From the IMG/VR virus record IMGVR_UViG_3300035510_000286, positions 72,133 through 136,132 of that record: a stretch of DNA of 64,000 nt. One strand, 5' to 3'. Below the pieces are notes generated by a model. The model was given only the letters and a program-made list of their open reading frames with translations. It ran no database searches and had not been told where the DNA came from. The translations under genes and the position numbers were made by a program. The DNA comes from a virus. Taxonomy: Duplodnaviria; Caudoviricetes. How positions within the stretch are numbered: position 1 is the first letter of the stretch; each line of letters begins with the position of its first letter. Of this stretch, positions 1-64,000 are shown one piece after another.

Positions 1-126
1 ACTCATATAGGAAGAGACTCTATTGTTCCTGTTGCTCCTGTTATTAAGATTTCAAAGGATGCCCTGCTACTTTCTTCTGCTTCTACCGAGGCTTTAATTG
101 AAGAACTGCGCAAAAGAGTTCTTTGA
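1..126 (+). CDS. 3' end of a hypothetical protein (truncated by window)
   Basis: Open frame from base 1 to TGA at 124-126, followed by a promoter. Confidence 0.5.
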   Translation, partial: THIGRDSIVPVAPVIKISKDALLLSSASTEALIEELRKRVL

Positions 127-165
127 AATTTTAAGAAATTTATTATATAATGTATATAGAAAGTG
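123..165 (+). promoter_or_regulatory. SigA/sigma70-type early promoter (TTGAAA-N17-TATAAT, followed by nTnTATAGAAAG); near copies near 588, 1361, 7659, 10581, 13337, 17581, 25246, 31186, 45783
   Basis: ttgaaattttaagaaatttattatataatgtatatagaaag; the same architecture recurs upstream of many TAG-free genes. Confidence 0.8.
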
Positions 166-176
166 AGGGAACCGAT

Positions 177-416
177 ATGAGTTATTTCAGTTATGAAGTT
201 AAGGTTTATTCTACGGAAGCTTGCGCAATACTTGAATCTTATCAAGGTATCGTAACTGCTGAGGATTACCATGAAGCTATGGATCAAGTGATGGATTTCT
301 ATGGGGCTGAATATCTTAGTAGTATTCGTCTTGAGGACTGGGAAACTGAGGGCACGGTTCTTGAGCTTACCGAACAGGCAATTCGTGACTTGAGAGGAGA
401 CGAAGTAAATGGATAA
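177..416 (+). CDS. small acidic hypothetical protein
   Basis: ATG after RBS gagggaa; ORF track 150..416. Confidence 0.7.
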   Translation: MSYFSYEVKVYSTEACAILESYQGIVTAEDYHEAMDQVMDFYGAEYLSSIRLEDWETEGTVLELTEQAIRDLRGDEVNG

Positions 417-591
417 GAATGTGCGGAAATTGCGGCTCGAAAACCGCATTAACCTGCTGCAAAATAAAGGTGACTTTAATCAGCGAATCGTGAATAAGTT
501 GAAGCGGGAACTGAGAAAATTCTAGGAATTAAAGTTTACTAGTATTGAGCTAGTAGATGGAAGCAGAAATGTAGCGATAAAAATTCTTTGA
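409..591 (+). CDS. small basic hypothetical protein (one TAG at 523 read as Gln)
   Basis: MDKNVRKLRLENRINLL...; overlaps the previous stop, RBS gaggag; ends at TGA 589-591 under code 15. Confidence 0.55.
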
Positions 592-641
592 TATAAAATA
601 AAAAATATTATATAATATCTATAGAAAGTTGAGGGAAGGCA

Positions 642-818
642 ATGTTTGAAATGATTCATTTCACTGGCAACGACCATGAGATTCATCGAGTGTATAATAC
701 CTACGATGAAGCGATTGATGAATATAATAGAATGAGGCTTCATGGACTTATCTATGAGAATGTTGTTATTGTCGATCTCTCGACCGGAGAAGTCGCTTAT
801 GACCATTTAGATGGTTGA
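642..818 (+). CDS. hypothetical protein, 58 aa
   Basis: MFEMIHFTGNDHE...; promoter and RBS upstream. Confidence 0.65.
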   Translation: MFEMIHFTGNDHEIHRVYNTYDEAIDEYNRMRLHGLIYENVVIVDLSTGEVAYDHLDG

Positions 819-843
819 CTGCTAGGAAAGACTAGCTCGATAA

Positions 844-929
844 GGCGGTGTGATGAAACCGGTAGACATAGCGGACTTAAAATCCGCTGGCTTTATGCCG
901 TAAGGGTTCAAGTCCCTTCACCGCTACCA
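844..929 (+). tRNA. tRNA-Leu(TAA)
   Basis: Anticodon arm gcgga-cttaaaa-tccgc, long variable arm, GTTCAAGT T-loop, encoded CCA. Confidence 0.93.
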
Positions 930-1023
930 GTCGGCCTCCTTGGAGTGGAGGGGCCAAGATATTAGTTCTACGGAGCTAATAGGATAAAGTAAAGATGCGT
1001 CTTGAAATATCAAACTCCATTAT

Positions 1024-1101
1024 GCAGGAGTGACGCAATGTGGTAGACGTAGCTGTCTCAAAAACAGCATATTTTGGGTTCGAGTCCCATCTCCTGTACC
1101 A
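1024..1101 (+). tRNA. tRNA-Leu(CAA), short variable loop
   Basis: gctgt-ctcaaaa-acagc, T-arm tggg-ttcgagt-ccca, acceptor gcaggag/ctcctgt, ACCA. Confidence 0.88.
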
Positions 1102-1105
1102 TTAT

Positions 1106-1178
1106 GCAGGATTGGCGTAATGCAGCGTATTTGCTCAAAAGGCAAAGAATAGAGGTTCAAATCCTCTATCCTGCACAA
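1106..1178 (+). tRNA. atypical or pseudo tRNA (loop tcaaaag, apparent AAA anticodon, ends ACAA)
   Basis: Perfect acceptor gcaggat/atcctgc and T-arm agagg-ttcaaat-cctct, but C33, a short D-arm and no CCA. Confidence 0.55.
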
Positions 1179-1181
1179 TAT

Positions 1182-1255
1182 GCGGATGTAGTTCAACGAT
1201 AGAACGCTAGCCTTCCAAGCTAGATATGAGGGTTTGATTCCCTTCGTTCGCTCCA
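1182..1255 (+). tRNA. tRNA-Gly(TCC)
   Basis: ctagc-cttccaa-gctag; ends TCCA. Confidence 0.88.
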
Positions 1256-1431
1256 CGGTAGTCTTTAATCTACCTAATTTTAGTTCTTTACTGATATAAA
1301 CTCCTTTTTAGTATAGAGGTTTAAGCCGAGGGTTTCTCTATAATATAAACTTCGGCATCTTTTGAAATTTAATAAAAAATATTATATAATATCTATAGAA
1401 ATTAAGAAGAGCGTACTAAGGAGGAAGCAAA

Positions 1432-1557
1432 ATGTTTGACGATTTTGATACTCAGATTCAGAGTGACGAGATGGCATGGAAATATGAGCTTCTTGAGGAG
1501 TTTGCGGAAGAGTTAGCTACAGATGTTCCGGTAGTCCAATCGGCAGGAGACAAATGA
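1432..1557 (+). CDS. 41-aa acidic micro-protein overlapping tRNA-Leu(TAG)
   Basis: RBS aaggagg, promoter at about 1361; MFDDFDTQIQSDEMAWKYELLEEFAEE... Confidence 0.55.
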   Translation: MFDDFDTQIQSDEMAWKYELLEEFAEELATDVPVVQSAGDK

Positions 1558-1602
1558 TTTAGGTTCATTTCAGTGAGAGTTCGAGTCTCTCTCGGAACAC
1601 CA
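1525..1602 (+). tRNA. tRNA-Leu(TAG), short variable loop
   Basis: aatga-tttaggt-tcatt; T-arm gagag-ttcgagt-ctctc; ACCA. Confidence 0.88.
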
Positions 1603-1861
1603 GCGATCGCTGCACGTCGCTTAATTATTAGATGCAGTAAAGATACGAGTATGGTATCCGGCGCTTCGATAGTCGTTAAAGGTGAGATAAAACTGAATCG
1701 AAAAGCGTTACATTGGTTTAATACTTAAGCTACCACCGGCTTTAGGAGATACGTGGCATTGTGAGAACGCTATATAAGAAGCAAAGTAAAGTATATCCAG
1801 GTTTAAGAGTACCTTGGGTTTTAGAAACTTGTGAAGCCTAAAACATTGAACTCTTTTATAT

Positions 1862-1950
1862 ACGGGAATCGCCTAGCGGCTGAGGGCAATGGGCTTTGAC
1901 CCCATTAGGTATTATACCTCACGTTGGTTCAAATCCAACTTCCCGTGCCA
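1862..1950 (+). tRNA. tRNA-Gln(TTG) with an unusual long variable arm
   Basis: atggg-ctttgac-cccat; 17-nt variable region taggtattatacctcac; acceptor acgggaa/ttcccgt, GCCA. Confidence 0.88.
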
Positions 1951-1965
1951 AGAAAGGAAAGTAGA

Positions 1966-2643
1966 ATGACTTGTGGAATTTATAAAATTGAAAATATGAT
2001 TAATCATCATATTTATATCGGACAAAGTCGTAATATTGAAAAAAGATGGAATAATCATAAACGAGTTAAAGAAGAAGAAAAGCACGCTATACATAGGGCT
2101 ATTGATAAATATGGCATCGAGAATTTTTCTTTTGATATTATAGAAAAATGTGAGCCAGATAAATTAAATGAAAGAGAAATCTATTGGATAAGTAAATATA
2201 ATAGTTACGAAAGAGGATATAATGAGACCCGCGGAGGACAAGGGTTTGCAGCTACAGTCAAGTTGACTTTATCCCAGGTTGAAGAAATAACTAATTTATT
2301 AAAAACAAATCAATATACTAATTTAGAAATAGCAAAAAAATTTGAAGTTTCAGAAAATACAATTTGTGGCATTAATACTGGTTATAATTGGAAAAGACAA
2401 GGCATTGACTATCCAATAGCAAAAGAAAGAGTTAAACCTGCTCAACAAAATTATTGTATTGATTGTGGAAAATTAATAACTTCTCAAGCTGTAAGATGCG
2501 TAAAATGCGCTTCTATAGCCTCTCGTAAAGTAAATAGGCCCAATAAAGAAGAATTGAAAGATTTTTTAATTAAAAACAATGGCAATTTTACTAAAGCTAG
2601 TTAGAAATATGGAGTATCTGATTAGGCTATTAGAAAATGGTGA
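1966..2643 (+). CDS. free-standing GIY-YIG endonuclease with C-terminal HTH (two TAG read as Gln)
   Basis: MTCGIYKIEN...YIGQS motif; reading through TAG gives ASQKYGVSDQAIRKW, an HTH-like end. Confidence 0.85.
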
Positions 2644-2697
2644 CTTACCTTATCATTCAAGAGATTATAAAATAAAAAATAATTAAATCTTATAATA

Positions 2698-2803
2698 AGA
2701 CGCTTACAGCAACTTTTTAAAACAAGTAATTTGATTAATGTACTTTCAAAAAGTAGTGCCTTTCTTTGCGGAGATTGGATAACAAAATTTAAAGCGTCTA
2801 GTT
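2698..2803 (+). repeat. stem/ACAGCAA element, copy 1 (putative ncRNA)
   Basis: AGACGCTT-ACAGCAA...AAGCGTCT-AGTT, 8-bp closing stem. Confidence 0.6.
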
Positions 2804-2827
2804 TATTTAAAAAGGAGCAAGAGAAAA

Positions 2828-3055
2828 ATGATTCATTTTAGTGATTGTGGAACTTGTAACTCTGCTTTTAATTTCAATGCGGTTTCTGCGGATGCGGCTG
2901 CGCGAGAGCTAGCTATGCATCCCGAGTGGGTTAGAGATGAAGTGGCACAGGACCGGGTTTGCCGCAAATATGGCATTTTCTTAGACCAGATTACAGATGA
3001 TGAAGCATCTTACATTTCTTCTCTTGTTATTGAATACGCGAGGGCAATGCGATGA
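2828..3055 (+). CDS. hypothetical protein
   Basis: ORF track; RBS aaggag. Confidence 0.7.
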   Translation: MIHFSDCGTCNSAFNFNAVSADAAARELAMHPEWVRDEVAQDRVCRKYGIFLDQITDDEASYISSLVIEYARAMR

Positions 3056-3192
3056 AATTTAAAGATTTAGAAAGAGGTATGTTTCGCTGGAAAGGCTTAG
3101 TTTATACTAAGTTTTGTAGGACGGCAGCGGCTGTTATTACTTCTGGTAAAGTAGTTAGATTTGAAGCAGAAGAAGAGATAGAAGAAATGTGA
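3052..3192 (+). CDS. small hypothetical protein, 46 aa
   Basis: ATGA overlap with the previous gene; MKFKDLERGMFRWKG... Confidence 0.6.
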   Translation: MKFKDLERGMFRWKGLVYTKFCRTAAAVITSGKVVRFEAEEEIEEM

Positions 3193-3198
3193 AAATAT

Positions 3199-3274
3199 TC
3201 TAGTGTAGCTTAGTAGGTTAAAGCCTCCGACTTATAATCGGAAAACTAGGGTTCAAATCCCTACACTAGGACCA
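3199..3274 (+). tRNA. tRNA-Ile(TAT)
   Basis: tccga-cttataa-tcgga; T-arm taggg-ttcaaat-cccta; ACCA. Confidence 0.88.
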
Positions 3275-3344
3275 AGCGCTTCGCGCTACATATACCTTGC
3301 CTCCAGTGTTTTAGTCCTAAGTATGACTTAAAACTGCTTAATAT

Positions 3345-3421
3345 GCGTCAGTGGCCAAGTTGGTAAGGCTCCAAACTTTTAATTTGGAAATGCGTGAGTT
3401 CAAGTCTCACCTGACGCACCA
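3345..3421 (+). tRNA. tRNA-Lys(TTT)
   Basis: ccaaa-cttttaa-tttgg; acceptor gcgtcag/ctgacgc; ACCA. Confidence 0.92.
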
Positions 3422-3424
3422 TTT

Positions 3425-3486
3425 TAGACACTCACAGCAACTATTCTAAAGATTTAATGTTATAAAATTTTTGCCTGTGTCTAGTT
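3425..3486 (+). repeat. stem/ACAGCAA element, copy 2 (putative ncRNA)
   Basis: TAGACAC-tc-ACAGCAA...GTGTCTA-GTT, 3 nt after the tRNA-Lys CCA. Confidence 0.6.
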
Positions 3487-3578
3487 ATTTTAAATTTAGA
3501 AAGGAGAATATGAATGTACGATATTGATGATTTTATTTTTGGAAATGAGACTCCCACTATCAGCAATAGATGAATATG

Positions 3579-3632
3579 ATGTATAATGCGGCCGATGGTG
3601 GTTCCAAGCCCACACAAACGCAGAGGATACAT
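3579..3632 (+). ncRNA. twister self-cleaving ribozyme (type P1)
   Basis: ATGTA-TAA-TGC-GGCC-GATG-GTGG-TTCCAAGC-CCAC-ACAAAC-GCA-GAGGA-TACAT matches the twister P1/P2/P4 layout and conserved UAA, GCC, AAGC, GAG nucleotides. Confidence 0.8.
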
Positions 3633-3722
3633 AGAGGATTACCCAAGTTAGGTTATAAGGGGTCAGTTCGCTAAACTGATAGGGCTACGGCCGCAAGAGT
3701 TCAAATCTCTTATCCTCTGCCA
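3633..3722 (+). tRNA. tRNA-Ser(GCT) (atypical C33)
   Basis: tcagt-tcgctaa-actga, long variable arm, acceptor agaggat/atcctct, GCCA. Confidence 0.85.
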
Positions 3723-3725
3723 TAG

Positions 3726-3767
3726 TAGATACCAACAGCAAACTTTCTGGTAATGTAGTATCTAGTT
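3726..3767 (+). repeat. stem/ACAGCAA element, copy 3 (putative ncRNA)
   Basis: TAGATAC-ca-ACAGCAA...GTATCTA-GTT, 3 nt after the tRNA-Ser CCA. Confidence 0.6.
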
Positions 3768-3769
3768 TT

Positions 3770-3803
3770 AAGGCTTCCTTCTTACGAGGGAAGCCTTTCT
3801 TTT
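3770..3803 (+). terminator. rho-independent terminator ending the tRNA cluster
   Basis: aaggcttccttc-ttac-gagggaagcctt followed by a T tract. Confidence 0.8.
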
Positions 3804-3817
3804 ATGCTTAAAACCCT

Positions 3818-3862
3818 GGACAAAAATATGTAATTCATAGTTTTAATTTTTTAGAATACTAT
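3818..3862 (+). promoter_or_regulatory. putative phage-specific (late) promoter motif GGACAAA-N6-TAA-N12-T-tract-ATA
   Basis: Same spaced motif at about 22532, 38376, 41335, 51180, 57842 (+) and 60529, 60894, 63760 (-). Confidence 0.55.
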
Positions 3863-3871
3863 GAGATAGTA

Positions 3872-4228
3872 TTGAAAAGGGGAGACTTGCATATGATTAC
3901 AGCTAGTACAAATAATATTCGCAAGACTTTCTATAATATGGCTGAGTTCTTATGCGATTATCAAAGTGATGTAGCTGATCTGCCTACTGATTGCGGCGTT
4001 GGCTCTAAAGCTACTGTAATCGAGAACTCTAATGTTTATATCCTAAATGGCGCAAAACTTTGGATCTTGCAAAGTAGCGGCAATACTTCTGGAGGTAACT
4101 CCTCTGGCGGAAACACACCCAACACAGGCGACACTATTATCTATGAGGGCGGCGATTTGGAAGATTCTTCCAGCGACGATAACAATAGTAATGTAGTCTA
4201 TGAAGGTACGGATTTAGATTTAGGCTAA
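3872..4228 (+). CDS. hypothetical protein, probably structural (start possibly 3893)
   Basis: ORF track; Gly/Ser/Asn linker and repeated YEGxDL motif. Confidence 0.7.
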   Translation: MKRGDLHMITASTNNIRKTFYNMAEFLCDYQSDVADLPTDCGVGSKATVIENSNVYILNGAKLWILQSSGNTSGGNSSGGNTPNTGDTIIYEGGDLEDSSSDDNNSNVVYEGTDLDLG

Positions 4229-4248
4229 TTATAGAGGGGTGAAGAAAT

Positions 4249-4614
4249 TTGGCCGAAGTAGTTTATAATACTATATTTAAATTCAAACGTGGTAGTGCGG
4301 AAACATGGACACGACTAAACCCGGTTCTTGAATCTGGTGAGCCTGGATATGAAAAAGATACAGGTAAACTTAAGATTGGTGATGGCACTACTGCTTGGAA
4401 TGATTTAAAATACTTCGAAGGAGAAGGTACACTTTCTCCTGACGGAAAAACACTTACTATAAGTGGTGATGCAATTTCTCTTATGGGGTTTGAAACGGCT
4501 TCTGCAGGCCAGTCTATTCGCAAAACCGAATCTGGAGAAATTGAGTGGTTTAAACCTCTTTCCGCAGATGATACTTTAGTTCTATATGGTGGTTCTGCTA
4601 CCGATAACATCTGA
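4249..4614 (+). CDS. Mtd_N / hyaluronidase N-terminal-like tail fibre domain protein
   Basis: FKRGSAETWTRLNPVLESGEPGYEKDTGKLKIGDGTTAWNDLKYF. Confidence 0.8.
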   Translation: MAEVVYNTIFKFKRGSAETWTRLNPVLESGEPGYEKDTGKLKIGDGTTAWNDLKYFEGEGTLSPDGKTLTISGDAISLMGFETASAGQSIRKTESGEIEWFKPLSADDTLVLYGGSATDNI

Positions 4615-4628
4615 ATAAGGAGGTTAAT

Positions 4629-5126
4629 ATGAACGCTATTATTCGTCTTAGACGAGACAATGACTATAACTATGCTAAGATTGCAGATACTTTCGTTCCT
4701 GCTAATGGAGAAATCTGTCTAGTGGATACCGCATCAAAAGGCTTAATGGCAGTGTGCGGCGATGGCGTTACTGCATTCTCTGGGCTAGAATATAGTAATG
4801 AAATTGTTATATTAGGTTACTTCTTTGAAGGAGCCTTTTATAAAGACTCAGAGCATACTGAACTCTATAATGCTTTGAGTAATAGAGTTTATGTGGATTC
4901 AGAATAGGGAGCTTTTTACTATGATGGGAATGAATTCGTGTCTTTAAGTGGCTCTCTACCTACCGCTTCCGCACAGACTGCTGGTGTTATGAAGCTTTAT
5001 GATACTACGGGTGATGCTATCGATGGTTCGATGACTCAACGTAGTATCACAGAAAATCTTAATAAAAAGATTGAAGCTTCTTTAAATGCCGAAGAAGAAG
5101 AGTTAATTATTTCAAAACTAATTTAA
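4629..5126 (+). CDS. Mtd_N-like fibre-associated protein (TAG at 4905 read as Gln joins two ORF-track fragments)
   Basis: IRLRRD...GEICLVD...GDG motif; 4629..4907 and 4938..5126 are in the same frame. Confidence 0.75.
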
Positions 5127-5142
5127 TGGAGGAATTTAAACA

Positions 5143-6375
5143 ATGGCTTATACTTATGAGAATACTCCTGTCCTTTCAAAGGTTAAGATTGGCGACAGTG
5201 TTTATTTTGTCAAGGACGCTGACGTCCGTGCTATAATCGACGAATATGGTGACATTGTTTCTTACAATGTTGAGACTACTCTGACTGATGGTTCTAACAT
5301 TCCTACTGGTGCTGCTGTTACTGCCGCTATTAAGAATGGTGTTGCTGGTGTCACTGGCGCAATGCACTTCATCGGCGTTAAGGACTCCGTGCCTACAGAC
5401 TATGATGGTGCTGCCGGTGATTTAATTATTGTCGGTACTAAAGAGTATGTCTATGATGGTAAGAATTTTGTTGAGCTCGGCGATGAGGCCATTTATCTGA
5501 CTACTGCTTCTGCTGAGACTAACTATGTGCAGAAAACCTTCACCATTGCTGGCATTGATATGCAGGACGACATCACAGTTGCTGAGATTAAGAGTGCTCT
5601 TGGTCTAAAGGCTCTTGCATATAAGGATTCCGCTTCTGGTTCTTTATCTGATTATGTTACCGGTCTTACTGGTGCTGATTATACTCCTGCTGGTACTATC
5701 GCAGCTTCTGTGGCTACGACTGCTACTACTATTGAGTCCACTGGCGCATATACTCCTGCCGGTTCAGTTACTGGTACAGTGACTCCTACCGGTACTGTGG
5801 CAATTGCTGCTGATAATGCTAATGGTTTCCAGATTACTGGTTCTGTTGACGCTCCTACTGTTACAGTGACTCCTGCTACTGCTCAAGTGCAGCACATTAA
5901 GTCTGTTGGTACTTTACCTTCTTATACTGCTGCTTCTTATACCGCTCCTAGCGTGTCTGAGACTACAGGCTCTTTTGCTACAGCCGGTATGACCGCTTCA
6001 GTTGAAGATGAAGTGCTGACTTTCGCTGATGCTTCTACAGCTAGTGCTCTGACTGCTACTGGATTTAAGGCAGGTTCTTTCACCGATGGTACTTTCTCTG
6101 CTGGTACTCTGCCCACTCTGGCTGATGCTCAGACTGTTGTGACTGGTATTACATCTGCTACCGCAAGTGCACCTACTTTCACTGGCGGCAAGATTTCTGC
6201 TACCTTCACTGGTACTTCTGATAATATCTCTGCTAAGTTCACTGGTACCGAGGGCTCTGTGAGTGTGTCTGGTAGCTATGATAAGGCTACTAGCGCTTCT
6301 GCCGAGTTTACTGGTACTAAGGCTACTATTACTCCCACTCTTACTAAGGGTTCTAAAACTGTTACTGTTTCCTGA
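5143..6375 (+). CDS. Thr/Ala-rich virion fibre-like protein
   Basis: 410 aa; repeated YTPAG(T/S) and FTGT motifs; GAMHFIGV domain typical of phage fibre proteins. Confidence 0.75.
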   Translation: MAYTYENTPVLSKVKIGDSVYFVKDADVRAIIDEYGDIVSYNVETTLTDGSNIPTGAAVTAAIKNGVAGVTGAMHFIGVKDSVPTDYDGAAGDLIIVGTKEYVYDGKNFVELGDEAIYLTTASAETNYVQKTFTIAGIDMQDDITVAEIKSALGLKALAYKDSASGSLSDYVTGLTGADYTPAGTIAASVATTATTIESTGAYTPAGSVTGTVTPTGTVAIAADNANGFQITGSVDAPTVTVTPATAQVQHIKSVGTLPSYTAASYTAPSVSETTGSFATAGMTASVEDEVLTFADASTASALTATGFKAGSFTDGTFSAGTLPTLADAQTVVTGITSATASAPTFTGGKISATFTGTSDNISAKFTGTEGSVSVSGSYDKATSASAEFTGTKATITPTLTKGSKTVTVS

Positions 6376-6407
6376 TTTAAGCAATTACTAAAGGACGGTG
6401 AAAGTAA

Positions 6408-7592
6408 GTGGCAGAATTATCTAAAATAAAATTAGGTGGCACCACTTACACCATTAAAGATAAAGATGCGAGGGATCGTCTTGATGCCGTTGAGACGACC
6501 CTCGCATCGGGGCTTATCTTTAAGGGTACAGTCTCAAGTGCTGCCGGTATTACAGGATTAACAAATTATAAAATTGGTTGGACTTACAAAGCCTCTGCCT
6601 CTTTTAGTATAACAAATATAGGAAGCATAGAATCAGGAGACATGATTATTTGTGTTTCTGAGTATAGTTCTTCCTATAAAGCAACAGACTGGACTGTGGT
6701 TCAGAATAATGTTGATACATTTACAGGCGCAAGTGCGAGTGCGGCAGGTACAAGGGGTTTAGTACCCGGGCCCTCCGCAGGCAGTCAAGCTAAGTTCTTG
6801 CGTGGAGATGCAACTTGGGCATCTATAGACTCAGTACCTAAATTAACTACTGCCCGCACAATAACTGTAGGTGGCGATGAATCAGGTTCTGCTTCTTTTG
6901 ATGGCTCTTCTAATGTTACTATCAATCTAACTGATAATCGCTTTGTAATGGGCACTCAGACAGCTTCTACTGCAGATTGGACTGGTAATTTACATGGCGT
7001 CAAAGCATTATATGATGGACTTTGTATTAATTATTGGCTTCCTTATGCTTCTGTGAGTAGTACTAATGTTACTTTAAATTTAACTCTCGACGATGGTACT
7101 ACTACAGGCGCTATTGATTGTTATAGATGGGCAACTTCAAGATTAACTACGCATTATGGGGCCAATTATCTTGTTACATTAACCTATCATTCTGGAGTAA
7201 ATATTAATGGAACTACTTATACTGGTTGGTGGGCTACTGGTGATGCAAATTCCACTTATTCTAATGCTTCACTAGGATAGGGTTATGCAACGTGCTCAAC
7301 AGCGGCAGCGACTGCGGCAAAGGCAGCTTCTTTAAGTAGTTATTCTTTAACTACTGGAGGTATTGTTGCTGTTAAATTCACTTATGATGTTCCTGCAAGT
7401 GCTACTTTGGATATAAATTCTAAAGGCGCAAAAAATATTTACTACAACGGAGCAGCCATTAAAGCTGGAGTAATAAATGCCGGAGATATAGCTTATTTTA
7501 TTTATAGCTCTCAATATCATTTACTAGGGAAAAATACCACTTTAGATGACGTAGCTTCTGCTTTAGACAGTGTTACATGGTTTGATTTTTGA
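6408..7592 (+). CDS. tail/head fibre-like protein (TAG at 7278 read as Gln)
   Basis: GLVPGP..KFLRGDATW and SFDGSSNVTI fibre motifs; read-through gives ASLGQGYATCSTAAATAAK, in frame with 7407..7592. Confidence 0.8.
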
Positions 7593-7596
7593 TACT

Positions 7597-7626
7597 AGGG
7601 GACTCGTTTATGAGTCCCCTTTTTTC
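7597..7626 (+). terminator. rho-independent terminator
   Basis: aggggactc-gtttat-gagtcccct followed by a T tract. Confidence 0.8.
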
Positions 7627-7808
7627 TTTAGATTTAAGGATCTTTTTTATAAAAATCTTTGAAATTTCAAAAAAAATATCATATAATATTATTGTAGTTA
7701 AGGGAACAAAACTACAACAAGGTTTACTTTTATGGGTGTTTGAAAGGGTTGGTCAACGAGGAACCCAAATCCTCCGTCGAGCTGTGGAACGTAGCCTGGG
7801 CTCTTTAT

Positions 7809-7882
7809 GGTAGATTAGTTTAATGGTAAAACGAGATACTTGTAATATCTTGTTGCCTGTTCAATTCAGGCATCTACCTCCA
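7809..7882 (+). tRNA. tRNA-Thr(TGT)
   Basis: agata-cttgtaa-tatct; acceptor ggtagat/atctacc; TCCA. Confidence 0.88.
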
Positions 7883-7885
7883 AAT

Positions 7886-7974
7886 GGAGCGGTACTGAAG
7901 CGGTCATAACAGCCTAGTCTTGAAAACTAGCGTGTCTACGAGGCACGGGGGTTCGAATCCCTCTCGCTCCGCCA
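7886..7974 (+). tRNA. tRNA-Ser(TGA)
   Basis: ctagt-cttgaaa-actag; long variable arm; GCCA. Confidence 0.92.
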
Positions 7975-8074
7975 GATATAATTCCACAGATAGCAATAGA
8001 AAAAAGAAGCGAGAAATTAAATGTAGAAAATAATGTAGAAAGAACCTAAAGATTAAGCAAGCTATCTTACATAT

Positions 8075-8149
8075 GGAGGTGTAGTGTAATGGTAGCACAG
8101 AGGGCTCTAACCCCTCGGGTCTTGGTTCGATTCTGAAGCGCCTCTGCCA
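8075..8149 (+). tRNA. amber suppressor tRNA (anticodon CTA), probably Gln-accepting
   Basis: gaggg-ctctaac-ccctc; discriminator G and loop ending AC as in the phage tRNA-Gln(TTG); encoded CCA. Confidence 0.9.
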
Positions 8150-8198
8150 GACTAAAAGGGAGGGAAACCTCCCTTTATTTTTTTTTATAGGAGAAATT

Positions 8199-9437
8199 AT
8201 GTATAAAGAACATTACCCGTTTTTTAGTAGCGTGTGTTTGAACCTCACTGACGCGTGCAACCTAGAATGCAAGTATTGCTTTGTTAAGCAATGTAACCAC
8301 TATATGACTTACGAAATTGCAGAACAAAGCGTTGATTTTTTAATGAATAATGTTAAACAAAAGGAAGAATTAACTGGAATTAAGCAAGATCCTTCTATCA
8401 CTTACTTTGGCGGTGAACCTACTATAATGTGGGATAGTATTATTGTGCCGCTAACTAAGCATATTAGAGAGAAGTATGGAGATACTATTACTCTTACAAT
8501 GACTACTAATGGGACGCTACTGAATAAGGAAAGAATTGATTTTATGCGGAAGTATGATATCTATCCTCATCTTTCTTTCGATGGTCCTAAAGAAGTTCAA
8601 GATAAAAATCGTCCAATGCGGAATGGGCAAAGTAGTTATGAGGCGGCGGCTTCCAATATTTCCTATTTATTACAAAATTTTCCAAACACCGCTATGAGAG
8701 CAACCATTGACCAAGCTACAGTTGATGGCACTTTTAACTCGTATGTTTTCGCTATGGAGCACGGTTTCCGCAATTTCTTTACAATGCCTAATGGCAGAGA
8801 AACTTGGTCAGAAGAAAATATTCAAAAACTTGATGAAGAAGTAGAAAAGATTTTTGCGTTGATGTATCTACAGTTTTCTGAAGGTCATAAACCTTTTACT
8901 TCTTTTTCTCGTATTGATAAAACTTATGAAGATATACTGAATAGAGATTTACAGTTCTATCATAATAGATTTAACAATGTTTCTATTCATCGTGAACCTT
9001 TTAGATGCGGCCTTGGTACTACTTCTGCTTCTATCTCTTATGATGGTAGAATTTATGCTTGCCAAGAACAAGATTCCTATGGAAATAGTTTTTTCTTTAT
9101 TGGTGATATTTGGAATGGCGTAGATAGAAAAAAGCATGAAGCTTTATTAGATGAATATACGAAAGAAGCAATAAATCAGTGTGAGAAGCCTGAACTCTGC
9201 AAAACTTGTCCTTTGCGGCAGGTGTGTCAGACTAATGGTTGTCCTTCTTCTAACTATGACACCTATGAAGATTTCTTTATTAATCCAGAAGTAGCTTGTA
9301 GATGGAATCAAATCTTATTTAAGCACGCTATCAACATGATGAGATGTCTGGTAGAAGAAAATAATTTAGCCTTTAAAGATTATTTAGATAATGAATGTCA
9401 TTATAAAAATTATTATAGAAAGGAGGAAAAGCAATGA
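8199..9437 (+). CDS. radical SAM protein with SPASM domain
   Basis: CNLECKYC, YFGGEP, TTNGTLL, SFDG; SPASM cysteines CGLG..YACQE..CKTC..C..GC. Confidence 0.9.
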   Translation: MYKEHYPFFSSVCLNLTDACNLECKYCFVKQCNHYMTYEIAEQSVDFLMNNVKQKEELTGIKQDPSITYFGGEPTIMWDSIIVPLTKHIREKYGDTITLTMTTNGTLLNKERIDFMRKYDIYPHLSFDGPKEVQDKNRPMRNGQSSYEAAASNISYLLQNFPNTAMRATIDQATVDGTFNSYVFAMEHGFRNFFTMPNGRETWSEENIQKLDEEVEKIFALMYLQFSEGHKPFTSFSRIDKTYEDILNRDLQFYHNRFNNVSIHREPFRCGLGTTSASISYDGRIYACQEQDSYGNSFFFIGDIWNGVDRKKHEALLDEYTKEAINQCEKPELCKTCPLRQVCQTNGCPSSNYDTYEDFFINPEVACRWNQILFKHAINMMRCLVEENNLAFKDYLDNECHYKNYYRKEEKQ

Positions 9438-10054
9438 GCTGTGAAACTTGTGTTAGCTGCGAAGTTTGCGATGGATGCAATACTTGTAATAATAGTTGTA
9501 ATAGCTGCAACAATGGTAATTGTACAGTTTGTACTGACGGAGAAACGTATTGCGATACCGAAGAGGTTTATAGCACTGATTGTTCTAATAAGTTTAAATG
9601 GAACGGTGGTGTCAATACAGGAGATGCAATAATTACACTTACCGACTGGAATAGACTTCCTGATTATGTTAAAGCTTTAAGAAGTAAAGGTAAAGGTGGC
9701 AAAGACACTAGTACAATTACAAAACAAACCGATAAAGAAGTTAAAGCATCTTGGTTTAATACTTATGCTAATTTAGTAGGAAGTAGTAAAACTGCAACCG
9801 CTGGAAAAACTCTTATATACGGTTCATATTTCCAAGATTTAGCTGATTGTGCTAATAAGTTAAAGTATGAAAAGACTCAATGTGCTAGCTGTAATACGGG
9901 ATGTAAAAGCTGCGATAGTAGCTGTGAAGGTAACTGCAATCAATGTAAATCAGGTAATACTGCAAGCACCAAATGCAAAAGTGGAAATACCTGTACTACA
10001 GATTGCAGTGAGACGACTAGTGGATCAAGCCCTTGCAGCTTAAGTGAGAGATAA
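9434..10054 (+). CDS. Cys-rich protein (CxxC arrays at both termini), candidate radical SAM substrate
   Basis: ATGA overlap with the radical SAM gene; periodic Cys at N- and C-termini around a Cys-poor core. Confidence 0.8.
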   Translation: MSCETCVSCEVCDGCNTCNNSCNSCNNGNCTVCTDGETYCDTEEVYSTDCSNKFKWNGGVNTGDAIITLTDWNRLPDYVKALRSKGKGGKDTSTITKQTDKEVKASWFNTYANLVGSSKTATAGKTLIYGSYFQDLADCANKLKYEKTQCASCNTGCKSCDSSCEGNCNQCKSGNTASTKCKSGNTCTTDCSETTSGSSPCSLSER

Positions 10055-10584
10055 TGAAAGAATTAATTGAACAAGTAGAAAAATATCTCTTAAAACAAGA
10101 GAACACAATAGCTAAAGCTGTTCTTCGATATTTTAAAACAGAAGGAAAAGATGAAGAATTACTTGATGAATACTACGATTCTTTTGAAAAAGTATTAGCT
10201 ATGTGTATAAAATATATTACTACAGAATACGAGATTGAAGTCCCTGGTGATATAGCTGTATTTTCAGTAACCTATGATGATATGGAAACCTTTGAATCTC
10301 GAGTGCGGGAGTGGCTGAACTGCGGCGACCGCAATCTAGCTCTATATCATTGTCTTTTGATTCTCGATAATGAGTGTTATACTATTGTAAATAGAATTGC
10401 TTATAACTTATTTAAGGATATTCCTGATATGTATGGTGAAATTCTTCATGCCGAGGATTGTTGCGGTTATTGTGCTGATACGTTTGATGGACCTCCAGTC
10501 CCTGTCTCTGAAATAAAAGAAATTCCTCCTTATCATCCTTCATGTCGATGTGTTTATACTTATTTTAGAAAAGAAATTACTTGA
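10054..10584 (+). CDS. protein with MuF/minor-head-like C-terminal motif
   Basis: CCGYC...PPYHPSCRC. Confidence 0.6.
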   Translation: MKELIEQVEKYLLKQENTIAKAVLRYFKTEGKDEELLDEYYDSFEKVLAMCIKYITTEYEIEVPGDIAVFSVTYDDMETFESRVREWLNCGDRNLALYHCLLILDNECYTIVNRIAYNLFKDIPDMYGEILHAEDCCGYCADTFDGPPVPVSEIKEIPPYHPSCRCVYTYFRKEIT

Positions 10585-10676
10585 AATTTTATTATAAAAA
10601 TTGTATAATGTATATAGAAAGTTAAGAGAGATACTTTTCTTGAAAAAAGAAAAGTCAGCAGAAAAGGAGCTTTTAT

Positions 10677-12149
10677 ATGTTAAATGAATTAAAGGTTGAA
10701 GCATCTAAAACTTATACTGAAAATGGCGGCGTGAGTTATTCTACTACTGCAAATCGAGTGTTTGATCTCTTTAGCCTTGGTGGCGCATATAGAGAGCGTA
10801 GTAAAGAAGATACGATTGCACTTTTTGCTTCTGCTTATCGAGAGAATCCTACTTTTGCTTTGAAGTGCCTGTTTTACTTGCGTGATGTGCGCGGAGGCCA
10901 GGGCGAAAGAGCCTTTTTCCGAGTTTGTTTGAAGTGGTTGGCTAATTATGACCCTGATGCAGTTCTGCGGAATCTTGGATATATCCCTGAATTTGGTAGA
11001 TGGGATGATTTATTCGAGTTGTTTGATACTCCGGTTGAAGCCGAGGTAATGCAGTTTATTGCAGAACAACTTGCAATGGATATTAAGAACGCTCTTAAAG
11101 AAAATTCTATTAGCCTTCTTGCTAAATGGCTTCCCAGTGAGAATACTTCTAGTCAGGGAACTCGAAGAAAGGCTAAGAAGATTCAAGAATATCTTCATAT
11201 GACTCCCAAGCTGTATCGTAAGACTCTGTCAGAATTGCGGAATTATTCTAACGTTCTTGAGCGTCTTATGAGCGACAAGAGATGGGATGAGATTGATTTC
11301 TCGGCTGTTCCTTCTAAGGCTGGTTTGAAGTATTCTAAAGCTTTTTTAAAGAATAAGGAAACTTCTGAGCGATATCAGAAATTTATTCAGTCTAAGAATA
11401 CTAAAGTCCATGCTGGGACTCTGTATCCTGCTGATGTAGTGCATAAGGTTATGGGTAAGAGCTATTATGATATGCACTATACTGGCTTAGAAGATAGAGC
11501 AATATATAACAAGTATTGGGAAAATCTTACCGACTATTTTAAGGGCGCAAAATTCAATGGAATTGCTGTCGTTGATACTTCTGGTAGTATGTACGGACGC
11601 CCGATCGAAGTTGCAATCTCGTTAGGTTTGTATTGCGCTGGAAAATGTAATCCTGAGAGTCCTTTCTATAACCATTATATTTCTTTTTCTAGTCGGCCTG
11701 AACTAGTAGAGATTACTGGGCAAGATTTCTGTAGCCAGGTAATTAACATCTATGATAATATGCTCTGCGATAACACTAATATTGAAGCTGTATTTAATCT
11801 ACTGCTCAATACCGCTTTAAAGCACCAGCTCCCGCAGTCTGAGCTTCCTGAGAATATTATCATTATCTCTGATATGGAATTTGATAGTATGACGAACTAT
11901 AGAAGCTTAGAGGGTCTTTACTCTGGTATGGAGACTATTAGAAACAAATGGGAAGAATACGGATACAAGATGCCTAATCTTGTATATTGGAATGTCAATG
12001 CTAGACATAACCTTATTCCCGAGGCTCTCAAGAACGGTGTTTCTTTTGTAAGCGGTTACTCCCCAGTTATTTTGGATTCTATTCTTACTGGCAAGACTGG
12101 TAAAGAACTGATGTTTGAAACTTTAAAGAAGTATGATATGATTCGCTAA
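10677..12149 (+). CDS. DUF2828-family protein with C-terminal vWA domain
   Basis: YTENGG, FYLRDVRGGQGER, FGRWDDL, AKWLPSE, VVDTSGSM (MIDAS), IISDMEFD, YWNV. Confidence 0.85.
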   Translation: MLNELKVEASKTYTENGGVSYSTTANRVFDLFSLGGAYRERSKEDTIALFASAYRENPTFALKCLFYLRDVRGGQGERAFFRVCLKWLANYDPDAVLRNLGYIPEFGRWDDLFELFDTPVEAEVMQFIAEQLAMDIKNALKENSISLLAKWLPSENTSSQGTRRKAKKIQEYLHMTPKLYRKTLSELRNYSNVLERLMSDKRWDEIDFSAVPSKAGLKYSKAFLKNKETSERYQKFIQSKNTKVHAGTLYPADVVHKVMGKSYYDMHYTGLEDRAIYNKYWENLTDYFKGAKFNGIAVVDTSGSMYGRPIEVAISLGLYCAGKCNPESPFYNHYISFSSRPELVEITGQDFCSQVINIYDNMLCDNTNIEAVFNLLLNTALKHQLPQSELPENIIIISDMEFDSMTNYRSLEGLYSGMETIRNKWEEYGYKMPNLVYWNVNARHNLIPEALKNGVSFVSGYSPVILDSILTGKTGKELMFETLKKYDMIR

Positions 12150-12164
12150 GGAGGATATTTAAGT

Positions 12165-12464
12165 ATGGACGCTAAGATTTATCTCGATTACGCACACAAG
12201 ATTATCGAATATACCGATTATCTTGACAAGATTAGTGAAGTTCTTTATCCTGTCGATCTTTATTACTCTCCATTCAACGATATCATTGATCCCGCTTGCG
12301 AAATGCTTGCGCGGTTGGTAGATCTTGAGGGGATTGAGCTCGGAGATTGGACGTGCGCTTTTATGAATGTTGTTTTTAATAAGGACGAGCTGAGTGATAC
12401 TAAGCTGCTTAGTCTAACTGACCCAGAGGAAGCTAAGGTTTTGATTGATAGATATTGCCATTAA
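12165..12464 (+). CDS. hypothetical protein
   Basis: ORF track; RBS aaggagg; terminator follows. Confidence 0.7.
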   Translation: MDAKIYLDYAHKIIEYTDYLDKISEVLYPVDLYYSPFNDIIDPACEMLARLVDLEGIELGDWTCAFMNVVFNKDELSDTKLLSLTDPEEAKVLIDRYCH

Positions 12465-12533
12465 GGGAGCTACGGCTCCCTTTTATTTTTTATAATAAAA
12501 ATGTTATAATAAAATAAAAAGGAAATAATAAAT

Positions 12534-13013
12534 ATGTTAGGAATAATTTTAGTAATAATTTCATTAGGCGTAATTATTGGTATTATTTTTTTCGTTGATG
12601 CTTACGAAAAAGGTAAAATAAAATTTATAGAAAAAAGAAAAATAGAAAAACGTTATTATGAATGTTTATATGATGGACCAACTATCACATATGAAATATT
12701 TAAAGATTTGTATGAAGTAAATCCAGATAGATGGGAACTTCCTCGTGACTTTCAGTGGAGATATAGAGAAGATAACTTCGAGAGTCATTATGTTAGGATG
12801 AGTTTTGAAGACTTTTTAGCTACTAGAAAATTAGTTAAGCATAAAAAAGCACTTGAAACTCAAGCTAAGAATAATGAAGCAATGGTCGCTATTTATAAAT
12901 CTGTACAACGCGATATCGAGAGACTGCATGAACAAGCTAAAGAAGAAATTCAAACTAGTGGTGATAAGATCGTTGAGATTGCAGAAAGGATTGAGAATAG
13001 ATGCAAGGAGTAA
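12534..13013 (+). CDS. membrane-anchored hypothetical protein
   Basis: N-terminal hydrophobic helix. Confidence 0.7.
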   Translation: MLGIILVIISLGVIIGIIFFVDAYEKGKIKFIEKRKIEKRYYECLYDGPTITYEIFKDLYEVNPDRWELPRDFQWRYREDNFESHYVRMSFEDFLATRKLVKHKKALETQAKNNEAMVAIYKSVQRDIERLHEQAKEEIQTSGDKIVEIAERIENRCKE

Positions 13014-13336
13014 CTATTCTAAATGAATTTAGTGTTATCGCTGAACATAACTGGACTGTAGCAACATTCATAGGATTTATAATTATTATACTTATGATAT
13101 GTGCGGTTGGAACTATAGCAGTAACTTCCCTTGGAGGTATAGGATATGTATTACTTTTATGTTCTGCAATTTTTGGTTTTTTAGGTATTCAAGCTATTGG
13201 GTACTTAACTAGTGAGCCAGTATATGAGACTCATTATCAAGTGATGATAGATGATTCAGTTTCTATGATTGATTTTTCAAATAGATATGAAGTATTAGAA
13301 CAACAGGGTAAGATATTTATCGTGAAAGATAAGTAA
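13001..13336 (+). CDS. two-TM membrane protein
   Basis: Two hydrophobic segments. Confidence 0.7.
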   Translation: MQGVTILNEFSVIAEHNWTVATFIGFIIIILMICAVGTIAVTSLGGIGYVLLLCSAIFGFLGIQAIGYLTSEPVYETHYQVMIDDSVSMIDFSNRYEVLEQQGKIFIVKDK

Positions 13337-13396
13337 TTTTATTTTATAGAAAAAATATAGTATTATATCTATAGAAAGTTAAAGGAGAAAGAAGAA

Positions 13397-13996
13397 ATGA
13401 CTTGCATCGTTGGATTTACAGATAAAGAAACTAATCAAGTTTGGATAGGCGGAGATAGCCTAGGTAGTAATGGTTATACTAAAGACATACAAGCTTTGCC
13501 AAAAGTATTTAGGCATGATACGTTTAAAAATGTCATTATGGGAAGCACAGGGTCGTTTCGCCATATGGATTTGTTAAAGTATAGTGAAAAACTTTTTCCT
13601 GAAATTGATTGGTATAAAGGAAAAGATATTGACCATAAATATATGGTTAAAACTTTTATTCCTAATCTAATAACTTTATTTCAAGAAAATATTATTGATA
13701 AGCCTAGCGAAGAACGAGGTGGAAACTTCCTCCTTGGAGTAGAAGATAAGCTGTTTGAAATTCAAAGTGATTACTCTGTCTTGCAATCGGATTCTGGATT
13801 TGCGGCGGTTGGTTGTGGCGAAAATGCGGCACTGGCAAGTTTAATTACTACGACAAAGCATTTTAAAGATAAGCTAACTCCGGTTGAACATATTACTTAT
13901 GCTCTTGAAGCAGCAGAAGAGCTATGTGAGGGAGTGCAACGTCCTTTTTGTATTTTAAGCACGAATCAAGAAGTAGAACCAATTATTATTGTCTGA
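13397..13996 (+). CDS. Ntn-hydrolase, HslV/proteasome-beta-like peptidase
   Basis: N-terminal MTCIVG (Thr nucleophile), GGDS, AVGCG. Confidence 0.75.
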   Translation: MTCIVGFTDKETNQVWIGGDSLGSNGYTKDIQALPKVFRHDTFKNVIMGSTGSFRHMDLLKYSEKLFPEIDWYKGKDIDHKYMVKTFIPNLITLFQENIIDKPSEERGGNFLLGVEDKLFEIQSDYSVLQSDSGFAAVGCGENAALASLITTTKHFKDKLTPVEHITYALEAAEELCEGVQRPFCILSTNQEVEPIIIV

Positions 13997-14786
13997 GAAA
14001 GGATTGATGGTTATGAAGAATTTTCACTCTGATGAATGGATTATGGCTCGCATGGAGGAAATTTATGCACTGTGCGCGGACCGCTGCGTAAAAGAGGATA
14101 ATATCGTGGGGCTGTTCTATTACGGCTCTGGCAACTATGGACTTGACACTGAGCAGTCCGATGTTGATACTGTCCTTCTTGTAACTCCTACTCTTGACCA
14201 GCTTATCAACGGCGAGATGGTTACTTATGAGACTACTACCAATGATACGTGGCATATCGTGGTTAAGGACATTAGACTTTGGTATCAGAGTCTTACGAAG
14301 CCGAGTATCTCGATTCTTGAAACTTTGTTCACGGATTATAAAATCGTGAATCCTAAGTATAAGGATGAATGGGATCTACTTACCGCCGCACGCGAAGATC
14401 TTGTAAGACTTCATCCTCTTGCTTTGGCCAATAACATTCGAGGCATGGCCAAGAATGAGCATAAGAGAATCCATGATGGAAGAGAAGATTATCCTAAGTG
14501 TCTCAGTCATCTGTTCCGACTTGAATACCTTCTGCTGAATTACATGGCTACTAAGAACTATGAGGCTTCTTTGAAAGAAATTCCTTGGACTCAGGTTAAA
14601 GAAGCAAAAGAAGGAAAATGGAGTTTGGAGGAAGCTAAAGCTATGGCAGATATGATTATGCCTACTTTTGAGCTTTTTAAAAGTTATTTTCCTGTGGAAC
14701 CTAGTAACCAGAACTTAAGAAAAGATTATCGAGAAGTCGTAAACTACATGGTGCGGAAGTGCGTTAAGGAGGAAGCTAATGGATAA
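13989..14786 (+). CDS. nucleotidyltransferase (pol-beta superfamily)
   Basis: YGSGNYGLDTEQSDVD, a GS..DxD motif. Confidence 0.8.
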   Translation: MSEKGLMVMKNFHSDEWIMARMEEIYALCADRCVKEDNIVGLFYYGSGNYGLDTEQSDVDTVLLVTPTLDQLINGEMVTYETTTNDTWHIVVKDIRLWYQSLTKPSISILETLFTDYKIVNPKYKDEWDLLTAAREDLVRLHPLALANNIRGMAKNEHKRIHDGREDYPKCLSHLFRLEYLLLNYMATKNYEASLKEIPWTQVKEAKEGKWSLEEAKAMADMIMPTFELFKSYFPVEPSNQNLRKDYREVVNYMVRKCVKEEANG

Positions 14787-15282
14787 TTATATCTACGTCA
14801 ATGGGCGAAAGCGTTATCTGAGCGATGAAGAGGCAAATCATCTGGAGAGCGTTTATTTCAAAAATGAGTTTGATAGACAGTCAGATGGTCTATTTTACTT
14901 CATTGATATTGATGGTGAAGTGACTGAGGAAGGAGATTGCAACTCTACCTTTGAGGATAGTCTATATGCAGTAGGAAATTACTGTACTAATGAAGCTATG
15001 ATGGTTCAGCAAAGCTATCGAGAAATTCTGCGGAGGCTGCTGTGGCGATACACTATGCAGCATGATGGAGATAAGATTGAGCTGACGAGAGATGAAGCTG
15101 TTTTTATCATTTGTTTTTCTGATAATGAATTTAGTGTTAAGTGCCTCGCGGCAGGAGAGACTGAACAAGTTCCTTTTCTTTCTATTGTTTTTATTGATAG
15201 AGTTACTGCTCTTGGAGCAATAAGAGAAGTTGTGGTGCCTTTTATTAACCAGCATCCCGATTTTGATTGGAGGGTAATGTAA
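14779..15282 (+). CDS. hypothetical protein
   Basis: ORF track, coupled to neighbours. Confidence 0.7.
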   Translation: MDNYIYVNGRKRYLSDEEANHLESVYFKNEFDRQSDGLFYFIDIDGEVTEEGDCNSTFEDSLYAVGNYCTNEAMMVQQSYREILRRLLWRYTMQHDGDKIELTRDEAVFIICFSDNEFSVKCLAAGETEQVPFLSIVFIDRVTALGAIREVVVPFINQHPDFDWRVM

Positions 15283-15283
15283 T

Positions 15284-16576
15284 ATGTATTGCGCATACGT
15301 GACTACTTTAAAGAATGTGCGGAAGGCTGAGAATAGTGACCGTTTGTATCTCGCTGAATGTTATGGTGAGGGCGTTATTGTAGGCCCTGATTCTGCTGAT
15401 GGTGATAAGGTACTTTATCTTCCGCAAGATGGACAGATTGAGCGATGGTTTGGAGATGCCTTTAAGCTTTTCCGCAAGAATATGGATGGTAGTATCCAAG
15501 GTGGATATATCGAGAATAATGGTCATATTAGAGCAATTAAGCTGAGAGGAAACCGCTCGGAAGGTATTGTTATTCCTATTTCTAAGATTTATAGTGTATT
15601 TGGCTATCAGAATTGGAATGATGGACAAGAAGTAACCTCTATCTTTGTGGATGGGAAAGAAAAGCGATTCTGTAAAAAGTATATTCCTAAGCAGACTGAT
15701 GTTTATCATGGGACTAAGAAAACTTCTTATAAGGGTCGCAAGGCCGAAGGTATTATTTATCCTGAGTTCTCTATGCACTCTGACACTCAGCAGTTGGCTT
15801 ATAATATGGACGCTTTTAAGCCTGGTGATAAGATTAATATTACTTTGAAGATGCATGGCACTAGCCAGCGTTCTATGATGACTTATGGCGAGCTTCCTAA
15901 TAACTGGATCCGCAGATTGTTCCATATGAAGAAAAAGACTAAGCCTGCTTATGTGCTTGGTACTAGACGTACTGTCATCCATGAAAATTCTACTGGGTAC
16001 TATGGAACTGATACTTTTAGATTTCCTCACCATGAAGCGTTGGCGCCTTTTATTGAAGATGGCATGGAGGTTTTTTACGAGGTAGTAGGTTACTATGGAC
16101 CTCAAGAAACGCAGACTATTATGCCTATCTGTAATAATGCAAAAATCAATGATAAAAACTTCGTAAAGCAATACGGAGATACTACTACTTTTAACTATGG
16201 TTGTACCCCCGGTCACTCTGCAATGTGGATTTACCGTATTACTTCTGATAATGGACGCAAGGAATGGACGCCTGATGAAATTACTGAATGGTGTAATATC
16301 CATAACTTTAATCGAGTTCCTGTAGTGGATGATTTTGAGTTTACTACCGCCGAAGACCTGCAGAACCGCATTAACGCATATTTTGAAGATTTGACTGATC
16401 CTATCGGCAAGACTCATATCAAAGAAGGCGTAGTAGTTAGAATTGTAAACCGACCCCGCTTTGAAGCTTATAAGTCTAAGACTGTAGAATTTAAGATTCT
16501 GGAAGGTTTAATTAAGGATAGTGCTAAAGCGCCCGATATGGAAGAAGCACAAGAGTTGGAGGTGAATGATAATTAA
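15284..16576 (+). CDS. ATP-dependent RNA ligase (Rnl2/DRB0094-like) with N-terminal OB fold
   Basis: TLKMHGTS (motif I), EVVG, KEGVVVR, YKSK; N-terminal IRAIKLRGNRSEGIV. Confidence 0.8.
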   Translation: MYCAYVTTLKNVRKAENSDRLYLAECYGEGVIVGPDSADGDKVLYLPQDGQIERWFGDAFKLFRKNMDGSIQGGYIENNGHIRAIKLRGNRSEGIVIPISKIYSVFGYQNWNDGQEVTSIFVDGKEKRFCKKYIPKQTDVYHGTKKTSYKGRKAEGIIYPEFSMHSDTQQLAYNMDAFKPGDKINITLKMHGTSQRSMMTYGELPNNWIRRLFHMKKKTKPAYVLGTRRTVIHENSTGYYGTDTFRFPHHEALAPFIEDGMEVFYEVVGYYGPQETQTIMPICNNAKINDKNFVKQYGDTTTFNYGCTPGHSAMWIYRITSDNGRKEWTPDEITEWCNIHNFNRVPVVDDFEFTTAEDLQNRINAYFEDLTDPIGKTHIKEGVVVRIVNRPRFEAYKSKTVEFKILEGLIKDSAKAPDMEEAQELEVNDN

Positions 16577-17054
16577 AAATATAAATACAGATTATATTCT
16601 AATTATTATTGTATGGGCTATGGTATTAGTTGGTGCAGTAATATTATTCGTAAGCGGAGAAAATTTTGATTCGGTGCCCGTAGACTTCGCTTTAAATGAA
16701 ACATCAACTACTAGGTCTTATAACCTTACAGCTACGGCCGCAGAAGAGTTTACAACTTACTCACAGTATGCTGCCCCAGCAGAAGGATATGAAGTAGAAA
16801 GAATCTATTTCGTATTTGATAATACAAGTGAATCTTCTATTAACATTGGTAGTCTTGATTTCTCTTGCTATGCAGATGATATAATGTGTGAAAACTGGGT
16901 ATTCGGAAATGAGGAAGATGCGTTTCCTATAGGAACTGAGTGTAAGTCGGGAGAGACAGTACAGGGATGGATTTACTTTACTGTACCTTCTGATTTTCAG
17001 AAATGTATTATCGAGTTTTTGAATACTACTAAGTTTGTTATTGGAGGAAATTAA
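16566..17054 (+). CDS. membrane-anchored Ig-like (DUF4352-like) protein
   Basis: TM helix; FSCYADD and GETVQGWIYFTVP. Confidence 0.6.
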   Translation: MIIKNINTDYILIIIVWAMVLVGAVILFVSGENFDSVPVDFALNETSTTRSYNLTATAAEEFTTYSQYAAPAEGYEVERIYFVFDNTSESSINIGSLDFSCYADDIMCENWVFGNEEDAFPIGTECKSGETVQGWIYFTVPSDFQKCIIEFLNTTKFVIGGN

Positions 17055-17290
17055 TGGTAGATATCATTATTGTTATTATTGCAGTAATTGTTTATCGTTT
17101 GATTTATGAAAAATGCAATAATACTTATCTATTTTTTGCTATTTGCTGGAGTATTGTACTTGCGTGTGATATTATTGCACTTATAACGGGGATTAAGTGT
17201 ACTTGGGACTTAGTTATTATGCCTGTTGCGTGTCTTGTTCTTGATAACTTTTATATGTATTTTAGTATTAAAAGGGGGATTAAATATTAA
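17054..17290 (+). CDS. small membrane protein
   Basis: Hydrophobic, 78 aa. Confidence 0.65.
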   Translation: MVDIIIVIIAVIVYRLIYEKCNNTYLFFAICWSIVLACDIIALITGIKCTWDLVIMPVACLVLDNFYMYFSIKRGIKY

Positions 17291-17547
17291 TGTATACTTT
17301 AATTTCTATTGGAATTTTCGTTATAGGAATTATTATTTATTGTTGTCTTAATCGCTATATTAGAAGCGGAGAGATAATAATTTTGGTTGGAATTGCAATG
17401 TTGGTAGAAATTCTTTGGTTAAAGGCAACAGGGCAAAGTTGTCCTTGGGGGCTCGCTATTTGGCCGCCAGTATTAGTAATTATTAGTGGTATTTGTTCTT
17501 TTCACCAAGAAATTACCGAATCTAAAGATAAAGAATCGAAAGATTAA
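17290..17547 (+). CDS. small membrane protein
   Basis: Hydrophobic, 85 aa; terminator follows. Confidence 0.65.
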   Translation: MYTLISIGIFVIGIIIYCCLNRYIRSGEIIILVGIAMLVEILWLKATGQSCPWGLAIWPPVLVIISGICSFHQEITESKDKESKD

Positions 17548-17637
17548 GATTAAAAGCTCTCTTTAGCTAGAGAGCTTTTATTTATTTTTAATAAAATTTA
17601 TATTATAATATCTATAGAAAGTTAAGGAAAGGATTGA

Positions 17638-18012
17638 TTGAAAATGATGAAGATGTGGATTGATGACGTGCGGCCTGCTCCTAAAGGTTATCGCTGGATT
17701 AAGACTGTTAATGAAGCTAAGATGTGTTTCAAAGGAATGGCTCGCTTCGAGGAGTACTACGATGAAAATCATCAACTCTGCTGCATTAAGAAATTTAATG
17801 TAGAGGTAATTGATATTGACCATGATGCTGGTGATTATGGTTCTCCGGCCGATGGAGGAGATTATATTGAGTTTCTTAACTGGCTCGAATATAATGCTTA
17901 TGTCAATGATTGGATTATTCCACCTATCAAAATCCATAGCATGAATCCAGTTGGTGTACAGAAGATGAAGGCTATTATCAAAGCAAATGGTTGGACTGAA
18001 AGGATTGATTGA
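17638..18012 (+). CDS. cyclic-phosphate-processing receiver-like domain protein
   Basis: WIDDVRPAP...DIDHDAG...IHSMNPVG. Confidence 0.7.
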   Translation: MKMMKMWIDDVRPAPKGYRWIKTVNEAKMCFKGMARFEEYYDENHQLCCIKKFNVEVIDIDHDAGDYGSPADGGDYIEFLNWLEYNAYVNDWIIPPIKIHSMNPVGVQKMKAIIKANGWTERID

Positions 18013-18490
18013 TATGATTTGTTTTCTTGTTATATTTGGGCTTTTTGCCTTTGGCTTGATTTGCGAATCTCGTTCTTACTCTAAGTATCATAAAGTTGAC
18101 TTAACGGATTATATTTTAGCCGTTGGTTTATCTTTTCTTATCGCTATACCATGTACTCTTCTGGCTTGCTGTATAACCACTCTTTATGCCGATACAGAGG
18201 CTTATGAATGTGAGCGGATTGAATTGGTTGCTTTAAAAGATACGAGTGATAATTTTCTTTCTATCGAGCAAGTTGATGATGGAACACAGTATACTTTTGC
18301 TATGCAAGAACCTGGTAAAGGCATAATTATGAAAACCGTTAGCACTAAAGAATATGATTGTTATATCAATTATACTGACGGGCAGCCCTACGTGATAAAA
18401 AGCCAATATACTTATACAAATCCTGCTTTTCAAAAAGTGTTCTTTTGTTTTAAGCATGATGAATATACGTTCTACGTGTCTAAAGAGTAA
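17987..18490 (+). CDS. membrane protein (start possibly 18014)
   Basis: Two TM segments. Confidence 0.65.
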   Translation: MVGLKGLIDMICFLVIFGLFAFGLICESRSYSKYHKVDLTDYILAVGLSFLIAIPCTLLACCITTLYADTEAYECERIELVALKDTSDNFLSIEQVDDGTQYTFAMQEPGKGIIMKTVSTKEYDCYINYTDGQPYVIKSQYTYTNPAFQKVFFCFKHDEYTFYVSKE

Positions 18491-18498
18491 AGAAAGGA

Positions 18499-19092
18499 TT
18501 GGTACTTATGAAATATGTAATCTATTTTCCTTCTTCTAAGACTTACTATGCCCAAGACAGTAAAGGAGCATTAGTATTCGCTACTGGTATTGAGTCTGCT
18601 GCCAAGTTTAGTAACGCTAATTATGCAGAAAGAGAGAAAGAAATTCGATTGAATAAGGGAGAATCTTCTTTTGAAGAAGCGCAGATTATTCCTTACGATT
18701 CAAGCCTTCCTCAAACAAAAGAAGAAGTCGCAGATATTGAAGCTAAGTTTGATAACTTGCTTGATACAGCAAACGCTTTTTCTAAGAGCATTAAAAATCT
18801 TAAGTCTTTAAAAACTTATTATACCATGAAGCTAAGTGAATATGATAAGATGCAAGAAGATATCCTTCATAAAATCGAATTTGAAGAGATGGTTGGCTTA
18901 CGAGCTATTTGCTTGATGAAGCAACTGAAAGAAGTCAGAGAAAAGCGAAGAGAAATTAAAGACAAATTTACTCTTATTACAACGCTTGAAAAAGCTGGAG
19001 CTATTAACGTAACTAATCTGATTGATAAATATAACAGCAATCTTGAAACTAGAACTTACTCGCCTAGAGTATTAAAGGAGTTATTTGAATAA
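18499..19092 (+). CDS. coiled-coil hypothetical protein
   Basis: QEDILHKIE...RREIKD...YSPRVL, a common phage family pattern. Confidence 0.7.
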   Translation: MVLMKYVIYFPSSKTYYAQDSKGALVFATGIESAAKFSNANYAEREKEIRLNKGESSFEEAQIIPYDSSLPQTKEEVADIEAKFDNLLDTANAFSKSIKNLKSLKTYYTMKLSEYDKMQEDILHKIEFEEMVGLRAICLMKQLKEVREKRREIKDKFTLITTLEKAGAINVTNLIDKYNSNLETRTYSPRVLKELFE

Positions 19093-19109
19093 TAGAAAGG
19101 ATTGATAAA

Positions 19110-19748
19110 ATGAGTGTTTATGCAGTATCAGATCTCCATGGCCGATATGATATTTATTTAAAGATTTGTGAACTTCTTAACCCCGAAGATAAAGTTTGTT
19201 TTCTTGGGGACGCCGCAGATAGAGGTCTTGATGGTTGGAAGTTGATTAAAGCTATTTATAATAATCCTCAATGGATTTATATTAAAGGCAATCACGAACA
19301 AATGTTAGAAGATGCAATGAGAGATAATTGCGAACTTCCTTTACTTCAATGGAATGGCGGGGGTATCACTTATGCGGAATGGCAGGAAGAAGGCGCCGAC
19401 GAATCTTGGATTAAAAAACTTGAAAAGCTTCCTCTTAGCATTGAGCATTTTAGCGAAACCGGACATATGATTTTGTTAAATCATTCTGGATGTGAGAGTG
19501 AAGATCCAGAGGAAGTCCTTTGGGATAGACATAATTTCTTAGAAGAGCCGATTGGCTATGACATTATTGTACATGGACACACTCCAGTTCAAGAGATGGA
19601 AGGATATATTGGTAAGAAGTTAGAAAATCTCGGTCCTATGTGGTATTGCAACGGTCATAAAATTGATATTGATATTGCGAGTGCGTATACTGGAAAAGCT
19701 GTCTTGTTTAACCTTGATACTTTTGAGTCTCGCGTAGTAGGAGGTTAA
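19110..19748 (+). CDS. Ser/Thr protein phosphatase-like metallophosphoesterase
   Basis: SDLHG, GDAADRG, GNHE, HGHTP. Confidence 0.85.
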   Translation: MSVYAVSDLHGRYDIYLKICELLNPEDKVCFLGDAADRGLDGWKLIKAIYNNPQWIYIKGNHEQMLEDAMRDNCELPLLQWNGGGITYAEWQEEGADESWIKKLEKLPLSIEHFSETGHMILLNHSGCESEDPEEVLWDRHNFLEEPIGYDIIVHGHTPVQEMEGYIGKKLENLGPMWYCNGHKIDIDIASAYTGKAVLFNLDTFESRVVGG

Positions 19749-19756
19749 ACAAAAGA

Positions 19757-20023
19757 ATGAAAATGTGTGTGCATGATTTATATTGTTTAAATTGCGGGAA
19801 CCGCAGCTTACCGGTGTATAGAAATCGAGGCAGCTTCCGGGAGAAATTCCATAGAAAAAAATTGTATTGTCTTAATTGCAAGGCAGCGTGTAATCACGTA
19901 GAAATTAAAAATAGTAAAGAACTCTTAGAGTTTAAGAAGAATTTTGAAGCGGGAGAATTTAAAGAAGAAGCTGCCGCATCTATTTTAGAAGTTGAAAGAG
20001 AGGAATCTATTTATGACTTATGA
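19757..20023 (+). CDS. zinc-ribbon protein
   Basis: Two CLNC motifs. Confidence 0.7.
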   Translation: MKMCVHDLYCLNCGNRSLPVYRNRGSFREKFHRKKLYCLNCKAACNHVEIKNSKELLEFKKNFEAGEFKEEAAASILEVEREESIYDL

Positions 20024-20516
20024 GATTATTATGATGTGCGGAATTCCTGCTTCTGGCAAGTCTACTTGGGCTAACAAGCAAGCAGAACTTCATAGAAGAG
20101 ATGGAGACACTGCAGTAGTAATTTCTCGAGATGAATGCCGCAAAGAACTTATTGGTGAAGATATGGAGAATTATTTCTCCAGAGAAGAAGAAGTATTTAA
20201 TAACTTTATTGATAGAATTAATTCTTCTATTAAAGAAGGTGTAAAGTATATCTTTGTCGATGCAACTCATGTAAGTCATGCTTCTCGCCACAAGCTACTT
20301 TCTCATATTAAGATTGAAGGAAATATTATGCTGCGGGTCGCGGTAATGCTTACTAGTTATGAAAGCGCAGTTCAGCGTAATACAGAACGAGCTGGCTTCG
20401 CGCACGTACCCGATTCCGCTATTGAGTCTATGTTTGATAATTTTTCTTATCCTACTGTTCCTGAATTAATTGGCTATGGTTTTAGGTCTGTATTGATTGA
20501 GAGGTTTGAGAATTGA
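19992..20516 (+). CDS. polynucleotide-kinase-like P-loop (AAA_33) protein (start possibly 20013)
   Basis: GIPASGKSTW, ISRD, VDAT, RNTER. Confidence 0.8.
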   Translation: MKERNLFMTYEIIMMCGIPASGKSTWANKQAELHRRDGDTAVVISRDECRKELIGEDMENYFSREEEVFNNFIDRINSSIKEGVKYIFVDATHVSHASRHKLLSHIKIEGNIMLRVAVMLTSYESAVQRNTERAGFAHVPDSAIESMFDNFSYPTVPELIGYGFRSVLIERFEN

Positions 20517-21082
20517 GTATTTGGGTTACTTCTGATTGGCATTTTAACCATGATAAAAGTTTTATCTGGGAAGCAAGAGGATTTGAATCAGTAGAAGAAA
20601 TGAACCAAGAAATTGTGCGGCGACACAATGAGTTAGTGCAGCCGGAGGATACTGTTTATGTGCTAGGTGATTTGTGCCTTAGTACAGATCTTGAAGGCAA
20701 TAAAAGTCTAATTGAAAGTATGAATGGTAAATTGCATATTATTGTAGGAAACCATGATACTATTAAACGGCAAGAAATGTATGAAACTTGTTCTAATGTA
20801 TCTTATATTTCTCATAGTTACCTGATGTATAAATCTAAACCTATGATTCTATTCAGCCATTTTCCTACTCTTGTTTCTAACGCAGATGATTATAAAAAAC
20901 CCTTTAAGACTAGAATTTTGAATATTTGCGGTCATGCTCATACTCCGAACAGATTCTCCGATTGGGGCAAAGGGATGATTTATCATGCAGATATGGAGGC
21001 ACATGACTGTAGACCTATTGAATTAGATGAAGTTATAAAGGAGTGCAAAGAAGCATGGAGCCCAGAATTTATAAGAATTTAA
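20513..21082 (+). CDS. calcineurin-like metallophosphoesterase
   Basis: SDWHFNH, LGD, GNHD, SHFP, GHAH. Confidence 0.85.
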   Translation: MSIWVTSDWHFNHDKSFIWEARGFESVEEMNQEIVRRHNELVQPEDTVYVLGDLCLSTDLEGNKSLIESMNGKLHIIVGNHDTIKRQEMYETCSNVSYISHSYLMYKSKPMILFSHFPTLVSNADDYKKPFKTRILNICGHAHTPNRFSDWGKGMIYHADMEAHDCRPIELDEVIKECKEAWSPEFIRI

Positions 21083-21927
21083 ACTTAGAAAGAATTTTTA
21101 TTAGAGATAAAGATTTCAGCTATGCTCGGTTCGAAGATTGTGAATTTAAGAATATTATTGTTTCTGATGTAAAGCTTGAGAATTGCGTCTTTGTTAATTG
21201 CGTATTCTATGGGGATTCTAGCTTCTATAATTGTACGTTAGATACAGTATTTTTCTTAAATTCTAGTATTGAATATTCTAGTATTAAAAAGATGTGTTTC
21301 TATAATTGCATTTTCTGTAAGACTGATTTTACAGCTTGCATCATTAAAGGTGTATTCTTTCAGAAAGATTGTGCCTGTATCCATTGTGATATTCAAGATA
21401 ATGATTTCTTGGATGCTGAAATAAGAATTAAATTTGATAGCTGTACTATTTATAGTAATTTTTATACTTGTAATTTTTTGTATTCTAAATTTACTGCAAA
21501 TAATGTTATAAATATCTATGATTTTTATCATAATTATAATTGTGGTTCATTTGAGTCTGTAGAGTCTTATAATCTATTTTTAAAGTCTGGTATGGATTGT
21601 CCTTCCGAAGGCTCTTATATTGCCTTTAAAAAGGTTTGGAGCGAAAACTGTCGAACCGCGATTGCAAAGCTGGAGATTCCCGCAGATGCAAAGCGGAGTT
21701 CTGCAGGAGGCTCTAAATGTAGAGCAAGTAAAGCTAAAGTTCTGTTTATTGTTGATAAAGATTATCCTAATATAACGTATAATAAAGCTTTTAGCCAGTA
21801 TGATAAATCTTTTATCTATCAGGTTGGGGAAACAGTAGAAGTAGAGAATTTCGATGACAATAGATGGGAAGAGTGCGCGCCAGGTATCCATCATTTTCTG
21901 GATAAATATAATGCTATTAACTATTGA
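21043..21927 (+). CDS. pentapeptide-repeat protein with DUF5758-like C-terminal domain
   Basis: FxxCxF periodicity; AKLEIPADAKRSS..KCRASKAKV..ECAPGIHHF. Confidence 0.8.
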   Translation: MQRSMEPRIYKNLNLERIFIRDKDFSYARFEDCEFKNIIVSDVKLENCVFVNCVFYGDSSFYNCTLDTVFFLNSSIEYSSIKKMCFYNCIFCKTDFTACIIKGVFFQKDCACIHCDIQDNDFLDAEIRIKFDSCTIYSNFYTCNFLYSKFTANNVINIYDFYHNYNCGSFESVESYNLFLKSGMDCPSEGSYIAFKKVWSENCRTAIAKLEIPADAKRSSAGGSKCRASKAKVLFIVDKDYPNITYNKAFSQYDKSFIYQVGETVEVENFDDNRWEECAPGIHHFLDKYNAINY

Positions 21928-22079
21928 TATAACCCCTGGAGGTATAATGCCTTCAGGGGTTTCGTTGTATTAAGCTATACTTCGAGGTCCAGTTCATTGC
22001 ACCCATAGGGAAATTTTTTGGTAAAATGGCTTTAATATAAAATTTCTGATATAATAAAAGAAAAAAGGAGATTCATATT

Positions 22080-22547
22080 ATGAATTTAATTAGAGTATTA
22101 AACAGATGTCCAGTTAAAGAGAAAACTTTAGACCATATGACTGTAGCTACTATTAATTACAATGGTACTGATTATACTGGCTTTAGCGCTTGTTGCGGGG
22201 AAGATGAAGAATTCTATTCTCCTAAAATTGGATTTAATATTGCCCATCAGCGGGCTTTAATTGAAGCGGCTTATTGGGCTACTGCTGATGCAGAACGAGA
22301 GTGGAAAATTCTGAATAAAGCTTATAAAGATGCTATGTTTAATTTATATGAAGATAAAGACGCTATTGCAGAAGCAGACCCGCAAAATAGATTTAAAAGA
22401 CAAGTGCGGATGGCCGAGAATAAGTACCGCCGTTATTCCAGAGATTTAAAGATTCTTAGAAACGAACTTAATGAATATCTTAAGGCTCAAGAGACTGTTA
22501 TCAGTTCTCTAAAGAGACAGAGACAAAATAAGGACGAAAAGGATTAA
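22080..22547 (+). CDS. hypothetical protein
   Basis: ORF track, RBS aaggag. Confidence 0.7.
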   Translation: MNLIRVLNRCPVKEKTLDHMTVATINYNGTDYTGFSACCGEDEEFYSPKIGFNIAHQRALIEAAYWATADAEREWKILNKAYKDAMFNLYEDKDAIAEADPQNRFKRQVRMAENKYRRYSRDLKILRNELNEYLKAQETVISSLKRQRQNKDEKD

Positions 22548-22588
22548 ATTATTTAATCCTTTTTTTAATATCCCTAGGAGGAATTTCT

Positions 22589-22813
22589 ATTAAGTATTTT
22601 ATTTTAGGAATCCTCTTTGCCACTATAGGAACTTCTTTACTAGATTTATTAGTAACTATTATTACTTATTTTACTGAATTAATTAAGGCTAAGTTTAGCA
22701 TTAAAATTGGAGAACTTAATGCGGAAATAGCTAAGTTGAATGGTGAAGAAGAACCTACTAGAGTAATTGGTTTTACTCTAGGTGAAGAAGGAGATGAAGA
22801 AGAAGATGATTAA
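22589..22813 (+). CDS. small membrane protein with probable ATT start
   Basis: RBS AGGAGG 7 nt before ATT; 74-aa frame with TM helix and acidic VIGF..EEEDD tail overlapping the PhoH ATG. Confidence 0.5.
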   Translation: MKYFILGILFATIGTSLLDLLVTIITYFTELIKAKFSIKIGELNAEIAKLNGEEEPTRVIGFTLGEEGDEEEDD

Positions 22814-24032
22814 CTTTTATGATACATCTAGTTTGTTACTAAAAACTAGCTTTGACGATGAAAACAAGTTTTTAGTTTCTTCTATTACAATTAAAGAATT
22901 AGAAAATATAAAGACTTCTACTCATAAAAATGAAGAAATTAAGTATTCAGCAAGAAATTTATTAAAATTTTTATATGAAAATACTGATAAGTATGACGTA
23001 ATTTTACATAAAAGTGCTTATGAATTTCCGATTGTAGAAGCGGATTTCGAGTTGAATAATGATTCTAAAATCCTATCAGATGTTATTTATGCCAACAACA
23101 ATTTGCATATAGACGATATAGACTTCGTTACAAATGATTTTTCTCTCGCTTTATTAGCAAATCAATTCTTGGGTGATGGCTGCATTAAAGCTATAGCTCC
23201 CGCCGAAGAGTATACAGGATATATTGAAGTAAGCGTGAGTGATAGCTCAGTAGCAGATATATATCAAGATAAAAACCCTTATGGTTTGTTATGTGGAGAA
23301 TACTTGATAGTACGAGAAGAAGATAAAGTAGCAGATGTCTTAGTATGGCAAGGCGACTCGTACAGACACTTAAGTTACAACTCTTTTACTTCTGATTGGT
23401 TTGGTGAAGTTATTCCTTATAAAAATGATATTTATCAAAAACTATTATTTGATAGCTTGTGTAACAATACCATGACTATTATTAGAGGTAAAGCTGGAAC
23501 AGGAAAGTCTTATACTGCAATGGCTTATCTCATGTATGCGCTAGAAAAAGGCATTATAGATAAAATAGTTATTCTATGTAACCCCGTTGCTACTAAAGAC
23601 TCGGCCAGACTTGGCTTTTATCCTGGATCTAAAGAATCTAAACTTCTCGATTCATAGATTGGTAATTTCTTGATTGGTAAATTCGGCGGCTCTGAAGCAG
23701 TAGAGAGATTAATAGAAGAGGGCACTTTGATATTGATTCCTGCTTCTGATTGCAGAGGACTAGATATAGGTAGTAGGGCTGGCGTATATATCACAGAAGC
23801 GCAAAATACTACTATAGATTTAATGCAACTTATGCTTCAGCGGATTGGAGAGAATTGTATCTGTATCGTTGAAGGTGATGATAAAGCACAAGTTGATTTA
23901 AAGGTATATGAAAATAATAATAATGGTCTGCGGCGGGCCTCGGAAGTATTCCGCGGCGAACCTTACTATGGAGAGGTAACTCTTCAAAATTGTTATAGGT
24001 CTAAAATAGCTGCTAGAGCAGAATTAATGTAA
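22806..24032 (+). CDS. phoH: PIN-PhoH (PhoH2-like) protein (TAG at 23655 read as Gln)
   Basis: PIN YDTS..VTND; Walker A GKAGTGKS; LGFYPGS; RG..TEAQN..GD; the two fragments are in frame. Confidence 0.88.
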
Positions 24033-24084
24033 GAAAAGAAGCACTTTATGTGCTTCTTTTTTTCTTTTGAAAGGAAGTGAAATA

Positions 24085-24915
24085 ATGTTAAATATTACTA
24101 AGAAAACTAGCACAACAAATACTACATCTCTGCCTAATCGTTCAATTAAATATATTGTAATTCATTATACAGCCGGTGTAACTTCTAAAGCTGGTACTGC
24201 GGCAAGTACTGCGTCTTATTTTAGTAATGCTAGTGTAAAAGCCTCAGCAGATTTTATTGTGGATGATGGAACTATAGTCTAGTTTAATCCTGATATAGCT
24301 AATAGATATGCTTGGCATTGTGGTGGTTCTAAATACGCTACTAAAGGTGGTTCACTCTACGGAGTAGCTACTTTAAAAAATACTATTGGTATTGAGATTT
24401 GTTCTACCAATAAAACTGGCAAGATGACATATGCTAATGATTCTAATTATTATTTTAAGGATACTGCGCTTAATAATGCTGTAGATCTAGTGAAATATTT
24501 AATGGATAAGTATAATATTGATGTTAATCATGTTATTCGTCATTATGATGTAAATGGTAAATAGTGTCCTGGCATCGTTGGTTGGAACGCAGATACAGGT
24601 GATGAAAGTCAGTGGCTAGCTTTCAAAAAGAGATTGACTACCACTACTACAACTAGTTCTAATACCACTACTAATCAGACGAAATCGCAAAAGGAGGAAG
24701 AAATCGTGACTCAAGAAGATTTTAACAAGATGATGGATGTATACCTAAAATCTTTAGCCGAAAAGGATCCTAGTTCTTGGAGTAGTGCAGACCGCACATG
24801 GGCAGAGAGTAATAATCTTATTACTGGCTCAGATGGCAAAATGCAGTATAAGAAATTCTTAACTCGTGAAGAGTTTGCAGCGGTGCTACATAGATATTAT
24901 GAGAAATTCAAGTAA
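24085..24915 (+). CDS. endolysin, N-acetylmuramoyl-L-alanine amidase (Amidase_2) with SLH-like C-terminus (two TAG read as Gln)
   Basis: YIVIHYTA, SADFIVD, AWHCG, IGIEIC, IRHYDVNGK(Q)CPG; C-terminal LTREEFAAVLHRY. Confidence 0.88.
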
Positions 24916-25204
24916 TAAAGAATTTTCTAAAACACTACTAGTCCAAGAATCTATTTTAATTTGGATTATGACTATATCTTTCATTGCTCTTGCTTTTATC
25001 TGTATATTTAAAGGTTATACAGGTTCTTTACCTTGGCTATCTGCAATGTCAAGCTTACCTTGGGGTGCTTACGCAGTAAGTCAAGCTTTTTATTATTCTA
25101 AAGCAAAAGCAGAGAATACTGCAGGTGGATTGAAATTTGAGACTATAATGAAAGATATGACTTCTAGCGCTGAAGATTTAGATGATGTTATTCCTGACAT
25201 CTGA
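24899..25204 (+). CDS. two-TM membrane protein, holin candidate
   Basis: Two TM segments and FYYSKAKAEN; adjacent to the endolysin. Confidence 0.6.
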   Translation: MRNSSNKEFSKTLLVQESILIWIMTISFIALAFICIFKGYTGSLPWLSAMSSLPWGAYAVSQAFYYSKAKAENTAGGLKFETIMKDMTSSAEDLDDVIPDI

Positions 25205-25388
25205 TTATTAAGGGCGGAACTTAGTTCCGCCCTTTTTATTTTTATTTGAAATTCTAAAAAATTTGTTGTATAATTATTAAAGAAAAGTGATAGAGAGGAC
25301 TTCCAATCATTCATTTCTCTTTCACTTAACAAAAATATTATAATTTAGTAAATTTAAAATTTCAATCTAAGGAGGTTTATACCATTAG

Positions 25389-27564
25389 ATGAAAGATAAT
25401 AAAAATCTATATGATGAAAATTCTATTCAAAGCTTAGATCCTAGGGAGTTTACACGCTTGAGGCCTGGTGTCTACGTAGGTAGCACCGAGTATTCTACAC
25501 AGCTTTTAATCGAGATTATTAGCAATGCTGTTGATGAATTTCGAGCTGGTAATGGGTCTAAAATTGAAGTAAAAGTAAATGATGATAATGTTATTGAAGT
25601 TAGAGACTACGCACAAGGTTTCTTAATTAACAGTGTGCGGGAAGATGGTAAAACTATCCTTGAAGCTAGTTTTAGTGTACTTAATACCAGTGGTAAGTAT
25701 AGTGAAGATGGCGTATATGAAGGTACCGCTTTAGGTCTTAATGGTATTGGTTCTAAGCTTCCTACCTTTTTAAGTCATTGGCTTGAAGTTACTTCTTATC
25801 GCGATGGTAAGATGGAAAAAATCAGATTTGATGAAGGTATCTTTACATCGAGAGAAGTGGCAGATACAGAGCAGCCTTCCGGCACTTATGTAAAATGGCT
25901 TCCTAGCGAAGAATTCTTTGACCATCCCGAAGTTAATGAAAAGGTAATTAAAGACTTACTCGAGGTTTTAGTTTGTCTTTGTCCCGGACTTACTATTGAA
26001 TATACTAGTCATGGAGAAATTACAAAATATTATTCTAAGGAAGGTTTAAAGAATTTAGTAGACAAAGCGGTTAAAGAAAAGGAAATTCTAAAGAATCGTT
26101 TTACTATCAATCATACAGAAGGCAAGTATAGTATTGACTTAGTAATGACGTATACTGATTCCTATTCTTCTACTATTGTTCCATATGTGAATACTGGTCT
26201 TACTGATTCTGGTCCCCATATTTCTCAGATTAAAACTATTCTAACTAGAGAAATGAATAAGTTCTTTAGAGATAAAGGATGGCTTAAAGATAAGGATAGT
26301 AATCTTTCCGGCGATGACTGTCAAGAAGGTATGTATTTAGCTTTTAATATTTCTGCACCTGGTGTTTCTTATGACGCACAAACTAAGTCTAGAATTGTAA
26401 AGCTAGATATGAAACCTTTTAACGGGATCATTACTGAATCTCTCCAGTACTGGTTTGCAGCAAATGAAAAAGAAATTAAAAACATTGCGGACAAGGCTTT
26501 AAACGCCCGAAAAGCGAGAGAAGCTGCACGCAAAGCTCGAGATGCCGCACGAGATCCTAAGAAGAAAGAAACCGGCCTTAAGGCTAAGATGCAACTCAGT
26601 AATAAGTTCATTGATTGTGTGAACAAAAAACCTGAAGAACGCACGCTGCTTATAGTCGAGGGGTTAAGCGCCGGGTCAGCTGCAGTTGAAGCGCGTAATG
26701 CCAAGACTGATTGCATCTATATGCTGAGAGGTAAGATTATTAGTCCTCTAAAAGCTAGTTTGGATAAAATTCTAGCTAATCAAGAGATGTCTGATATTAT
26801 CAGAGTTATTGGTGCAGGATTCGGTGATGCTTTTGACGTTTCCAAGATGAATTTTAATAAGATTGTTATCACCAGTGACCAAGATAGCGATGGAAGTGCG
26901 ATTGAACTTTTGCTTATTACATTCTTTTGTACTTATATGCGGCCGCTCGTGGAAGCTGGCAGACTATATCGAGCTGTAACTCCTCTTTATATCATTAGAC
27001 AAAAAGGCGAAGAGTATTATTGTTATTCTGACGCAGAATTGGAGGATTGGAAGAGTCATAATTCTGGAAGTTATGAGTTACTACGAGCAAAAGGGTAAGA
27101 GATAGTCTGGCCCTTACTTACTTTTCCCAATGACCATGGGGGTTTGTTTAATAAACAAGCTAACGAGGGAGTCTGACCAAGTAAAGTTGAAGATAATCTC
27201 GTGCCAAGTCTCATAATGAGAAAGGTGTATCGACTATTCCCTTTGTCGGGAAGTACTGGTGCTATTGGTACGCACTCTAGTTTTAGGAAACGAAGCTAGT
27301 TAAATGAGGAAACGGTAAGCTTTAAGATTTATCTTAAAGAAGAAATAGTCAGTACCATTGGAAACAATGGATTAATATGTAGGCGAATTAAACCCAATCG
27401 ATTTGCAGAAGGTGTGCTTTGAGAATGAAAGATACAAACAACTAACAATTTCTGATTTAGAAGAAACTATTAAACTGCTAGAAGTTTTAGAAGGTCCTGC
27501 GATCGAACCTCGTAGACAATATATCTATGATAATGCTACAGAACTTGGTTTTAGCTTTGATTAA
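25389..27564 (+). CDS. gyrB: type II topoisomerase subunit B (GyrB/ParE-like); exons 25389-27096 and 27380-27564
   Basis: RPGVYVG, EIISNAVDE, GLNGIG, VEGLSA, DQDSDG; spliced junction restores RAKG-LGELN. Confidence 0.92.
27097..27379 (+). mobile_element. group I intron without ORF (in gyrB)
   Basis: Exon ends in U, intron ends in G; P1 aagggt/gccctt; core tcgacta...tagtc. Confidence 0.88.
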
Positions 27565-27576
27565 GGAGGGAATTTA

Positions 27577-29940
27577 ATGGCGAATATTACAGAAGTAGAT
27601 ATTTTAGATGAATCGAAAGAATGTTTTTTAACCTATAGTTCTGAGGTACTTACAGATCGTGCGGTGCCAGCCGCAGAAGACGGTCTCCTTTCCGCACAGC
27701 GTAAAATCTTGTGGACAATGGAAGATTATTTGAAAATGGATTCTAAAAGCAAGACTAAAAAGTGTAATGCTCTAGTCGGATCTACCCTAGCGACCTCGTA
27801 TTTTCACGGCGATCAAGCTTGTTATGGCGTGCTTTGTAAGATGTCCCAAGAATTTCTTATGAGGTATCCGCTTATTACAGGTCAAGGCTCTCTTGGTACT
27901 CAAGAATCTAATGATATGAAAGCTAGCTCGAGATATACAGAAGCTAAACCTTCTATTTACGCAGACTTGATGATGGGTGATTATAAGAAGAATGTAGTAC
28001 CAACAAAAGAAACTTACAATGGCGAGTTTATGGAGCCTATTGTTTTGCCTTCTCTTTTCCCTAATGCAATTTGTAATGGTAGACAAGCTATTGGCGTCGC
28101 ATTATCTCATTCTAGTGTGCCTCATAATCTAACTGAAGCTTGTAACGCTATTACCGCTTATATTGAGGATAAAATCTCGAATGTAGATGAATTAATGCAG
28201 TATATGAAGGGACCTGACTTCCCGCTTGGCGGTACTGTCATCAATAGTTCTGTGATTCGTGAAGCTTTTAGAACTGGTAAGTCTAAAGTTTCTCTAAAAG
28301 TTCGAGGAAATTATGAAGTAAATAATGATGAAATTATTTTTACTACAATTCCTTATAGAACTTATCGTGATAAAATTAAAGAACAAATCAATAAAAACGT
28401 CGAGGAATTAGAAAAGTATTTTGATGATTTCAGTGATGAATCAAATGTAGGTAAGAATAGATTAGTTTTTAAGATAAAAAGCGGAGTTAATGCGGCAAAG
28501 GCTTTGAATGTGCTTTTTGCTAAGACCGATTTACAGACTACTGTATCTTATAACATGAATTACATTGTTAATGGTACACCTAAGCTTTGTTCTATGTTGG
28601 ATCTAGTAGATGCTTATGTTAAACACCAAACAAATGTCCTACTCGCTGCTACTAAGTTTGATAAGGAAAAAGCCGAAGCAAGAGCGCATATCTTAAGAGG
28701 TCTACTTGTAGCATTAGATAAAATTAATGAAGTTATTGAACTTATTAAAAAAGCAGAAGGAAAGAAAGACGCTAATGCTAAGTTAGTAGATTTTCTCGGC
28801 ATTGATGAAATTCAAGCTAATGCCATTCTTGATATGAAACTTGCTAAGCTAACTCGTATTGATAAGCAAGAGCTAGTAGATGAATTAAAGCAGAAGGAAG
28901 AGATAATTGAGGAATGTGTGCGGATTTGCGAGGATGAAAGCTACAGAAATCAAGTCCTTATTCAGAAAGTAACGAGCCTTAAAGAGAAATATGGCGACGA
29001 GCGCCGCACAAAGCTGGCAGACATCCAAGAAGAAAAGCCTGAAAAAGCTAAACCTGAAATTGTGCCAGAGGATTGTGTTGTAAATATCTCTAAGTCTGGA
29101 TATATTAAGCGTATTCCTAGTAAGTCTTATAAGACTTCTCGCAGAAATACTGTAGGAGCTAAGAATGAAGATGTCATGGTATATACGGCTAAGACAAATA
29201 CGGTAGATACGCTTCTTATCTTTTCTTCTGCTGGCAAAATGTATAGACTTCCTGTCGTTGATATTCCTGAAGCTACTAATGCGACCAAGGGTCTATTACT
29301 CACGAGTTTAGTCGACTTCGAAGCTGGCGAATCCGCAATGGCTTATACTGTGTTAAATGACAATAGTACACCTAATTATGTATTCTTCGGAACTGCGGAT
29401 GGTACAGTTAAGAAAGCTAAGTTTGAAGAGTTTACTTCTACTAAGCACTCTAAAGGTGTTAAGGCTCTAAAACTGCGAGAGGGTAATTTCCTCACCTCTG
29501 TTGATTTTATGTGTGATGAAGATATTCTTCTTATTTCTAAGAGAGGTATGATTATTCGATTCGCTACAGAAGATATGCCACTTTCTTCGAGAACCGCGAT
29601 GGGCGTTAAGGGTATTAAGCTTAATGATGGCGATGAACTGGTTGCTTGCGTATCCATTAGAAAGCCTTATCTTGCGGTTGTAACGGCCGATGGCCACGGA
29701 AAGCTTGTTGATATGGCGGAGTTTAATACACAAGGCAGAGGTGGTAAGGGAGTAAAATGTACTAATGGAGTTGACATTGGCGGAGTAGCTCAAGTTGACT
29801 TAACTAGCGATATCCTCATTACCGGCGACCGCAGTTCTGTACGGGTTTCCGCCCAAGAGTTCCCGCAGTATAGCAAAATGATGCTTGGAAATTTGGTTAT
29901 TAAGAACAATGATACAGTGACTTCTATTACCGAAATTTAA
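27577..29940 (+). CDS. gyrA: type II topoisomerase subunit A (GyrA/ParC-like)
   Basis: DGL..QRKIL, YFHGD, ASSRYTE catalytic Tyr, C-terminal pinwheel repeats (GRGGKGV). Confidence 0.92.
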   Translation: MANITEVDILDESKECFLTYSSEVLTDRAVPAAEDGLLSAQRKILWTMEDYLKMDSKSKTKKCNALVGSTLATSYFHGDQACYGVLCKMSQEFLMRYPLITGQGSLGTQESNDMKASSRYTEAKPSIYADLMMGDYKKNVVPTKETYNGEFMEPIVLPSLFPNAICNGRQAIGVALSHSSVPHNLTEACNAITAYIEDKISNVDELMQYMKGPDFPLGGTVINSSVIREAFRTGKSKVSLKVRGNYEVNNDEIIFTTIPYRTYRDKIKEQINKNVEELEKYFDDFSDESNVGKNRLVFKIKSGVNAAKALNVLFAKTDLQTTVSYNMNYIVNGTPKLCSMLDLVDAYVKHQTNVLLAATKFDKEKAEARAHILRGLLVALDKINEVIELIKKAEGKKDANAKLVDFLGIDEIQANAILDMKLAKLTRIDKQELVDELKQKEEIIEECVRICEDESYRNQVLIQKVTSLKEKYGDERRTKLADIQEEKPEKAKPEIVPEDCVVNISKSGYIKRIPSKSYKTSRRNTVGAKNEDVMVYTAKTNTVDTLLIFSSAGKMYRLPVVDIPEATNATKGLLLTSLVDFEAGESAMAYTVLNDNSTPNYVFFGTADGTVKKAKFEEFTSTKHSKGVKALKLREGNFLTSVDFMCDEDILLISKRGMIIRFATEDMPLSSRTAMGVKGIKLNDGDELVACVSIRKPYLAVVTADGHGKLVDMAEFNTQGRGGKGVKCTNGVDIGGVAQVDLTSDILITGDRSSVRVSAQEFPQYSKMMLGNLVIKNNDTVTSITEI

Positions 29941-29949
29941 GGAGGTATT

Positions 29950-31047
29950 ATGTTCGATAAAGAAAAGATTGCAGAATTATATCCAGGCGCAGAAGATCTT
30001 ATGCTCGAGGCGCAGCTCATTTGGAAGCTGCCTTCGGGCAAAGAAGATATGTTTGAAAAAGTCTGTGAATCTGGAGAATACTTTCTTACAGAAAAGATTG
30101 ACGGTGCTTTATATCAATTTGTAAAAGTTGAAAATGGAGCATATCTATTCGGTAGAACTATTAGCAAAACTACTGGGTTACTTACTGAAAAACTAGATAA
30201 TGTACCGCATATCAGAGAAGCGCTTTCTGTGTTACCTTCTTCTACTGTTCTGATTGGTGAAATCTACTATCCGGGCGGAACATCCAAGAATGTAACTAGT
30301 ATTATGGGTTGTTTGCCGAAGAAAGCAATAGAAAGACAGAAGGATAATCCTATTCATTATTATGTCCATGATATTATTTTTTGTAATGGAGAAGATTTAA
30401 CTGGAATTGGGGCAGAAGATAGATATAACATTTTAGCTTCTTTGTGGAAAGAATATAACCTTGATTCTTATGATTTCTTGCGGTTGGCCGAGAAAAAGGA
30501 TGAAGATTTTCAAGCTATTCTCGCTAATATTCTAGCTTCTGGTGGAGAAGGTATTGTTCTTAAAAAGAGGGATGCGGTATATACTGCTGGAAGGCGCCCA
30601 GCTTGGAGTAGTATTAAAGTGAAAACTGTAGATACTATTGATTTAGTCTGTGTGGGGCTATGTAAACCCACTAAAGAATATACCGGCAAAGAATTAGAAA
30701 CATGGCCTTATTGGGCTAGGGGTGAAGAGTTAATTAACGAAAATAAATATGGAGAAGAAGGATGGGAACCGATTACTAAGCCATATTATTTAGGCGTAAT
30801 TACCTCTATGGAGATTGGCGCATATCATAATGGTAGTCTAGTTAAAATTGGTACCGTATCTTCTGGTTTTACAGATGATGATCGCGCCCAAATGACTTTT
30901 TATCCTGAGAGTTTTATCAATCATGTATTTAACTTTTCTTGTATGAGTATTGATAAGAAGGAACATACTCTGCGGCATCCGGTGTATGTAGGTCCTAGAC
31001 CAGATAAGAATCCGCAAGAGTGTATCCTGGAAGAAGTGTTTAGTTGA
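29950..31047 (+). CDS. ATP-dependent DNA ligase
   Basis: EKIDG, IGEIY, EGIVLK, IKVK, LRHP. Confidence 0.88.
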   Translation: MFDKEKIAELYPGAEDLMLEAQLIWKLPSGKEDMFEKVCESGEYFLTEKIDGALYQFVKVENGAYLFGRTISKTTGLLTEKLDNVPHIREALSVLPSSTVLIGEIYYPGGTSKNVTSIMGCLPKKAIERQKDNPIHYYVHDIIFCNGEDLTGIGAEDRYNILASLWKEYNLDSYDFLRLAEKKDEDFQAILANILASGGEGIVLKKRDAVYTAGRRPAWSSIKVKTVDTIDLVCVGLCKPTKEYTGKELETWPYWARGEELINENKYGEEGWEPITKPYYLGVITSMEIGAYHNGSLVKIGTVSSGFTDDDRAQMTFYPESFINHVFNFSCMSIDKKEHTLRHPVYVGPRPDKNPQECILEEVFS

Positions 31048-31233
31048 ATATGGAAAATAAAAATGATATAATTTATTGTGAAAAGTGTAGATGGTGGGCC
31101 GCAGAAGAACAAGTTTGTTGTAACGCAGACAGTGAGCATTGCGCAGACTTCACTTGTCCTTATGAATCCTGTTTATACTTTGAATTGAAATAATAAAAAA
31201 TATATATTATAATAATTACAGAAAGGTTAAGAG

Positions 31234-31434
31234 ATGACTAAGAAACAACTCCGCAAAATCGCGGATGAAATCATCTAGCTAGACAAAGTCTATAATGATG
31301 AAGAATCTACCCATGAGTAGAAAGCAAGAGCAGAAAAACGAATGTCACAAATAACTAATATGCTGATGTGTCTACCTAATGGATTAGAATTACTAGATGA
31401 AGTCGATTACCTAATAAGTAAAAAATATAATTGA
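31234..31434 (+). CDS. hypothetical protein (two TAG read as Gln; absent from the ORF track)
   Basis: MTKKQLRKIADEIIQLDK...; promoter and RBS upstream. Confidence 0.6.
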
Positions 31435-31452
31435 TAAAAGGAGAAAATTAAC

Positions 31453-31716
31453 ATGGCAATTTCTGAGAATAGCAAGAAGGTTATTAGTATTCTGCAGGCT
31501 AATGCAGATAAGGATCTGGTGGCAGCCGATATTGCAGATGCTCTGGGGCTGACTACTAAGCAGGTGAATGGTGCTTTTACTTCTTCTCTGCAGAATAAGA
31601 AGATGGGCTACCGTGAGGAGTGCGAGGTTGAGCTGCCTGATGGTACTCATAAGCGTGTTAAGTTCCTGCGGCTGAATGAAGCTGGCATGAACTATGATGT
31701 GAACTCTGAGGGTTAA
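31453..31716 (+). CDS. winged-helix-like DNA-binding protein
   Basis: AADIADALGLTTKQVNG...LNEAG. Confidence 0.65.
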   Translation: MAISENSKKVISILQANADKDLVAADIADALGLTTKQVNGAFTSSLQNKKMGYREECEVELPDGTHKRVKFLRLNEAGMNYDVNSEG

Positions 31717-31776
31717 TAAAGGAGATAGTAGGGAGAGAATGGCTTAGTTTCATTCTCTCCTTATCTAAAATAAAAT

Positions 31777-32757
31777 ATGGATATTTTAGCTTGTATTCTT
31801 GCCTTTGCATTTTGTTTTTTAGCAGTTTATGCCTACAGCTTAAAGTAGGATGTTAAAAAAACTGTTAAATTCAATGCAAAGTAGGCAGAAGAAAATAAAC
31901 AATTAGAATAGACAGCAAATGACTTAAAAAATACAATAGAAAATTTAACTTTAGAAACTTCAAAAGTAAAAAGTGAATTAAAAGATAAGCAAGATTCTTT
32001 ACTATATATTTCTGATTAGATTATACATTCTGAGAAGCAACAGAAGGATTTAGTAAATGACCAAGCTGAACGCCTAAGAATAGCTGGACAAGCAGAGAAG
32101 GAAAAACTACAAAGAGAATATGAAGATTACCGAGAAGAATTAAGGTCAAAACTAGAGAACTTCAAAGATGAAATCTCGTTAAAACAAACTTCTATTTAGA
32201 GTGCTATAAAAGAAGAGGAATCTAAGTTAGCAGAATTGCGGGCAAAGTAGGATACGTATCTCTAGGAGCAACAGAGAAAAGAAGAAATGCTTCGTAAGAA
32301 AGATTATTATCGTTTATGTATCTCTGATGCGGAAATTGCGGATGTGCAAGCTTTGAGGAACTTTCAATCTACCTTCTCGCGCAAAGAAGCTATAGATAAA
32401 ATTTTGTGGGATATTTATTATAAACCCGCTTTTGACGTTCTTTCTTCACATTTGTTTGAAGGAACCGGTAAGGTTTGTGGAATTTATAAAATTACTTGCT
32501 TAGATATTGATAAAGCTTATATAGGTCAAAGCGTGGATATACGAGAACGTTGGCGGCAACATATCAAGTCTGCTTTATCTCATGAATCTACTTAGAATAA
32601 ACTATATAAGGGCATGAAGGAATATGGCGTTCATAATTTTACTTTTGAAATATTAGAAGAAGTACCTAGAACGAAGTTGAATGAACGAGAAGTTTATTGG
32701 ATTGATTTCTATAGAACTCAAGATTTTGGATTCAATGGAAATAAAGGTGGTAGTTAA
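31777..32757 (+). CDS. N-terminal TM + coiled coil + C-terminal GIY-YIG protein (8 TAG read as Gln)
   Basis: Single frame of 326 codons; CGIYKIT..YIGQSVDIRERW..H..NEREVYWI. Confidence 0.8.
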
Positions 32758-33512
32758 TGGAAATTGAAAATATTTATGCAGATGGTTTTGAAGCAGCGAT
32801 TCGAGGTATGAGGAATCCTATGAACTCCTGGGACCGCAGTGATTCAGCTTATATTGTAGATTTTTATATGAAATCGTTTAATTCTAAAGTAAAAAGAATT
32901 TATGATTTATATGAAAATCCTGATTTTACTTTTGAAGAGTTTAAGAGAAATGGCTCTCTTGAGAGTGAGGTTTATGATTTAGGTTATTTCATTGGGCCTA
33001 ATGACATGGATTTGGCGTGCCGATTGGTAAAATCTGGAAGTGAGCACCGTAAGTTCCTTAGACAGATTAACGTATCTATGGATATTACAGCACCGATTTA
33101 TTTCTGGAAGGAAATGGACACCTATAAGCTCGGTACGACGTCGAATAGTACCTCGACAATGCATAAACTTGCTTCCACTCCTATTACTCTTGATTGTTTT
33201 GAAACAGATGATTATGAACCTAGACTTGATTTAATTGATGATTCAAATCTCGGTATGAGAGTTGAATGTCTCATTAGTGATTTAGAGCAACTACGCCAGA
33301 GATTTAATGAAACAAAAGACAAAAGATACTGGAAGGAACTTGTGCGCTGGTTGCCTGAAAGTTGGTTGCAGACGAGAACTTGGTCAGCAAATTACGAGGT
33401 TCTAAGAAATATTTGCCATCAGCGCAAGGGCCATAAACTAAGTGAATGGAAGTATTTTTATGATACTATTGCTACAGAAGTTCCTTATGCAAAGCAATTT
33501 ATAATTGATTAA
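32757..33512 (+). CDS. conserved phage protein, possibly ThyX-like fold
   Basis: AIRGMRNPMNSW, HRKFLRQI, APIYFWKEMDTY, STMH. Confidence 0.55.
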   Translation: MEIENIYADGFEAAIRGMRNPMNSWDRSDSAYIVDFYMKSFNSKVKRIYDLYENPDFTFEEFKRNGSLESEVYDLGYFIGPNDMDLACRLVKSGSEHRKFLRQINVSMDITAPIYFWKEMDTYKLGTTSNSTSTMHKLASTPITLDCFETDDYEPRLDLIDDSNLGMRVECLISDLEQLRQRFNETKDKRYWKELVRWLPESWLQTRTWSANYEVLRNICHQRKGHKLSEWKYFYDTIATEVPYAKQFIID

Positions 33513-33563
33513 AAAATAAATAAATGATATAATAATTAAAAAGATTAAGGAGAAAAAAGAAAT

Positions 33564-34481
33564 ATGGCTAAGAATAAGTTTGTAAATAGTGTTTATATTG
33601 AAGGTTATCTCTATGAGCATAAGCTTGAGAAGAAGGTTACTGGTCCTAACTCTAAGAAGCCCGGAACCGACTATATTAGAGGTACTATTAGCATTGCCAC
33701 TGATGAAACCTTTATGAATGTTATTAGTGTTTACTTCTCTTACATTGATAGTTCTAATAATAACTTCTCGATTCTTGATGGTATTGTTTCCGGCCAGTAT
33801 CCTTATGTGATGAAGGATGGCAAGGAGAATCTTACTTGTCTGAGAGTCAATACCAACATTGCACTGAATGATTTCTATACTAAGGATAATGAGTTTGTTT
33901 CCACTAAGAGAAATGAGGGTGGATTTATTCATCTGATTAATCCTAGTGAACTCAAGTCTGATGTCAAAAAGCGGTCTGAGTTTGAAGCAGATATTATTAT
34001 CAATGGTTTTACTCGAAAGGAAGCCGACGAGAGTAAGAATCTGCCTGAGAAGGGTATCGTGAAGGGTGCAGTCTTTAATTGGCGTGGTGACATTCTTCCT
34101 TGTGAACTTAGTGTCCTGAATCCTAGAGCTATTGACTACTTCGAGAGTCTTGAGCCTTCTACTGGAAATCCTGTGTTTACTCGGGTTAAGGGTGTTGAAA
34201 TTTCTCAGACTACTGTCCGCACTATTGAAGAGGAATCTGCGTTCGGTGAGCCTAGTGTGCGCGAGGTCGTTTCTTCTTATAAGGATTATGTAATTAATTG
34301 GGCGCAGCCTGAACCTTATATCTGGGATGATGAGAGTACCATTACTGCTGTGGAGCTGCAGGAGAAGATTACTAAGAGAGAGATTGACCTTGCCGCAGAA
34401 AAGAAGCGGACTGAAGATTGGAGAAATTCGCAGAATAATGCTAGCGCATTTACTGTGAACAAGAACGAATACAATTTTTAA
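33564..34481 (+). CDS. putative single-stranded DNA-binding protein
   Basis: NSVYIEGYL OB-like start; replication context; aromatic C-terminus. Confidence 0.55.
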   Translation: MAKNKFVNSVYIEGYLYEHKLEKKVTGPNSKKPGTDYIRGTISIATDETFMNVISVYFSYIDSSNNNFSILDGIVSGQYPYVMKDGKENLTCLRVNTNIALNDFYTKDNEFVSTKRNEGGFIHLINPSELKSDVKKRSEFEADIIINGFTRKEADESKNLPEKGIVKGAVFNWRGDILPCELSVLNPRAIDYFESLEPSTGNPVFTRVKGVEISQTTVRTIEEESAFGEPSVREVVSSYKDYVINWAQPEPYIWDDESTITAVELQEKITKREIDLAAEKKRTEDWRNSQNNASAFTVNKNEYNF

Positions 34482-34493
34482 GGAGGTTGAATA

Positions 34494-36623
34494 ATGGCTA
34501 TTAATCTTCTTAGTGTTCAGCCTCATAAGGTTTCTCGAGACCTGAGCGGCTATATTACTTTTTTATTTGGACCTGCGAAAAGCGGAAAGACGACCTTCGG
34601 CACTCAAATGCCAGGTCATCTTCTCCTAGCGTTCGAAAGAGGATTATGAATAACGCTTATGTTTCTTCTTATAAAAACAAATATTCTTTAACAGAACTTG
34701 GAAAGGATTACCTTCAAAAGCATTTGGAGAAAGGAGAAAGCTATAAAACTATAGCAAAAGAATTTGATATAAATCCTGATACTTTAAGTACTTTAGGTAA
34801 AAAAAATATGGTATTCAAAAAGATAATAGAAGAAAATTTTCTTTAAATGAATCATATTTTAAAAAAATAGATACTAAAGAAAAAGCTTATTGGTTAGGAT
34901 TTTTATCAGCGGATGGCTCAATTAGCGAAGATAGGGGTCGAGTAGATATTACTTTGCAGCCTCAAGATGAAGAGCATTTAGAAAAATTCTTAAAAGCTGT
35001 TGGCTCTAATAAAAAAGTAACTCATAGTGCTTCGCAAAAGGGTAAATTCCCAAATGTTTATGTTCATCTTAATAGTGTTAAAATGGTAAAAGATTTAGTA
35101 GTTTTAGGTTGTCATCAAAATAAAAGTTTAGACTTAGAATATCCTACAGAAGGAAAAAGTACCTAAAGATTTACAACTTTATTGGATTCTAGGATATTAT
35201 GATGGAGATGGCGGGATTACTTATTCAGAAGATACTAAAAGATATAAAACATATTTTACAGGAACTTATGAAGTAATTTCTAAAATTAATGAATTTTTGG
35301 GATATAATAATTCTATTCGCCAAGAACACAGATGTACAAATAATACTTATAAAGTTGAATATACAGAAGGAAAAACAGATGAATGGCTTAGTAAAGCTTA
35401 TGATTCTGATACTAAAAAGTTTTGTTTAAAAAGAAAATTAGATAAATTTGAAAATGCGTTTACAGTCCGTAATACAAAGTGATTTGTATTAACGCCAAGA
35501 ATTGAACTGCGGGAAACCCCTTAGAGCTTTAATAACCAAACTATCATAGTAATATAGATAGTGGCGAAGGTAATGACTAAGGTATGGTAAAATCATTAAA
35601 GATTGGGCAATCCGCAACGAAGCTTCCAACTTGGAAGAACGCTCAACGACTATCCAAATGGCGACGTGAAATACGTCTATAGGAGTAGGGCCTTAATGGT
35701 GGGTGAGAACCCCTTAAATCGAAGTGGTTCGCTTCTTTAAAAAAGAAGAAAGATATAGTCTATTCTTATAGGAAACTATAAGTAGTAAAGATAACGCAAT
35801 ACCGGGCGCGATGGCTCAAGACATTACATCTTGGGGCGAGATGAAACAAGTCTTGCGAGAGCTGAAAAAGCCAGAAGTTAAAGAAACTTTCCAGAGTGTT
35901 ATTGTGGATACCGCTGATATTGCTGCTGATATGTGTCAGAAGTATATTTGTAATCAGCTTGGAATTGACAATATCGGGGACGGCGGATGGACTAATAATG
36001 GCTGGAGTAAATATAAAAAGGAGTTCGAAGACACTTTTAGATCTCTGGCTCAAATGGGATATGCAATCGTGTTTTTGTCCCATGACAAGGAAAAGACGGT
36101 TAAGCCGCAGAACGGAGCTGAATATCAGCAGATTGGTTCCTCTATTCAGAGTTCTGCACTTTCTATCATCGAAAATATGAGCGATATTATTGCTTATGCA
36201 CATCCTAAGATGCTAGCAGATGGTACATCTCGCATGGTACTTACTCTTCGCTCCCCTGATAATAGTATTCGATGCGGTTGCCGCTTTAAGTATATTGAAC
36301 CCGAGATTGACTTTTCTTACGAAGCTCTCGTTTCCGCTCTTAACAAGGCTATTGATAAAGAAGCAGAAATGACTGATGGTAAATATGTTACTAATGAAAA
36401 ACAGCAGATTACTGCCGCTAAGGAATATGACTTTGAAGGCATGATGAGTGAGTTCCAAAGTCTCGTTGGTACGCTTATGGAGCAGAATCAGTCTAATGCA
36501 ATGAAGATTACTGCTCTTGTTGAGAAATATCTTGGTAAAGGTAAGAAAGTTGGAGATTGTACTCCTTCTCAGTGTGAGCAATTAGAGCTGATTCTTTTGG
36601 ATATGAAAGATATGGTTGAATAA
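34494..36623 (+). CDS. AAA_24/Sak4-like ATPase; exons 34494-34644 and 35791-36623
   Basis: Walker A GPAKSGKTT; spliced junction AFERG-YNAIPG; Walker B VIVDT. Confidence 0.85.
34645..35790 (+). mobile_element. group I intron with a LAGLIDADG gene in the P1 loop
   Basis: U|...G boundaries restore the frame; core aatccgcaacgaagc, acgacta...agatatagtc. Confidence 0.85.
34646..35482 (+). pseudogene. intron-encoded LAGLIDADG homing endonuclease with two frameshifts
   Basis: AYWLGFLSADG and ILGYYDGDG motifs in different frames; shifts near A-runs at about 34800 and 35155. Confidence 0.75.
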
Positions 36624-36713
36624 AATGAGAAAGCAAGGGCTTTGAAGCTCTTGCTTTTCTTATTATAATATGATATAATATTTATATAAATTAAATGGAA
36701 AGGAGGAATATGT

Positions 36714-37232
36714 ATGGCCAAGCATCTCGTTAAATGTCTGTATTGTGGCGAGCAAATGGATGTAAATAGCGAGGAGTATGTAAAACCGAGATCGAATAGA
36801 TATGCCCATAAAGCTTGTGCGGAAAAGGGTATAAAGATTAAAACCCCAGAAGAGCAAGATCTTGAGAATTTGTATAGTTATATCAAGCAATTATTTGGTT
36901 ATGAAACTATACCAGCAGTAGTAACAAAACAAATTAAGCAATATGCTAAAGAATATCATTATACTTATTCTGGGATGCTTAAAACTTTAGTTTATCATTA
37001 TGAGATTAAACATGGCGATTTATCTAAAGCAGAAGGTAGAGTAGGAATTATCCCATATCAATATGACGATGCAGCTAGATATTACTACTCTATATGGCTC
37101 GCGCAGCAGCAGAATGATAGTATAGATTTGGATGAATATATACTTCCGACTAAGACCATTCATATATCTTCTCCTGAGCGAGAAATAATGAAACGGAGAA
37201 ATAATTCTTTTTCTTTCCTAGAGGAGGAGTGA
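36714..37232 (+). CDS. zinc-binding replication-associated hypothetical protein
   Basis: CLYC..H..C; GIIPY; directly upstream of the helicase. Confidence 0.65.
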   Translation: MAKHLVKCLYCGEQMDVNSEEYVKPRSNRYAHKACAEKGIKIKTPEEQDLENLYSYIKQLFGYETIPAVVTKQIKQYAKEYHYTYSGMLKTLVYHYEIKHGDLSKAEGRVGIIPYQYDDAARYYYSIWLAQQQNDSIDLDEYILPTKTIHISSPEREIMKRRNNSFSFLEEE

Positions 37233-37233
37233 A

Positions 37234-39800
37234 ATGAGCGATTACATTGATACTACTGCTGTTATTCAGGTAATTGGATGCGTGTTAAATACTCCTTCTA
37301 TCTTGGATGAAACAGATAAATATACTATTACTGATGAAGATTTTGCACAAGAGTTTCATAGAATTGTCTTTGGTAGTATTTATAATATTCATTCTAGTGG
37401 TAATGACGTCACAATAGATAGTATTATAGATTATTTAAGCAACAGACCGAAATATGATGCAATCTTTCATCAGAATAAAGGTCCTGAATATCTAGTTAAA
37501 ATTTCACAAATAGCTACTCAAGATACTTTTAATTATTACTACAATAGATTAAAGAAATTCACTCTTATGCGGGCGTATGATAATTTTGGCTTAGATATGC
37601 GTCAGTTCTATGACCCAACTAATGTGTTAGATACAAAAAAGAAGCAACAGCAAGAAGATTGGTTAGATAACATTTCACTTGCGGGAATAGCTGAAATGAT
37701 TGATGCTAGTATTGATGACATTAGACTAAGATGTGTTGATGACGACGGGACTGAAGGTTATCAAGCTGGTGATGATATTCTCGCGCTTATCCAGGATTTG
37801 GAAAAACATCCAGAAGTTGGAATTCCGCTCTACGGGCCTCTTATTAATACAGTTACTAGAGGCGCGAGACTTAGAAAATTTTATCTTCGGTCAGCAGCTA
37901 CAGGGGTAGGCAAAACACGCACTATGGTGGCAGATGCCTGTAATTTTGCGTGTAACGAAATCTATGAGCCTGACTTTGGTATGTGGATTAGAAATGGTAA
38001 ATCTCAGCCAACTCTTTTTATCGCTACAGAACAAGATAAAAGTGAAGTACAAACTATGATGTTGGCTTTTGTTTCTGCTGTTAATGAAGAGCATATCCTG
38101 AATGGTCAATATGAAGATGGAGAAAGAGATAGAGTAATCAAGGCGGCAGAAATTCTTAAGCAAGCTACATTATGGATAGAAGAACTACCAGATTTTTCTC
38201 TGCAAGATATCGAAAACAAAATTAAAAAAGGCATTAGAGATCACGACGTAAAATACGTGGTTCAATAAAGTGAGCCAATGAAAAACTTTTCCAGCTACCA
38301 CTGGGGTTTGTTTAATAAACAAGCTAACGGGGAAGCCTAAACTAGTAATAGCATGGTAATCCCGTGGGAAACTTTGGACAGAAATAATCAAAGTTGTTGT
38401 GACTATTTTCATATATAGTATAAATAAAAAAAGGAGAGTTACAATAATGGGAATTATTTATTGTTTTACCAATCTTATTAATAATAAAAAGTATATCGGA
38501 CAATCAATTCGAGAAGATAACACTAGATATAATAATCATATTTATGATTCAAAACATGAAAAAAGCTCTGGATATGAATATCCTTTACATAGAGCCATTC
38601 GGAAATACGGCATTGAAAATTTTAAATATGAAATTTTAATTAGTGGAATTGATGATATAAATATCCTTAATTAGTTAGAAGTATATTATATACAAAAGGA
38701 AAATAGCCAAGTACCAAACGGATATAATATTGCAGATGGCGGCAAAAATTGTTCAATTCCTAAGACAGAAGAACAAAAAGAAAAAGCTACATGGTCGCAA
38801 GCTAAATTAACTAAAGAAGAAATTATTGAATTAAGATTGGCGTATTAGAGAAAAGAAAGCCCGAAGAAGATTTATAATGAAAAATATAAAGATAGATTAC
38901 ATTATAATTCTTTTTTAAATATTTGGTCTGGCAGACGATACAAAAATATTATGCCAGAAGTACTAGAAAATGGGCGTCACACTAAAATGACTTTAGAGTT
39001 AGCTAATGAAATAAGAAATATTTATCAAACTGAGAAAATTTCTTATCAGAAGTTAGCTGATAAATATGGAGTATCTAAAAGCACAATAGCGGATATTATC
39101 TCTAATAGGACATGGAAAAATGTCTAAAGAACCTGTATCGACTATTCCCGAGGCCTTCTGGGCGGGGAAGTAGGGCTGTTATTGGTACACAGCGAGATTT
39201 TAGGAAACGAAGTCTCTGAAAACCGAAAAGGTTTCCTTCCAAAACGGAAGTAAAATATAGTCAGTTCTTATTGAAAAATAAGAGGAAAAATGTCACGATT
39301 ACATTCATACTAGCTTAAAAATCTTAAGCGAGATTACGAGGAAGAGTGGCGGTGTTAGGTTGCGTGAGGACAATGTTCTTTTTATGCTTTCAGCTCGTTT
39401 AAAAGATATTGCTAATACTTATGGTGTTTTTATTTTATCGGGCACTCAGCTTAATGGTAGCTATACAGATAGCGAGACTCCTGACCAAAATTTACTTCGA
39501 GGTGCAAAATCGATAGCGGACAAGATTGATGTCGGTATGATTCTATTGAACGTAAAAGACGAAGATCTCGTTAAATTAGAACCAGTTCTTGCTTCTGGCA
39601 GATTTAAAACTCCAAATATTAAAATGTCAGTTTATAAAAACAGAAGAGGTAGATATAAAGGAGTTTATCTCTGGTGTTATGCCGATTTAGGAACTTGTAG
39701 AGTAAAACCGATGTTTGCAACTACTTATAATCACGAAATGGTTAGTATTGAAGATATTAAAATTATGGTGGATGATGATGCGCCACCTTGGGAGGAATAA
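37234..39800 (+). CDS. dnaB: DnaB-like replicative helicase; exons 37234-38261 and 39293-39800
   Basis: SAATGVGKTR; spliced KYVV-HDYIH; TQLN, LRGAKSIADKID, KNRRG. Confidence 0.9.
38262..39292 (+). mobile_element. group I intron (in dnaB) with GIY-YIG homing endonuclease gene
   Basis: P1 tggt/gcca; gctaacggggaa; gtatcgacta...atatagtc; terminal G. Confidence 0.88.
38447..39127 (+). CDS. intron-encoded GIY-YIG homing endonuclease (TAG read as Gln)
   Basis: MGIIYCFTNLINNKKYIGQS; frame open through TAGs to TAA 39125-39127; C-terminal HTH. Confidence 0.85.
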
Positions 39801-39801
39801 T

Positions 39802-40062
39802 ATGGATTTAGATAAATTTGTTTAGATGCTTAACTCGCATCTCTGCCTAGAAAATAAATTTACAGTTCAAGAATTCACTGATTTATTGAGCGAGTATGAA
39901 GCAGAAGGCGGTAAATCAGACGCTTTGCTTCTATCTTTATATTATATTATAATGGCTATAGACAATAGAAGTGCTAATAATGTTGCTTATTGGAAAGGAA
40001 GAGCAGAAGCATATTAGACTATTTTAGAACAATTCTTTGACCAAAATGATATGATGATGTAA
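39802..40062 (+). CDS. hypothetical protein (two TAG read as Gln)
   Basis: RBS ggagg; contains ORF-track fragment 39826..40017. Confidence 0.6.
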
Positions 40063-40075
40063 AGGAGAATATATT

Positions 40076-40237
40076 ATGGGTGTTGAATATAAGATGTCTA
40101 AGGAAACTTATGAAGGTATCCTGAAAACTCGCAAGAGTGAAACTGAAAAGCGCAAGAATCCTAAGGATTATGTCATTGATTATCTGAATAAAACTGCTGG
40201 AATTAAGGGAGAAATTACCAATCTGATTGTCGGCTAA
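40076..40237 (+). CDS. small basic hypothetical protein
   Basis: RBS aaggag; MGVEYKMSKE... Confidence 0.65.
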   Translation: MGVEYKMSKETYEGILKTRKSETEKRKNPKDYVIDYLNKTAGIKGEITNLIVG

Positions 40238-40240
40238 ACT

Positions 40241-41350
40241 ATGGCTGGATATTATAATAAGGATACAATAAAAAGCCAACTAGAAATCGAACAAATATAC
40301 GATTTATTGGTACAGCTTGGTGGAGAACCCGAATATGTAGAAACTGGATTAATTTCTCAGACTATATGTCATAATCGACCTGGAGAAGGTTCCCGCAAGT
40401 TGTATTATTATGAAAATAGTAAACTTTTTAATTGTTATTCAGGTTGTGAAGAACCTAGTTTTGATGTGTTTCAACTTGTTATTAAAACTGCTAAGATTCA
40501 AAGAAATTTAGACTATGAACTATATGATGCAATGTGTTATATAGCTGATTTCTTTGGACTTGCGGAGGCTCCTAGACCGAAGGAGTATAATAACGAGTTA
40601 AAAGACTGGAAAATCTTTGATAGATATGACTATTCTACCGAGAAAACTCAATTAGTACAGCTTAAGGAATATGATAAGTCTATTCTTAATAGATTTAATT
40701 ATCCTAGAATCTTAAATTGGGAAGCAGAAGGAATAAGTAAAGAAATCTGTAAAAAATATATGATAGGCTACTATCCCACGCATGAGCAAATTACAATTCC
40801 ACATTTTGATATTTCTGGTAGATTAGTCGGGATACGCGGCCGCAGCTTGGCGGAAGATGATGCTAACCGATATGGCAAATATAGACCTCTTACTATAGAT
40901 GGTAAGACTTATAGTCACGCATTATCTATGAATCTATACAACCTTAACTTTAGCTTTAAGGCGATTCAGACCGCCAAGGCCGCAATCGTGTATGAAAGCG
41001 AAAAAAGCTGTATGAAATCAAGATGCTTGTATGGGGACTCTGATATTTCTGTTGCTTGTTGCGGCAGTAGCTTATCGGCATATCAAGTCGAGATGCTATT
41101 ACAACTTGGGGTTAGAGAAATCATTATTGCTTTTGACCGGCAGTTTCAAGAGATTGGCGACGAAGAATTTAAACGTCTAAAGCATAAGCTAATAGGATTT
41201 CATAACAAGTATAAGAATCGAGTCAAAATTACTTGTATCTTTGATAAAGGTATGCTTACAGACTACAAAGATTCCCCTATCGACCAAGGTAAAAGTATTT
41301 TTGAAGAATTACTAAATAATAGATTTATACCCACAAACAAAAATGATTAA
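40241..41350 (+). CDS. dnaG: DNA primase (zinc finger + TOPRIM)
   Basis: ICH..CYSGC, IPH..GRLVGIRGR, YESEKS, AFD. Confidence 0.85.
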   Translation: MAGYYNKDTIKSQLEIEQIYDLLVQLGGEPEYVETGLISQTICHNRPGEGSRKLYYYENSKLFNCYSGCEEPSFDVFQLVIKTAKIQRNLDYELYDAMCYIADFFGLAEAPRPKEYNNELKDWKIFDRYDYSTEKTQLVQLKEYDKSILNRFNYPRILNWEAEGISKEICKKYMIGYYPTHEQITIPHFDISGRLVGIRGRSLAEDDANRYGKYRPLTIDGKTYSHALSMNLYNLNFSFKAIQTAKAAIVYESEKSCMKSRCLYGDSDISVACCGSSLSAYQVEMLLQLGVREIIIAFDRQFQEIGDEEFKRLKHKLIGFHNKYKNRVKITCIFDKGMLTDYKDSPIDQGKSIFEELLNNRFIPTNKND

Positions 41351-41404
41351 TTTATTTAAGAGTTTTTTAAAATAAATTGTGGTGTTTTGGAAGGAGAGAC
41401 AAGA

Positions 41405-43147
41405 TTGAAGTATTAGCTAATAAATCCAATAAATAAAGAATATACACCAATCGTTTAGGTATTAACAAATCGAGGAATTGAATATGATGAAGTTTCTCAT
41501 TATCTAAACACCACAGATGAAGATATTTATTCTTCTCTTCTGCTTGATAGAATTGATGAAGCTGCTAAAATGTTAGTAAAGCATTTAGCTGATGATAAAC
41601 TGATTTATGTGATTGTTGACGCTGATTGTGATGGTTTCACTTCATCTGCTATCTTGCTAAATTATTTACATGAGTGGATGCCAAGTATAGTTGAATCTAA
41701 GTTTTATTATGTATTTCATCCCGGCAAGCAACATGGTATTGATGTTTCTTAGATTAAAGAAGGAACTGGCCTAGTGATTGCCGCCGACTCTAGTAGTAAT
41801 GAAGTTGAAATTCATAAGGAACTTTTTGAGCAAGGTATTGATGTACTTATACTGGATCACCACCACGCAGACAGTATTTCAGAATACGCTTGCGTAGTTA
41901 ATAATCAACTTTGTGATTATCCTACTAAATCTCTTTCGGGCGCTGGAATTGTTTACAAATTCTGTCAATATTTGGATACGCTCCGAGAAGAAAATAAAGC
42001 TGATTTACAGCTTGATTTAACTATGTTAGGCATCACCGCTGATATGATGTCGCTACGAGACATGGAAACCCGCCAGATTATTTCAAAAGGAATCGCATAG
42101 ATTCGTAATCCATTTCTGGCTGGTATGGTAGAGAAGAATGAATACTCAATAGGAAGTGCAGTTACTCCAATAGGAATCGCATTTTATGTGGCTCCTTACG
42201 TTAATGCAATTACGAGAGTGGGAACATTAGAAGAGAAAATAACTTTATTTGAATCTATGCTTGAATGGAAAGCATATGAGGAAATACCATCTACTAAACG
42301 TGGATGTAAAGGTTTGTTTGAATCTAGGGTTGAACAAGCTATTAGGACCTGCATTAACGTGAAAAATAGGCAGACAAGACTTAGAGATGATAGCTTAGAA
42401 GCAATAGAAAATAAGATTGAAGAAGAGAAGCTACTAGATAAAAAACTTCTTATTATTAAATTAGATAATATTTCAGTTGATCGTTCTATTGCCGGATTAA
42501 TAGCAAATTAGCTAATGTCTAAGTACCAAAGACCTACAGCTATTCTTAGTCCTTATGAATCAGAAGAAGGATTAAAGTGGGAAGGTTCTGCTAGAGGCTA
42601 CGATAAATCTCAATTAAAAGATTTTAGAACCTTTTGTGAAGATTCCAATTTAGTCTATCTTGCGCAAGGACACGCAAATGCTTTTGGATTAGGTATCCTT
42701 GATTCTAATTTTGAAGCATTTATGGAATATGCTGAAAAGGAATTAGAAGATATAGAGTTTGAACCTTCATATCGAGTTGACTATATTTTTTCTGCCAATG
42801 ATTTTAATTCCGCTATGATTCTTGATATTGCAAGTTTAAAACCTTGGTGGGGCCAAGATATTGACGAAGCCTATGTAGCAATAGAAGGAATTAAAGTGAC
42901 AAGAGATAATTTATATCTGATGTCGCGTGATAAAAATCCCACTTTAAAGATAAATTTACCGAATGGAGTTAGCTGCATTAAATTTAAGTCAAGTGAGGAA
43001 GAGTTTAATAAACTATTCTCTGAATCCGGTTGTGTTGTTATCAATGTCGTAGGTAAATGTGAAGCAAATGTATGGAATGACATGGTAACACCCTAGATTA
43101 TCATTGAGAATTATGATATTATGGAAACTCAGCAATTTTATTTTTAA
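41405..43147 (+). CDS. recJ: RecJ-like ssDNA exonuclease, DHH family (6 TAG read as Gln)
   Basis: DADCDG, LDHH, SGAG, GSARG, QGH; four ORF-track fragments join in one frame; TTG start MKYQL. Confidence 0.9.
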
Positions 43148-43219
43148 TCTCAATAGCGCAACCGACTTAAACGAATAAGGGATAAACCCTTAAACATTTA
43201 AGAAAGGAAGCAAATTTAA

Positions 43220-43984
43220 ATGAAACGCTTTATTACAGTATTTTTATGTTTGGTGATTGCGGCCGGAGCTTGTGTGAGCGCAGGAGCTGCCTATGGTATT
43301 GAATATAATGGAACTACTTATACTTATAGTGACATTAATAATCTCGCTTCTATGGCATATACGCAAGGCCAGAAAATGGAAGCGGCACACGCTATGGCAG
43401 AGGCCGCCCGCAAGTTAGGCTATGATGAATCTCATTCTACTATTGTTTTAGCGAAACAAGAATATAATGACGCTAAGGCTTTGAAGAAGGGATACCAAAC
43501 AACTTATGATTCTTTAGTAGCTGATTATAATAGCCGTTGGTCTTTAAAGGAATCTCAATATCCTTCTGCTACTTATGTTTGGAGATATTTAACTGAGACT
43601 CTGGGATATAATAACTACGTCGCCGCAGGAATTATGGGTAATATGATGGGCGAGTGTGGTGGAGGCACTTTAAATCTCAAGTATTGGGTTACTAGTAGCA
43701 GTGGTAGCTATTATGGTCTTTGCCAGTGGTCGAGAGGTTACTCTGGAGTTTGGGGCGCTTCATTAGAAGGGCAGTGCGCTTTTTTAGCTAATACAATTTC
43801 TTACGAGCTAAATACTTATGGTAGAGCTTATGCAAGCGGTTTTAATTATTCTAAATTCTTGAATTTAACTAATGAACAGCAAGCAGCTAAAGCCTTCTTT
43901 AAGTGTTATGAGCGAGGAGCAGCTAGTACTTGCTCAGCTCGTATGAAGTATGCAACAATAGCTTATAATTATTTTGCAGCTTAA
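43220..43984 (+). CDS. secreted cell-wall hydrolase (phage tail lysozyme-like domain)
   Basis: Signal peptide; AAGIMGNMMGEC..YGLCQW..FFKCYER. Confidence 0.75.
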   Translation: MKRFITVFLCLVIAAGACVSAGAAYGIEYNGTTYTYSDINNLASMAYTQGQKMEAAHAMAEAARKLGYDESHSTIVLAKQEYNDAKALKKGYQTTYDSLVADYNSRWSLKESQYPSATYVWRYLTETLGYNNYVAAGIMGNMMGECGGGTLNLKYWVTSSSGSYYGLCQWSRGYSGVWGASLEGQCAFLANTISYELNTYGRAYASGFNYSKFLNLTNEQQAAKAFFKCYERGAASTCSARMKYATIAYNYFAA

Positions 43985-44169
43985 TATTAAGGGACTAGGA
44001 AACTAGTCCCTTTTATTTTTTATCTAGGGTAACAGGTATATCGGGGCGCATACAGTAGTTAAATCCATAAACCTCAGATTAAAAATGGCTTAGGGAAATT
44101 TTTACCCAAAATTGTAATAAATTACTTTATATGATATAATATTTATATGAAATAAAGGAGATTTTAATT

Positions 44170-44376
44170 ATGGATTTTAGAGAAGTAGAAAATAAGATTA
44201 AAGGTTATGGGTTTGACAGCTTATGCTTGAGATACAGAATCGCACGAGAAGCACAAGCTAGATATGAAGCCCATAATCTATATAATGGAGATATGGAGGC
44301 TTCTATGCGTGTAGCTCGCCAAGATATGTTAAAATTTTTCCAGATTCTTGATGATTTAGTTGGGGAGCATGACTAA
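44170..44376 (+). CDS. hypothetical protein
   Basis: ORF track, promoter and RBS. Confidence 0.65.
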   Translation: MDFREVENKIKGYGFDSLCLRYRIAREAQARYEAHNLYNGDMEASMRVARQDMLKFFQILDDLVGEHD

Positions 44377-44586
44377 ATGAAAAGTAGAAAAAGAAAAGCA
44401 ACAGCAGACGATTATGCAATGTTTACGTATGAATGGATCAACCATATAGCTGGAGAAGAGGGCTATAAAGCTTATTGCTCACTTTTAGAGGGAAAAATTA
44501 ATTATGAACAATTTGATGAATATTTAAATATGGCAATAGATAGAAAAGAAAGGAGGGAGAAACTAAACCATGGTTCTAGTCACTAA
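44377..44586 (+). CDS. hypothetical protein
   Basis: ORF track. Confidence 0.6.
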   Translation: MKSRKRKATADDYAMFTYEWINHIAGEEGYKAYCSLLEGKINYEQFDEYLNMAIDRKERREKLNHGSSH

Positions 44587-45781
44587 ACAAGAAGAAGGTT
44601 TAAAGATCGCTGTAGCCAGATATAGAGCAGGAGAAAGATATACTTGCATATCTGGTTACGCCTGAACTGGAACGGGGAAGTCAACCTTGGTTAAATTCAT
44701 TATCGCAGCATTGAATTTAGACCCGGAAAGCGTGGCTTATATTTCTTTCACTGGTAAAGCTGCTCAAGTTCTAAGACAAAAAGGTAATCCTAATGCCACA
44801 ACCGCACATAAGCTACTTTATTTTTCTAAGAGAATGAAAGATGGTAGATATGCTTTTATCCCTCGAAAGTCTATAGATAATTATAAACTTATTGTCGTAG
44901 ACGAGGTTTCTATGCTACCTAAAAAAATGTGGGATTTACTTCTATCGCATCATAAATACGTAATAGCTCTAGGGGATCCTGAGCAACTTCCTCCTATAGA
45001 TAAGACACAAGATAATCATGTTCTTGATACGCCTCATGTTTTTTTGGATGAAGTGATGCGACAAGCAAAAGGAAGTGAAATTGTGCGGTTGTCCATGTGG
45101 ATAAGAGAAAATAAGCCAGTTAGTATGTTTCCTTTTGCAGGAGAAGAAGTACAGTATTTTAAAGCAAAAGACTTAAGTATGGGTATGTTACTTTGGGCCG
45201 ACCAGATTTTATGTGCTACTAATAAAACCAGAAATCTACTTAATAGTACTGTGCGGGAGGCGCTAGGTTATGGGCCTCTACCCGACGAGAAAGATAAACT
45301 TATATGTCTACATAACCATTGGGACTATGAATCTGCGTCTGGCGAATGGGCACTTACTAATGGAGTTATCGGTAGGATAGAGAACTATAATATAGTTACA
45401 GAGCGGTCTCCAACTTTTAGAAATCTTGATTCTAAGAATGTAGATATTATGTATACTGATATTTTATTAGAAGATGGAGATAGATTTGTTAATTGTCCTA
45501 TTGATTATAATTGTTTGCTTACTGGACAACCAGCTTTTACTCCTAAAGAATTATATATTCTAAATAAGAACAAGCCTAAAGACGAAGATATGCCTTGTTT
45601 TACTCCTCCTTATGAGTTCGCTTATGGGTATTCAATGACGACTTGGAAGGCGCAGGGGTCCCAGTGGAATAAGGTTACCGTACTAGAAGAAGGATTTCCT
45701 TATGATAAAGATGAGCATCGTCGCTGGTTGTATACTAGTTGTACGCGTGCAAGTAAGCGTCTTACCTTGATTGGTCAGTGA
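44570..45781 (+). CDS. SF1B helicase (RecD2/Dda-like) with an in-frame TGA in Walker A at 44663
   Basis: ISGYA*TGTGKST, SFTGKAA, VDEVSM, GDPEQLPP, KAQGSQW, YTSCTRA. Confidence 0.75.
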
Positions 45782-45835
45782 TTTGAACTTCATAGAAAAA
45801 TATGATATTATATCTATAGAAAGGATGTGAAAGGT

Positions 45836-48800
45836 ATGGATTACCCTGGCAGTTTGCATAATCATACTGGATATAGTAATCTTCGACTTAGAGATTCTAT
45901 CATTATGCCAGAAGAATTAATTGATTATGCTATCGAGTTAGGACATGAAGTAGTCGCTATTACTGAGCATGAATGTATTAGTAACGCAGTAAAAGTAGAA
46001 AAATATTATGAAAAAATTAAGAAAACACATCCTGATTTTAAAGTAATTCTTGGAAATGAAATCTATCTATGCCGAAACGGATTAAAAGCTCAAAATTTTG
46101 ATAAAACCTCTGACAAATACTGGCATTTTATTCTTTTGGCAAAAGACGCTATCGGTCATCAGCAGATTAGAGAAATTTCAACGAGAGCTTGGATGCGTTC
46201 TTACATGACAGGCCGCACAAGACGAGTTCCTACATATTATAGCGACTTAGAAGAAATCATTGGCCAGAATAAAGGACATATTATCGGGAGTACTGCCTGC
46301 TTAGGTGGAGTTCTACCTACCCAAATCCTAAAGTGGAAAGAACTTCCTACCGATGAGCTGTATTCCAAAATCTGCCATTGGTGTCAAAATATGGAAATGC
46401 TCTTCGGAAAAGGAAATTTCTTTCTTGAACTTCAACCTTCTGCTTCCGAAGAACAAACGTTTGTAAATCGAGAATTGATTACTCTATCTGAAAAGTTAGA
46501 TATTCCTTATATCATAACAACAGATAGTCATTATCTCAAGAACGAAGATAGATACGTCCATAAAGCTTACTTAAATTCTGAGGATGGTGAGCGAGAAGTT
46601 GATGCTTTTTATGCTACGACTTATATGATGGATACAGAAGAATTAGAGTCTCGCCTCGCTTTAACAAAAGAAGAGTTAGAAAAAGCTTACTCAAATATCC
46701 GCAAGATTAAAGATATTTGTGAAGATTATAGTTTGCGGAAACCGCTTAAAATTCCTGAGCTGGCTTGGAAGATACCAGAATACGTGTCAACCGCAGATAA
46801 GGATTTCTATATTAAGAAAATTCCTTATTTATTTGAATTCATTGCTTCTGATTATGAAGGCGATAAAATACTCGCAAATGTTATTATTCAAGCAATTAAA
46901 AAGGAAATTACTTATCAAAATCAAGAAACTTATGACGCTGTAAATGAATGTTTGCAGATGACATGGGATTCTTCTATTGTTAATAAAACGCATTGGAGCG
47001 CATATTATCTAAATCTGCAAAAGATTATTGATACTGTGTGGGAAGCTGGAAGTCTAGTTGGACCAGGCAGAGGCTCGGGTGTTGGCTTTATCCTACTGAA
47101 TATGATGGGGATCACCCAGATAAACCCATTGCGCGAAACCACTAAAACTTTCGCTTGGAGATTAACCTATAGGTTTAAAGGTCTCCTAAGTATGGTGACA
47201 TACTTATAAAAAACCTCGTGAACGCATGAAAAAGCGGTGTGAAATTATGCTAAATAATTTTGCTAACGGTGGACAGTTTTAATTAAACTCAATACCGTGC
47301 TTTTTACTTTCTATTGAGTAGTCAAAGGAAAGTAAGGAGTGTATCGACTATTCCTGATGAGTGTAAGGAAGTAGGGTAGATTTTATCACTATCCGAAGCG
47401 CGAGGACTCTCCTTTATTTTCCTTAATATAAGGAGGAAGATAAAATGGGATATATTTATAAAATTACAAATTTAATTAATCAAAAAGTCTATATAGGTTA
47501 GACCGTTAAAACGGTAGAAAAAAGATTTTAGCAGCATAAAAGTAATAGTAATAAAGAATATTTTTCTCAAATAGTTTTATATAAAGCATTTAACAAATAT
47601 GGAATTAATAATTTTAAATGCGAAAAAGTTGAAGAAGTTGATAATCAATATTTAGATGAAAGAGAAAAATATTGGATAGAATATTATGATAGTTATTTTA
47701 ATGGTTATAATAGCACTTTAGGCGGACGAACAGTTCAATTATATAATTGGGATATAGATGATATTATTGAAAAATATATGAAATTAAAATCTGCTAGAAA
47801 AGTGGCTTTAGAGATTGGATGCGACCATTCTTCGATTGACAGAATCTTAAATGAAAATGGAATTAAACGTTTTACTCCAGGATAGCAACAATCTAAACCA
47901 TTATTTTTAATTGATAAAAATAATAATACCTATGAATTTGAAACCACAAGAGAAGCTGCTGAATGGTTAATTAAAAACAAATATACTAAAATGACCAATC
48001 TAAATTCTGTAAGGCAAGAAATATGCGACAGAATTAGGAAAGGTAAAAAGTATTTAGGATTTTAGGTGTTTTATAAAGGAGAGTAAGATATAGTCAGCTC
48101 CACTGGCGACAGTGGAATAAGTGTTTTAAATCCTAGCCGAGTTTCTGTGTTGGATGTAGATATAGATGTCGAGGGATCTCGTCGTCAAGATATTTTAAAT
48201 AAGCTTAGAGAAGTTTATGGTGAAAATAGAGTAGCTAATGTTATTACTTTCGGTACAGAAAAGCCTAAAGCGGCTATCCTGACGGCCGCACGAGGCTTGG
48301 GTATAGACGTTGAGGATGCCCAATATATTTCTTCTCTTGTTCCAGAAGATAGAGGAATATCCAGAACTCTTCATCAATGTTATTATGGAGATAAAGATAA
48401 CGATTATGCTCCAGTAAAGCCTTTTGTAGATGAAATGAACGCAAGACCAGAGCTTTGGAAAATTGCAAGAAGTATAGAAGGTTTACCTTGTAGAATGGGA
48501 GTTCATGCCGGCGGGGTTATTTTCGTCGATGAACCATTTACGAATACAACTTCTTTAATGCGCGCTCCTGATGGAACTATAGTTACAGCTTTTGACCTGC
48601 ACGATAGTGAGGAGTGTAGTCTTATTAAATATGATTTGTTGAGCGTTGAAGCTGAAGATAAAATCCATATTTGTCTTGACCTATTATGCGATGCTGGAAT
48701 AATTGAACGTAAAGCCACTCTTAAAGAAACTTATGAATCCACTGTTGGTATTTACAATCTTGAAAGAGATGACCCTGAAATGTGGAAAATGGTATGGAAT

Positions 48801-50645
48801 CATCAAGTTATTTCGCTATTTCAGATGGAGAAACAAAGTGGTATTCAGGGTATTGCTCTTACTAAGCCTAAAAGCGTTGAGGATTTAGCTCACCTTAATT
48901 CTGTAATTCGTCTTATGGCTCAAGAAAAAGGTGGAGAACAACCTCTTCATAAATTTGCAAGGTTTAAGAATGATATTACTCAATGGTATGAGGAAATGGA
49001 TGAATATGGTTTAACCAGACAAGAGCAAGATTTGCTAAAGCCATATCTTTTAAGCTCGTATGGGATTGCAGAATCCCAAGAATCATTCATGCAGCTAGTT
49101 CAGATTCCCGAATGTGGTGGATTTGACTTAAACTGGAGTGATCGTCTCCGCAAGAGTATTGCAAAGAAAAATCCAGCCGAGTTTGAAAAGCTGGAAGAAG
49201 AATATTTTGAACAAGTTAAAGAGAAGAATTTAAGTAAGAATCTCTGCAACTATGTTTGGAAGGTTTTAGTCTCCACTAGCCGAGGTTATGGGTTCAACTT
49301 ATCTCACACACTCGCTTATTCACTCGTGGCTCTCCAAGAAATGAATTTAGCTTATAAATATCCTACAATCTATTGGAATTGCGCTTGCTTAATTAATGAT
49401 AGTGGTTCAGTAGGAGAAGATAGTTCTAGTAATTATGATAAAATGGCTAGTGCTATTGGCAAGATGAAAGAAGCAGGAGTCCAAGTTAGTTTACCTGATA
49501 TCAATAATTCTAGTTTTGGCTTTGTTCCTAATGCCGAAGAAAATAAAATTTACTTTGGGTTAAAGGGAATAGCAAATGTAAATGATGGGTTAGCTAATCA
49601 AATTATCGAAAATCGACCTTATAATTCTATGTTGGATTTCTATTATAGAGTTAATCCTAATCGTAAAGTTATGGTTGAATTGATTAAAGGCGGAGTTTTT
49701 GATAGCCTAGGACCTCGTTACCGCACAATGGTAGAATATATCTGGGAAACTTGTGATAAGAAAAAACGTATCACGATGCAGAATTATTCTAGTCTGCGGA
49801 AATACGATCTGATTCCGCAGGATAGCGAGGAATTTGTGATTTCGTCTCGGGTGTATGAATTTAATAGATACTTAAAAGATACTTGCAAAGTTGGAGAATA
49901 TTATCAGCTTGACGAAAGAGCGGTTAATTTCTTAGTATCCACTAATATTTTAGATGGCATCCCCGTGGGTTATTTAATGCCGGTTAAAGATTGGAATAAA
50001 ACCTACCAAAAATATATGGATGTTTTTAGAAATTGGATGGCGGAAAATCAAGAAGAAATTTTGGATGCTCTGAATACTTCCATATTTTTACAGGATTGGG
50101 AAAAATATGCAACCGGCAATTTGTCCGCATGGGAAATGGAAGCTGTGTGTTTCTACGCGCATGAGCACGAGCTCGCGCACGTTAATAAATTTAAATATGG
50201 TTTGTCTGATTTTTATTCTTTACCAGAAGAGCCTGTGGTTAAAGATGTGATTAAACGAGGAGATTTTACAATTCCTATCTATAAGTTAAATTGCATCTGC
50301 GGGACTTGTATTGCAAAGAATAAAGCAAAAGGAACTGTGACTCTACTGACTACTGATGGCGTTGTACCTGTCAAATTCCGCAAAGAATATTTTGCTTTAT
50401 TTGATAAACGTATTTCTCAACGTAGAGAAGATGGAACTAAAAAGATAGTTGAATCTAGTTGGTTCAAGCGCGGTGAGAAGATTCTGGTTAGTGGAATCAG
50501 AAGAGGAAATGAATTTGTCGCTAAGAAGTATGCTTCCGGTGGATTAGAGCATCAGCTTTATCACATTGATTCTATTGATGCAGAAGGTAACTTAGAACTT
50601 AGAAGTGAAAGGTATAAAGGGGAGGAAGAACAAGATGATGATTAA
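45836..50645 (+). CDS. dnaE: DNA polymerase III alpha (DnaE-like); exons 45836-47162 and 48124-50645
   Basis: PHP domain LHNHTGYS, GPGRGSG, spliced WR-FLNPSRVSVLDVDID, GVHAGG, YGFNLSH. Confidence 0.93.
47163..48123 (+). mobile_element. group I intron (in dnaE) with GIY-YIG homing endonuclease gene
   Basis: P1 ggagat/gtctcc; gtatcgacta...agatatagtc; terminal G restores the frame. Confidence 0.88.
47445..48086 (+). CDS. intron-encoded GIY-YIG homing endonuclease (4 TAG read as Gln; absent from the ORF track)
   Basis: MGYIYKITNLINQKVYIG(Q)T; RBS aggagg. Confidence 0.85.
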
Positions 50646-51198
50646 AGTAATTGCGATTTGCGGGAAAGCAGGTTCTGGGAAGGATGCAATCTTGAATGAA
50701 CTCGCTAAGCTGTCTAATAGCTTTCATAAGATTATTAGCTATACTACTCGACCTATCCGGGAAGGAGAGAAAGAAGGCGAGAATTATTTTTATCTAACTA
50801 ACGAGCAATTTCAAACTGCCATTTCTTCTGGTGAAATGCTAGAATGGACTAGATTTAATAACTGGAACTATGGTACTAGCATTGAAGAACTCGACGAAGA
50901 TAAAATCAACATTGGAGTTTTTAATCCTTATGGAATCTATAATCTAAGTAAAAATCCTAATGTCAAGCTTAGTATCTATAAAATTAACTGCTCTGATAAG
51001 ACTAGACTTCTTAGACAGCTTAATAGAGAAAATAATCCTGATGTGAAGGAGATTATTCGCAGGTTTTCCGCAGATGAAGAAGATTTCCTCTTTCTGTCTA
51101 ATTCTGATGTATCCGGTATTATTCCCATTGAAAATGAAGGAGTTACACCTCTTGCTTCCGCACTGAAAATTGCTGAGCAGGCAAATGTAATTAAGTGA
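50635..51198 (+). CDS. gmk: guanylate kinase-like protein
   Basis: GKAGSGKD, YTTRPIREGE.EG..Y, YGT. Confidence 0.85.
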   Translation: MMIKVIAICGKAGSGKDAILNELAKLSNSFHKIISYTTRPIREGEKEGENYFYLTNEQFQTAISSGEMLEWTRFNNWNYGTSIEELDEDKINIGVFNPYGIYNLSKNPNVKLSIYKINCSDKTRLLRQLNRENNPDVKEIIRRFSADEEDFLFLSNSDVSGIIPIENEGVTPLASALKIAEQANVIK

Positions 51199-51253
51199 CT
51201 TATATGATTTTTTAAAGTATAATATAACTTATAGAAAGCAAAGGTGATTAACT

Positions 51254-54200
51254 ATGTATATTGTGAAACGTAGCGGTGAAACCGTTGAGTTTGATAAAAA
51301 TAAGATTATCAATGCTATTAACAAAGCATTTGTAGAAGTTGATGGCACTTTATATGAAGATGAAACAGCACAAGAAATCGCTAATGATATTGAGAAAGAA
51401 ATCAACAAGTCTCCTGCTAATGTAACTGTTGAAATGATTCAAGACTGGGTCGAAGATGAATTAATGCAGTCTGAACGCAGAGACGTAGCTAGAGCTTATA
51501 TTAGATTTAGATATAAGAAGGAAGTAGCTAGGGATGTAAAAGCGGATTTCTTTGATGCTATTGGCGAAAAGCTTTCTGCTTCTAATATCCAAAACCAAAA
51601 TGCGAACGTAGATGAAGCTTCTTTCGGAGGCCGTATCGGTGAAGCTTCTAGCGTTATGACTAAACAATATGCTTTAGATTATATTGTATCTAATATGGCA
51701 AAGCAGAATCATTTGAACAATGAAATTTATATTCATGATTTAGATAGCTACGCAGTCGGGATGCACAACTGCTGTGCACGAGAGACAAAATTCATCACTA
51801 AAGATTTCGGAGTTCATTCTTTTTCTGACCATGAAGATGGTGATAAAATAGTAGTGTTAAGCCATGATGGTAGCTTTAATAACGCTACAGTTAAAAAATT
51901 TGGAGTTCAAAAGTTGAACAAGGTTACTTTTTCTCTTGCTGGACAAAGATTTGTTACAGAGCGTTTTACAGCAAACCATAGATGGATATTAGAAAATGGG
52001 GCAGAAACAACTCATTTAAAAATAGGAGATAAACTTTATAAGGCGCCGATTAGTATTAGAAGGTTTGACTGGGATATGGCGACAGAAAAAGAACAATATT
52101 ATTGGTGTTTAGGATTTGTCCTTGGTGATGGTACAGAGGCTTGTAGATGGTCGCACGGAAAGAAGAATGAAGATATTAAATTCGTTCGTATGAGACTTTG
52201 TGGCGAAAAAATTAAATACGAACAAAGGTTTATAGGGTTGAAACATTCTACGAAGGAAATGCCTAACGGCGACCTATATCTAACATTCAGTAGCACGATT
52301 GGATTTAGGAAAATCTTCCCCGACCTTAATCTTATGACAAGAAACGAAAAACTAGCTTTATTTGATGGATTATATTGTGCAGATGGACAGCATACAGGGA
52401 GCAGTAAAACGATTACTACTACAAATGAACAAATAGCTAGCTTTATAGAAGATGAAGCCCCTGCGCTGGGGTATTTTATTCTTGGAATTAAAGACAAATC
52501 TGGAGAAAAGACAAATTATACCACAAGAGGTTTCACTAAACAATATACCTTTATTGGAGATACAAATAAATACTATTGGACGGTTGTAAATATTGAAGAA
52601 GATAAGGAAGAAGAGGTATGGTGTTTGCAAGTTGAAAATACTCATAGCTTCGTTCTCCCAAATGGCATTACTACTGGAAACTGCTTAAGTGTACCTTTTG
52701 ATGATTTACTGGCTAATGGCTTTGATACTAGACAGACTGATGTGCGGCCGGCCAATAGCGTTAATACAGCTTTTCAGCTTGTCGCGGTGATTTTCCAGCT
52801 TCAGAGCTTACAAGAATTTGGTGGAGTTAGCGCTACACATCTTGATTGGACGATGGTACCATACGTCCGTAAAAGTTTTTATAAACATTATATAGATGGA
52901 TTAAAATACATTGATAGCTTTGAGGCCGAACTCAAATTGGCTATTTCTAGTGATGAAGCTAAAGATATTAGTATCGAAGATACTAAGATTTATAAGCATA
53001 AAATGTCTTATAATTATGCTATGGATATGACAGTTAAAGAAGTTCATCAGGCAGTAGAAGGAATGTTCCATAACCTTAATACTTTGCAGAGTAGAAGCGG
53101 GAATCAACTCCCCTTTACTTCTATCAATTTTGGTACTTGTACTCTTCCTGAAGGCCGTATGATTATTAAATCTCTATTAGAAACCTCTATTGAAGGAGTA
53201 GGTAAACTACATAAAACACCTATCTTCCCTTGTTCTATCTTTCAGTGTATGAAAGGTGTCAATAGAGAACCTGGAGATCCTAATTATGATTTGTTCCAAC
53301 TGGCATTGAAGTCTACTTCTCAAAGGCTTTATCCTAATTATGCAAATGTCGATTGGAGCGGCAATGAAGGGTATGACCGAGATGACCCGCGGACTTATTT
53401 CTCGACCATGGGTAAGCGTAAACTACAGCTCATGTAAAATCTTTTGAACCTCGCTCGAGGGTGTCTACTTATAAAGTAGGCTAACGGTTAGGACCTATGA
53501 ATGTTAAATAGGCTGAGACCGTGGGAAGTTTAATATATTTGATTTAAATTTGGCTCTTTTATATAATATAGCTATATTAAAGTAAAGGAGTAAATAAATA
53601 TGTTTATCTATAAAATTACTAATAAATTAAATGGCAAAGTATATATTGGTTAGACAATAGGCAGCATAGAGGCTAGATGGCATCGTCATCAATAGGATGC
53701 TTTAAATGGTAGATTAGATACTCATTTTGCCAGAGCCATTAGAAAGTATGGGCCTGAAAATTTTGATGTTGAAGAATGGGATAATAAAAATACCTAGGAA
53801 GAATTGACATTAGCAGAGCAATATTGGATTAAGTATTTTAATAGTGTAAAAGAAGGATATAATGAGACTGATGCAACATCAAAATGTGGTGGCAATACTT
53901 ATAAGAGTAAGACCGAAGAAGAACTAAGGCAAATCGGGGAAAAAATTAGAGAAACGAAATTAGGGGGTAAAAATCCTAATTCAACTGCCGTTAAATGCAA
54001 AAATATAAAGACGGAAGAAGAGTATTATTTTAATTCTCAAGCCGAAATGCAAAAATTCTTTAATGAGACTAATCATCTTTTTATATCTAGGCGTTGTCTT
54101 GGAGAAATCCAAAAACCTTATAAAGACGAATGGCTAATTGCCTATGCTGATAAAGAATACGGAGAAGTTCAAAGGCAAGACCGTGAAAGAAAAGTGTCTA

Positions 54201-55519
54201 AAAAACCAAAAAATATACGAGTAATAAAACTTTCTACTCAAGAAAGTAAAGATTTTTCTTCTTACGCCGAAGCAGAAAGATACTTTAATATAAAACCTCG
54301 CAGTTTTAGCTCAAAAGCGTATAAAAGAGGAAATGAATTTACTTATAAAGATGAATATAAAATTATTAAAATATATTAAAAACCTGTATCGACTATCCCT
54401 GATGAATGTATGGGAGTAGGGCTGGAGATAAGCACCAGCGATGTTTTAGGAAACGAAGCATCTGAAAACCGAAGCGGAAGACTACTTAGTCACAAGTAGA
54501 AGATATAGTCAGTACTAATGGTAACATTAGATAAAATGTGTAGAACAGCTAACGGCTACGACATCAATGGGTTCGGCCAGCTAAAAGATGGCCGTGGTAA
54601 TATTTGCCCCGTAACTATTATTATGCCCACTTTAGCTATGGAAGCAAAAGAAGAATATGATGGAACCACTGAGGACGCTCCAGATAAGATAAGCTTATTT
54701 ATGAATCTTCTTGATGAAAAAATCCATGAAGCTAAAGATATGCTCATTGAGCGATTTGAATATATTTGCTCTCAATCTCCAGCCAGCGCCAAGTTTATGT
54801 ATAGAAATCATGTTATGGCAGGGTATAATCCAGAAGAAGGCATTAGAAGCGCGTTAAAACATGGGACTCTGGCTATTGGCCAAATTGGATTAGCTGAAAC
54901 ACTTCAAATTTTAATCGGTTGTGACCAAACAACAGATAAAGGAATGGAATTAGCCAAACGGATTGAACAATTATTTAAAGATAGGTGCGCGGAATTTAAG
55001 AAAAATTATAAACTTAATTTTGGTGTATATTTTACTCCGGCAGAAAATTTAGCTTATACTTCTATGAAAAAGTTCCAGGAAAAATATGGTAAAATTCCTA
55101 ATGTAAGTGAAAATGATTATTTCACAAATTCTATTCATACGCCGGTATGGAAACAAGTTTCTGTATTTGAAAAAATTGATATTGAATCTCAGCTTACTGG
55201 ATATTCTTCGGCTGGATGTATTACTTATGTAGAATTAGATTCTAGTGCAAAGCATAACCCAGAAGCTTTAGAGATTATTGTAAATTATGCAATGGATCAC
55301 GATATACCTTATTTCGCGATCAATGTCCCCAATGATACTTGCTTAGATTGCGGATACACCGATGAAATGGATGATTCTTGTCCTATGTGCGGCGGCCAGA
55401 ATATTCAGCGCCTACGTAGAGTTACTGGATATTTAACAGGTGATTATAAGAGTGCTTTTAACCTCGGCAAGCAGCAGGAAACTGAAATGAGAACTAAACA
55501 CGTAGGAGTGAGAGAATGA
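51254..55519 (+). CDS. nrdD: anaerobic ribonucleoside-triphosphate reductase; exons 51254-53413 and 54539-55519; contains an intein
   Basis: ATP cone, YIHDLD, spliced STMG-CRT, CxxC..CxxC, RRVTGYL glycyl-radical loop. Confidence 0.93.
51770..52681 (+). mobile_element. 304-aa intein with LAGLIDADG-type endonuclease domain
   Basis: MHN|CCARET...TANHRW...HSFVLPNGITTGN|CLSVPF; LGFVLGDG and FDGLYCADG motifs. Confidence 0.88.
53414..54538 (+). mobile_element. group I intron (in nrdD) with GIY-YIG homing endonuclease gene
   Basis: P1 catgggt/gctcatg; gtatcgacta...agatatagtc; terminal G. Confidence 0.88.
53600..54379 (+). CDS. intron-encoded GIY-YIG homing endonuclease (3 TAG read as Gln)
   Basis: MFIYKITNKLNGKVYIG(Q)T, in frame with 53804..54379. 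Confidence 0.85.
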
Positions 55520-56007
55520 GATATGCAGGGATTATACGAAATGACATAGCCTCAGCCCCAGGTATATGTTTAACTTATTTCGCTCAAGGATGTAAATCTA
55601 AGTGTAAAGGATGCCACAATCCAGAAACTTGGTACTTCAACGAAGGTAAGGAATTTACTCAAGAGACACTTAATTCTATTATCTCTGGGCTTACTGCTAA
55701 TGGTGTATCTCGTTCATTAGCAATTCAAGGCGGGGAACCGCTTTGTGAAGAAAATCAATTCCTTACAAACCTCATTATAACAGAAGTAAGAAAAGTGTAT
55801 CCAGATATAAAAATATATTTATGGACTGGATATTTATATGAAGATTTATTAAATAATTTAACCACGCATCTAAGACATATCTTATCTAATATAGATTATC
55901 TAATAGATGGACCTTATATTGAAGAACAACGAGATCTTACTCTTTGGATGCGTGGTTCTCGTAATCAAAAAATTTACGACTTAAAACATCAGGAGAAGAA
56001 AGAATGA
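55516..56007 (+). CDS. nrdG: anaerobic RNR activating enzyme
   Basis: GCKSKCKGCHN, GGEP, DGPY..RGSRNQ. Confidence 0.9.
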   Translation: MRYAGIIRNDIASAPGICLTYFAQGCKSKCKGCHNPETWYFNEGKEFTQETLNSIISGLTANGVSRSLAIQGGEPLCEENQFLTNLIITEVRKVYPDIKIYLWTGYLYEDLLNNLTTHLRHILSNIDYLIDGPYIEEQRDLTLWMRGSRNQKIYDLKHQEKKE

Positions 56008-56351
56008 CATTATACGAATTTAATCAAGCTGGATATAGTAAAATGCCTAATTACACAGAAGAAGATATCCATAAAGCTATTTTGCGGGTTTCCAAGTTCT
56101 TATCCTCCCATGATTCTAAGTATTATATGTTTTTAAACCATGATGAAAGATATTTTACTCTCTTTACATATAAAGAGGAATATCATCGCTATAGAAAGAT
56201 GGCGGAAGAGATTCTCGCACTCGCGCAGGAACTAGGTCCTATCAAAGAAATCTCCGTAGAAGATGATAGGATTGAATTCTGGGTGGGAGAAGGCGATGAT
56301 TGTAAAATGTATTTATTCTTTGATTACTTCCAAGGAGTGATTGAGATTTGA
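56004..56351 (+). CDS. hypothetical protein
   Basis: ORF track. Confidence 0.7.
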   Translation: MTLYEFNQAGYSKMPNYTEEDIHKAILRVSKFLSSHDSKYYMFLNHDERYFTLFTYKEEYHRYRKMAEEILALAQELGPIKEISVEDDRIEFWVGEGDDCKMYLFFDYFQGVIEI

Positions 56352-56584
56352 AAGAAGCTATTATTTTTTATGAAGAATTTACTTGGGTTTCGCAAATAAG
56401 AATATTTGAAAATAACGAAATAATCGCAAAAGAATTTATTAGATGTGAGCCAGAAGAAGTTGTAAAATATTGCTATGAGAATGGCATTACTAGACTAACT
56501 GTTCATGCACCAGATTATATTAAAAATTCTCTGGTTACATCTATTGCAAACGCAGATTATAATAAAGAAATTGAGGTAAAATAA
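56348..56584 (+). CDS. hypothetical protein
   Basis: ORF track. Confidence 0.6.
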   Translation: MKEAIIFYEEFTWVSQIRIFENNEIIAKEFIRCEPEEVVKYCYENGITRLTVHAPDYIKNSLVTSIANADYNKEIEVK

Positions 56585-56832
56585 TGAAATACTTGATTGA
56601 AGTTACTGAAATCTATAGAGTTGATAGTGAGAATGAAGTTGAGAATCTAATTAATGAAGCAAAACAGAGTAATATGTACACCCTTTCTAAGTATAATTGT
56701 GTTAGTAGAGAACAGAAAGCAAAAGGCGAAGTAATTGATTCTTGGTATAAGGTTTCTCTTACTAAGAAGTTTACTGAGGAAAAAGATCCTAGCACGCAGG
56801 TTGATATTGAGTATAACGGGGAGGATTATTAA
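56584..56832 (+). CDS. hypothetical protein
   Basis: ORF track. Confidence 0.7.
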   Translation: MKYLIEVTEIYRVDSENEVENLINEAKQSNMYTLSKYNCVSREQKAKGEVIDSWYKVSLTKKFTEEKDPSTQVDIEYNGEDY

Positions 56833-57368
56833 TGGTTTTTCAGAAGGTTTCAAGATTTACTGAGGTAGATATGCCGCGCCGGTCAACTGCGGAATCCGCG
56901 GGCTATGATTTCTTCGCAGCAGAGGATACTATTATTCCTTCTTTTGTTTCTCAATTTGATACTTTAAGAAAATATACGCATGACCAAGGAAAGCCTTATG
57001 AGCCTCTTACTCTTGATGAAATCGCAGAATTTACTAAAAATTCTGACACTCGTTTTACTCTTGTTTCTACTGGAGTGAAATGTCAAATGCCTAGTAATGT
57101 GCATCTCAGGCTGTTTTCCCGCAGTTCAGTGCCTTTGAAGAATTGGCTAGTGCTTGCAAACGGAGTCGGGATCGTGGATGCAGACTACTTCGGTAATAAC
57201 GATAATGAGGGCGAAGTGTTCTTTCAATTCATAAACCTCGGTCCTAATCCTGTTCTCATCAAGAAAGGCGATAAAATCGGACAAGGTATCTTTGAAAAAT
57301 ATCTAGTTACAGAAACAGATGAAGCAACAGAAAAGAGAACTGGAGGATTCGGCTCTAGTGGGAAGTAA
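56832..57368 (+). CDS. dut: trimeric dUTPase
   Basis: SAGYD, RSS, GIVDADY, IGQG, RTGGFGSSG. Confidence 0.92.
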   Translation: MVFQKVSRFTEVDMPRRSTAESAGYDFFAAEDTIIPSFVSQFDTLRKYTHDQGKPYEPLTLDEIAEFTKNSDTRFTLVSTGVKCQMPSNVHLRLFSRSSVPLKNWLVLANGVGIVDADYFGNNDNEGEVFFQFINLGPNPVLIKKGDKIGQGIFEKYLVTETDEATEKRTGGFGSSGK

Positions 57369-57852
57369 TTTATTATTAGCTTTAGATCAAAGCACTAAGA
57401 TAACTGGATACGCAGTATTTAATGGTTAGGAACTAATCGCCCATGGTCACGTAACTTTTAGTGGAAGCGATTATATAAATAGAATTGTTTAGTTGCGGCA
57501 GTGGCTTAATGGCATTATCGACTCTGTAGATGGAAGCATCTAGGTAGCTTTAGAAGATATTTAGCTTTAGGATGCTAAAGGGACTGGAGTTACTGGGCTT
57601 CCTACTTATAAAAAACTTGCGCACGTACAAGGGGCTTTAATGACTTTACTAGAAGAAAAAGGAATTTCTTATTAGTTAGTTTTAGCTTCCTCATGGAAAA
57701 GTACGTGTGGAGTTAAGGGTAAAAGACGAGAAGAATAGAAGAAAAATGCTTAGTTGTATGTTAAAAATATATATGGCTTTGACCCTACTTCTGATGAAGC
57801 TGATGCGATTTGTTTAGGACTTCATGTATTAAAGCACGATTGGTCAGAATAA
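57358..57852 (+). CDS. RuvC-like Holliday junction resolvase (8 TAG read as Gln; absent from the ORF track)
   Basis: LALDQSTKITGYA, ALEDI, WKS..G, DEADAICLG. Confidence 0.85.
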
Positions 57853-57912
57853 ATTAATCTAATCCCTACTTTTTTCATAAATAATGAAACCACGCTAAAA
57901 GAAGGGAAAAGA

Positions 57913-58371
57913 ATGTTAGAATTTATAGTCAAGTATTGGCTTTAGTTTCTTTTTGGCATAGTTGCGGCGGGCGCTACAACAGCCGCTAGATTTTTTTATA
58001 AAATGTACAAAGAAGAAAAAGCTAGATAGACTGCCGACGGAAGGGCGGCCATTTCTAAGGAAATAACAGAAGCTATTAGTACAGCAGTTCACGAGGTACG
58101 TTTTAACTCTAATAGTGAAGATGAAAAACTTTAGGGAGAAATTAATAGCATTAAGGCATAGTTAAGTATACTAAGACACGCTATTTTAGTTTTATACAAA
58201 AAGCCTTTTAAAGAAGCGTGCGAAAACGCCTTGAAAAAAGACCATGAAATTACTTTAATGGAATATTAGGAACTAGCACACGAGCATGACGTTTACAAGT
58301 CCTTGGATGGAAATTCTGACGGAGATACTTTGTACCATCTAGTCGAGCAAAAATATCAGAACAGTCTATAA
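57913..58371 (+). CDS. TM + coiled-coil membrane protein, holin-like family (several TAG read as Gln)
   Basis: MLEFIVKYWLQFLFG...YKSLDGN. Confidence 0.65.
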
Positions 58372-58374
58372 AAG

Positions 58375-58404
58375 AAAAAAGGGGAGCTTTATGCTCCCCT
58401 TTAA
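58375..58404. terminator. bidirectional terminator where the two transcription directions converge
   Basis: aaaaaaggggagc-tttat-gctcccctttaaa. Confidence 0.8.
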
Positions 58405-58407
58405 ATT

Positions 58408-58590
58408 TTACATCGTGGTATCTTTCTCTTCTAATTCTTTTACCTTGTGATGATAATAACATACCTCTTCTAAATCTTTTATCATATCAATAACTTCGCC
58501 TAATTCCTCGGCGGATACTTGCTCTGGATGCCCCATTTGTTCCATAATTTGGTCAATAAGACATTCTTTAATCATTTTAATTCTGTGCAT
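58408..58590 (-). CDS. hypothetical protein of the five-gene cassette
   Basis: ELGEVIDMIKDL..CYY. Confidence 0.7.
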   Translation of the reverse strand: MHRIKMIKECLIDQIMEQMGHPEQVSAEELGEVIDMIKDLEEVCYYHHKVKELEEKDTTM

Positions 58591-58591
58591 A

Positions 58592-59014
58592 TCATGCCAC
58601 TCTTTCTACTATTAAATTAGCATTTTGAATTGAAATCGTCTATGCGGTTGTATTGCGGATAGTTACCTAAGAGCAACAACCTTTAGGGACATCAATGAAA
58701 ATACTTGCGGAAATGTTGTTATATAGATTCACTGCACCAGGAGTAGAAATCATAGTTGACGAAGCTACAGGTTCACCGTCTATAGCTATCGCCAACGAAA
58801 TAGGGCCAGCAGTACCAGTGGTAGGAACCGCTACATTCCCACCAAAAAGCACTCTATATCTAGCTCTACTTTGGCCATTAGTTAAACCACGCAAATTAAC
58901 TAGGCCACTTCCACTTCTGTGCATTATTGAACAATTACCTTCAATCGCAGTATTAAGGAATAATACATCTTGGTTAGCTGCCACGCTCTGAGCTGCTACA
59001 CTTGTCAGTTCCAT
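58592..59014 (-). CDS. beta-sandwich (BclA C-terminal-like) protein of the cassette (two TAG read as Gln)
   Basis: HRSGSGLVNLRG, YRVLFGGNV, IDGE; ends NANLIVERVA under code 15. Confidence 0.75.
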
Positions 59015-59029
59015 TGTATTACCTCCTTA

Positions 59030-59770
59030 TTAAGCGCAACCACAACTGCATCCGTTAGAGCCGAAGGGCACTGCATTACCGAGAGGAAAAGCAGAATAGG
59101 GAGAAGCAGTTAAGTATGCGGGCTGAGGTGTGGGCCGCAGCTAATCAACGAGATATGCGTTCTGCGAGCACTGAGATAACTGGAAACGTGCGCTCTGCAG
59201 TTCTGAATCCTTCTCGGCCATGCGGTCCCGCAGATTCTGCATATTAGTTTCCTGGATAAGCGCGCGAGTCCGTTCACCTTCACCATGAATCGCGTTTGTA
59301 ATATCACAGGTATTACGATATGCTTCTGCTTTAACGCTATCGATACTACGCTGTGTGGTGCAGCAGCAATCCTGCATTGCATAGCGAGTATCAGCGATAT
59401 TAGCATTAACTCCATCAAAGCCCTAAGCAACAGAACTAAATCCAGTACACAAATCACGCTGAACATTACCAAAGCTATTAAGTAAAGTTGTATTCTGAGA
59501 ATAGAAACCATCGCATAAACCTTGCTGGATACCACGGACGCCATTCTCAACCTGCTGGAAATTCATATCTTGGGCTAACTCACCACGAGTTAAAGCGCCT
59601 TGACTAGAGGCATTGTTATTACCCCAGCCACTGTTGCCATTGCCCCAGCCCATAAAGATGAACAGGAATAAGATGATAATTAACCAAGCACCATCGCCAT
59701 TTCCCCAGCTACCATTGTTTCTACCAGAAGCAGCAGCAATATCAGACAGACTATAATCGTTATTAAACAT
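59030..59770 (-). CDS. Gly/Asn-rich protein with QDCCC motif, often annotated spore-coat-associated (two TAG read as Gln)
   Basis: YSLSDIAAA, WLIIILFLFIFMGWG, MQDCCCTTQ, LRPTPQPAY..GCSCGCA in a single frame. Confidence 0.8.
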
Positions 59771-59797
59771 TTTTAAATCTCCTTTAATATTTTAATA

Positions 59798-60028
59798 TTA
59801 AAGGCCAAATTGCTGTTTAAAAGCAGCAAACTCCTAATCAAAATTTCCGCCTTTTGATGCTACCATATTTCGAGCAATTTGTTCTATAGAAGCAGAATCT
59901 CCCTACTTGGCCAGAGAAAGTAGATTCTACATAATAGGATTCCCTTGGGAATATTGCTCTAACATACTAAAAACCATCTATTGCGGATTACCATTCCTTA
60001 GAATATTTGCAATTTGGAAAGGATTCAT
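59798..60028 (-). CDS. Gln/Asn-rich small protein of the cassette (TAG read as Gln)
   Basis: MNPFQIANILRNGNPQQMV...; RBS ggagg. Confidence 0.7.
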
Positions 60029-60041
60029 TACGTTACCTCCT

Positions 60042-60446
60042 TTAGAATTTTATTTGCGGGGACTCCTGTTTAGGAGTTCCCTTTTTCTCGTTTAGAGAAG
60101 CTTTTATCTCAGCAAGAGCAGAATCAAATTCATCCTTAGTAACATATTGTGCCGTAGCTTCGATGGGCATTGCCTTTAACTCATAGATATTTAGCGTAGA
60201 AGTTCCATCTAAATTAATTTGTTTTGTATATATCTTCTTATTTGCTAAATCAGGGAAAAAGAAAATTGAACCATCAAAATCTATTGAAGTTGCTCTCACT
60301 TCATCAATAGAAGAAACAGGGCGTCCTTTAATTCCAACTTGCGGGATCTAGGTCTATTCTCCGTAAGGCTATGGCCGATAATACTGCGGTTGCGGTTGCT
60401 ATTGTGCGCCATATACCTAGCTTGAATAGTATGGATAAGTTGCCAA
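60042..60446 (-). CDS. protein with Gln/Pro/Tyr-rich N-terminus, first gene of the cassette (5 TAG read as Gln)
   Basis: TTG start; GRPVSSIDEVRA..FDGS..FPD..KIYTKQ. Confidence 0.75.
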
Positions 60447-60611
60447 AAGTTATTCACTCCTTTTACATTAGTTTCTTTGGCCTTCACTAATATATAAAAA
60501 TTTGGGAAATTCACTTAATCAAATTTGTCAGAATTTTTGTAAAAAAGATTCCCAGTTCTCGGGCAAAAAAAATAAGGGGCAAGAACTATTACGTTCTTGC
60601 CCCTAAAGGTA

Positions 60612-60815
60612 TTACTTAAATAAGTCGGCTAAAGTCTTATCCTTAGCACGAATATATTTTCTTTGAATCGCGTTCCACTCGTCCATCTCTTTAGAGTAAT
60701 TAGTCCAGCCTTGCTCGACTGCATACATCTTAGAAGCGACACTAACATCAACGCTGCGCTCTTCTGCGACTGCCTTGATAGCCATACGATTTTCATAGAA
60801 TCTATTATCCATCAT
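60612..60815 (-). CDS. hypothetical protein
   Basis: ORF track; RBS and downstream terminator. Confidence 0.7.
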   Translation of the reverse strand: MMDNRFYENRMAIKAVAEERSVDVSVASKMYAVEQGWTNYSKEMDEWNAIQRKYIRAKDKTLADLFK

Positions 60816-60887
60816 ACAACTTCCTTTCCTTAAATTGAAAGTAACCTTTCAAATATATTAAAAAATTAGTTATATGACTTAAATAGT

Positions 60888-61511
60888 TTAGTCCTCGTAG
60901 CTTAATTCTATCTCGAGAATTTCTGCTATAGACTGTGTAGAATAAATCTTAGTTTTAAGCTGCTGCATCTTATGATAGTAAGGATATACAAAACTAGAGA
61001 TTGCTGCGCTTAAACGAGATAATTCTTCATAAGACCAGGTTGTATTCTCTTCGTGGATAGCGTGCCACTCAAGGATAGGCGTTTCCGCGCCCGCATCAAC
61101 CATAGCCTTATACTGTGATAAATTCAAGCTGATTTCAGATTGGTCATTAGCTGTAACCCCATAGCTTTTACCATCCGAGAAAACTAGTGCCTATGAATCT
61201 AGGAATTCCGCGAATTTCTCTCTATTTTCCTTTTGTTTCTCAGCTTGAATATCTCCAATGCTTTTACGTAAAATACATTCTCCATTGTCATACGCATAAA
61301 CATTAGGAATAAAATCTCCAATAGGCTCGTTTATTTCGTAGACAGAAACCGAGTCCAAAGAATAAAAAGTATCACAATCTGAACCAATAACGCCTGTTGC
61401 TTCTTCTTTCGCACAACTAATTAAAAGTGCGGGTTCAGTCTGCCATTTAACCCATCTAGGTTCAGAAATCATATCTACGATTAAATTATTTTTATTTACA
61501 TATATAAACAT
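60888..61511 (-). CDS. tail-fibre-associated protein, DUF4376-like (TAG at 61191-61193 read as Gln)
   Basis: Two ORF-track fragments in frame; LEWHA...FVYPY..QQ..K..I. Confidence 0.65.
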
Positions 61512-62695
61512 AAGTCTACCCCTTTGAATAAAGATTTGAAATAATTATCCATTCGCTAGACTAAATAAAAAGTATTACCTTTACTTATATGCGCTCGCCA
61601 ACCTAAGTAGGACTATACAATATTCTCAGTAGTAGTTTCACCATTTAACCAAAGTTTCTACTAACGTCGCATCTTTCTGCGCTATTTGGCTATTTTCTCT
61701 TTGAAAGGAAGTTGTATAAGACCATTGTCTTTCGTTAGCCAAAAATTCCACTTTAAATACTTAAAAGGCTGCTGGCGTTTTCCGGGTTTAATCTACATTA
61801 TAGTAGTTTTCTTACGATTCAATTTAAGACCCTAGCTAACGAGCTTTTGCTCGATCTTAAGCACGCATTCCCGCAGATATTCTTTATCATTCCCAAAGAA
61901 ATAAATATCATCCATATATCTGCCGTAGTATTTAAGATGTAGCTGCTCCTTAGCATAATGGTCTACTTCATTAAGTGCTAATAATGCTAAAAGCTAAGAA
62001 GCCTAACTTCCTAGTCCTAGACTTGTAGGTTTATATTCGTAATACGTCTTACCAGGTTTAAAGTATTGCACTTTTACAGGTCTATAGCCATATTGTCCTT
62101 TAACTATATAATACTATTTATCTGGCTAAGGCGTATTATCTGTTGTGGGTGAATAACAAAAAGTGTCGATAATATATTCTACAAGCTCGCTTATCTGCGG
62201 CTATTGAACATATTTCCGCACTACCGATTTAAGATATTCATGGTCTATTGAATCGAAATACTTTTTAATATCTAGCCTAACCGCATAAAAATTCTCACCA
62301 AGACCAAAGTCCTAGTGAGCTTTCTATAAATGTATTCTAACTCGCTTTAAGGCAAAGTCAATTCCTTTGTCTTTCAATGTAGCGCAATTATCATATATCA
62401 ATTTAGGAGTAAGCTATGGTAAAAGAAATGTTTCACAAAGAGCATTTTGAAGCATCCTATCATAAATATAACAGGCTCTTATATCTCGCTTCTTACCTCT
62501 TTCAACTATTGAAAAACAATTAAATACCATCTACTAGTATTCATTATTCTTCAATTCTTCTTCTAAACGTAAGACGTTATTTAGTCTATTCTCTTCAAAA
62601 TTGATAGTACTACCTTTCCATCTTACGTTTCTGCAAACTTTGTATGAAGCATCATATAGAGCTTCACGACTACAACTAATCTAGGAGTCCTACAC
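61496..62695 (-). CDS. DGR reverse transcriptase, 399 aa (about 19 TAG read as Gln; absent from the ORF track)
   Basis: RBS aaggagg + GTG; ERGKKRDI, DRMLQ, LDIKKYFDSIDH, GLGS(Q)AS(Q)LLA, YGRYMDD. Confidence 0.92.
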
Positions 62696-62974
62696 GGGCT
62701 ATCCTCCTTGAAAAAATTTTATCAGCTAGTTCTAGTTAGACTTCTCAATGTGGAACTAACATCTAGCTTCATAATTTGCCCTTACGGGACTGGATAAACC
62801 TTCCTTAGATGAAATACACTTTTTTAATAATATTTTTCTCTTTTATAACACAATAATATAACATAATAACATTAGATTACTACTCACCTAGATAGACGCT
62901 TCTGCATCTTTCTTCTAATCGTTGTTAGTCACGGCCTAAGTCGGCCGTGCCTAACGACAAGGCTTTCATCTAAT

Positions 62975-63100
62975 CCGGCGCGAGGTAGTTGCCATTGTTG
63001 TAGTTGTTGTTGTTCGCAGCACCACTAGAGTTGACATTGCAAACATTGTTCGAGTTGGAGCTGCCGTAATATCGCGAACGAAGCCACCAAATGCCGGCAG
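62975..63100 (-). repeat. DGR template repeat (TR)
   Basis: 126-nt copy of VR rich in AAC/AAT codons; differs from VR only at adenines. Confidence 0.95.
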
Positions 63101-63103
63101 GAA

Positions 63104-63550
63104 TTAACAAGGTTTACCCCTGAAAGAGCGTTGATGCTCTTCGATGCTTAACTTGCAAGCCCTCGCTAAATCTGCAAGATACCAATAAGAGTTGCGTTTC
63201 TTCTCGCTTTGAACAACAAAAATACACAAATCTAATTCTCTTAAAATAGAATCGCAATAACCTATTGCCGCATCAAAAAATTTATTTACTTTATCTAAAT
63301 CTTCCTTAGTCCTAACTTCTATCTCGCTAGCTGCAAAACAATTACCATGGACTCGTTTTGCACTATCTAAAATACTAGCCCCAAAAGCTGAGTATAGATA
63401 TTGACTGCCCAGTGCACCAGGACTATTGTACTTTCCATTCGCCTTCTACTTAGAAGGTCTAGTCAATATTAATACTTGTAAAACTAACTTTCTAGCATCA
63501 TTAAGATAAGCAACTTTAGATAAATGTCTATCAACTGTCTTTACCGACAT
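63104..63550 (-). CDS. avd: DGR accessory protein, Avd-like (one TAG read as Gln)
   Basis: 148 aa, helical, MSV start, located between target gene and TR; call rests mainly on position. Confidence 0.7.
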
Positions 63551-63579
63551 ATTTATCCTCCTTCGATATAATCAATTTA

Positions 63580-63667
63580 AGAAAATGAGAGGAAAAATAT
63601 TATCTTCCTTTAGAAAAGGATTGAAGTAAATAAAAAAAGAACTGGAAGTTTTTTCCTCTCATTTTCT
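63580..63667. repeat. 18-bp perfect inverted repeat in the avd leader
   Basis: agaaaatgagaggaaaaa ... tttttcctctcattttct. Confidence 0.8.
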
Positions 63668-63781
63668 GTTAGTATTATACCAAATTATTTTCAATATATC
63701 AAGTAAAGTTCTCTCACTACTATATAAAAATTTAATTAATTCATCTAAACTTTTTTGTCCAGATTTTGTTAAAAAGAACTT

Positions 63782-64000
63782 TTAACCAATGCAGAAAGCC
63801 GGCGCGAGGTAGGAGCCAGCGCTGTAGCCGTCGCCGTACGCAGCACCACTAGAGAGGACACCGCAAACAAAGCCCGAGTAGGAGCTGCCGTAATATCGCG
63901 AACGAAGCCACCAAAGGCCGGCAGAGCTGCTACTACCTCCACTACTAGTTCCAATATATTTAATTCTGCTAGAATTATCAGAATATTTAGAATAATTAAA
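63782..64000 (-). CDS. C-terminus of the DGR target protein (DUF6273/CLec-like), truncated by window
   Basis: ...WWLRSRYYGSSYSGFVCGVLSSGAAYGDGYSAGSYLAPAFCIG*. Confidence 0.88.
   Translation of the reverse strand, partial: FNYSKYSDNSSRIKYIGTSSGGSSSSAGLWWLRSRYYGSSYSGFVCGVLSSGAAYGDGYSAGSYLAPAFCIG
63799..63924 (-). repeat. DGR variable repeat (VR)
   Basis: 21 mismatches to TR, all at TR adenines. Confidence 0.95.

Follow-up and report, generated by a model that had tools for sequence, protein, structure and literature searches.

Stop-codon recoding in gut phages has been described by Borges et al. (bioRxiv 10.1101/2021.08.26.457843; Nat Microbiol 2022), and in the available text of that report it regulates late and lysis genes. 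The same text describes a group I intron endonuclease, located inside an early gene, that is preferentially recoded and was proposed to be held back until late. In the code-15 crAss-like phages, as far as the available text of Yutin et al. 2021 (PMC7886860) and Peters et al. 2022 (PMC9523058) goes, TAG-to-Gln recoding is limited to late-gene blocks, the replication genes feature many introns and inteins, and decoding as Gln was confirmed by metaproteomics. On the same texts, the crAss-like phages differ from the present phage in virus order, replisome and host phylum, and their recoded region is one contiguous block, whereas here the recoded genes are scattered inside a standard-code block.

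The phAss-1 or 'Phassvirus' group consists of TAG-recoded gut phages (Babkin et al. 2023, PMC10607447). This group and the present genome are both ~136 kb in size, carry a tRNA-Sup(CTA) and read TAG as Gln; however, phAss-1 has a GC content of 44.5%, three suppressor tRNAs and a 3,149-aa tape measure, and the present genome has ~36% GC, one suppressor tRNA and different late genes. The recoding state of PhoH, holin, dUTPase and NrdG differs between Phassvirus species, and the report by Babkin et al. does not analyze, statistically or functionally, which genes of the replication block carry recoding.

Genetic code and distribution of TAG

The window analyzed here is a stretch of 64,000 nt (positions 72,133 to 136,132 of IMG/VR record IMGVR_UViG_3300035510_000286; Caudoviricetes). 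The genome is circular, with a contig that closes on itself, and its replisome is SPbeta-like and of the DnaE type. The genome reads TAG as Gln via its own tRNA(CUA). In seven ortholog alignments Gln makes up 31% of the residues aligned with TAG columns, with Lys and Glu next at 11% each. Pfam and PHROG domains run across the TAG codons of RecJ, amidase, PhoH, GIY-YIG, RT, resolvase and portal, and the 154 called genes are terminated by 112 TAA and 42 TGA codons, with at most one candidate TAG terminator. The predicted amber suppressor tRNA with a CUA anticodon is located at 8075-8149 on the plus strand (ARAGORN; Rfam tRNA 38.1 bits). It is the sole copy in the genome and the last member of a tRNA array, with a terminator-like hairpin downstream, and a search of the genome found no RF or GlnRS gene. 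The tRNA(CUA) maps to the plus-strand middle region, upstream of the replication block, so that the map does not reveal a sharp early/late switch of code.

An earlier sequence-only reading of this DNA held that TAG use is strongly non-random, and the counts agree: of the 42 genes in the plus-strand replication block only 11 contain in-frame TAGs, 42 in all, where 22.9 genes would be expected (permutation p ≤ 5e-5). Per-gene statistics determined that TAG use is strongly gene-specific, with marked heterogeneity among the genes of the block (G = 121.4, df 40, p = 4e-10). The exons of GyrB, GyrA, ligase, DnaB, primase, DnaE and NrdD contain 155 Gln codons and no TAG in 4,932 codons, for which the block rate gives a probability of 1e-8. 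The 8-22 kb block is TAG-free, and both regions had been described as open in the standard code. The late block has a TAG/(TAG+Gln) fraction of 0.405, compared with 0.112 for the replication block and ~0 for the early genes. AT content had been named as a possible full explanation, but composition does not account for the pattern: the TAG-bearing genes have a GC content of 0.325 and the TAG-free genes one of 0.353, compared with 0.359 for the late block, which is the richest in TAG, and off-frame TAG density is 19.1 vs 16.0 per kb. The TAG-bearing genes are depleted in CAG, with a CAG/CAA count of 15/62 compared with 104/151 in the TAG-free genes. A nuclease or lysis function is found in 8 of the 11 TAG-bearing genes vs 3 of 29 TAG-free genes (Fisher p = 3e-4). 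Among Gln codons, the first TAG is no nearer to the 5' end than random (p = 0.12 and 0.17).

TAG-bearing and TAG-free genes

The interruptions listed in the sequence-only reading for PIN-PhoH, the endolysin, the membrane GIY-YIG protein, RecJ and the resolvase were all recovered by count. The PIN-PhoH gene (22782-24032; plus strand, like those that follow) has one internal TAG at codon 292, within the PhoH domain and downstream of the PIN domain, and a second TAG falls upstream of the likely start. The Amidase_2 endolysin (24067-24915) carries two TAGs, at codons 72 and 166, both in the catalytic domain. The protein encoded at 31777-32757 features an N-terminal TM segment, a coiled coil and a C-terminal GIY-YIG nuclease domain; seven of its eight TAGs precede the nuclease domain, and its stop overlaps the start of a TAG-free gene. 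The gene at 41387-43147 is assigned to a RecJ-like DHH exonuclease on the basis of profile matches (DHH 5e-15, RecJ_OB 2e-6, weak DHHA1) and of DxD and DHH motifs that are intact in the alignment. All six of its TAGs (codons 10, 24, 122, 238, 375 and 570) lie inside sequence conserved among relatives. The RuvC-like Holliday-junction resolvase (57319-57852) has 8 TAGs among 13 Gln-type codons and overlaps the end of the TAG-free dUTPase gene; its matches to phrog_827 (3e-22) and phrog_159 (RuvC-like, 3e-13) place it by sequence among the phage resolvase families, and the profile search gave no Pfam match. Additionally, three GIY-YIG endonucleases of predicted introns are TAG-bearing, in DnaB (38399-39127, two TAGs), DnaE (47445-48086, four) and NrdD (53600-54379, three), and the homing endonucleases have a low GC content of 0.25-0.31.

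Two of the reported interruptions hold in part. No TAG occurs in the holin-like ORF with two TM segments beside the amidase gene (24866-25204), while its ortholog in the recoded relative G001 has four, and the only interrupted gene that fits the description is the last plus-strand gene (57913-58371), which encodes a 152-aa protein with an N-terminal hydrophobic stretch and carries five TAGs. The minus-strand cassette (58408-63550) contains the DGR reverse transcriptase (RT; 61496-62695, minus strand) with 19 TAGs, and the remaining minus-strand genes at 58.4-63.6 kb have 0-5 each, two small ORFs being without any. It is not a separate cassette, however; because the contig closes on itself it is the start of the late module and adjoins the virion module across the contig junction.

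The core replication genes without TAG, all on the plus strand, are GyrB (25389-27098), GyrA (27577-29940), the ATP-dependent ligase (29950-31047), DnaB (exon 1, 37234-38268; exon 2, 39360-39800), DNA primase (40241-41350), DnaE (45827-47209 and 48147-50645) and NrdD (exon 1 from 51254; exon 2 at about 54518-55519). NrdD exon 1 includes an in-frame intein of 281 codons without TAG, which serves as an internal control because this mobile element is translated within the reading frame of an early protein. A counter-example among lysis-type genes is the TAG-free Phage_lysozyme2-domain protein with an N-terminal signal-like segment (43220-43984). The DnaB, DnaE and NrdD halves have contiguous Pfam profile coordinates around the GIY-YIG ORFs, and DnaE and DnaB are single uninterrupted ORFs in three recoded relatives (G001-G003). 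Rfam Intron_gpI matches were obtained for the AAA_24 intron (53.3 bits) and for a weak site after GyrB (27087-27371, 32.5 bits); the three endonuclease-bearing predicted introns gave no match to this covariance model, and they share with the AAA_24 intron a 3' AGATATAGTC-type motif. The LAGLIDADG endonuclease in the AAA_24 intron is visibly frameshifted.

TAG use in related phages

The pattern recurs in related phages. A total of 79 related loci were located, and across 18 TAG-using lineages, which are not fully independent, TAG use by the nucleases exceeds that of the core replisome in 14 of 15 comparisons (lineage-level sign test 14:1) and that of the other accessory genes in 14 of 16 (14:2); the other accessory genes exceed the core by 12:1. 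In the three whole recoded genomes compared, which share 30-57% protein identity, the TAG counts are 8/11/16 for the membrane GIY-YIG protein, 3/10/7 for RuvC and 4/5/2 for PIN-PhoH, and GyrA, GyrB, ligase, primase and DnaE have none. RuvC TAG use is at or above that of the virion genes in four genomes (combined p = 0.003). The synteny of RecJ, RuvC, PIN-PhoH and the membrane GIY-YIG gene is preserved between lineages that share 30-57% identity. Weak DUF2726 matches, below the Pfam cut-off, were obtained for another two TAG-rich genes of relatives. No tRNA(CUA) was detectable in two recoded relatives.

The DNA-cutting enzymes of the replication block (RuvC-like, RecJ and GIY-YIG) are the preferred TAG carriers, here and in relatives. 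The earlier reading, that recoding also times such enzymes, is partly supported in this respect; the pattern is not confined to nucleases. RecJ has just 0-1 TAG in the recoded genomes G003 and G002. Relatives also carry TAGs in Gmk, NrdG, NrdD, an SF1 helicase and sometimes DnaB or DnaE, with fractions in Gmk and NrdG similar to those of the nucleases, and the TAGs in DnaB or DnaE indicate that the TAG boundary is not fixed. The clade is a large group of DnaE-replisome phages, probably of Firmicutes hosts, and comprises 36 or more DnaE lineages. On the DnaE tree, which places 30 of these, there are at least 10 flips of the TAG state and at least 7 changes in that of RuvC; most TAG positions are specific to a lineage.

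A proposed translational gate and its relation to known systems

TAG probably, though by no means certainly, acts as a translational gate that delays late-acting proteins within early operons. Purifying selection would keep TAG out of the early genes, the RNA-repair block and the core replisome, whose products are required at a stage when TAG is still read as a stop in the cell. Genes acting after the suppressor works would gain TAG by CAG-to-TAG transitions, up to virion-gene levels; these would be the virion proteins, the DGR RT, the lysis amidase, PIN-PhoH, the RuvC-like resolvase, RecJ, the membrane GIY-YIG protein and the intron homing endonucleases. Host RF1 would abort translation of the TAG-rich genes, usually upstream of the catalytic domain, until suppressor tRNA accumulates. 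Several of the recoded nucleases share a predicted operon with genes that lack TAG, which makes it plausible that the distinction is made in translation and not in transcription, and a gating role of TAG would follow from this arrangement. We infer both the timing of translation and the competition with RF1. A timing interpretation is plausible on the sequence data for a pattern that is not exclusive to nucleases.

A narrower possibility is that TAGs are a positively selected, repeatedly evolved interlock aimed at DNA-cutting enzymes in particular, since premature activity would damage replicating phage DNA; these enzymes would be co-transcribed with the early replisome, and the code switch, not transcription, would set the start of DNA cutting and resolving. 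The excess of nucleases over other accessory genes, the virion-like TAG levels of RuvC, the heavy recoding of the membrane GIY-YIG gene in four of four genomes and the two weak DUF2726 matches point this way, but the few TAGs in RecJ of two relatives, the recoded nucleotide-metabolism, helicase and replisome genes, the position of the PIN domain ahead of its gene's sole TAG, the TAG-free signal-peptide lysozyme-like and holin-like ORFs, the absence of 5' bias (p = 0.12) and the partial dependence of the lineages make it rather unlikely.

It is less probable still that late transcription alone is responsible, with the TAG-rich genes as separate late units in which TAG is a passive mark without regulatory effect. 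The unit of PIN-PhoH, amidase and holin-like ORF is bounded by a 235-nt gap and a strong predicted terminator/promoter pair, the plus strand ends with the resolvase and the 57913 gene, which adjoin the late module, and the TATAGAAAG motif is found solely before TAG-free units; promoters and terminators were called by consensus scans whose hits occur at background frequency. Strong plus-strand terminators are predicted solely at 25210 (25210-25234, after the holin-like ORF), 36629 and 43989 (43989-44012, after the Phage_lysozyme2-domain gene). However, no terminator is predicted to separate RecJ, the membrane GIY-YIG gene and the resolvase from the TAG-free genes that they abut or overlap (RecJ starts 36 nt after primase and is followed at 72 nt by the lysozyme-like gene), and the intron endonucleases are by construction part of early-gene transcripts. 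A pattern that reflects origin and not function, the TAG-rich genes being pseudogenes in decay or having been imported recently from other recoded phages, is very improbable, since despite mobile, low-GC homing endonucleases and the frameshifted LAGLIDADG gene these genes lack TAA/TGA stops or frameshifts, have TAGs at Gln positions and intact catalytic motifs, and are in part syntenic across lineages, and the mobile intein is TAG-free.

If such a gate exists, recoding would control more than lysis and virion assembly, including individual enzymes inside early operons, and would set operon-internal timing without promoters or RNA structures. The clade offers a natural comparative system for which genes get recoded first. 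Pipelines that annotate with one code per genome or block will miss precisely these nucleases, the lysis genes and the DGR reverse transcriptase, or cut them short.

The finding extends the published idea that phages hold back late-acting proteins by a genetic-code switch; on the available text of Borges et al., the general principle and the intron-endonuclease case are already published there. By the same text, the phages of Borges et al. and the present phage share a dual-code genome, a phage suppressor tRNA and recoded structural and lysis genes, with replication machinery there that is standard or variably recoded. Their recoded intron endonuclease belongs to TGA-recoded Agate phages, whereas the codon here is TAG, and unlike their phages the clade here is a large DnaE-replisome group of probable Firmicutes phages with many TAG-state flips. 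The available text holds no mention that we found of a resolvase, RecJ, membrane GIY-YIG protein or PIN-PhoH within the replication block. In T4, e (lysozyme), 49 (endonuclease VII), I-TevI and soc are present on early/middle polycistronic RNAs and are translated late, the block being RBS-sequestering hairpins that are relieved by late promoters (PMC3014915, PMC2988022). The same functional set would be held back in the present phage, namely a lysis enzyme, a junction resolvase and an intron GIY-YIG endonuclease; however, the block proposed here is termination at in-frame TAG, relieved by suppressor tRNA. The proposed TAG gate may be regarded as a code-based counterpart of the T4 hairpin control, by a likeness of logic and not by homology.

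TAG codons in the replication block

Genes of the plus-strand replication block were identified with Pfam and PHROGs, and these identities agree with the gene labels of a sequence-only reading. In-frame TAG, which the phage reads as Gln, is present in PIN-PhoH (1 codon), the Amidase_2 endolysin (2), a protein with a TM segment, a coiled coil and a GIY-YIG domain (8), the GIY-YIG endonucleases of the DnaB, DnaE and NrdD introns (2, 4 and 3, respectively), RecJ (6), the RuvC-like resolvase (8) and a 152-aa protein (5), and the minus-strand RT at 61496-62695 contains 19. No TAG is found in GyrB, GyrA, ligase, DnaB, primase, the SF1 helicase, DnaE, Gmk, NrdD, NrdG, dUTPase or the 8-22 kb block. 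The 42 TAGs among 374 Gln-type codons (CAA, CAG and TAG) are confined to 11 of 42 genes, compared with 22.9 expected (p<=5e-5; G-test p=4e-10), and these per-gene statistics confirm the earlier claim of strongly non-random TAG use. The core exons (GyrB, GyrA, ligase, DnaB, primase, DnaE and NrdD) feature 155 Gln codons and 0 TAG. A nuclease or lysis function is assigned to 8 of the 11 TAG-bearing genes versus 3 of 29 TAG-free genes (p=3e-4), and Pfam searches of the remaining plus-strand ORFs, most of which have no family, revealed no further nuclease among the TAG-free genes. Neither GC content nor off-frame TAG density explains the pattern, and base composition was therefore rejected as its cause. 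CAG is depleted in the TAG-bearing genes, which suggests that TAG takes its place there, and alignment places all six RecJ TAGs within conserved sequence.

There are some exceptions to this distribution. The holin-like gene had been described as interrupted, however, the two-TM ORF at 24866-25204, which overlaps the amidase gene, has 0 TAG; its ortholog in the recoded relative G001 has 4. The gene at 43220-43984, which lies within the primase-RecJ unit between RecJ and the helicase, encodes a Phage_lysozyme2-domain protein whose N-terminus resembles a signal peptide. It lacks TAG in this genome and in most relatives, and one would not expect a cell-wall hydrolase to be produced, as this one apparently is, while the standard code applies. 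The PIN domain of PIN-PhoH lies upstream of its sole TAG. A group I intron (Rfam match 35450-35782; region of interest 34529-35482) interrupts the AAA_24 gene and carries a frameshifted, TAG-free LAGLIDADG endonuclease. This two-motif ORF is scattered across three frames, none of its homologous parts contains an in-frame TAG, and it is probably a decaying homing endonuclease. The three endonuclease-bearing introns (DnaB, DnaE and NrdD) gave no match in Rfam. A weak match to a group I intron starts where the GyrB ORF ends (region 27087-27564); it scores 32.5 bits, less than the gathering score, and its 5' hairpin resembles the hairpin after DnaB exon 1 (38289-38306). A 53-aa ORF at 27403-27564 was not confirmed as a second, C-terminal GyrB exon.

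Recoding in related genomes

Relatives were collected by a DnaE-based scan of IMG/VR, which yielded 79 loci of 41-99% identity in 36 lineages; RecJ alone as the query returned only a near-identical contig. Some relatives, including the closest lineage (60% DnaE identity), use the standard code as judged by the portal gene. Among 17 other TAG-using lineages, TAG is found in the resolvase in 11 of 14 lineages, in intron-type endonucleases in 14 of 17 occurrences, in RecJ in 7 of 12, in Gmk in 7 of 14 and in NrdG in 6 of 13, and in the DnaE halves in 3-4 of the 17, mostly as single codons. Lineage-level sign tests resolve a three-tier gradient in which nucleases exceed other accessory genes (14:2, p=0.004) and other accessory genes exceed the core replisome (12:1, p=0.003). 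The comparison of nucleases with the core (14:1) extends the pattern to related phages, as the sequence-only reading had proposed to check. At least 10 changes in the TAG state of the block, and at least 7 in that of the resolvase, fall on a DnaE tree of 30 lineages; TAG columns in alignments with relatives are mostly lineage-specific.

Three complete or near-complete recoded genomes, G001, G002 and G003 (8, 7 and 1 portal TAGs), share the map of the genome under study. Their TAG counts are 8, 11 and 16 for the membrane GIY-YIG protein, 3, 10 and 7 for the resolvase, 4, 5 and 2 for PIN-PhoH and a variable 14, 1 and 0 for RecJ, and GyrA, GyrB, ligase, primase and DnaE have 0 TAG in all three. 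The resolvase TAG fraction in the four genomes (0.62, 0.67, 0.78 and 0.43) equals or exceeds that of the virion genes (combined p=0.003). All four genomes retain the membrane GIY-YIG protein, always heavily recoded (31777-32757 in the window, 15752-16771 in G001, 5998-6969 in G002 and 11290-12360 in G003). It has a transmembrane segment at the N-terminus, then a long coiled coil, and the GIY-YIG nuclease domain at the C-terminus. Its gene adjoins the ligase gene in all but G003, where it is about 2.4 kb away. Weak DUF2726 matches (22 bits, below the cut-off) were obtained for TAG-rich genes in the replication regions of G002 (32189-33160; L091:12189-13160) and G003 (16679-17470; L096:16679-17470), which may be additional recoded nuclease-like genes.

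Genome organization, decoding and transcription

The genome is a 136,132-bp single virus contig of which the window is the final 64 kb, and its closest named phages are SPbeta-like (about 38% DnaE identity). With TAG as sense, the map has three parts in genome coordinates. The virion module, on the minus strand at 0-46 kb, encodes among others a portal, tail proteins and a protein of 2,379 aa that contains 66 TAGs. The plus-strand block (48-130.5 kb) holds small early genes, the tRNA array, an RNA-repair-like block and the replication genes, in that order, and the contig ends with a short cassette on the minus strand. The first 264 bp of the contig (genome 1-264, L002:1-264) overlap its last 264 bp (window 63737-64000), with 250 identical positions and 14 mismatches. 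Each of the 14 mismatches falls at a template adenine of the DGR variable repeat, both versions deviate from the template repeat solely at template adenines, and two DGR-diversified alleles are present in one assembly. This makes the genome circular or complete, at odds with the IMG/VR entry (linear, 79% complete). The minus-strand cassette is recoded, as had been claimed, but it is not a separate cassette; since the contig ends join, it belongs to the late module as its upstream end. Searches of the contig revealed neither a serine recombinase nor a tyrosine integrase.

A single tRNA(CUA) is located at window 8075-8149. No second suppressor tRNA was found in the genome, and no RF-1/RF-2 domain or class Ic (GlnRS-type) synthetase in the contig. 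In seven gene families aligned with relatives, TAG pairs with Gln far more often than with any other residue (31%), and Lys and Glu come next. All 154 called genes terminate with TAA or TGA; one, a free-standing GIY-YIG ORF (1924-2643) whose sole TAGs are codons 227 and 234 of 239, may alternatively end at TAG. An 89-nt tRNA called Gln(TTG) at 1862-1950 overlaps its start. ARAGORN detected no CUA-anticodon tRNA in G001 (L103-L110) or G003 (L096-L102), though both are clearly recoded (their largest proteins contain 79-111 TAGs); of the two, G003 carries terminal repeats and is classed as complete.

The primase-RecJ gap is 36 nt and the gap from RecJ to the lysozyme-like gene is 72 nt, the stop of the membrane GIY-YIG gene overlaps the start of the next gene, and the resolvase overlaps the dUTPase gene. 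Strong plus-strand terminators are predicted solely at 25210, 36629 and 43989, from sigma-70-like and terminator scans in which match frequency equals background. Given these small gaps and few terminators, RecJ, the membrane GIY-YIG gene and the resolvase are predicted to be, and likely are, co-transcribed with TAG-free genes. Inspection by eye upstream of TAG-rich genes revealed no convincing late-promoter motif. The motif TATAGAAAG occurs 12 times compared with 2.2 expected, with plus-strand copies at window 155, 620, 9414, 10613, 13370, 17613, 45815, 51230 and 56190. Most of these stand shortly after a TATAAT-like box and before a TAG-free unit (DnaE exon 1 and NrdD exon 1 among them), and only TAG-free units are so marked; the motif may be a middle-promoter or leader element.

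Proposed timing of translation and known systems

TAG-free status is best read as the mark of proteins needed before suppression takes effect. TAG-bearing genes would then be post-switch genes, and TAGs in genes embedded in early operons would delay their translation. Read in the host's standard code, 8 of 9 TAG-bearing ORFs would stop after 9-91 codons, before or within the catalytic domain. The NrdD intein is mobile and is necessarily translated with its early host protein, yet it has 0 TAG in 281 codons, which argues that translation timing rather than mobile origin sets TAG use. Within this timing reading, the nuclease TAGs may be merely tolerated or may be positively selected. The preference for DNA-cutting enzymes proposed earlier holds in that nucleases exceed other accessory genes (14:2); however, several non-nuclease genes are also recoded in relatives, which counts against a nuclease-specific reading and against positive selection. 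First-TAG positions are likewise unbiased, with no significant 5' bias in TAG-bearing replication-block genes (p=0.12) or late genes (p=0.17).

Borges et al. (bioRxiv 10.1101/2021.08.26.457843) describe recoded structural and lysis genes and variably recoded replication genes. They also report that an endonuclease in a group I intron of an early gene is preferentially recoded, and offer the identical timing argument. No statement on recoding of the resolvase, RecJ or the membrane GIY-YIG protein was found in the literature searched. Since the principle is published, the finding is an extension of it, a well-supported one, and not a new kind of system. In T4, a matching trio of functions (lysozyme e, endonuclease VII of gene 49 and I-TevI) is controlled to the same end by RBS hairpins (PMC3014915, PMC2988022).

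What the first reader, a model, noticed from the sequence alone, without database searches (positions are those of the whole stretch)
61496..64000. Complete DGR whose reverse transcriptase is locked behind about 19 amber codons
Seen: VR (63799-63924) and TR (62975-63100) align over 126 nt with 21 differences, all at TR adenines. An Avd-like gene and an RT with YMDD follow. The RT has about 19 in-frame TAGs, including codon 2 and both Gln of the G(L)GSQxSQ motif, so it is invisible to the standard-code ORF track. Known: DGRs mutagenise VR by adenine-specific retrohoming. Inference: diversification of the target can occur only when the phage suppressor tRNA is active, which would make the code switch an on/off gate for hypermutation. 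DGRs in recoded genomes may be missed by default pipelines.
Basis: partly seen in the sequence, partly recalled or inferred. Interest (0 to 1): 0.9.

Follow-up and report, generated by a model that had tools for sequence, protein, structure and literature searches.

The report
Active phage DGR written in amber-recoded code
A large gut phage that reads the stop codon TAG as glutamine carries a complete, demonstrably active diversity-generating retroelement whose reverse transcriptase has 19 in-frame TAGs. This follows from the element sitting among the phage's recoded late genes, and such elements have been reported before, so it is not a special lock on hypermutation.

Summary
On the minus strand lie a target-gene 3' end with VR (63799-63924), an Avd-like gene (63104-63550), TR (62975-63100), a structured spacer and a 399-codon RT (61496-62695) with 19 in-frame TAGs. 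TR and VR differ at 21 of 126 positions, all at TR adenines.

New here: the window ends at the end of a 136,132-bp contig whose two ends overlap by 264 bp. The two copies of VR differ at 14 sites, all TR adenines, so two VR alleles coexist in one assembly and the DGR is active.

Relatives with 94% identical RT keep all 19 TAGs and have their own co-varying TR/VR. Relatives at about 60% identity have 0-8 TAGs and equally intact DGRs.

RT is TAG-rich: 66% of its Gln codons are TAG, against 37% in the other late genes (38% with RT included) and 9% in early genes. It is not unique. Other late ORFs have equal density or more TAGs (66, 34, 24).

RT therefore depends on the phage tRNA-CUA like every virion gene. 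A DGR-specific gate is not supported. Amber-interrupted DGR RTs in recoded gut phages are already published (Lou et al. 2023; PMC12386605). First-stage readers of this scan noted the same idea on two other genomes.

The parts
63782..64000 (-). 3' end (72 codons) of the DGR target gene, cut by the contig end. The whole gene (436 aa, 4 TAG) is at genome 46-1356 (-) = L001:46-1356:-
   Evidence: Contig ends overlap by 264 bp. Pfam DUF6273 scores 40.1 bits (cut-off 23.5) on residues 280-435, plus a marginal Phage_fiber_2 match at the N-terminus. DUF6273 is a published CLec-like DGR target domain (PMC11792537, PMC10743442).
63799..63924 (-). Variable repeat (VR), with the GC-rich CCTCGCGCCGG at its 3' end
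   Evidence: 126 nt with 21 differences from TR, all at TR adenines. A second allele at genome 63-188 differs from this copy at 14 sites, all TR adenines.
63725..63760 (-). Phage promoter-like motif GGACAAAA-N22-TTTTTA upstream of avd
   Evidence: Exact match; 9 matches in the window against 2.0 expected. GGACA...TTATATA is conserved upstream of avd in relatives at about 60% identity.
63674..63702 (-). Sigma-70-like promoter TTGATA-17-TATAAT with TG
   Evidence: 11 of 12 match. This is a consensus match only.
63580..63667 (-). 18-bp perfect inverted repeat (hairpin) in the avd leader
   Evidence: RNA fold -29.4 kcal/mol, z -2.9. Present in L005 and absent from the 60% clade.
63104..63550 (-). 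Avd-like accessory gene, 148 aa, 1 TAG (codon 35)
   Evidence: Conserved between target and TR in relatives. AlphaFold2 gives a four-helix bundle at pLDDT 86. Best structural matches are 2rld_C and 2gsc_D; 2rld is titled S23 ribosomal protein family, which from memory is the Avd family PF05635. Both score Z 14.8, rmsd 2.5 A. BPP-1 Avd 8ub7_C scores Z 11.7, rmsd 2.5 A, 108 of 111 aligned. No sequence-HMM hit.
62975..63100 (-). Template repeat (TR), rich in AAC codons
   Evidence: It matches only the two copies of the single VR in the 136-kb genome.
62696..62974 (-). TR-RT spacer, with a strong hairpin at 62919-62960
   Evidence: Spacer fold z -3.8; hairpin -23.6 kcal/mol, z -5.3. Hairpins of different sequence occur at the same place in relatives.
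61496..62695 (-). DGR reverse transcriptase, 399 aa, GTG start, 19 in-frame TAG
   Evidence: RVT_1 6.4e-16; phrog_1423 3.9e-78. Best solved relative is the DGR ribonucleoprotein RT, entry 8ub7, at 1.4e-15. TAGs at Q231 and Q234 align with invariant Gln.
8075..8149 (+). tRNA with anticodon CUA (amber suppressor), G73 discriminator, encoded CCA
   Evidence: ARAGORN; Rfam tRNA 38.1 bits; sequence. It is the only suppressor tRNA in the genome.

Best explanation
This is a canonical, complete and currently active phage diversity-generating retroelement. Its parts are a tail-fibre-like target with a DUF6273/CLec-type VR, an Avd-like four-helix-bundle protein, TR, a structured spacer RNA and an RT. 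It sits near the distal end of the minus-strand late (virion) gene block of a gut phage of about 135.9 kb, probably circular, that decodes TAG as glutamine with its own tRNA-CUA.

Shown: the anatomy; adenine-only TR-to-VR differences; two coexisting VR alleles; TAG at invariant Gln positions; TAG use concentrated in late genes.

Inferred: avd-TR-RT is transcribed from a phage-type promoter. Avd (1 TAG), the target (4 TAG) and RT (19 TAG) can be translated only once the suppressor tRNA is working, as for the portal, tape-measure and fibre genes. RT plus Avd then copy TR RNA into adenine-mutagenised cDNA that replaces VR in replicating genomes.

The heavy TAG load of RT is a lineage-specific extreme of genome-wide late-gene recoding. 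It is not a dedicated switch for hypermutation.
For: DGR anatomy and adenine specificity.

Activity:
- The 264-bp contig-end overlap carries two VR alleles that differ at 14 sites, all TR adenines.
- L005/L006 (RT 94% identical, also 19 TAG) have their own TR. Its non-A changes, including a 6-nt deletion, are mirrored in their VR.
- VR-encoded residues differ in nearly every relative.

RT identity.

TAG = Gln: Q231 and Q234 are invariant Gln in 36 homologues, and 7 further TAG sites are Gln/TAG in at least some of the 60% clade.

Recoding pattern:
- Coding density rises from 0.70 to 0.91 when TAG is read as sense.
- TAG is 38% of Gln codons in the late block and 9% in the early block.
- TAG-free plus-strand genes are GyrA, GyrB, DnaE and NrdD. 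Minus-strand genes include portal, tape measure and tail proteins.

RT is not unique: late ORFs carry 66, 34 and 24 TAGs, and densities reach 5.7, 4.8 and 3.9 against 4.76 per 100 codons for RT.

Relatives with 0-8 TAGs in RT keep A-only TR/VR pairs.

Prior reports: 10.1101/2023.08.07.552389; PMC12386605.
Against: RT is in the upper tail. Its TAG share of Gln codons is 0.66 against 0.37 for the other late genes (Fisher p 0.003), and it ranks third of all ORFs of 100 aa or more. RT exceeds its same-strand neighbours in 25 of 29 related loci, which I read as about 3 of 7 independent lineages. Some selection for TAG in RT therefore cannot be excluded.

A near-consensus sigma-70 promoter upstream of avd could allow early transcription. 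In that case translation would be the effective control.

Expression timing, tRNA charging with Gln and retrohoming were not measured. Avd membership rests on fold and position, with no sequence-profile hit. The CLec fold of the target was not confirmed because the AlphaFold2 model failed (pLDDT 38).
Confidence: 0.85

Rival explanations
1. Dedicated gate. The extreme TAG load of RT, starting at codon 2, has been selected so that mutagenic retrohoming switches on sharply only after the code change. This would make RT output far more sensitive to suppression efficiency than other genes.
For: RT has the third-highest TAG density of ORFs of 100 aa or more, and 66% of its Gln codons are TAG. TAGs sit at codons 2 and 5 behind a strong Shine-Dalgarno sequence. 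All 19 TAGs are conserved in the 94% relative. RT exceeds its flanks in 25 of 29 loci. A sigma-70-like promoter might uncouple transcription from timing.
Against: Virion ORFs that must be made in quantity carry 66, 34 and 24 TAGs. Read-through late in infection must therefore be near-complete, and 19 TAGs would then attenuate little. One late ORF and one plus-strand ORF have higher density than RT. The 2379-aa ORF has a TAG at codon 4. Orthologous RTs carry 0-8 TAGs with intact A-only TR/VR, including L031 with none. The 29 loci are not independent, and one lineage (L007-L011) shows the reverse.
Confidence: 0.1
2. Dead element. The TAGs are real stops, RT is a pseudogene, and the TR/VR differences are relics of past activity.
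For: Under table 11 the gene is shattered into fragments. No expression data exist.
Against: There is no TAA or TGA in 399 codons; from the base composition I estimate the chance at about 1e-9. TAGs fall on invariant Gln. The same 19 TAGs and an open frame persist in relatives at 93.5% nucleotide identity. Two VR alleles differing only at TR adenines coexist in one assembly. TR changes are copied into VR in the sister lineage. The genome has a tRNA-CUA, and coding density rises from 0.70 to 0.91 under TAG=Q.
Confidence: 0.02
3. The 264-bp end duplication is a true direct terminal repeat of the virion DNA, so each genome carries two VR copies that are diversified independently. On this reading it is not a circular assembly of a mixed population.
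For: The two ends share 264 bp, which is longer than usual assembler k-mer overlaps. The source database classes the record as linear.
Against: The repeat would cut the target gene, leaving a 72-codon fragment at one end. The mismatches alone explain why exact-repeat detection failed. The gene order is continuous across the junction.
Confidence: 0.1

Closest known systems
Bordetella phage BPP-1 DGR (mtd-avd-TR-brt)
   Same: Same order: target with 3' VR, accessory gene, TR, spacer, RT. Adenine-only TR-to-VR changes, AAC-rich TR and a GC-rich element at the VR 3' end. RT's best solved relative is the DGR RT of entry 8ub7. The Avd-like model aligns to that entry's chain C over 108 of 111 residues. 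That 8ub7 is the BPP-1 complex is from memory.
   Different: RT is only distantly related (E 1.4e-15 in two pieces). The target domain is DUF6273, not Mtd. The Avd-like protein has no sequence-profile match. All three proteins are written with TAG=Gln. The host phage is a 136-kb phage, not a 42-kb temperate podovirus (the BPP-1 description is from memory).
DGRs of TAG-recoded persistent gut phages I57_PsAC1, I79_PsAC1 and I123_PsAC1 (Lou et al., bioRxiv 10.1101/2023.08.07.552389)
   Same: Code-15 lytic gut phages of about 100 kb. The DGR RT has multiple in-frame TAGs and lies next to a recoded tail-protein target, and VR changed over time.
   Different: Those genomes are described there as Bacteroides-associated and about 99.6 kb. 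I did not compare sequences. The paper states no gating hypothesis for the DGR.
[quoted passage not shown]
   Same: Seven RT genes are reported with amber suppression, with the remark that this hampers DGR detection. They have the GxxxSQ motif and CLec-type tail-fibre targets. The cassettes lie in the virion gene block. Two members have avd and a 399-aa RT.
   Different: The present phage has a tape-measure gene, so it is not a crAss-like podovirus. No nucleotide match to any phage record was found.
Faecalibacterium and related Clostridia phage DGRs with DUF6273 targets (PMC11792537; 'tentaclins', PMC10743442)
   Same: The target domain is DUF6273 with VR at its C-terminal end, and it is CLec-like by their modelling. 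RT is about 27-33% identical to RTs of Faecalibacterium and Roseburia phages and of phage nd12.
   Different: Those phages are small (30-60 kb). Neither passage I read mentions stop-codon recoding, and one search found no mention in PMC10743442.
Late-gene stop-codon recoding model (Borges et al., bioRxiv 10.1101/2021.08.26.457843)
   Same: [quoted passage not shown]
   Different: That paper does not mention DGRs or reverse transcriptases (0 occurrences).

Membership tests
Diversity-generating retroelement (DGR) | Reverse transcriptase of the DGR type with the [I/L]GxxxSQ and YxDD motifs | tested here: met
   GLGSQASQ and YMDD are present. RVT_1 6.4e-16; phrog_1423 3.9e-78. The best PDB sequence match is the DGR RT of entry 8ub7, with the SQ motif aligned.
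Diversity-generating retroelement (DGR) | TR/VR pair whose differences are confined to TR adenines | tested here: met
   21 of 21 differences in 126 nt are at TR adenines. The second VR allele has 14 of 14.
Diversity-generating retroelement (DGR) | VR at the 3' end of a target gene encoding a ligand-binding (CLec-type) domain | tested here: inconclusive
   VR ends 5 codons before the stop of a 436-aa protein. Pfam DUF6273 scores 40.1 bits, above its cut-off, and others describe DUF6273 as CLec-like (PMC10743442, PMC11792537). My own fold model failed (pLDDT 38) and no PDB profile hit was found.
Diversity-generating retroelement (DGR) | Accessory protein Avd (basic four-helix bundle) next to TR | tested here: inconclusive
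   The model is a four-helix bundle at pLDDT 86. Top matches are 2rld and 2gsc at Z 14.8; 8ub7 chain C scores Z 11.7. Helical bundles give such Z values easily. No Pfam, NCBIfam, PHROG or PDB sequence hit. Position and sequence are conserved in relatives.
Diversity-generating retroelement (DGR) | Evidence of ongoing mutagenic homing (VR polymorphism restricted to TR-A sites; TR changes copied to VR) | tested here: met
   Two VR alleles occur in one assembly. TR non-A changes and a 6-nt indel are mirrored in VR of L005/L006. VR diversity is seen across relatives.
Diversity-generating retroelement (DGR) | Target-recognition elements at the VR 3' end (GC-rich IMH and a downstream hairpin/cruciform) | tested here: inconclusive
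   The GC-rich CCTCGCGCCGG is shared by VR and TR, and the two diverge right after it. Downstream of VR there is only a weak AT-rich hairpin, no better than shuffled sequence.
TAG-to-Gln recoded phage (genetic code 15 with late-gene bias) | Phage-encoded tRNA with anticodon CUA | tested here: met
   8075-8149 (+) by ARAGORN and Rfam. It has a G73 discriminator.
TAG-to-Gln recoded phage (genetic code 15 with late-gene bias) | In-frame TAG at conserved Gln positions of homologues | tested here: met
   RT Q231 and Q234 are invariant Gln. Positions 55, 124, 194, 338 and 380 are mostly Gln/TAG in the 60% clade, and 288 and 346 are Gln/TAG in a minority.
TAG-to-Gln recoded phage (genetic code 15 with late-gene bias) | TAG concentrated in structural/late genes and avoided in replication genes | tested here: met
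   1.80 against 0.28 TAG per 100 codons.
TAG-to-Gln recoded phage (genetic code 15 with late-gene bias) | TAG actually translated as Gln in infected cells | not testable with these tools
   This needs proteomics or an in vivo assay.

The most novel reading that the evidence does not exclude
The exceptional TAG load of this RT is adaptive. It comprises 19 TAGs, from codon 2 onward, conserved in the sister lineage, and denser than in neighbouring genes in several related lineages. By making RT yield depend on the nineteenth power of read-through efficiency, it would act as an ultrasensitive translational timer. That timer would confine error-prone reverse transcription to the late phase, when many genome copies are available. 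It would keep the RT silent in any cell where the suppressor tRNA is absent or blocked.
Probability: 0.1. Interest if true: 0.6.

Novelty: new member of a known kind. Interest (0 to 1): 0.3.

Why it matters
It is a clean, fully resolved example of a working hypermutation cassette written in an alternative genetic code, with built-in evidence of activity: two VR alleles in one assembly.

It has two practical lessons:
- DGR surveys run with the standard code will miss the RT. Even code-aware gene calls can truncate it; a database copy starts at Met56.
- VR heterogeneity can prevent the two ends of a circular phage contig from matching. A probably complete genome was therefore filed as linear and 79% complete.

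The biological idea that hypermutation is gated by the code switch is a direct corollary of the published late-gene recoding model. It gains no specific support here.

Tried and rejected
- Nucleotide search of the cassette against 50,697 phage records found no match.
- Sequence profiles for the Avd-like protein (Pfam, NCBIfam, PHROGs, PDB) gave nothing. A word-based homologue search found only its near-identical copy.
- Foldseek E-values for the Avd-like model were weak, 0.06 or worse. Only the VIA re-alignment put the 2rld/2gsc proteins (S23 family per the 2rld title) on top.
- AlphaFold2 of the target's last 175 residues with 11 sequences failed (pLDDT 38). A PDB profile search gave nothing useful.
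- Rfam found no known RNA family in 61000-64000.
- RNAalifold on a MAFFT alignment of the TR-proximal spacer gave only 2 pairs because the sequences do not align. Single-sequence folds were used instead.
- The search for further VRs in the genome found none.
- No release-factor gene was found and no second suppressor tRNA.
- A phage genome of similar size (phAss-1, PMC10607447) was considered as a relative. That paper reports no DGR and I did not establish any relationship.
- The DNA hairpin downstream of VR is no better than shuffled sequence.
Full report
**1. What is there**

Every gene of the finding lies on the minus strand. Read with TAG as a sense codon, the order along that strand is as follows:
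- the 3' end of a target gene (63782-64000), with VR at 63799-63924;
- a 218-nt gap;
- an Avd-like ORF at 63104-63550 (148 aa, 1 TAG);
- TR at 62975-63100;
- a 279-nt spacer;
- a 399-codon reverse transcriptase at 61496-62695.

Under table 11 the RT region yields only fragments of 49 aa or less. TR and VR align without gaps over 126 nt. They have 21 mismatches, every one at a TR adenine, and 21 of the 32 TR adenines are changed. I estimate the chance of that pattern at about 3e-13. RT holds exactly 19 in-frame TAGs, at codons 2, 5, 54, 55, 94, 124, 128, 165, 190, 194, 231, 234, 288, 301, 338, 345, 346, 361 and 380, and it contains YMDD. Its GTG start follows AAGGAGGA with a 6-nt spacer, and no other start codon is available before the conserved N-terminal region.

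**2. The window's edge hides the most informative fact**

The window is the last 64 kb of a single 136,132-bp contig. The first 264 bases of that contig repeat its last 264 bases, except at 14 positions. All 14 lie in VR and all correspond to TR adenines. I estimate the chance of that at about 1e-13.

The contig is thus most simply a circular or circularly assembled genome of about 135,868 bp. The assembler walked once around it and met a second VR allele. One copy differs from TR at 21 sites and the other at 14, over the 126-nt core. The whole target gene is at genome 46-1356 (436 aa, 4 TAG). No other VR exists in the genome.

**3. Identity of the parts**

- *RT.* It matches RVT_1 (6.4e-16) and PHROG 1423 'reverse transcriptase' (3.9e-78). 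Its best solved relative is the RT of the DGR ribonucleoprotein entry 8ub7, with the SQ motif aligned.
- *Target.* It carries DUF6273 above Pfam's cut-off on residues 280-435, plus a marginal tail-fibre repeat at its N-terminus. Others have described DUF6273 as a CLec-like DGR target domain with VR at its C-terminal end. My own fold model of it failed.
- *Avd-like protein.* It has no sequence-profile match. It is conserved at the same position in relatives. It is predicted with confidence as a four-helix bundle. It aligns best to 2rld and 2gsc (Z 14.8) and well to chain C of the DGR complex 8ub7 (Z 11.7, 108 of 111 residues). 2rld is titled S23 ribosomal protein family, which from memory is the family Avd belongs to. 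Because helical bundles score highly in general, I rate Avd membership as likely but not proven.
- *Spacer.* The TR-RT spacer folds better than shuffled sequence (z -3.8). It begins with a strong hairpin at 62919-62960 (z -5.3). Relatives have hairpins of different sequence at the same place. That is the expected behaviour of the RNA element that DGR RTs use next to TR; this last point is inference.

**4. The genome is recoded, and the DGR sits in the recoded half**

Coding density rises from 0.70 to 0.91 when TAG is read as sense. A tRNA with anticodon CUA and a G73 discriminator lies at 8075-8149. It is the only suppressor tRNA, and the phage has no release-factor gene.

Plus-strand genes such as GyrA, GyrB, DnaE and NrdD contain no TAG. 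Minus-strand genes include portal, tape measure and tail proteins. TAG accounts for 38% of Gln codons in the minus-strand block and 9% in the plus-strand block. Through the circular junction, the DGR is continuous with the tail-fibre end of the minus-strand block. RT overlaps the next gene downstream by 16 nt.

An exact copy of a phage-specific motif, GGACAAAA-N22-TTTTTA, lies upstream of avd. The motif is over-represented in the window (9 matches against 2.0 expected). A GGACA...TTATATA version is conserved upstream of avd in relatives at about 60% identity. A near-consensus sigma-70-type promoter follows it.

**5. Is RT specially locked?**

RT is TAG-rich, with 19 of 29 Gln codons and 4.76 TAG per 100 codons. 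The other late genes have 290 of 775 Gln codons as TAG and 1.73 per 100 codons (Fisher p 0.003). RT ranks third among all ORFs of 100 aa or more.

It is not alone, however. ORFs at genome 31442-32179 (5.7 per 100) and 129424-129984 (4.8) exceed it, and the ORF at 28991-30391 (3.9) is close behind. The large virion ORFs carry 66, 34 and 24 TAGs. The 2379-aa ORF has a TAG at codon 4 behind a Shine-Dalgarno sequence. If a 66-TAG structural protein is made in useful amounts, read-through late in infection must be nearly complete. Nineteen TAGs would then cost little. Before the suppressor acts, all of these genes are equally silent.

**6. Relatives**

Eighty related loci were fetched.
- Two of them (L005, L006; 93.5% nucleotide and 94% protein identity) keep all 19 TAGs. 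They have their own TR, whose non-adenine changes, including a 6-nt deletion, are mirrored in their VR. Homing has therefore continued since the two lineages split, with this same TAG-laden RT.
- A large clade at about 60% identity has 0-8 TAGs in RT. One member, L031, has none in RT and none in its neighbours.
- All relatives examined have A-only TR/VR pairs, and nearly every one has different VR-encoded residues. The DGR family therefore works with any TAG load.

RT exceeds its same-strand neighbours in TAG share in 25 of 29 loci. These collapse to about seven lineages: three higher, one lower and three equal. That is a hint, not a demonstration.

Of the 19 TAG sites:
- two are invariant Gln in all homologues;
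- five more are mostly Gln or TAG in the 60% clade, and two are so in a minority of its members;
- eight align with K, E, R, D, I or M there, and codons 2 and 5 lie upstream of the aligned region.

Several of those replacements would be one base from TAG; I infer this from the residues and did not read the codons. I take the pattern to suggest gradual accumulation at tolerant sites.

**7. What is known**

Lou et al. describe three TAG-recoded persistent gut phages. [quoted passage not shown] A 2025 paper on Zeta crAss-like phages reports amber suppression in seven DGR RT genes and notes that this makes DGRs hard to find. [quoted passage not shown] First-stage readers of this scan recorded the same idea on two other genomes. 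I found no paper that states the DGR-gating hypothesis explicitly. It is a direct corollary of the published model.

**8. Verdict**

This is a new member of a known kind. The most useful additions are the direct evidence of activity and two practical warnings:
- RT calls are truncated or missed. The database copy P0003 starts at Met56.
- VR heterogeneity defeats terminal-repeat detection. This record is classed as linear and 79% complete.

Noticed in passing
window 63737-64000 and genome 1-264 (L001:1-264): The contig ends overlap by 264 bp but differ at 14 VR positions. Exact-repeat tests for circularity therefore fail, and the record is classed as linear and 79% complete. It is probably a complete genome of about 135.9 kb.
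   Followed up: yes
window 63580-63667 (-): An insert of about 130 nt in the avd leader has an 18-bp perfect inverted repeat and a near-consensus sigma-70 promoter. It is present in the 94% relative, with a 10-nt loop deletion. It is absent from the 60% clade, where avd follows the GGACA motif directly. Its function is unknown.
   Followed up: partly
window 3818, 22532, 60859-60894 (-), 63725-63760 (-) and others: The motif GGACAAAA-N22-TTTTTA occurs 9 times with up to 2 mismatches, against 2.0 expected. It precedes avd here and, in diverged form, in related phages. It is a candidate phage-specific promoter class.
   Followed up: partly
window 62925-63110 (-): A 61-aa ORF over TR gives a weak DUF6273 hit simply because TR is a copy of VR. 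It is likely to be mis-annotated as a gene.
   Followed up: yes
L002:8274-10322 (genome 26274-28322, -): An HNH/homing-endonuclease ORF (8 TAG) lies directly beside a 330-aa tape-measure-like fragment. A second endonuclease ORF is at genome 34309-35346. Mobile endonucleases seem to interrupt the late block as well.
   Followed up: no
window 51254-53437 (+): The NrdD ORF shows a weak intein-splicing domain match (28.7 bits, below the cut-off of 35.8) between its ATP-cone and catalytic parts.
   Followed up: no
window 60888-61511 (-): A 207-aa ORF overlaps the RT stop by 16 nt. It has weak DUF4376 and phrog_3811 matches and may be co-translated with RT. Its role is unknown.
   Followed up: no
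protein P0003 (database copy of RT, 99% identical): The public gene call starts at Met56, just after the TAG-TAG pair. It loses the conserved N-terminal 55 residues and the GTG start.
   Followed up: partly
window 57292-58371 (+): Two plus-strand ORFs (186 and 152 aa) next to the late block have very high TAG density (4.8 and 3.3 per 100 codons) and no family match. They could be lysis genes, but this was not tested.
   Followed up: no
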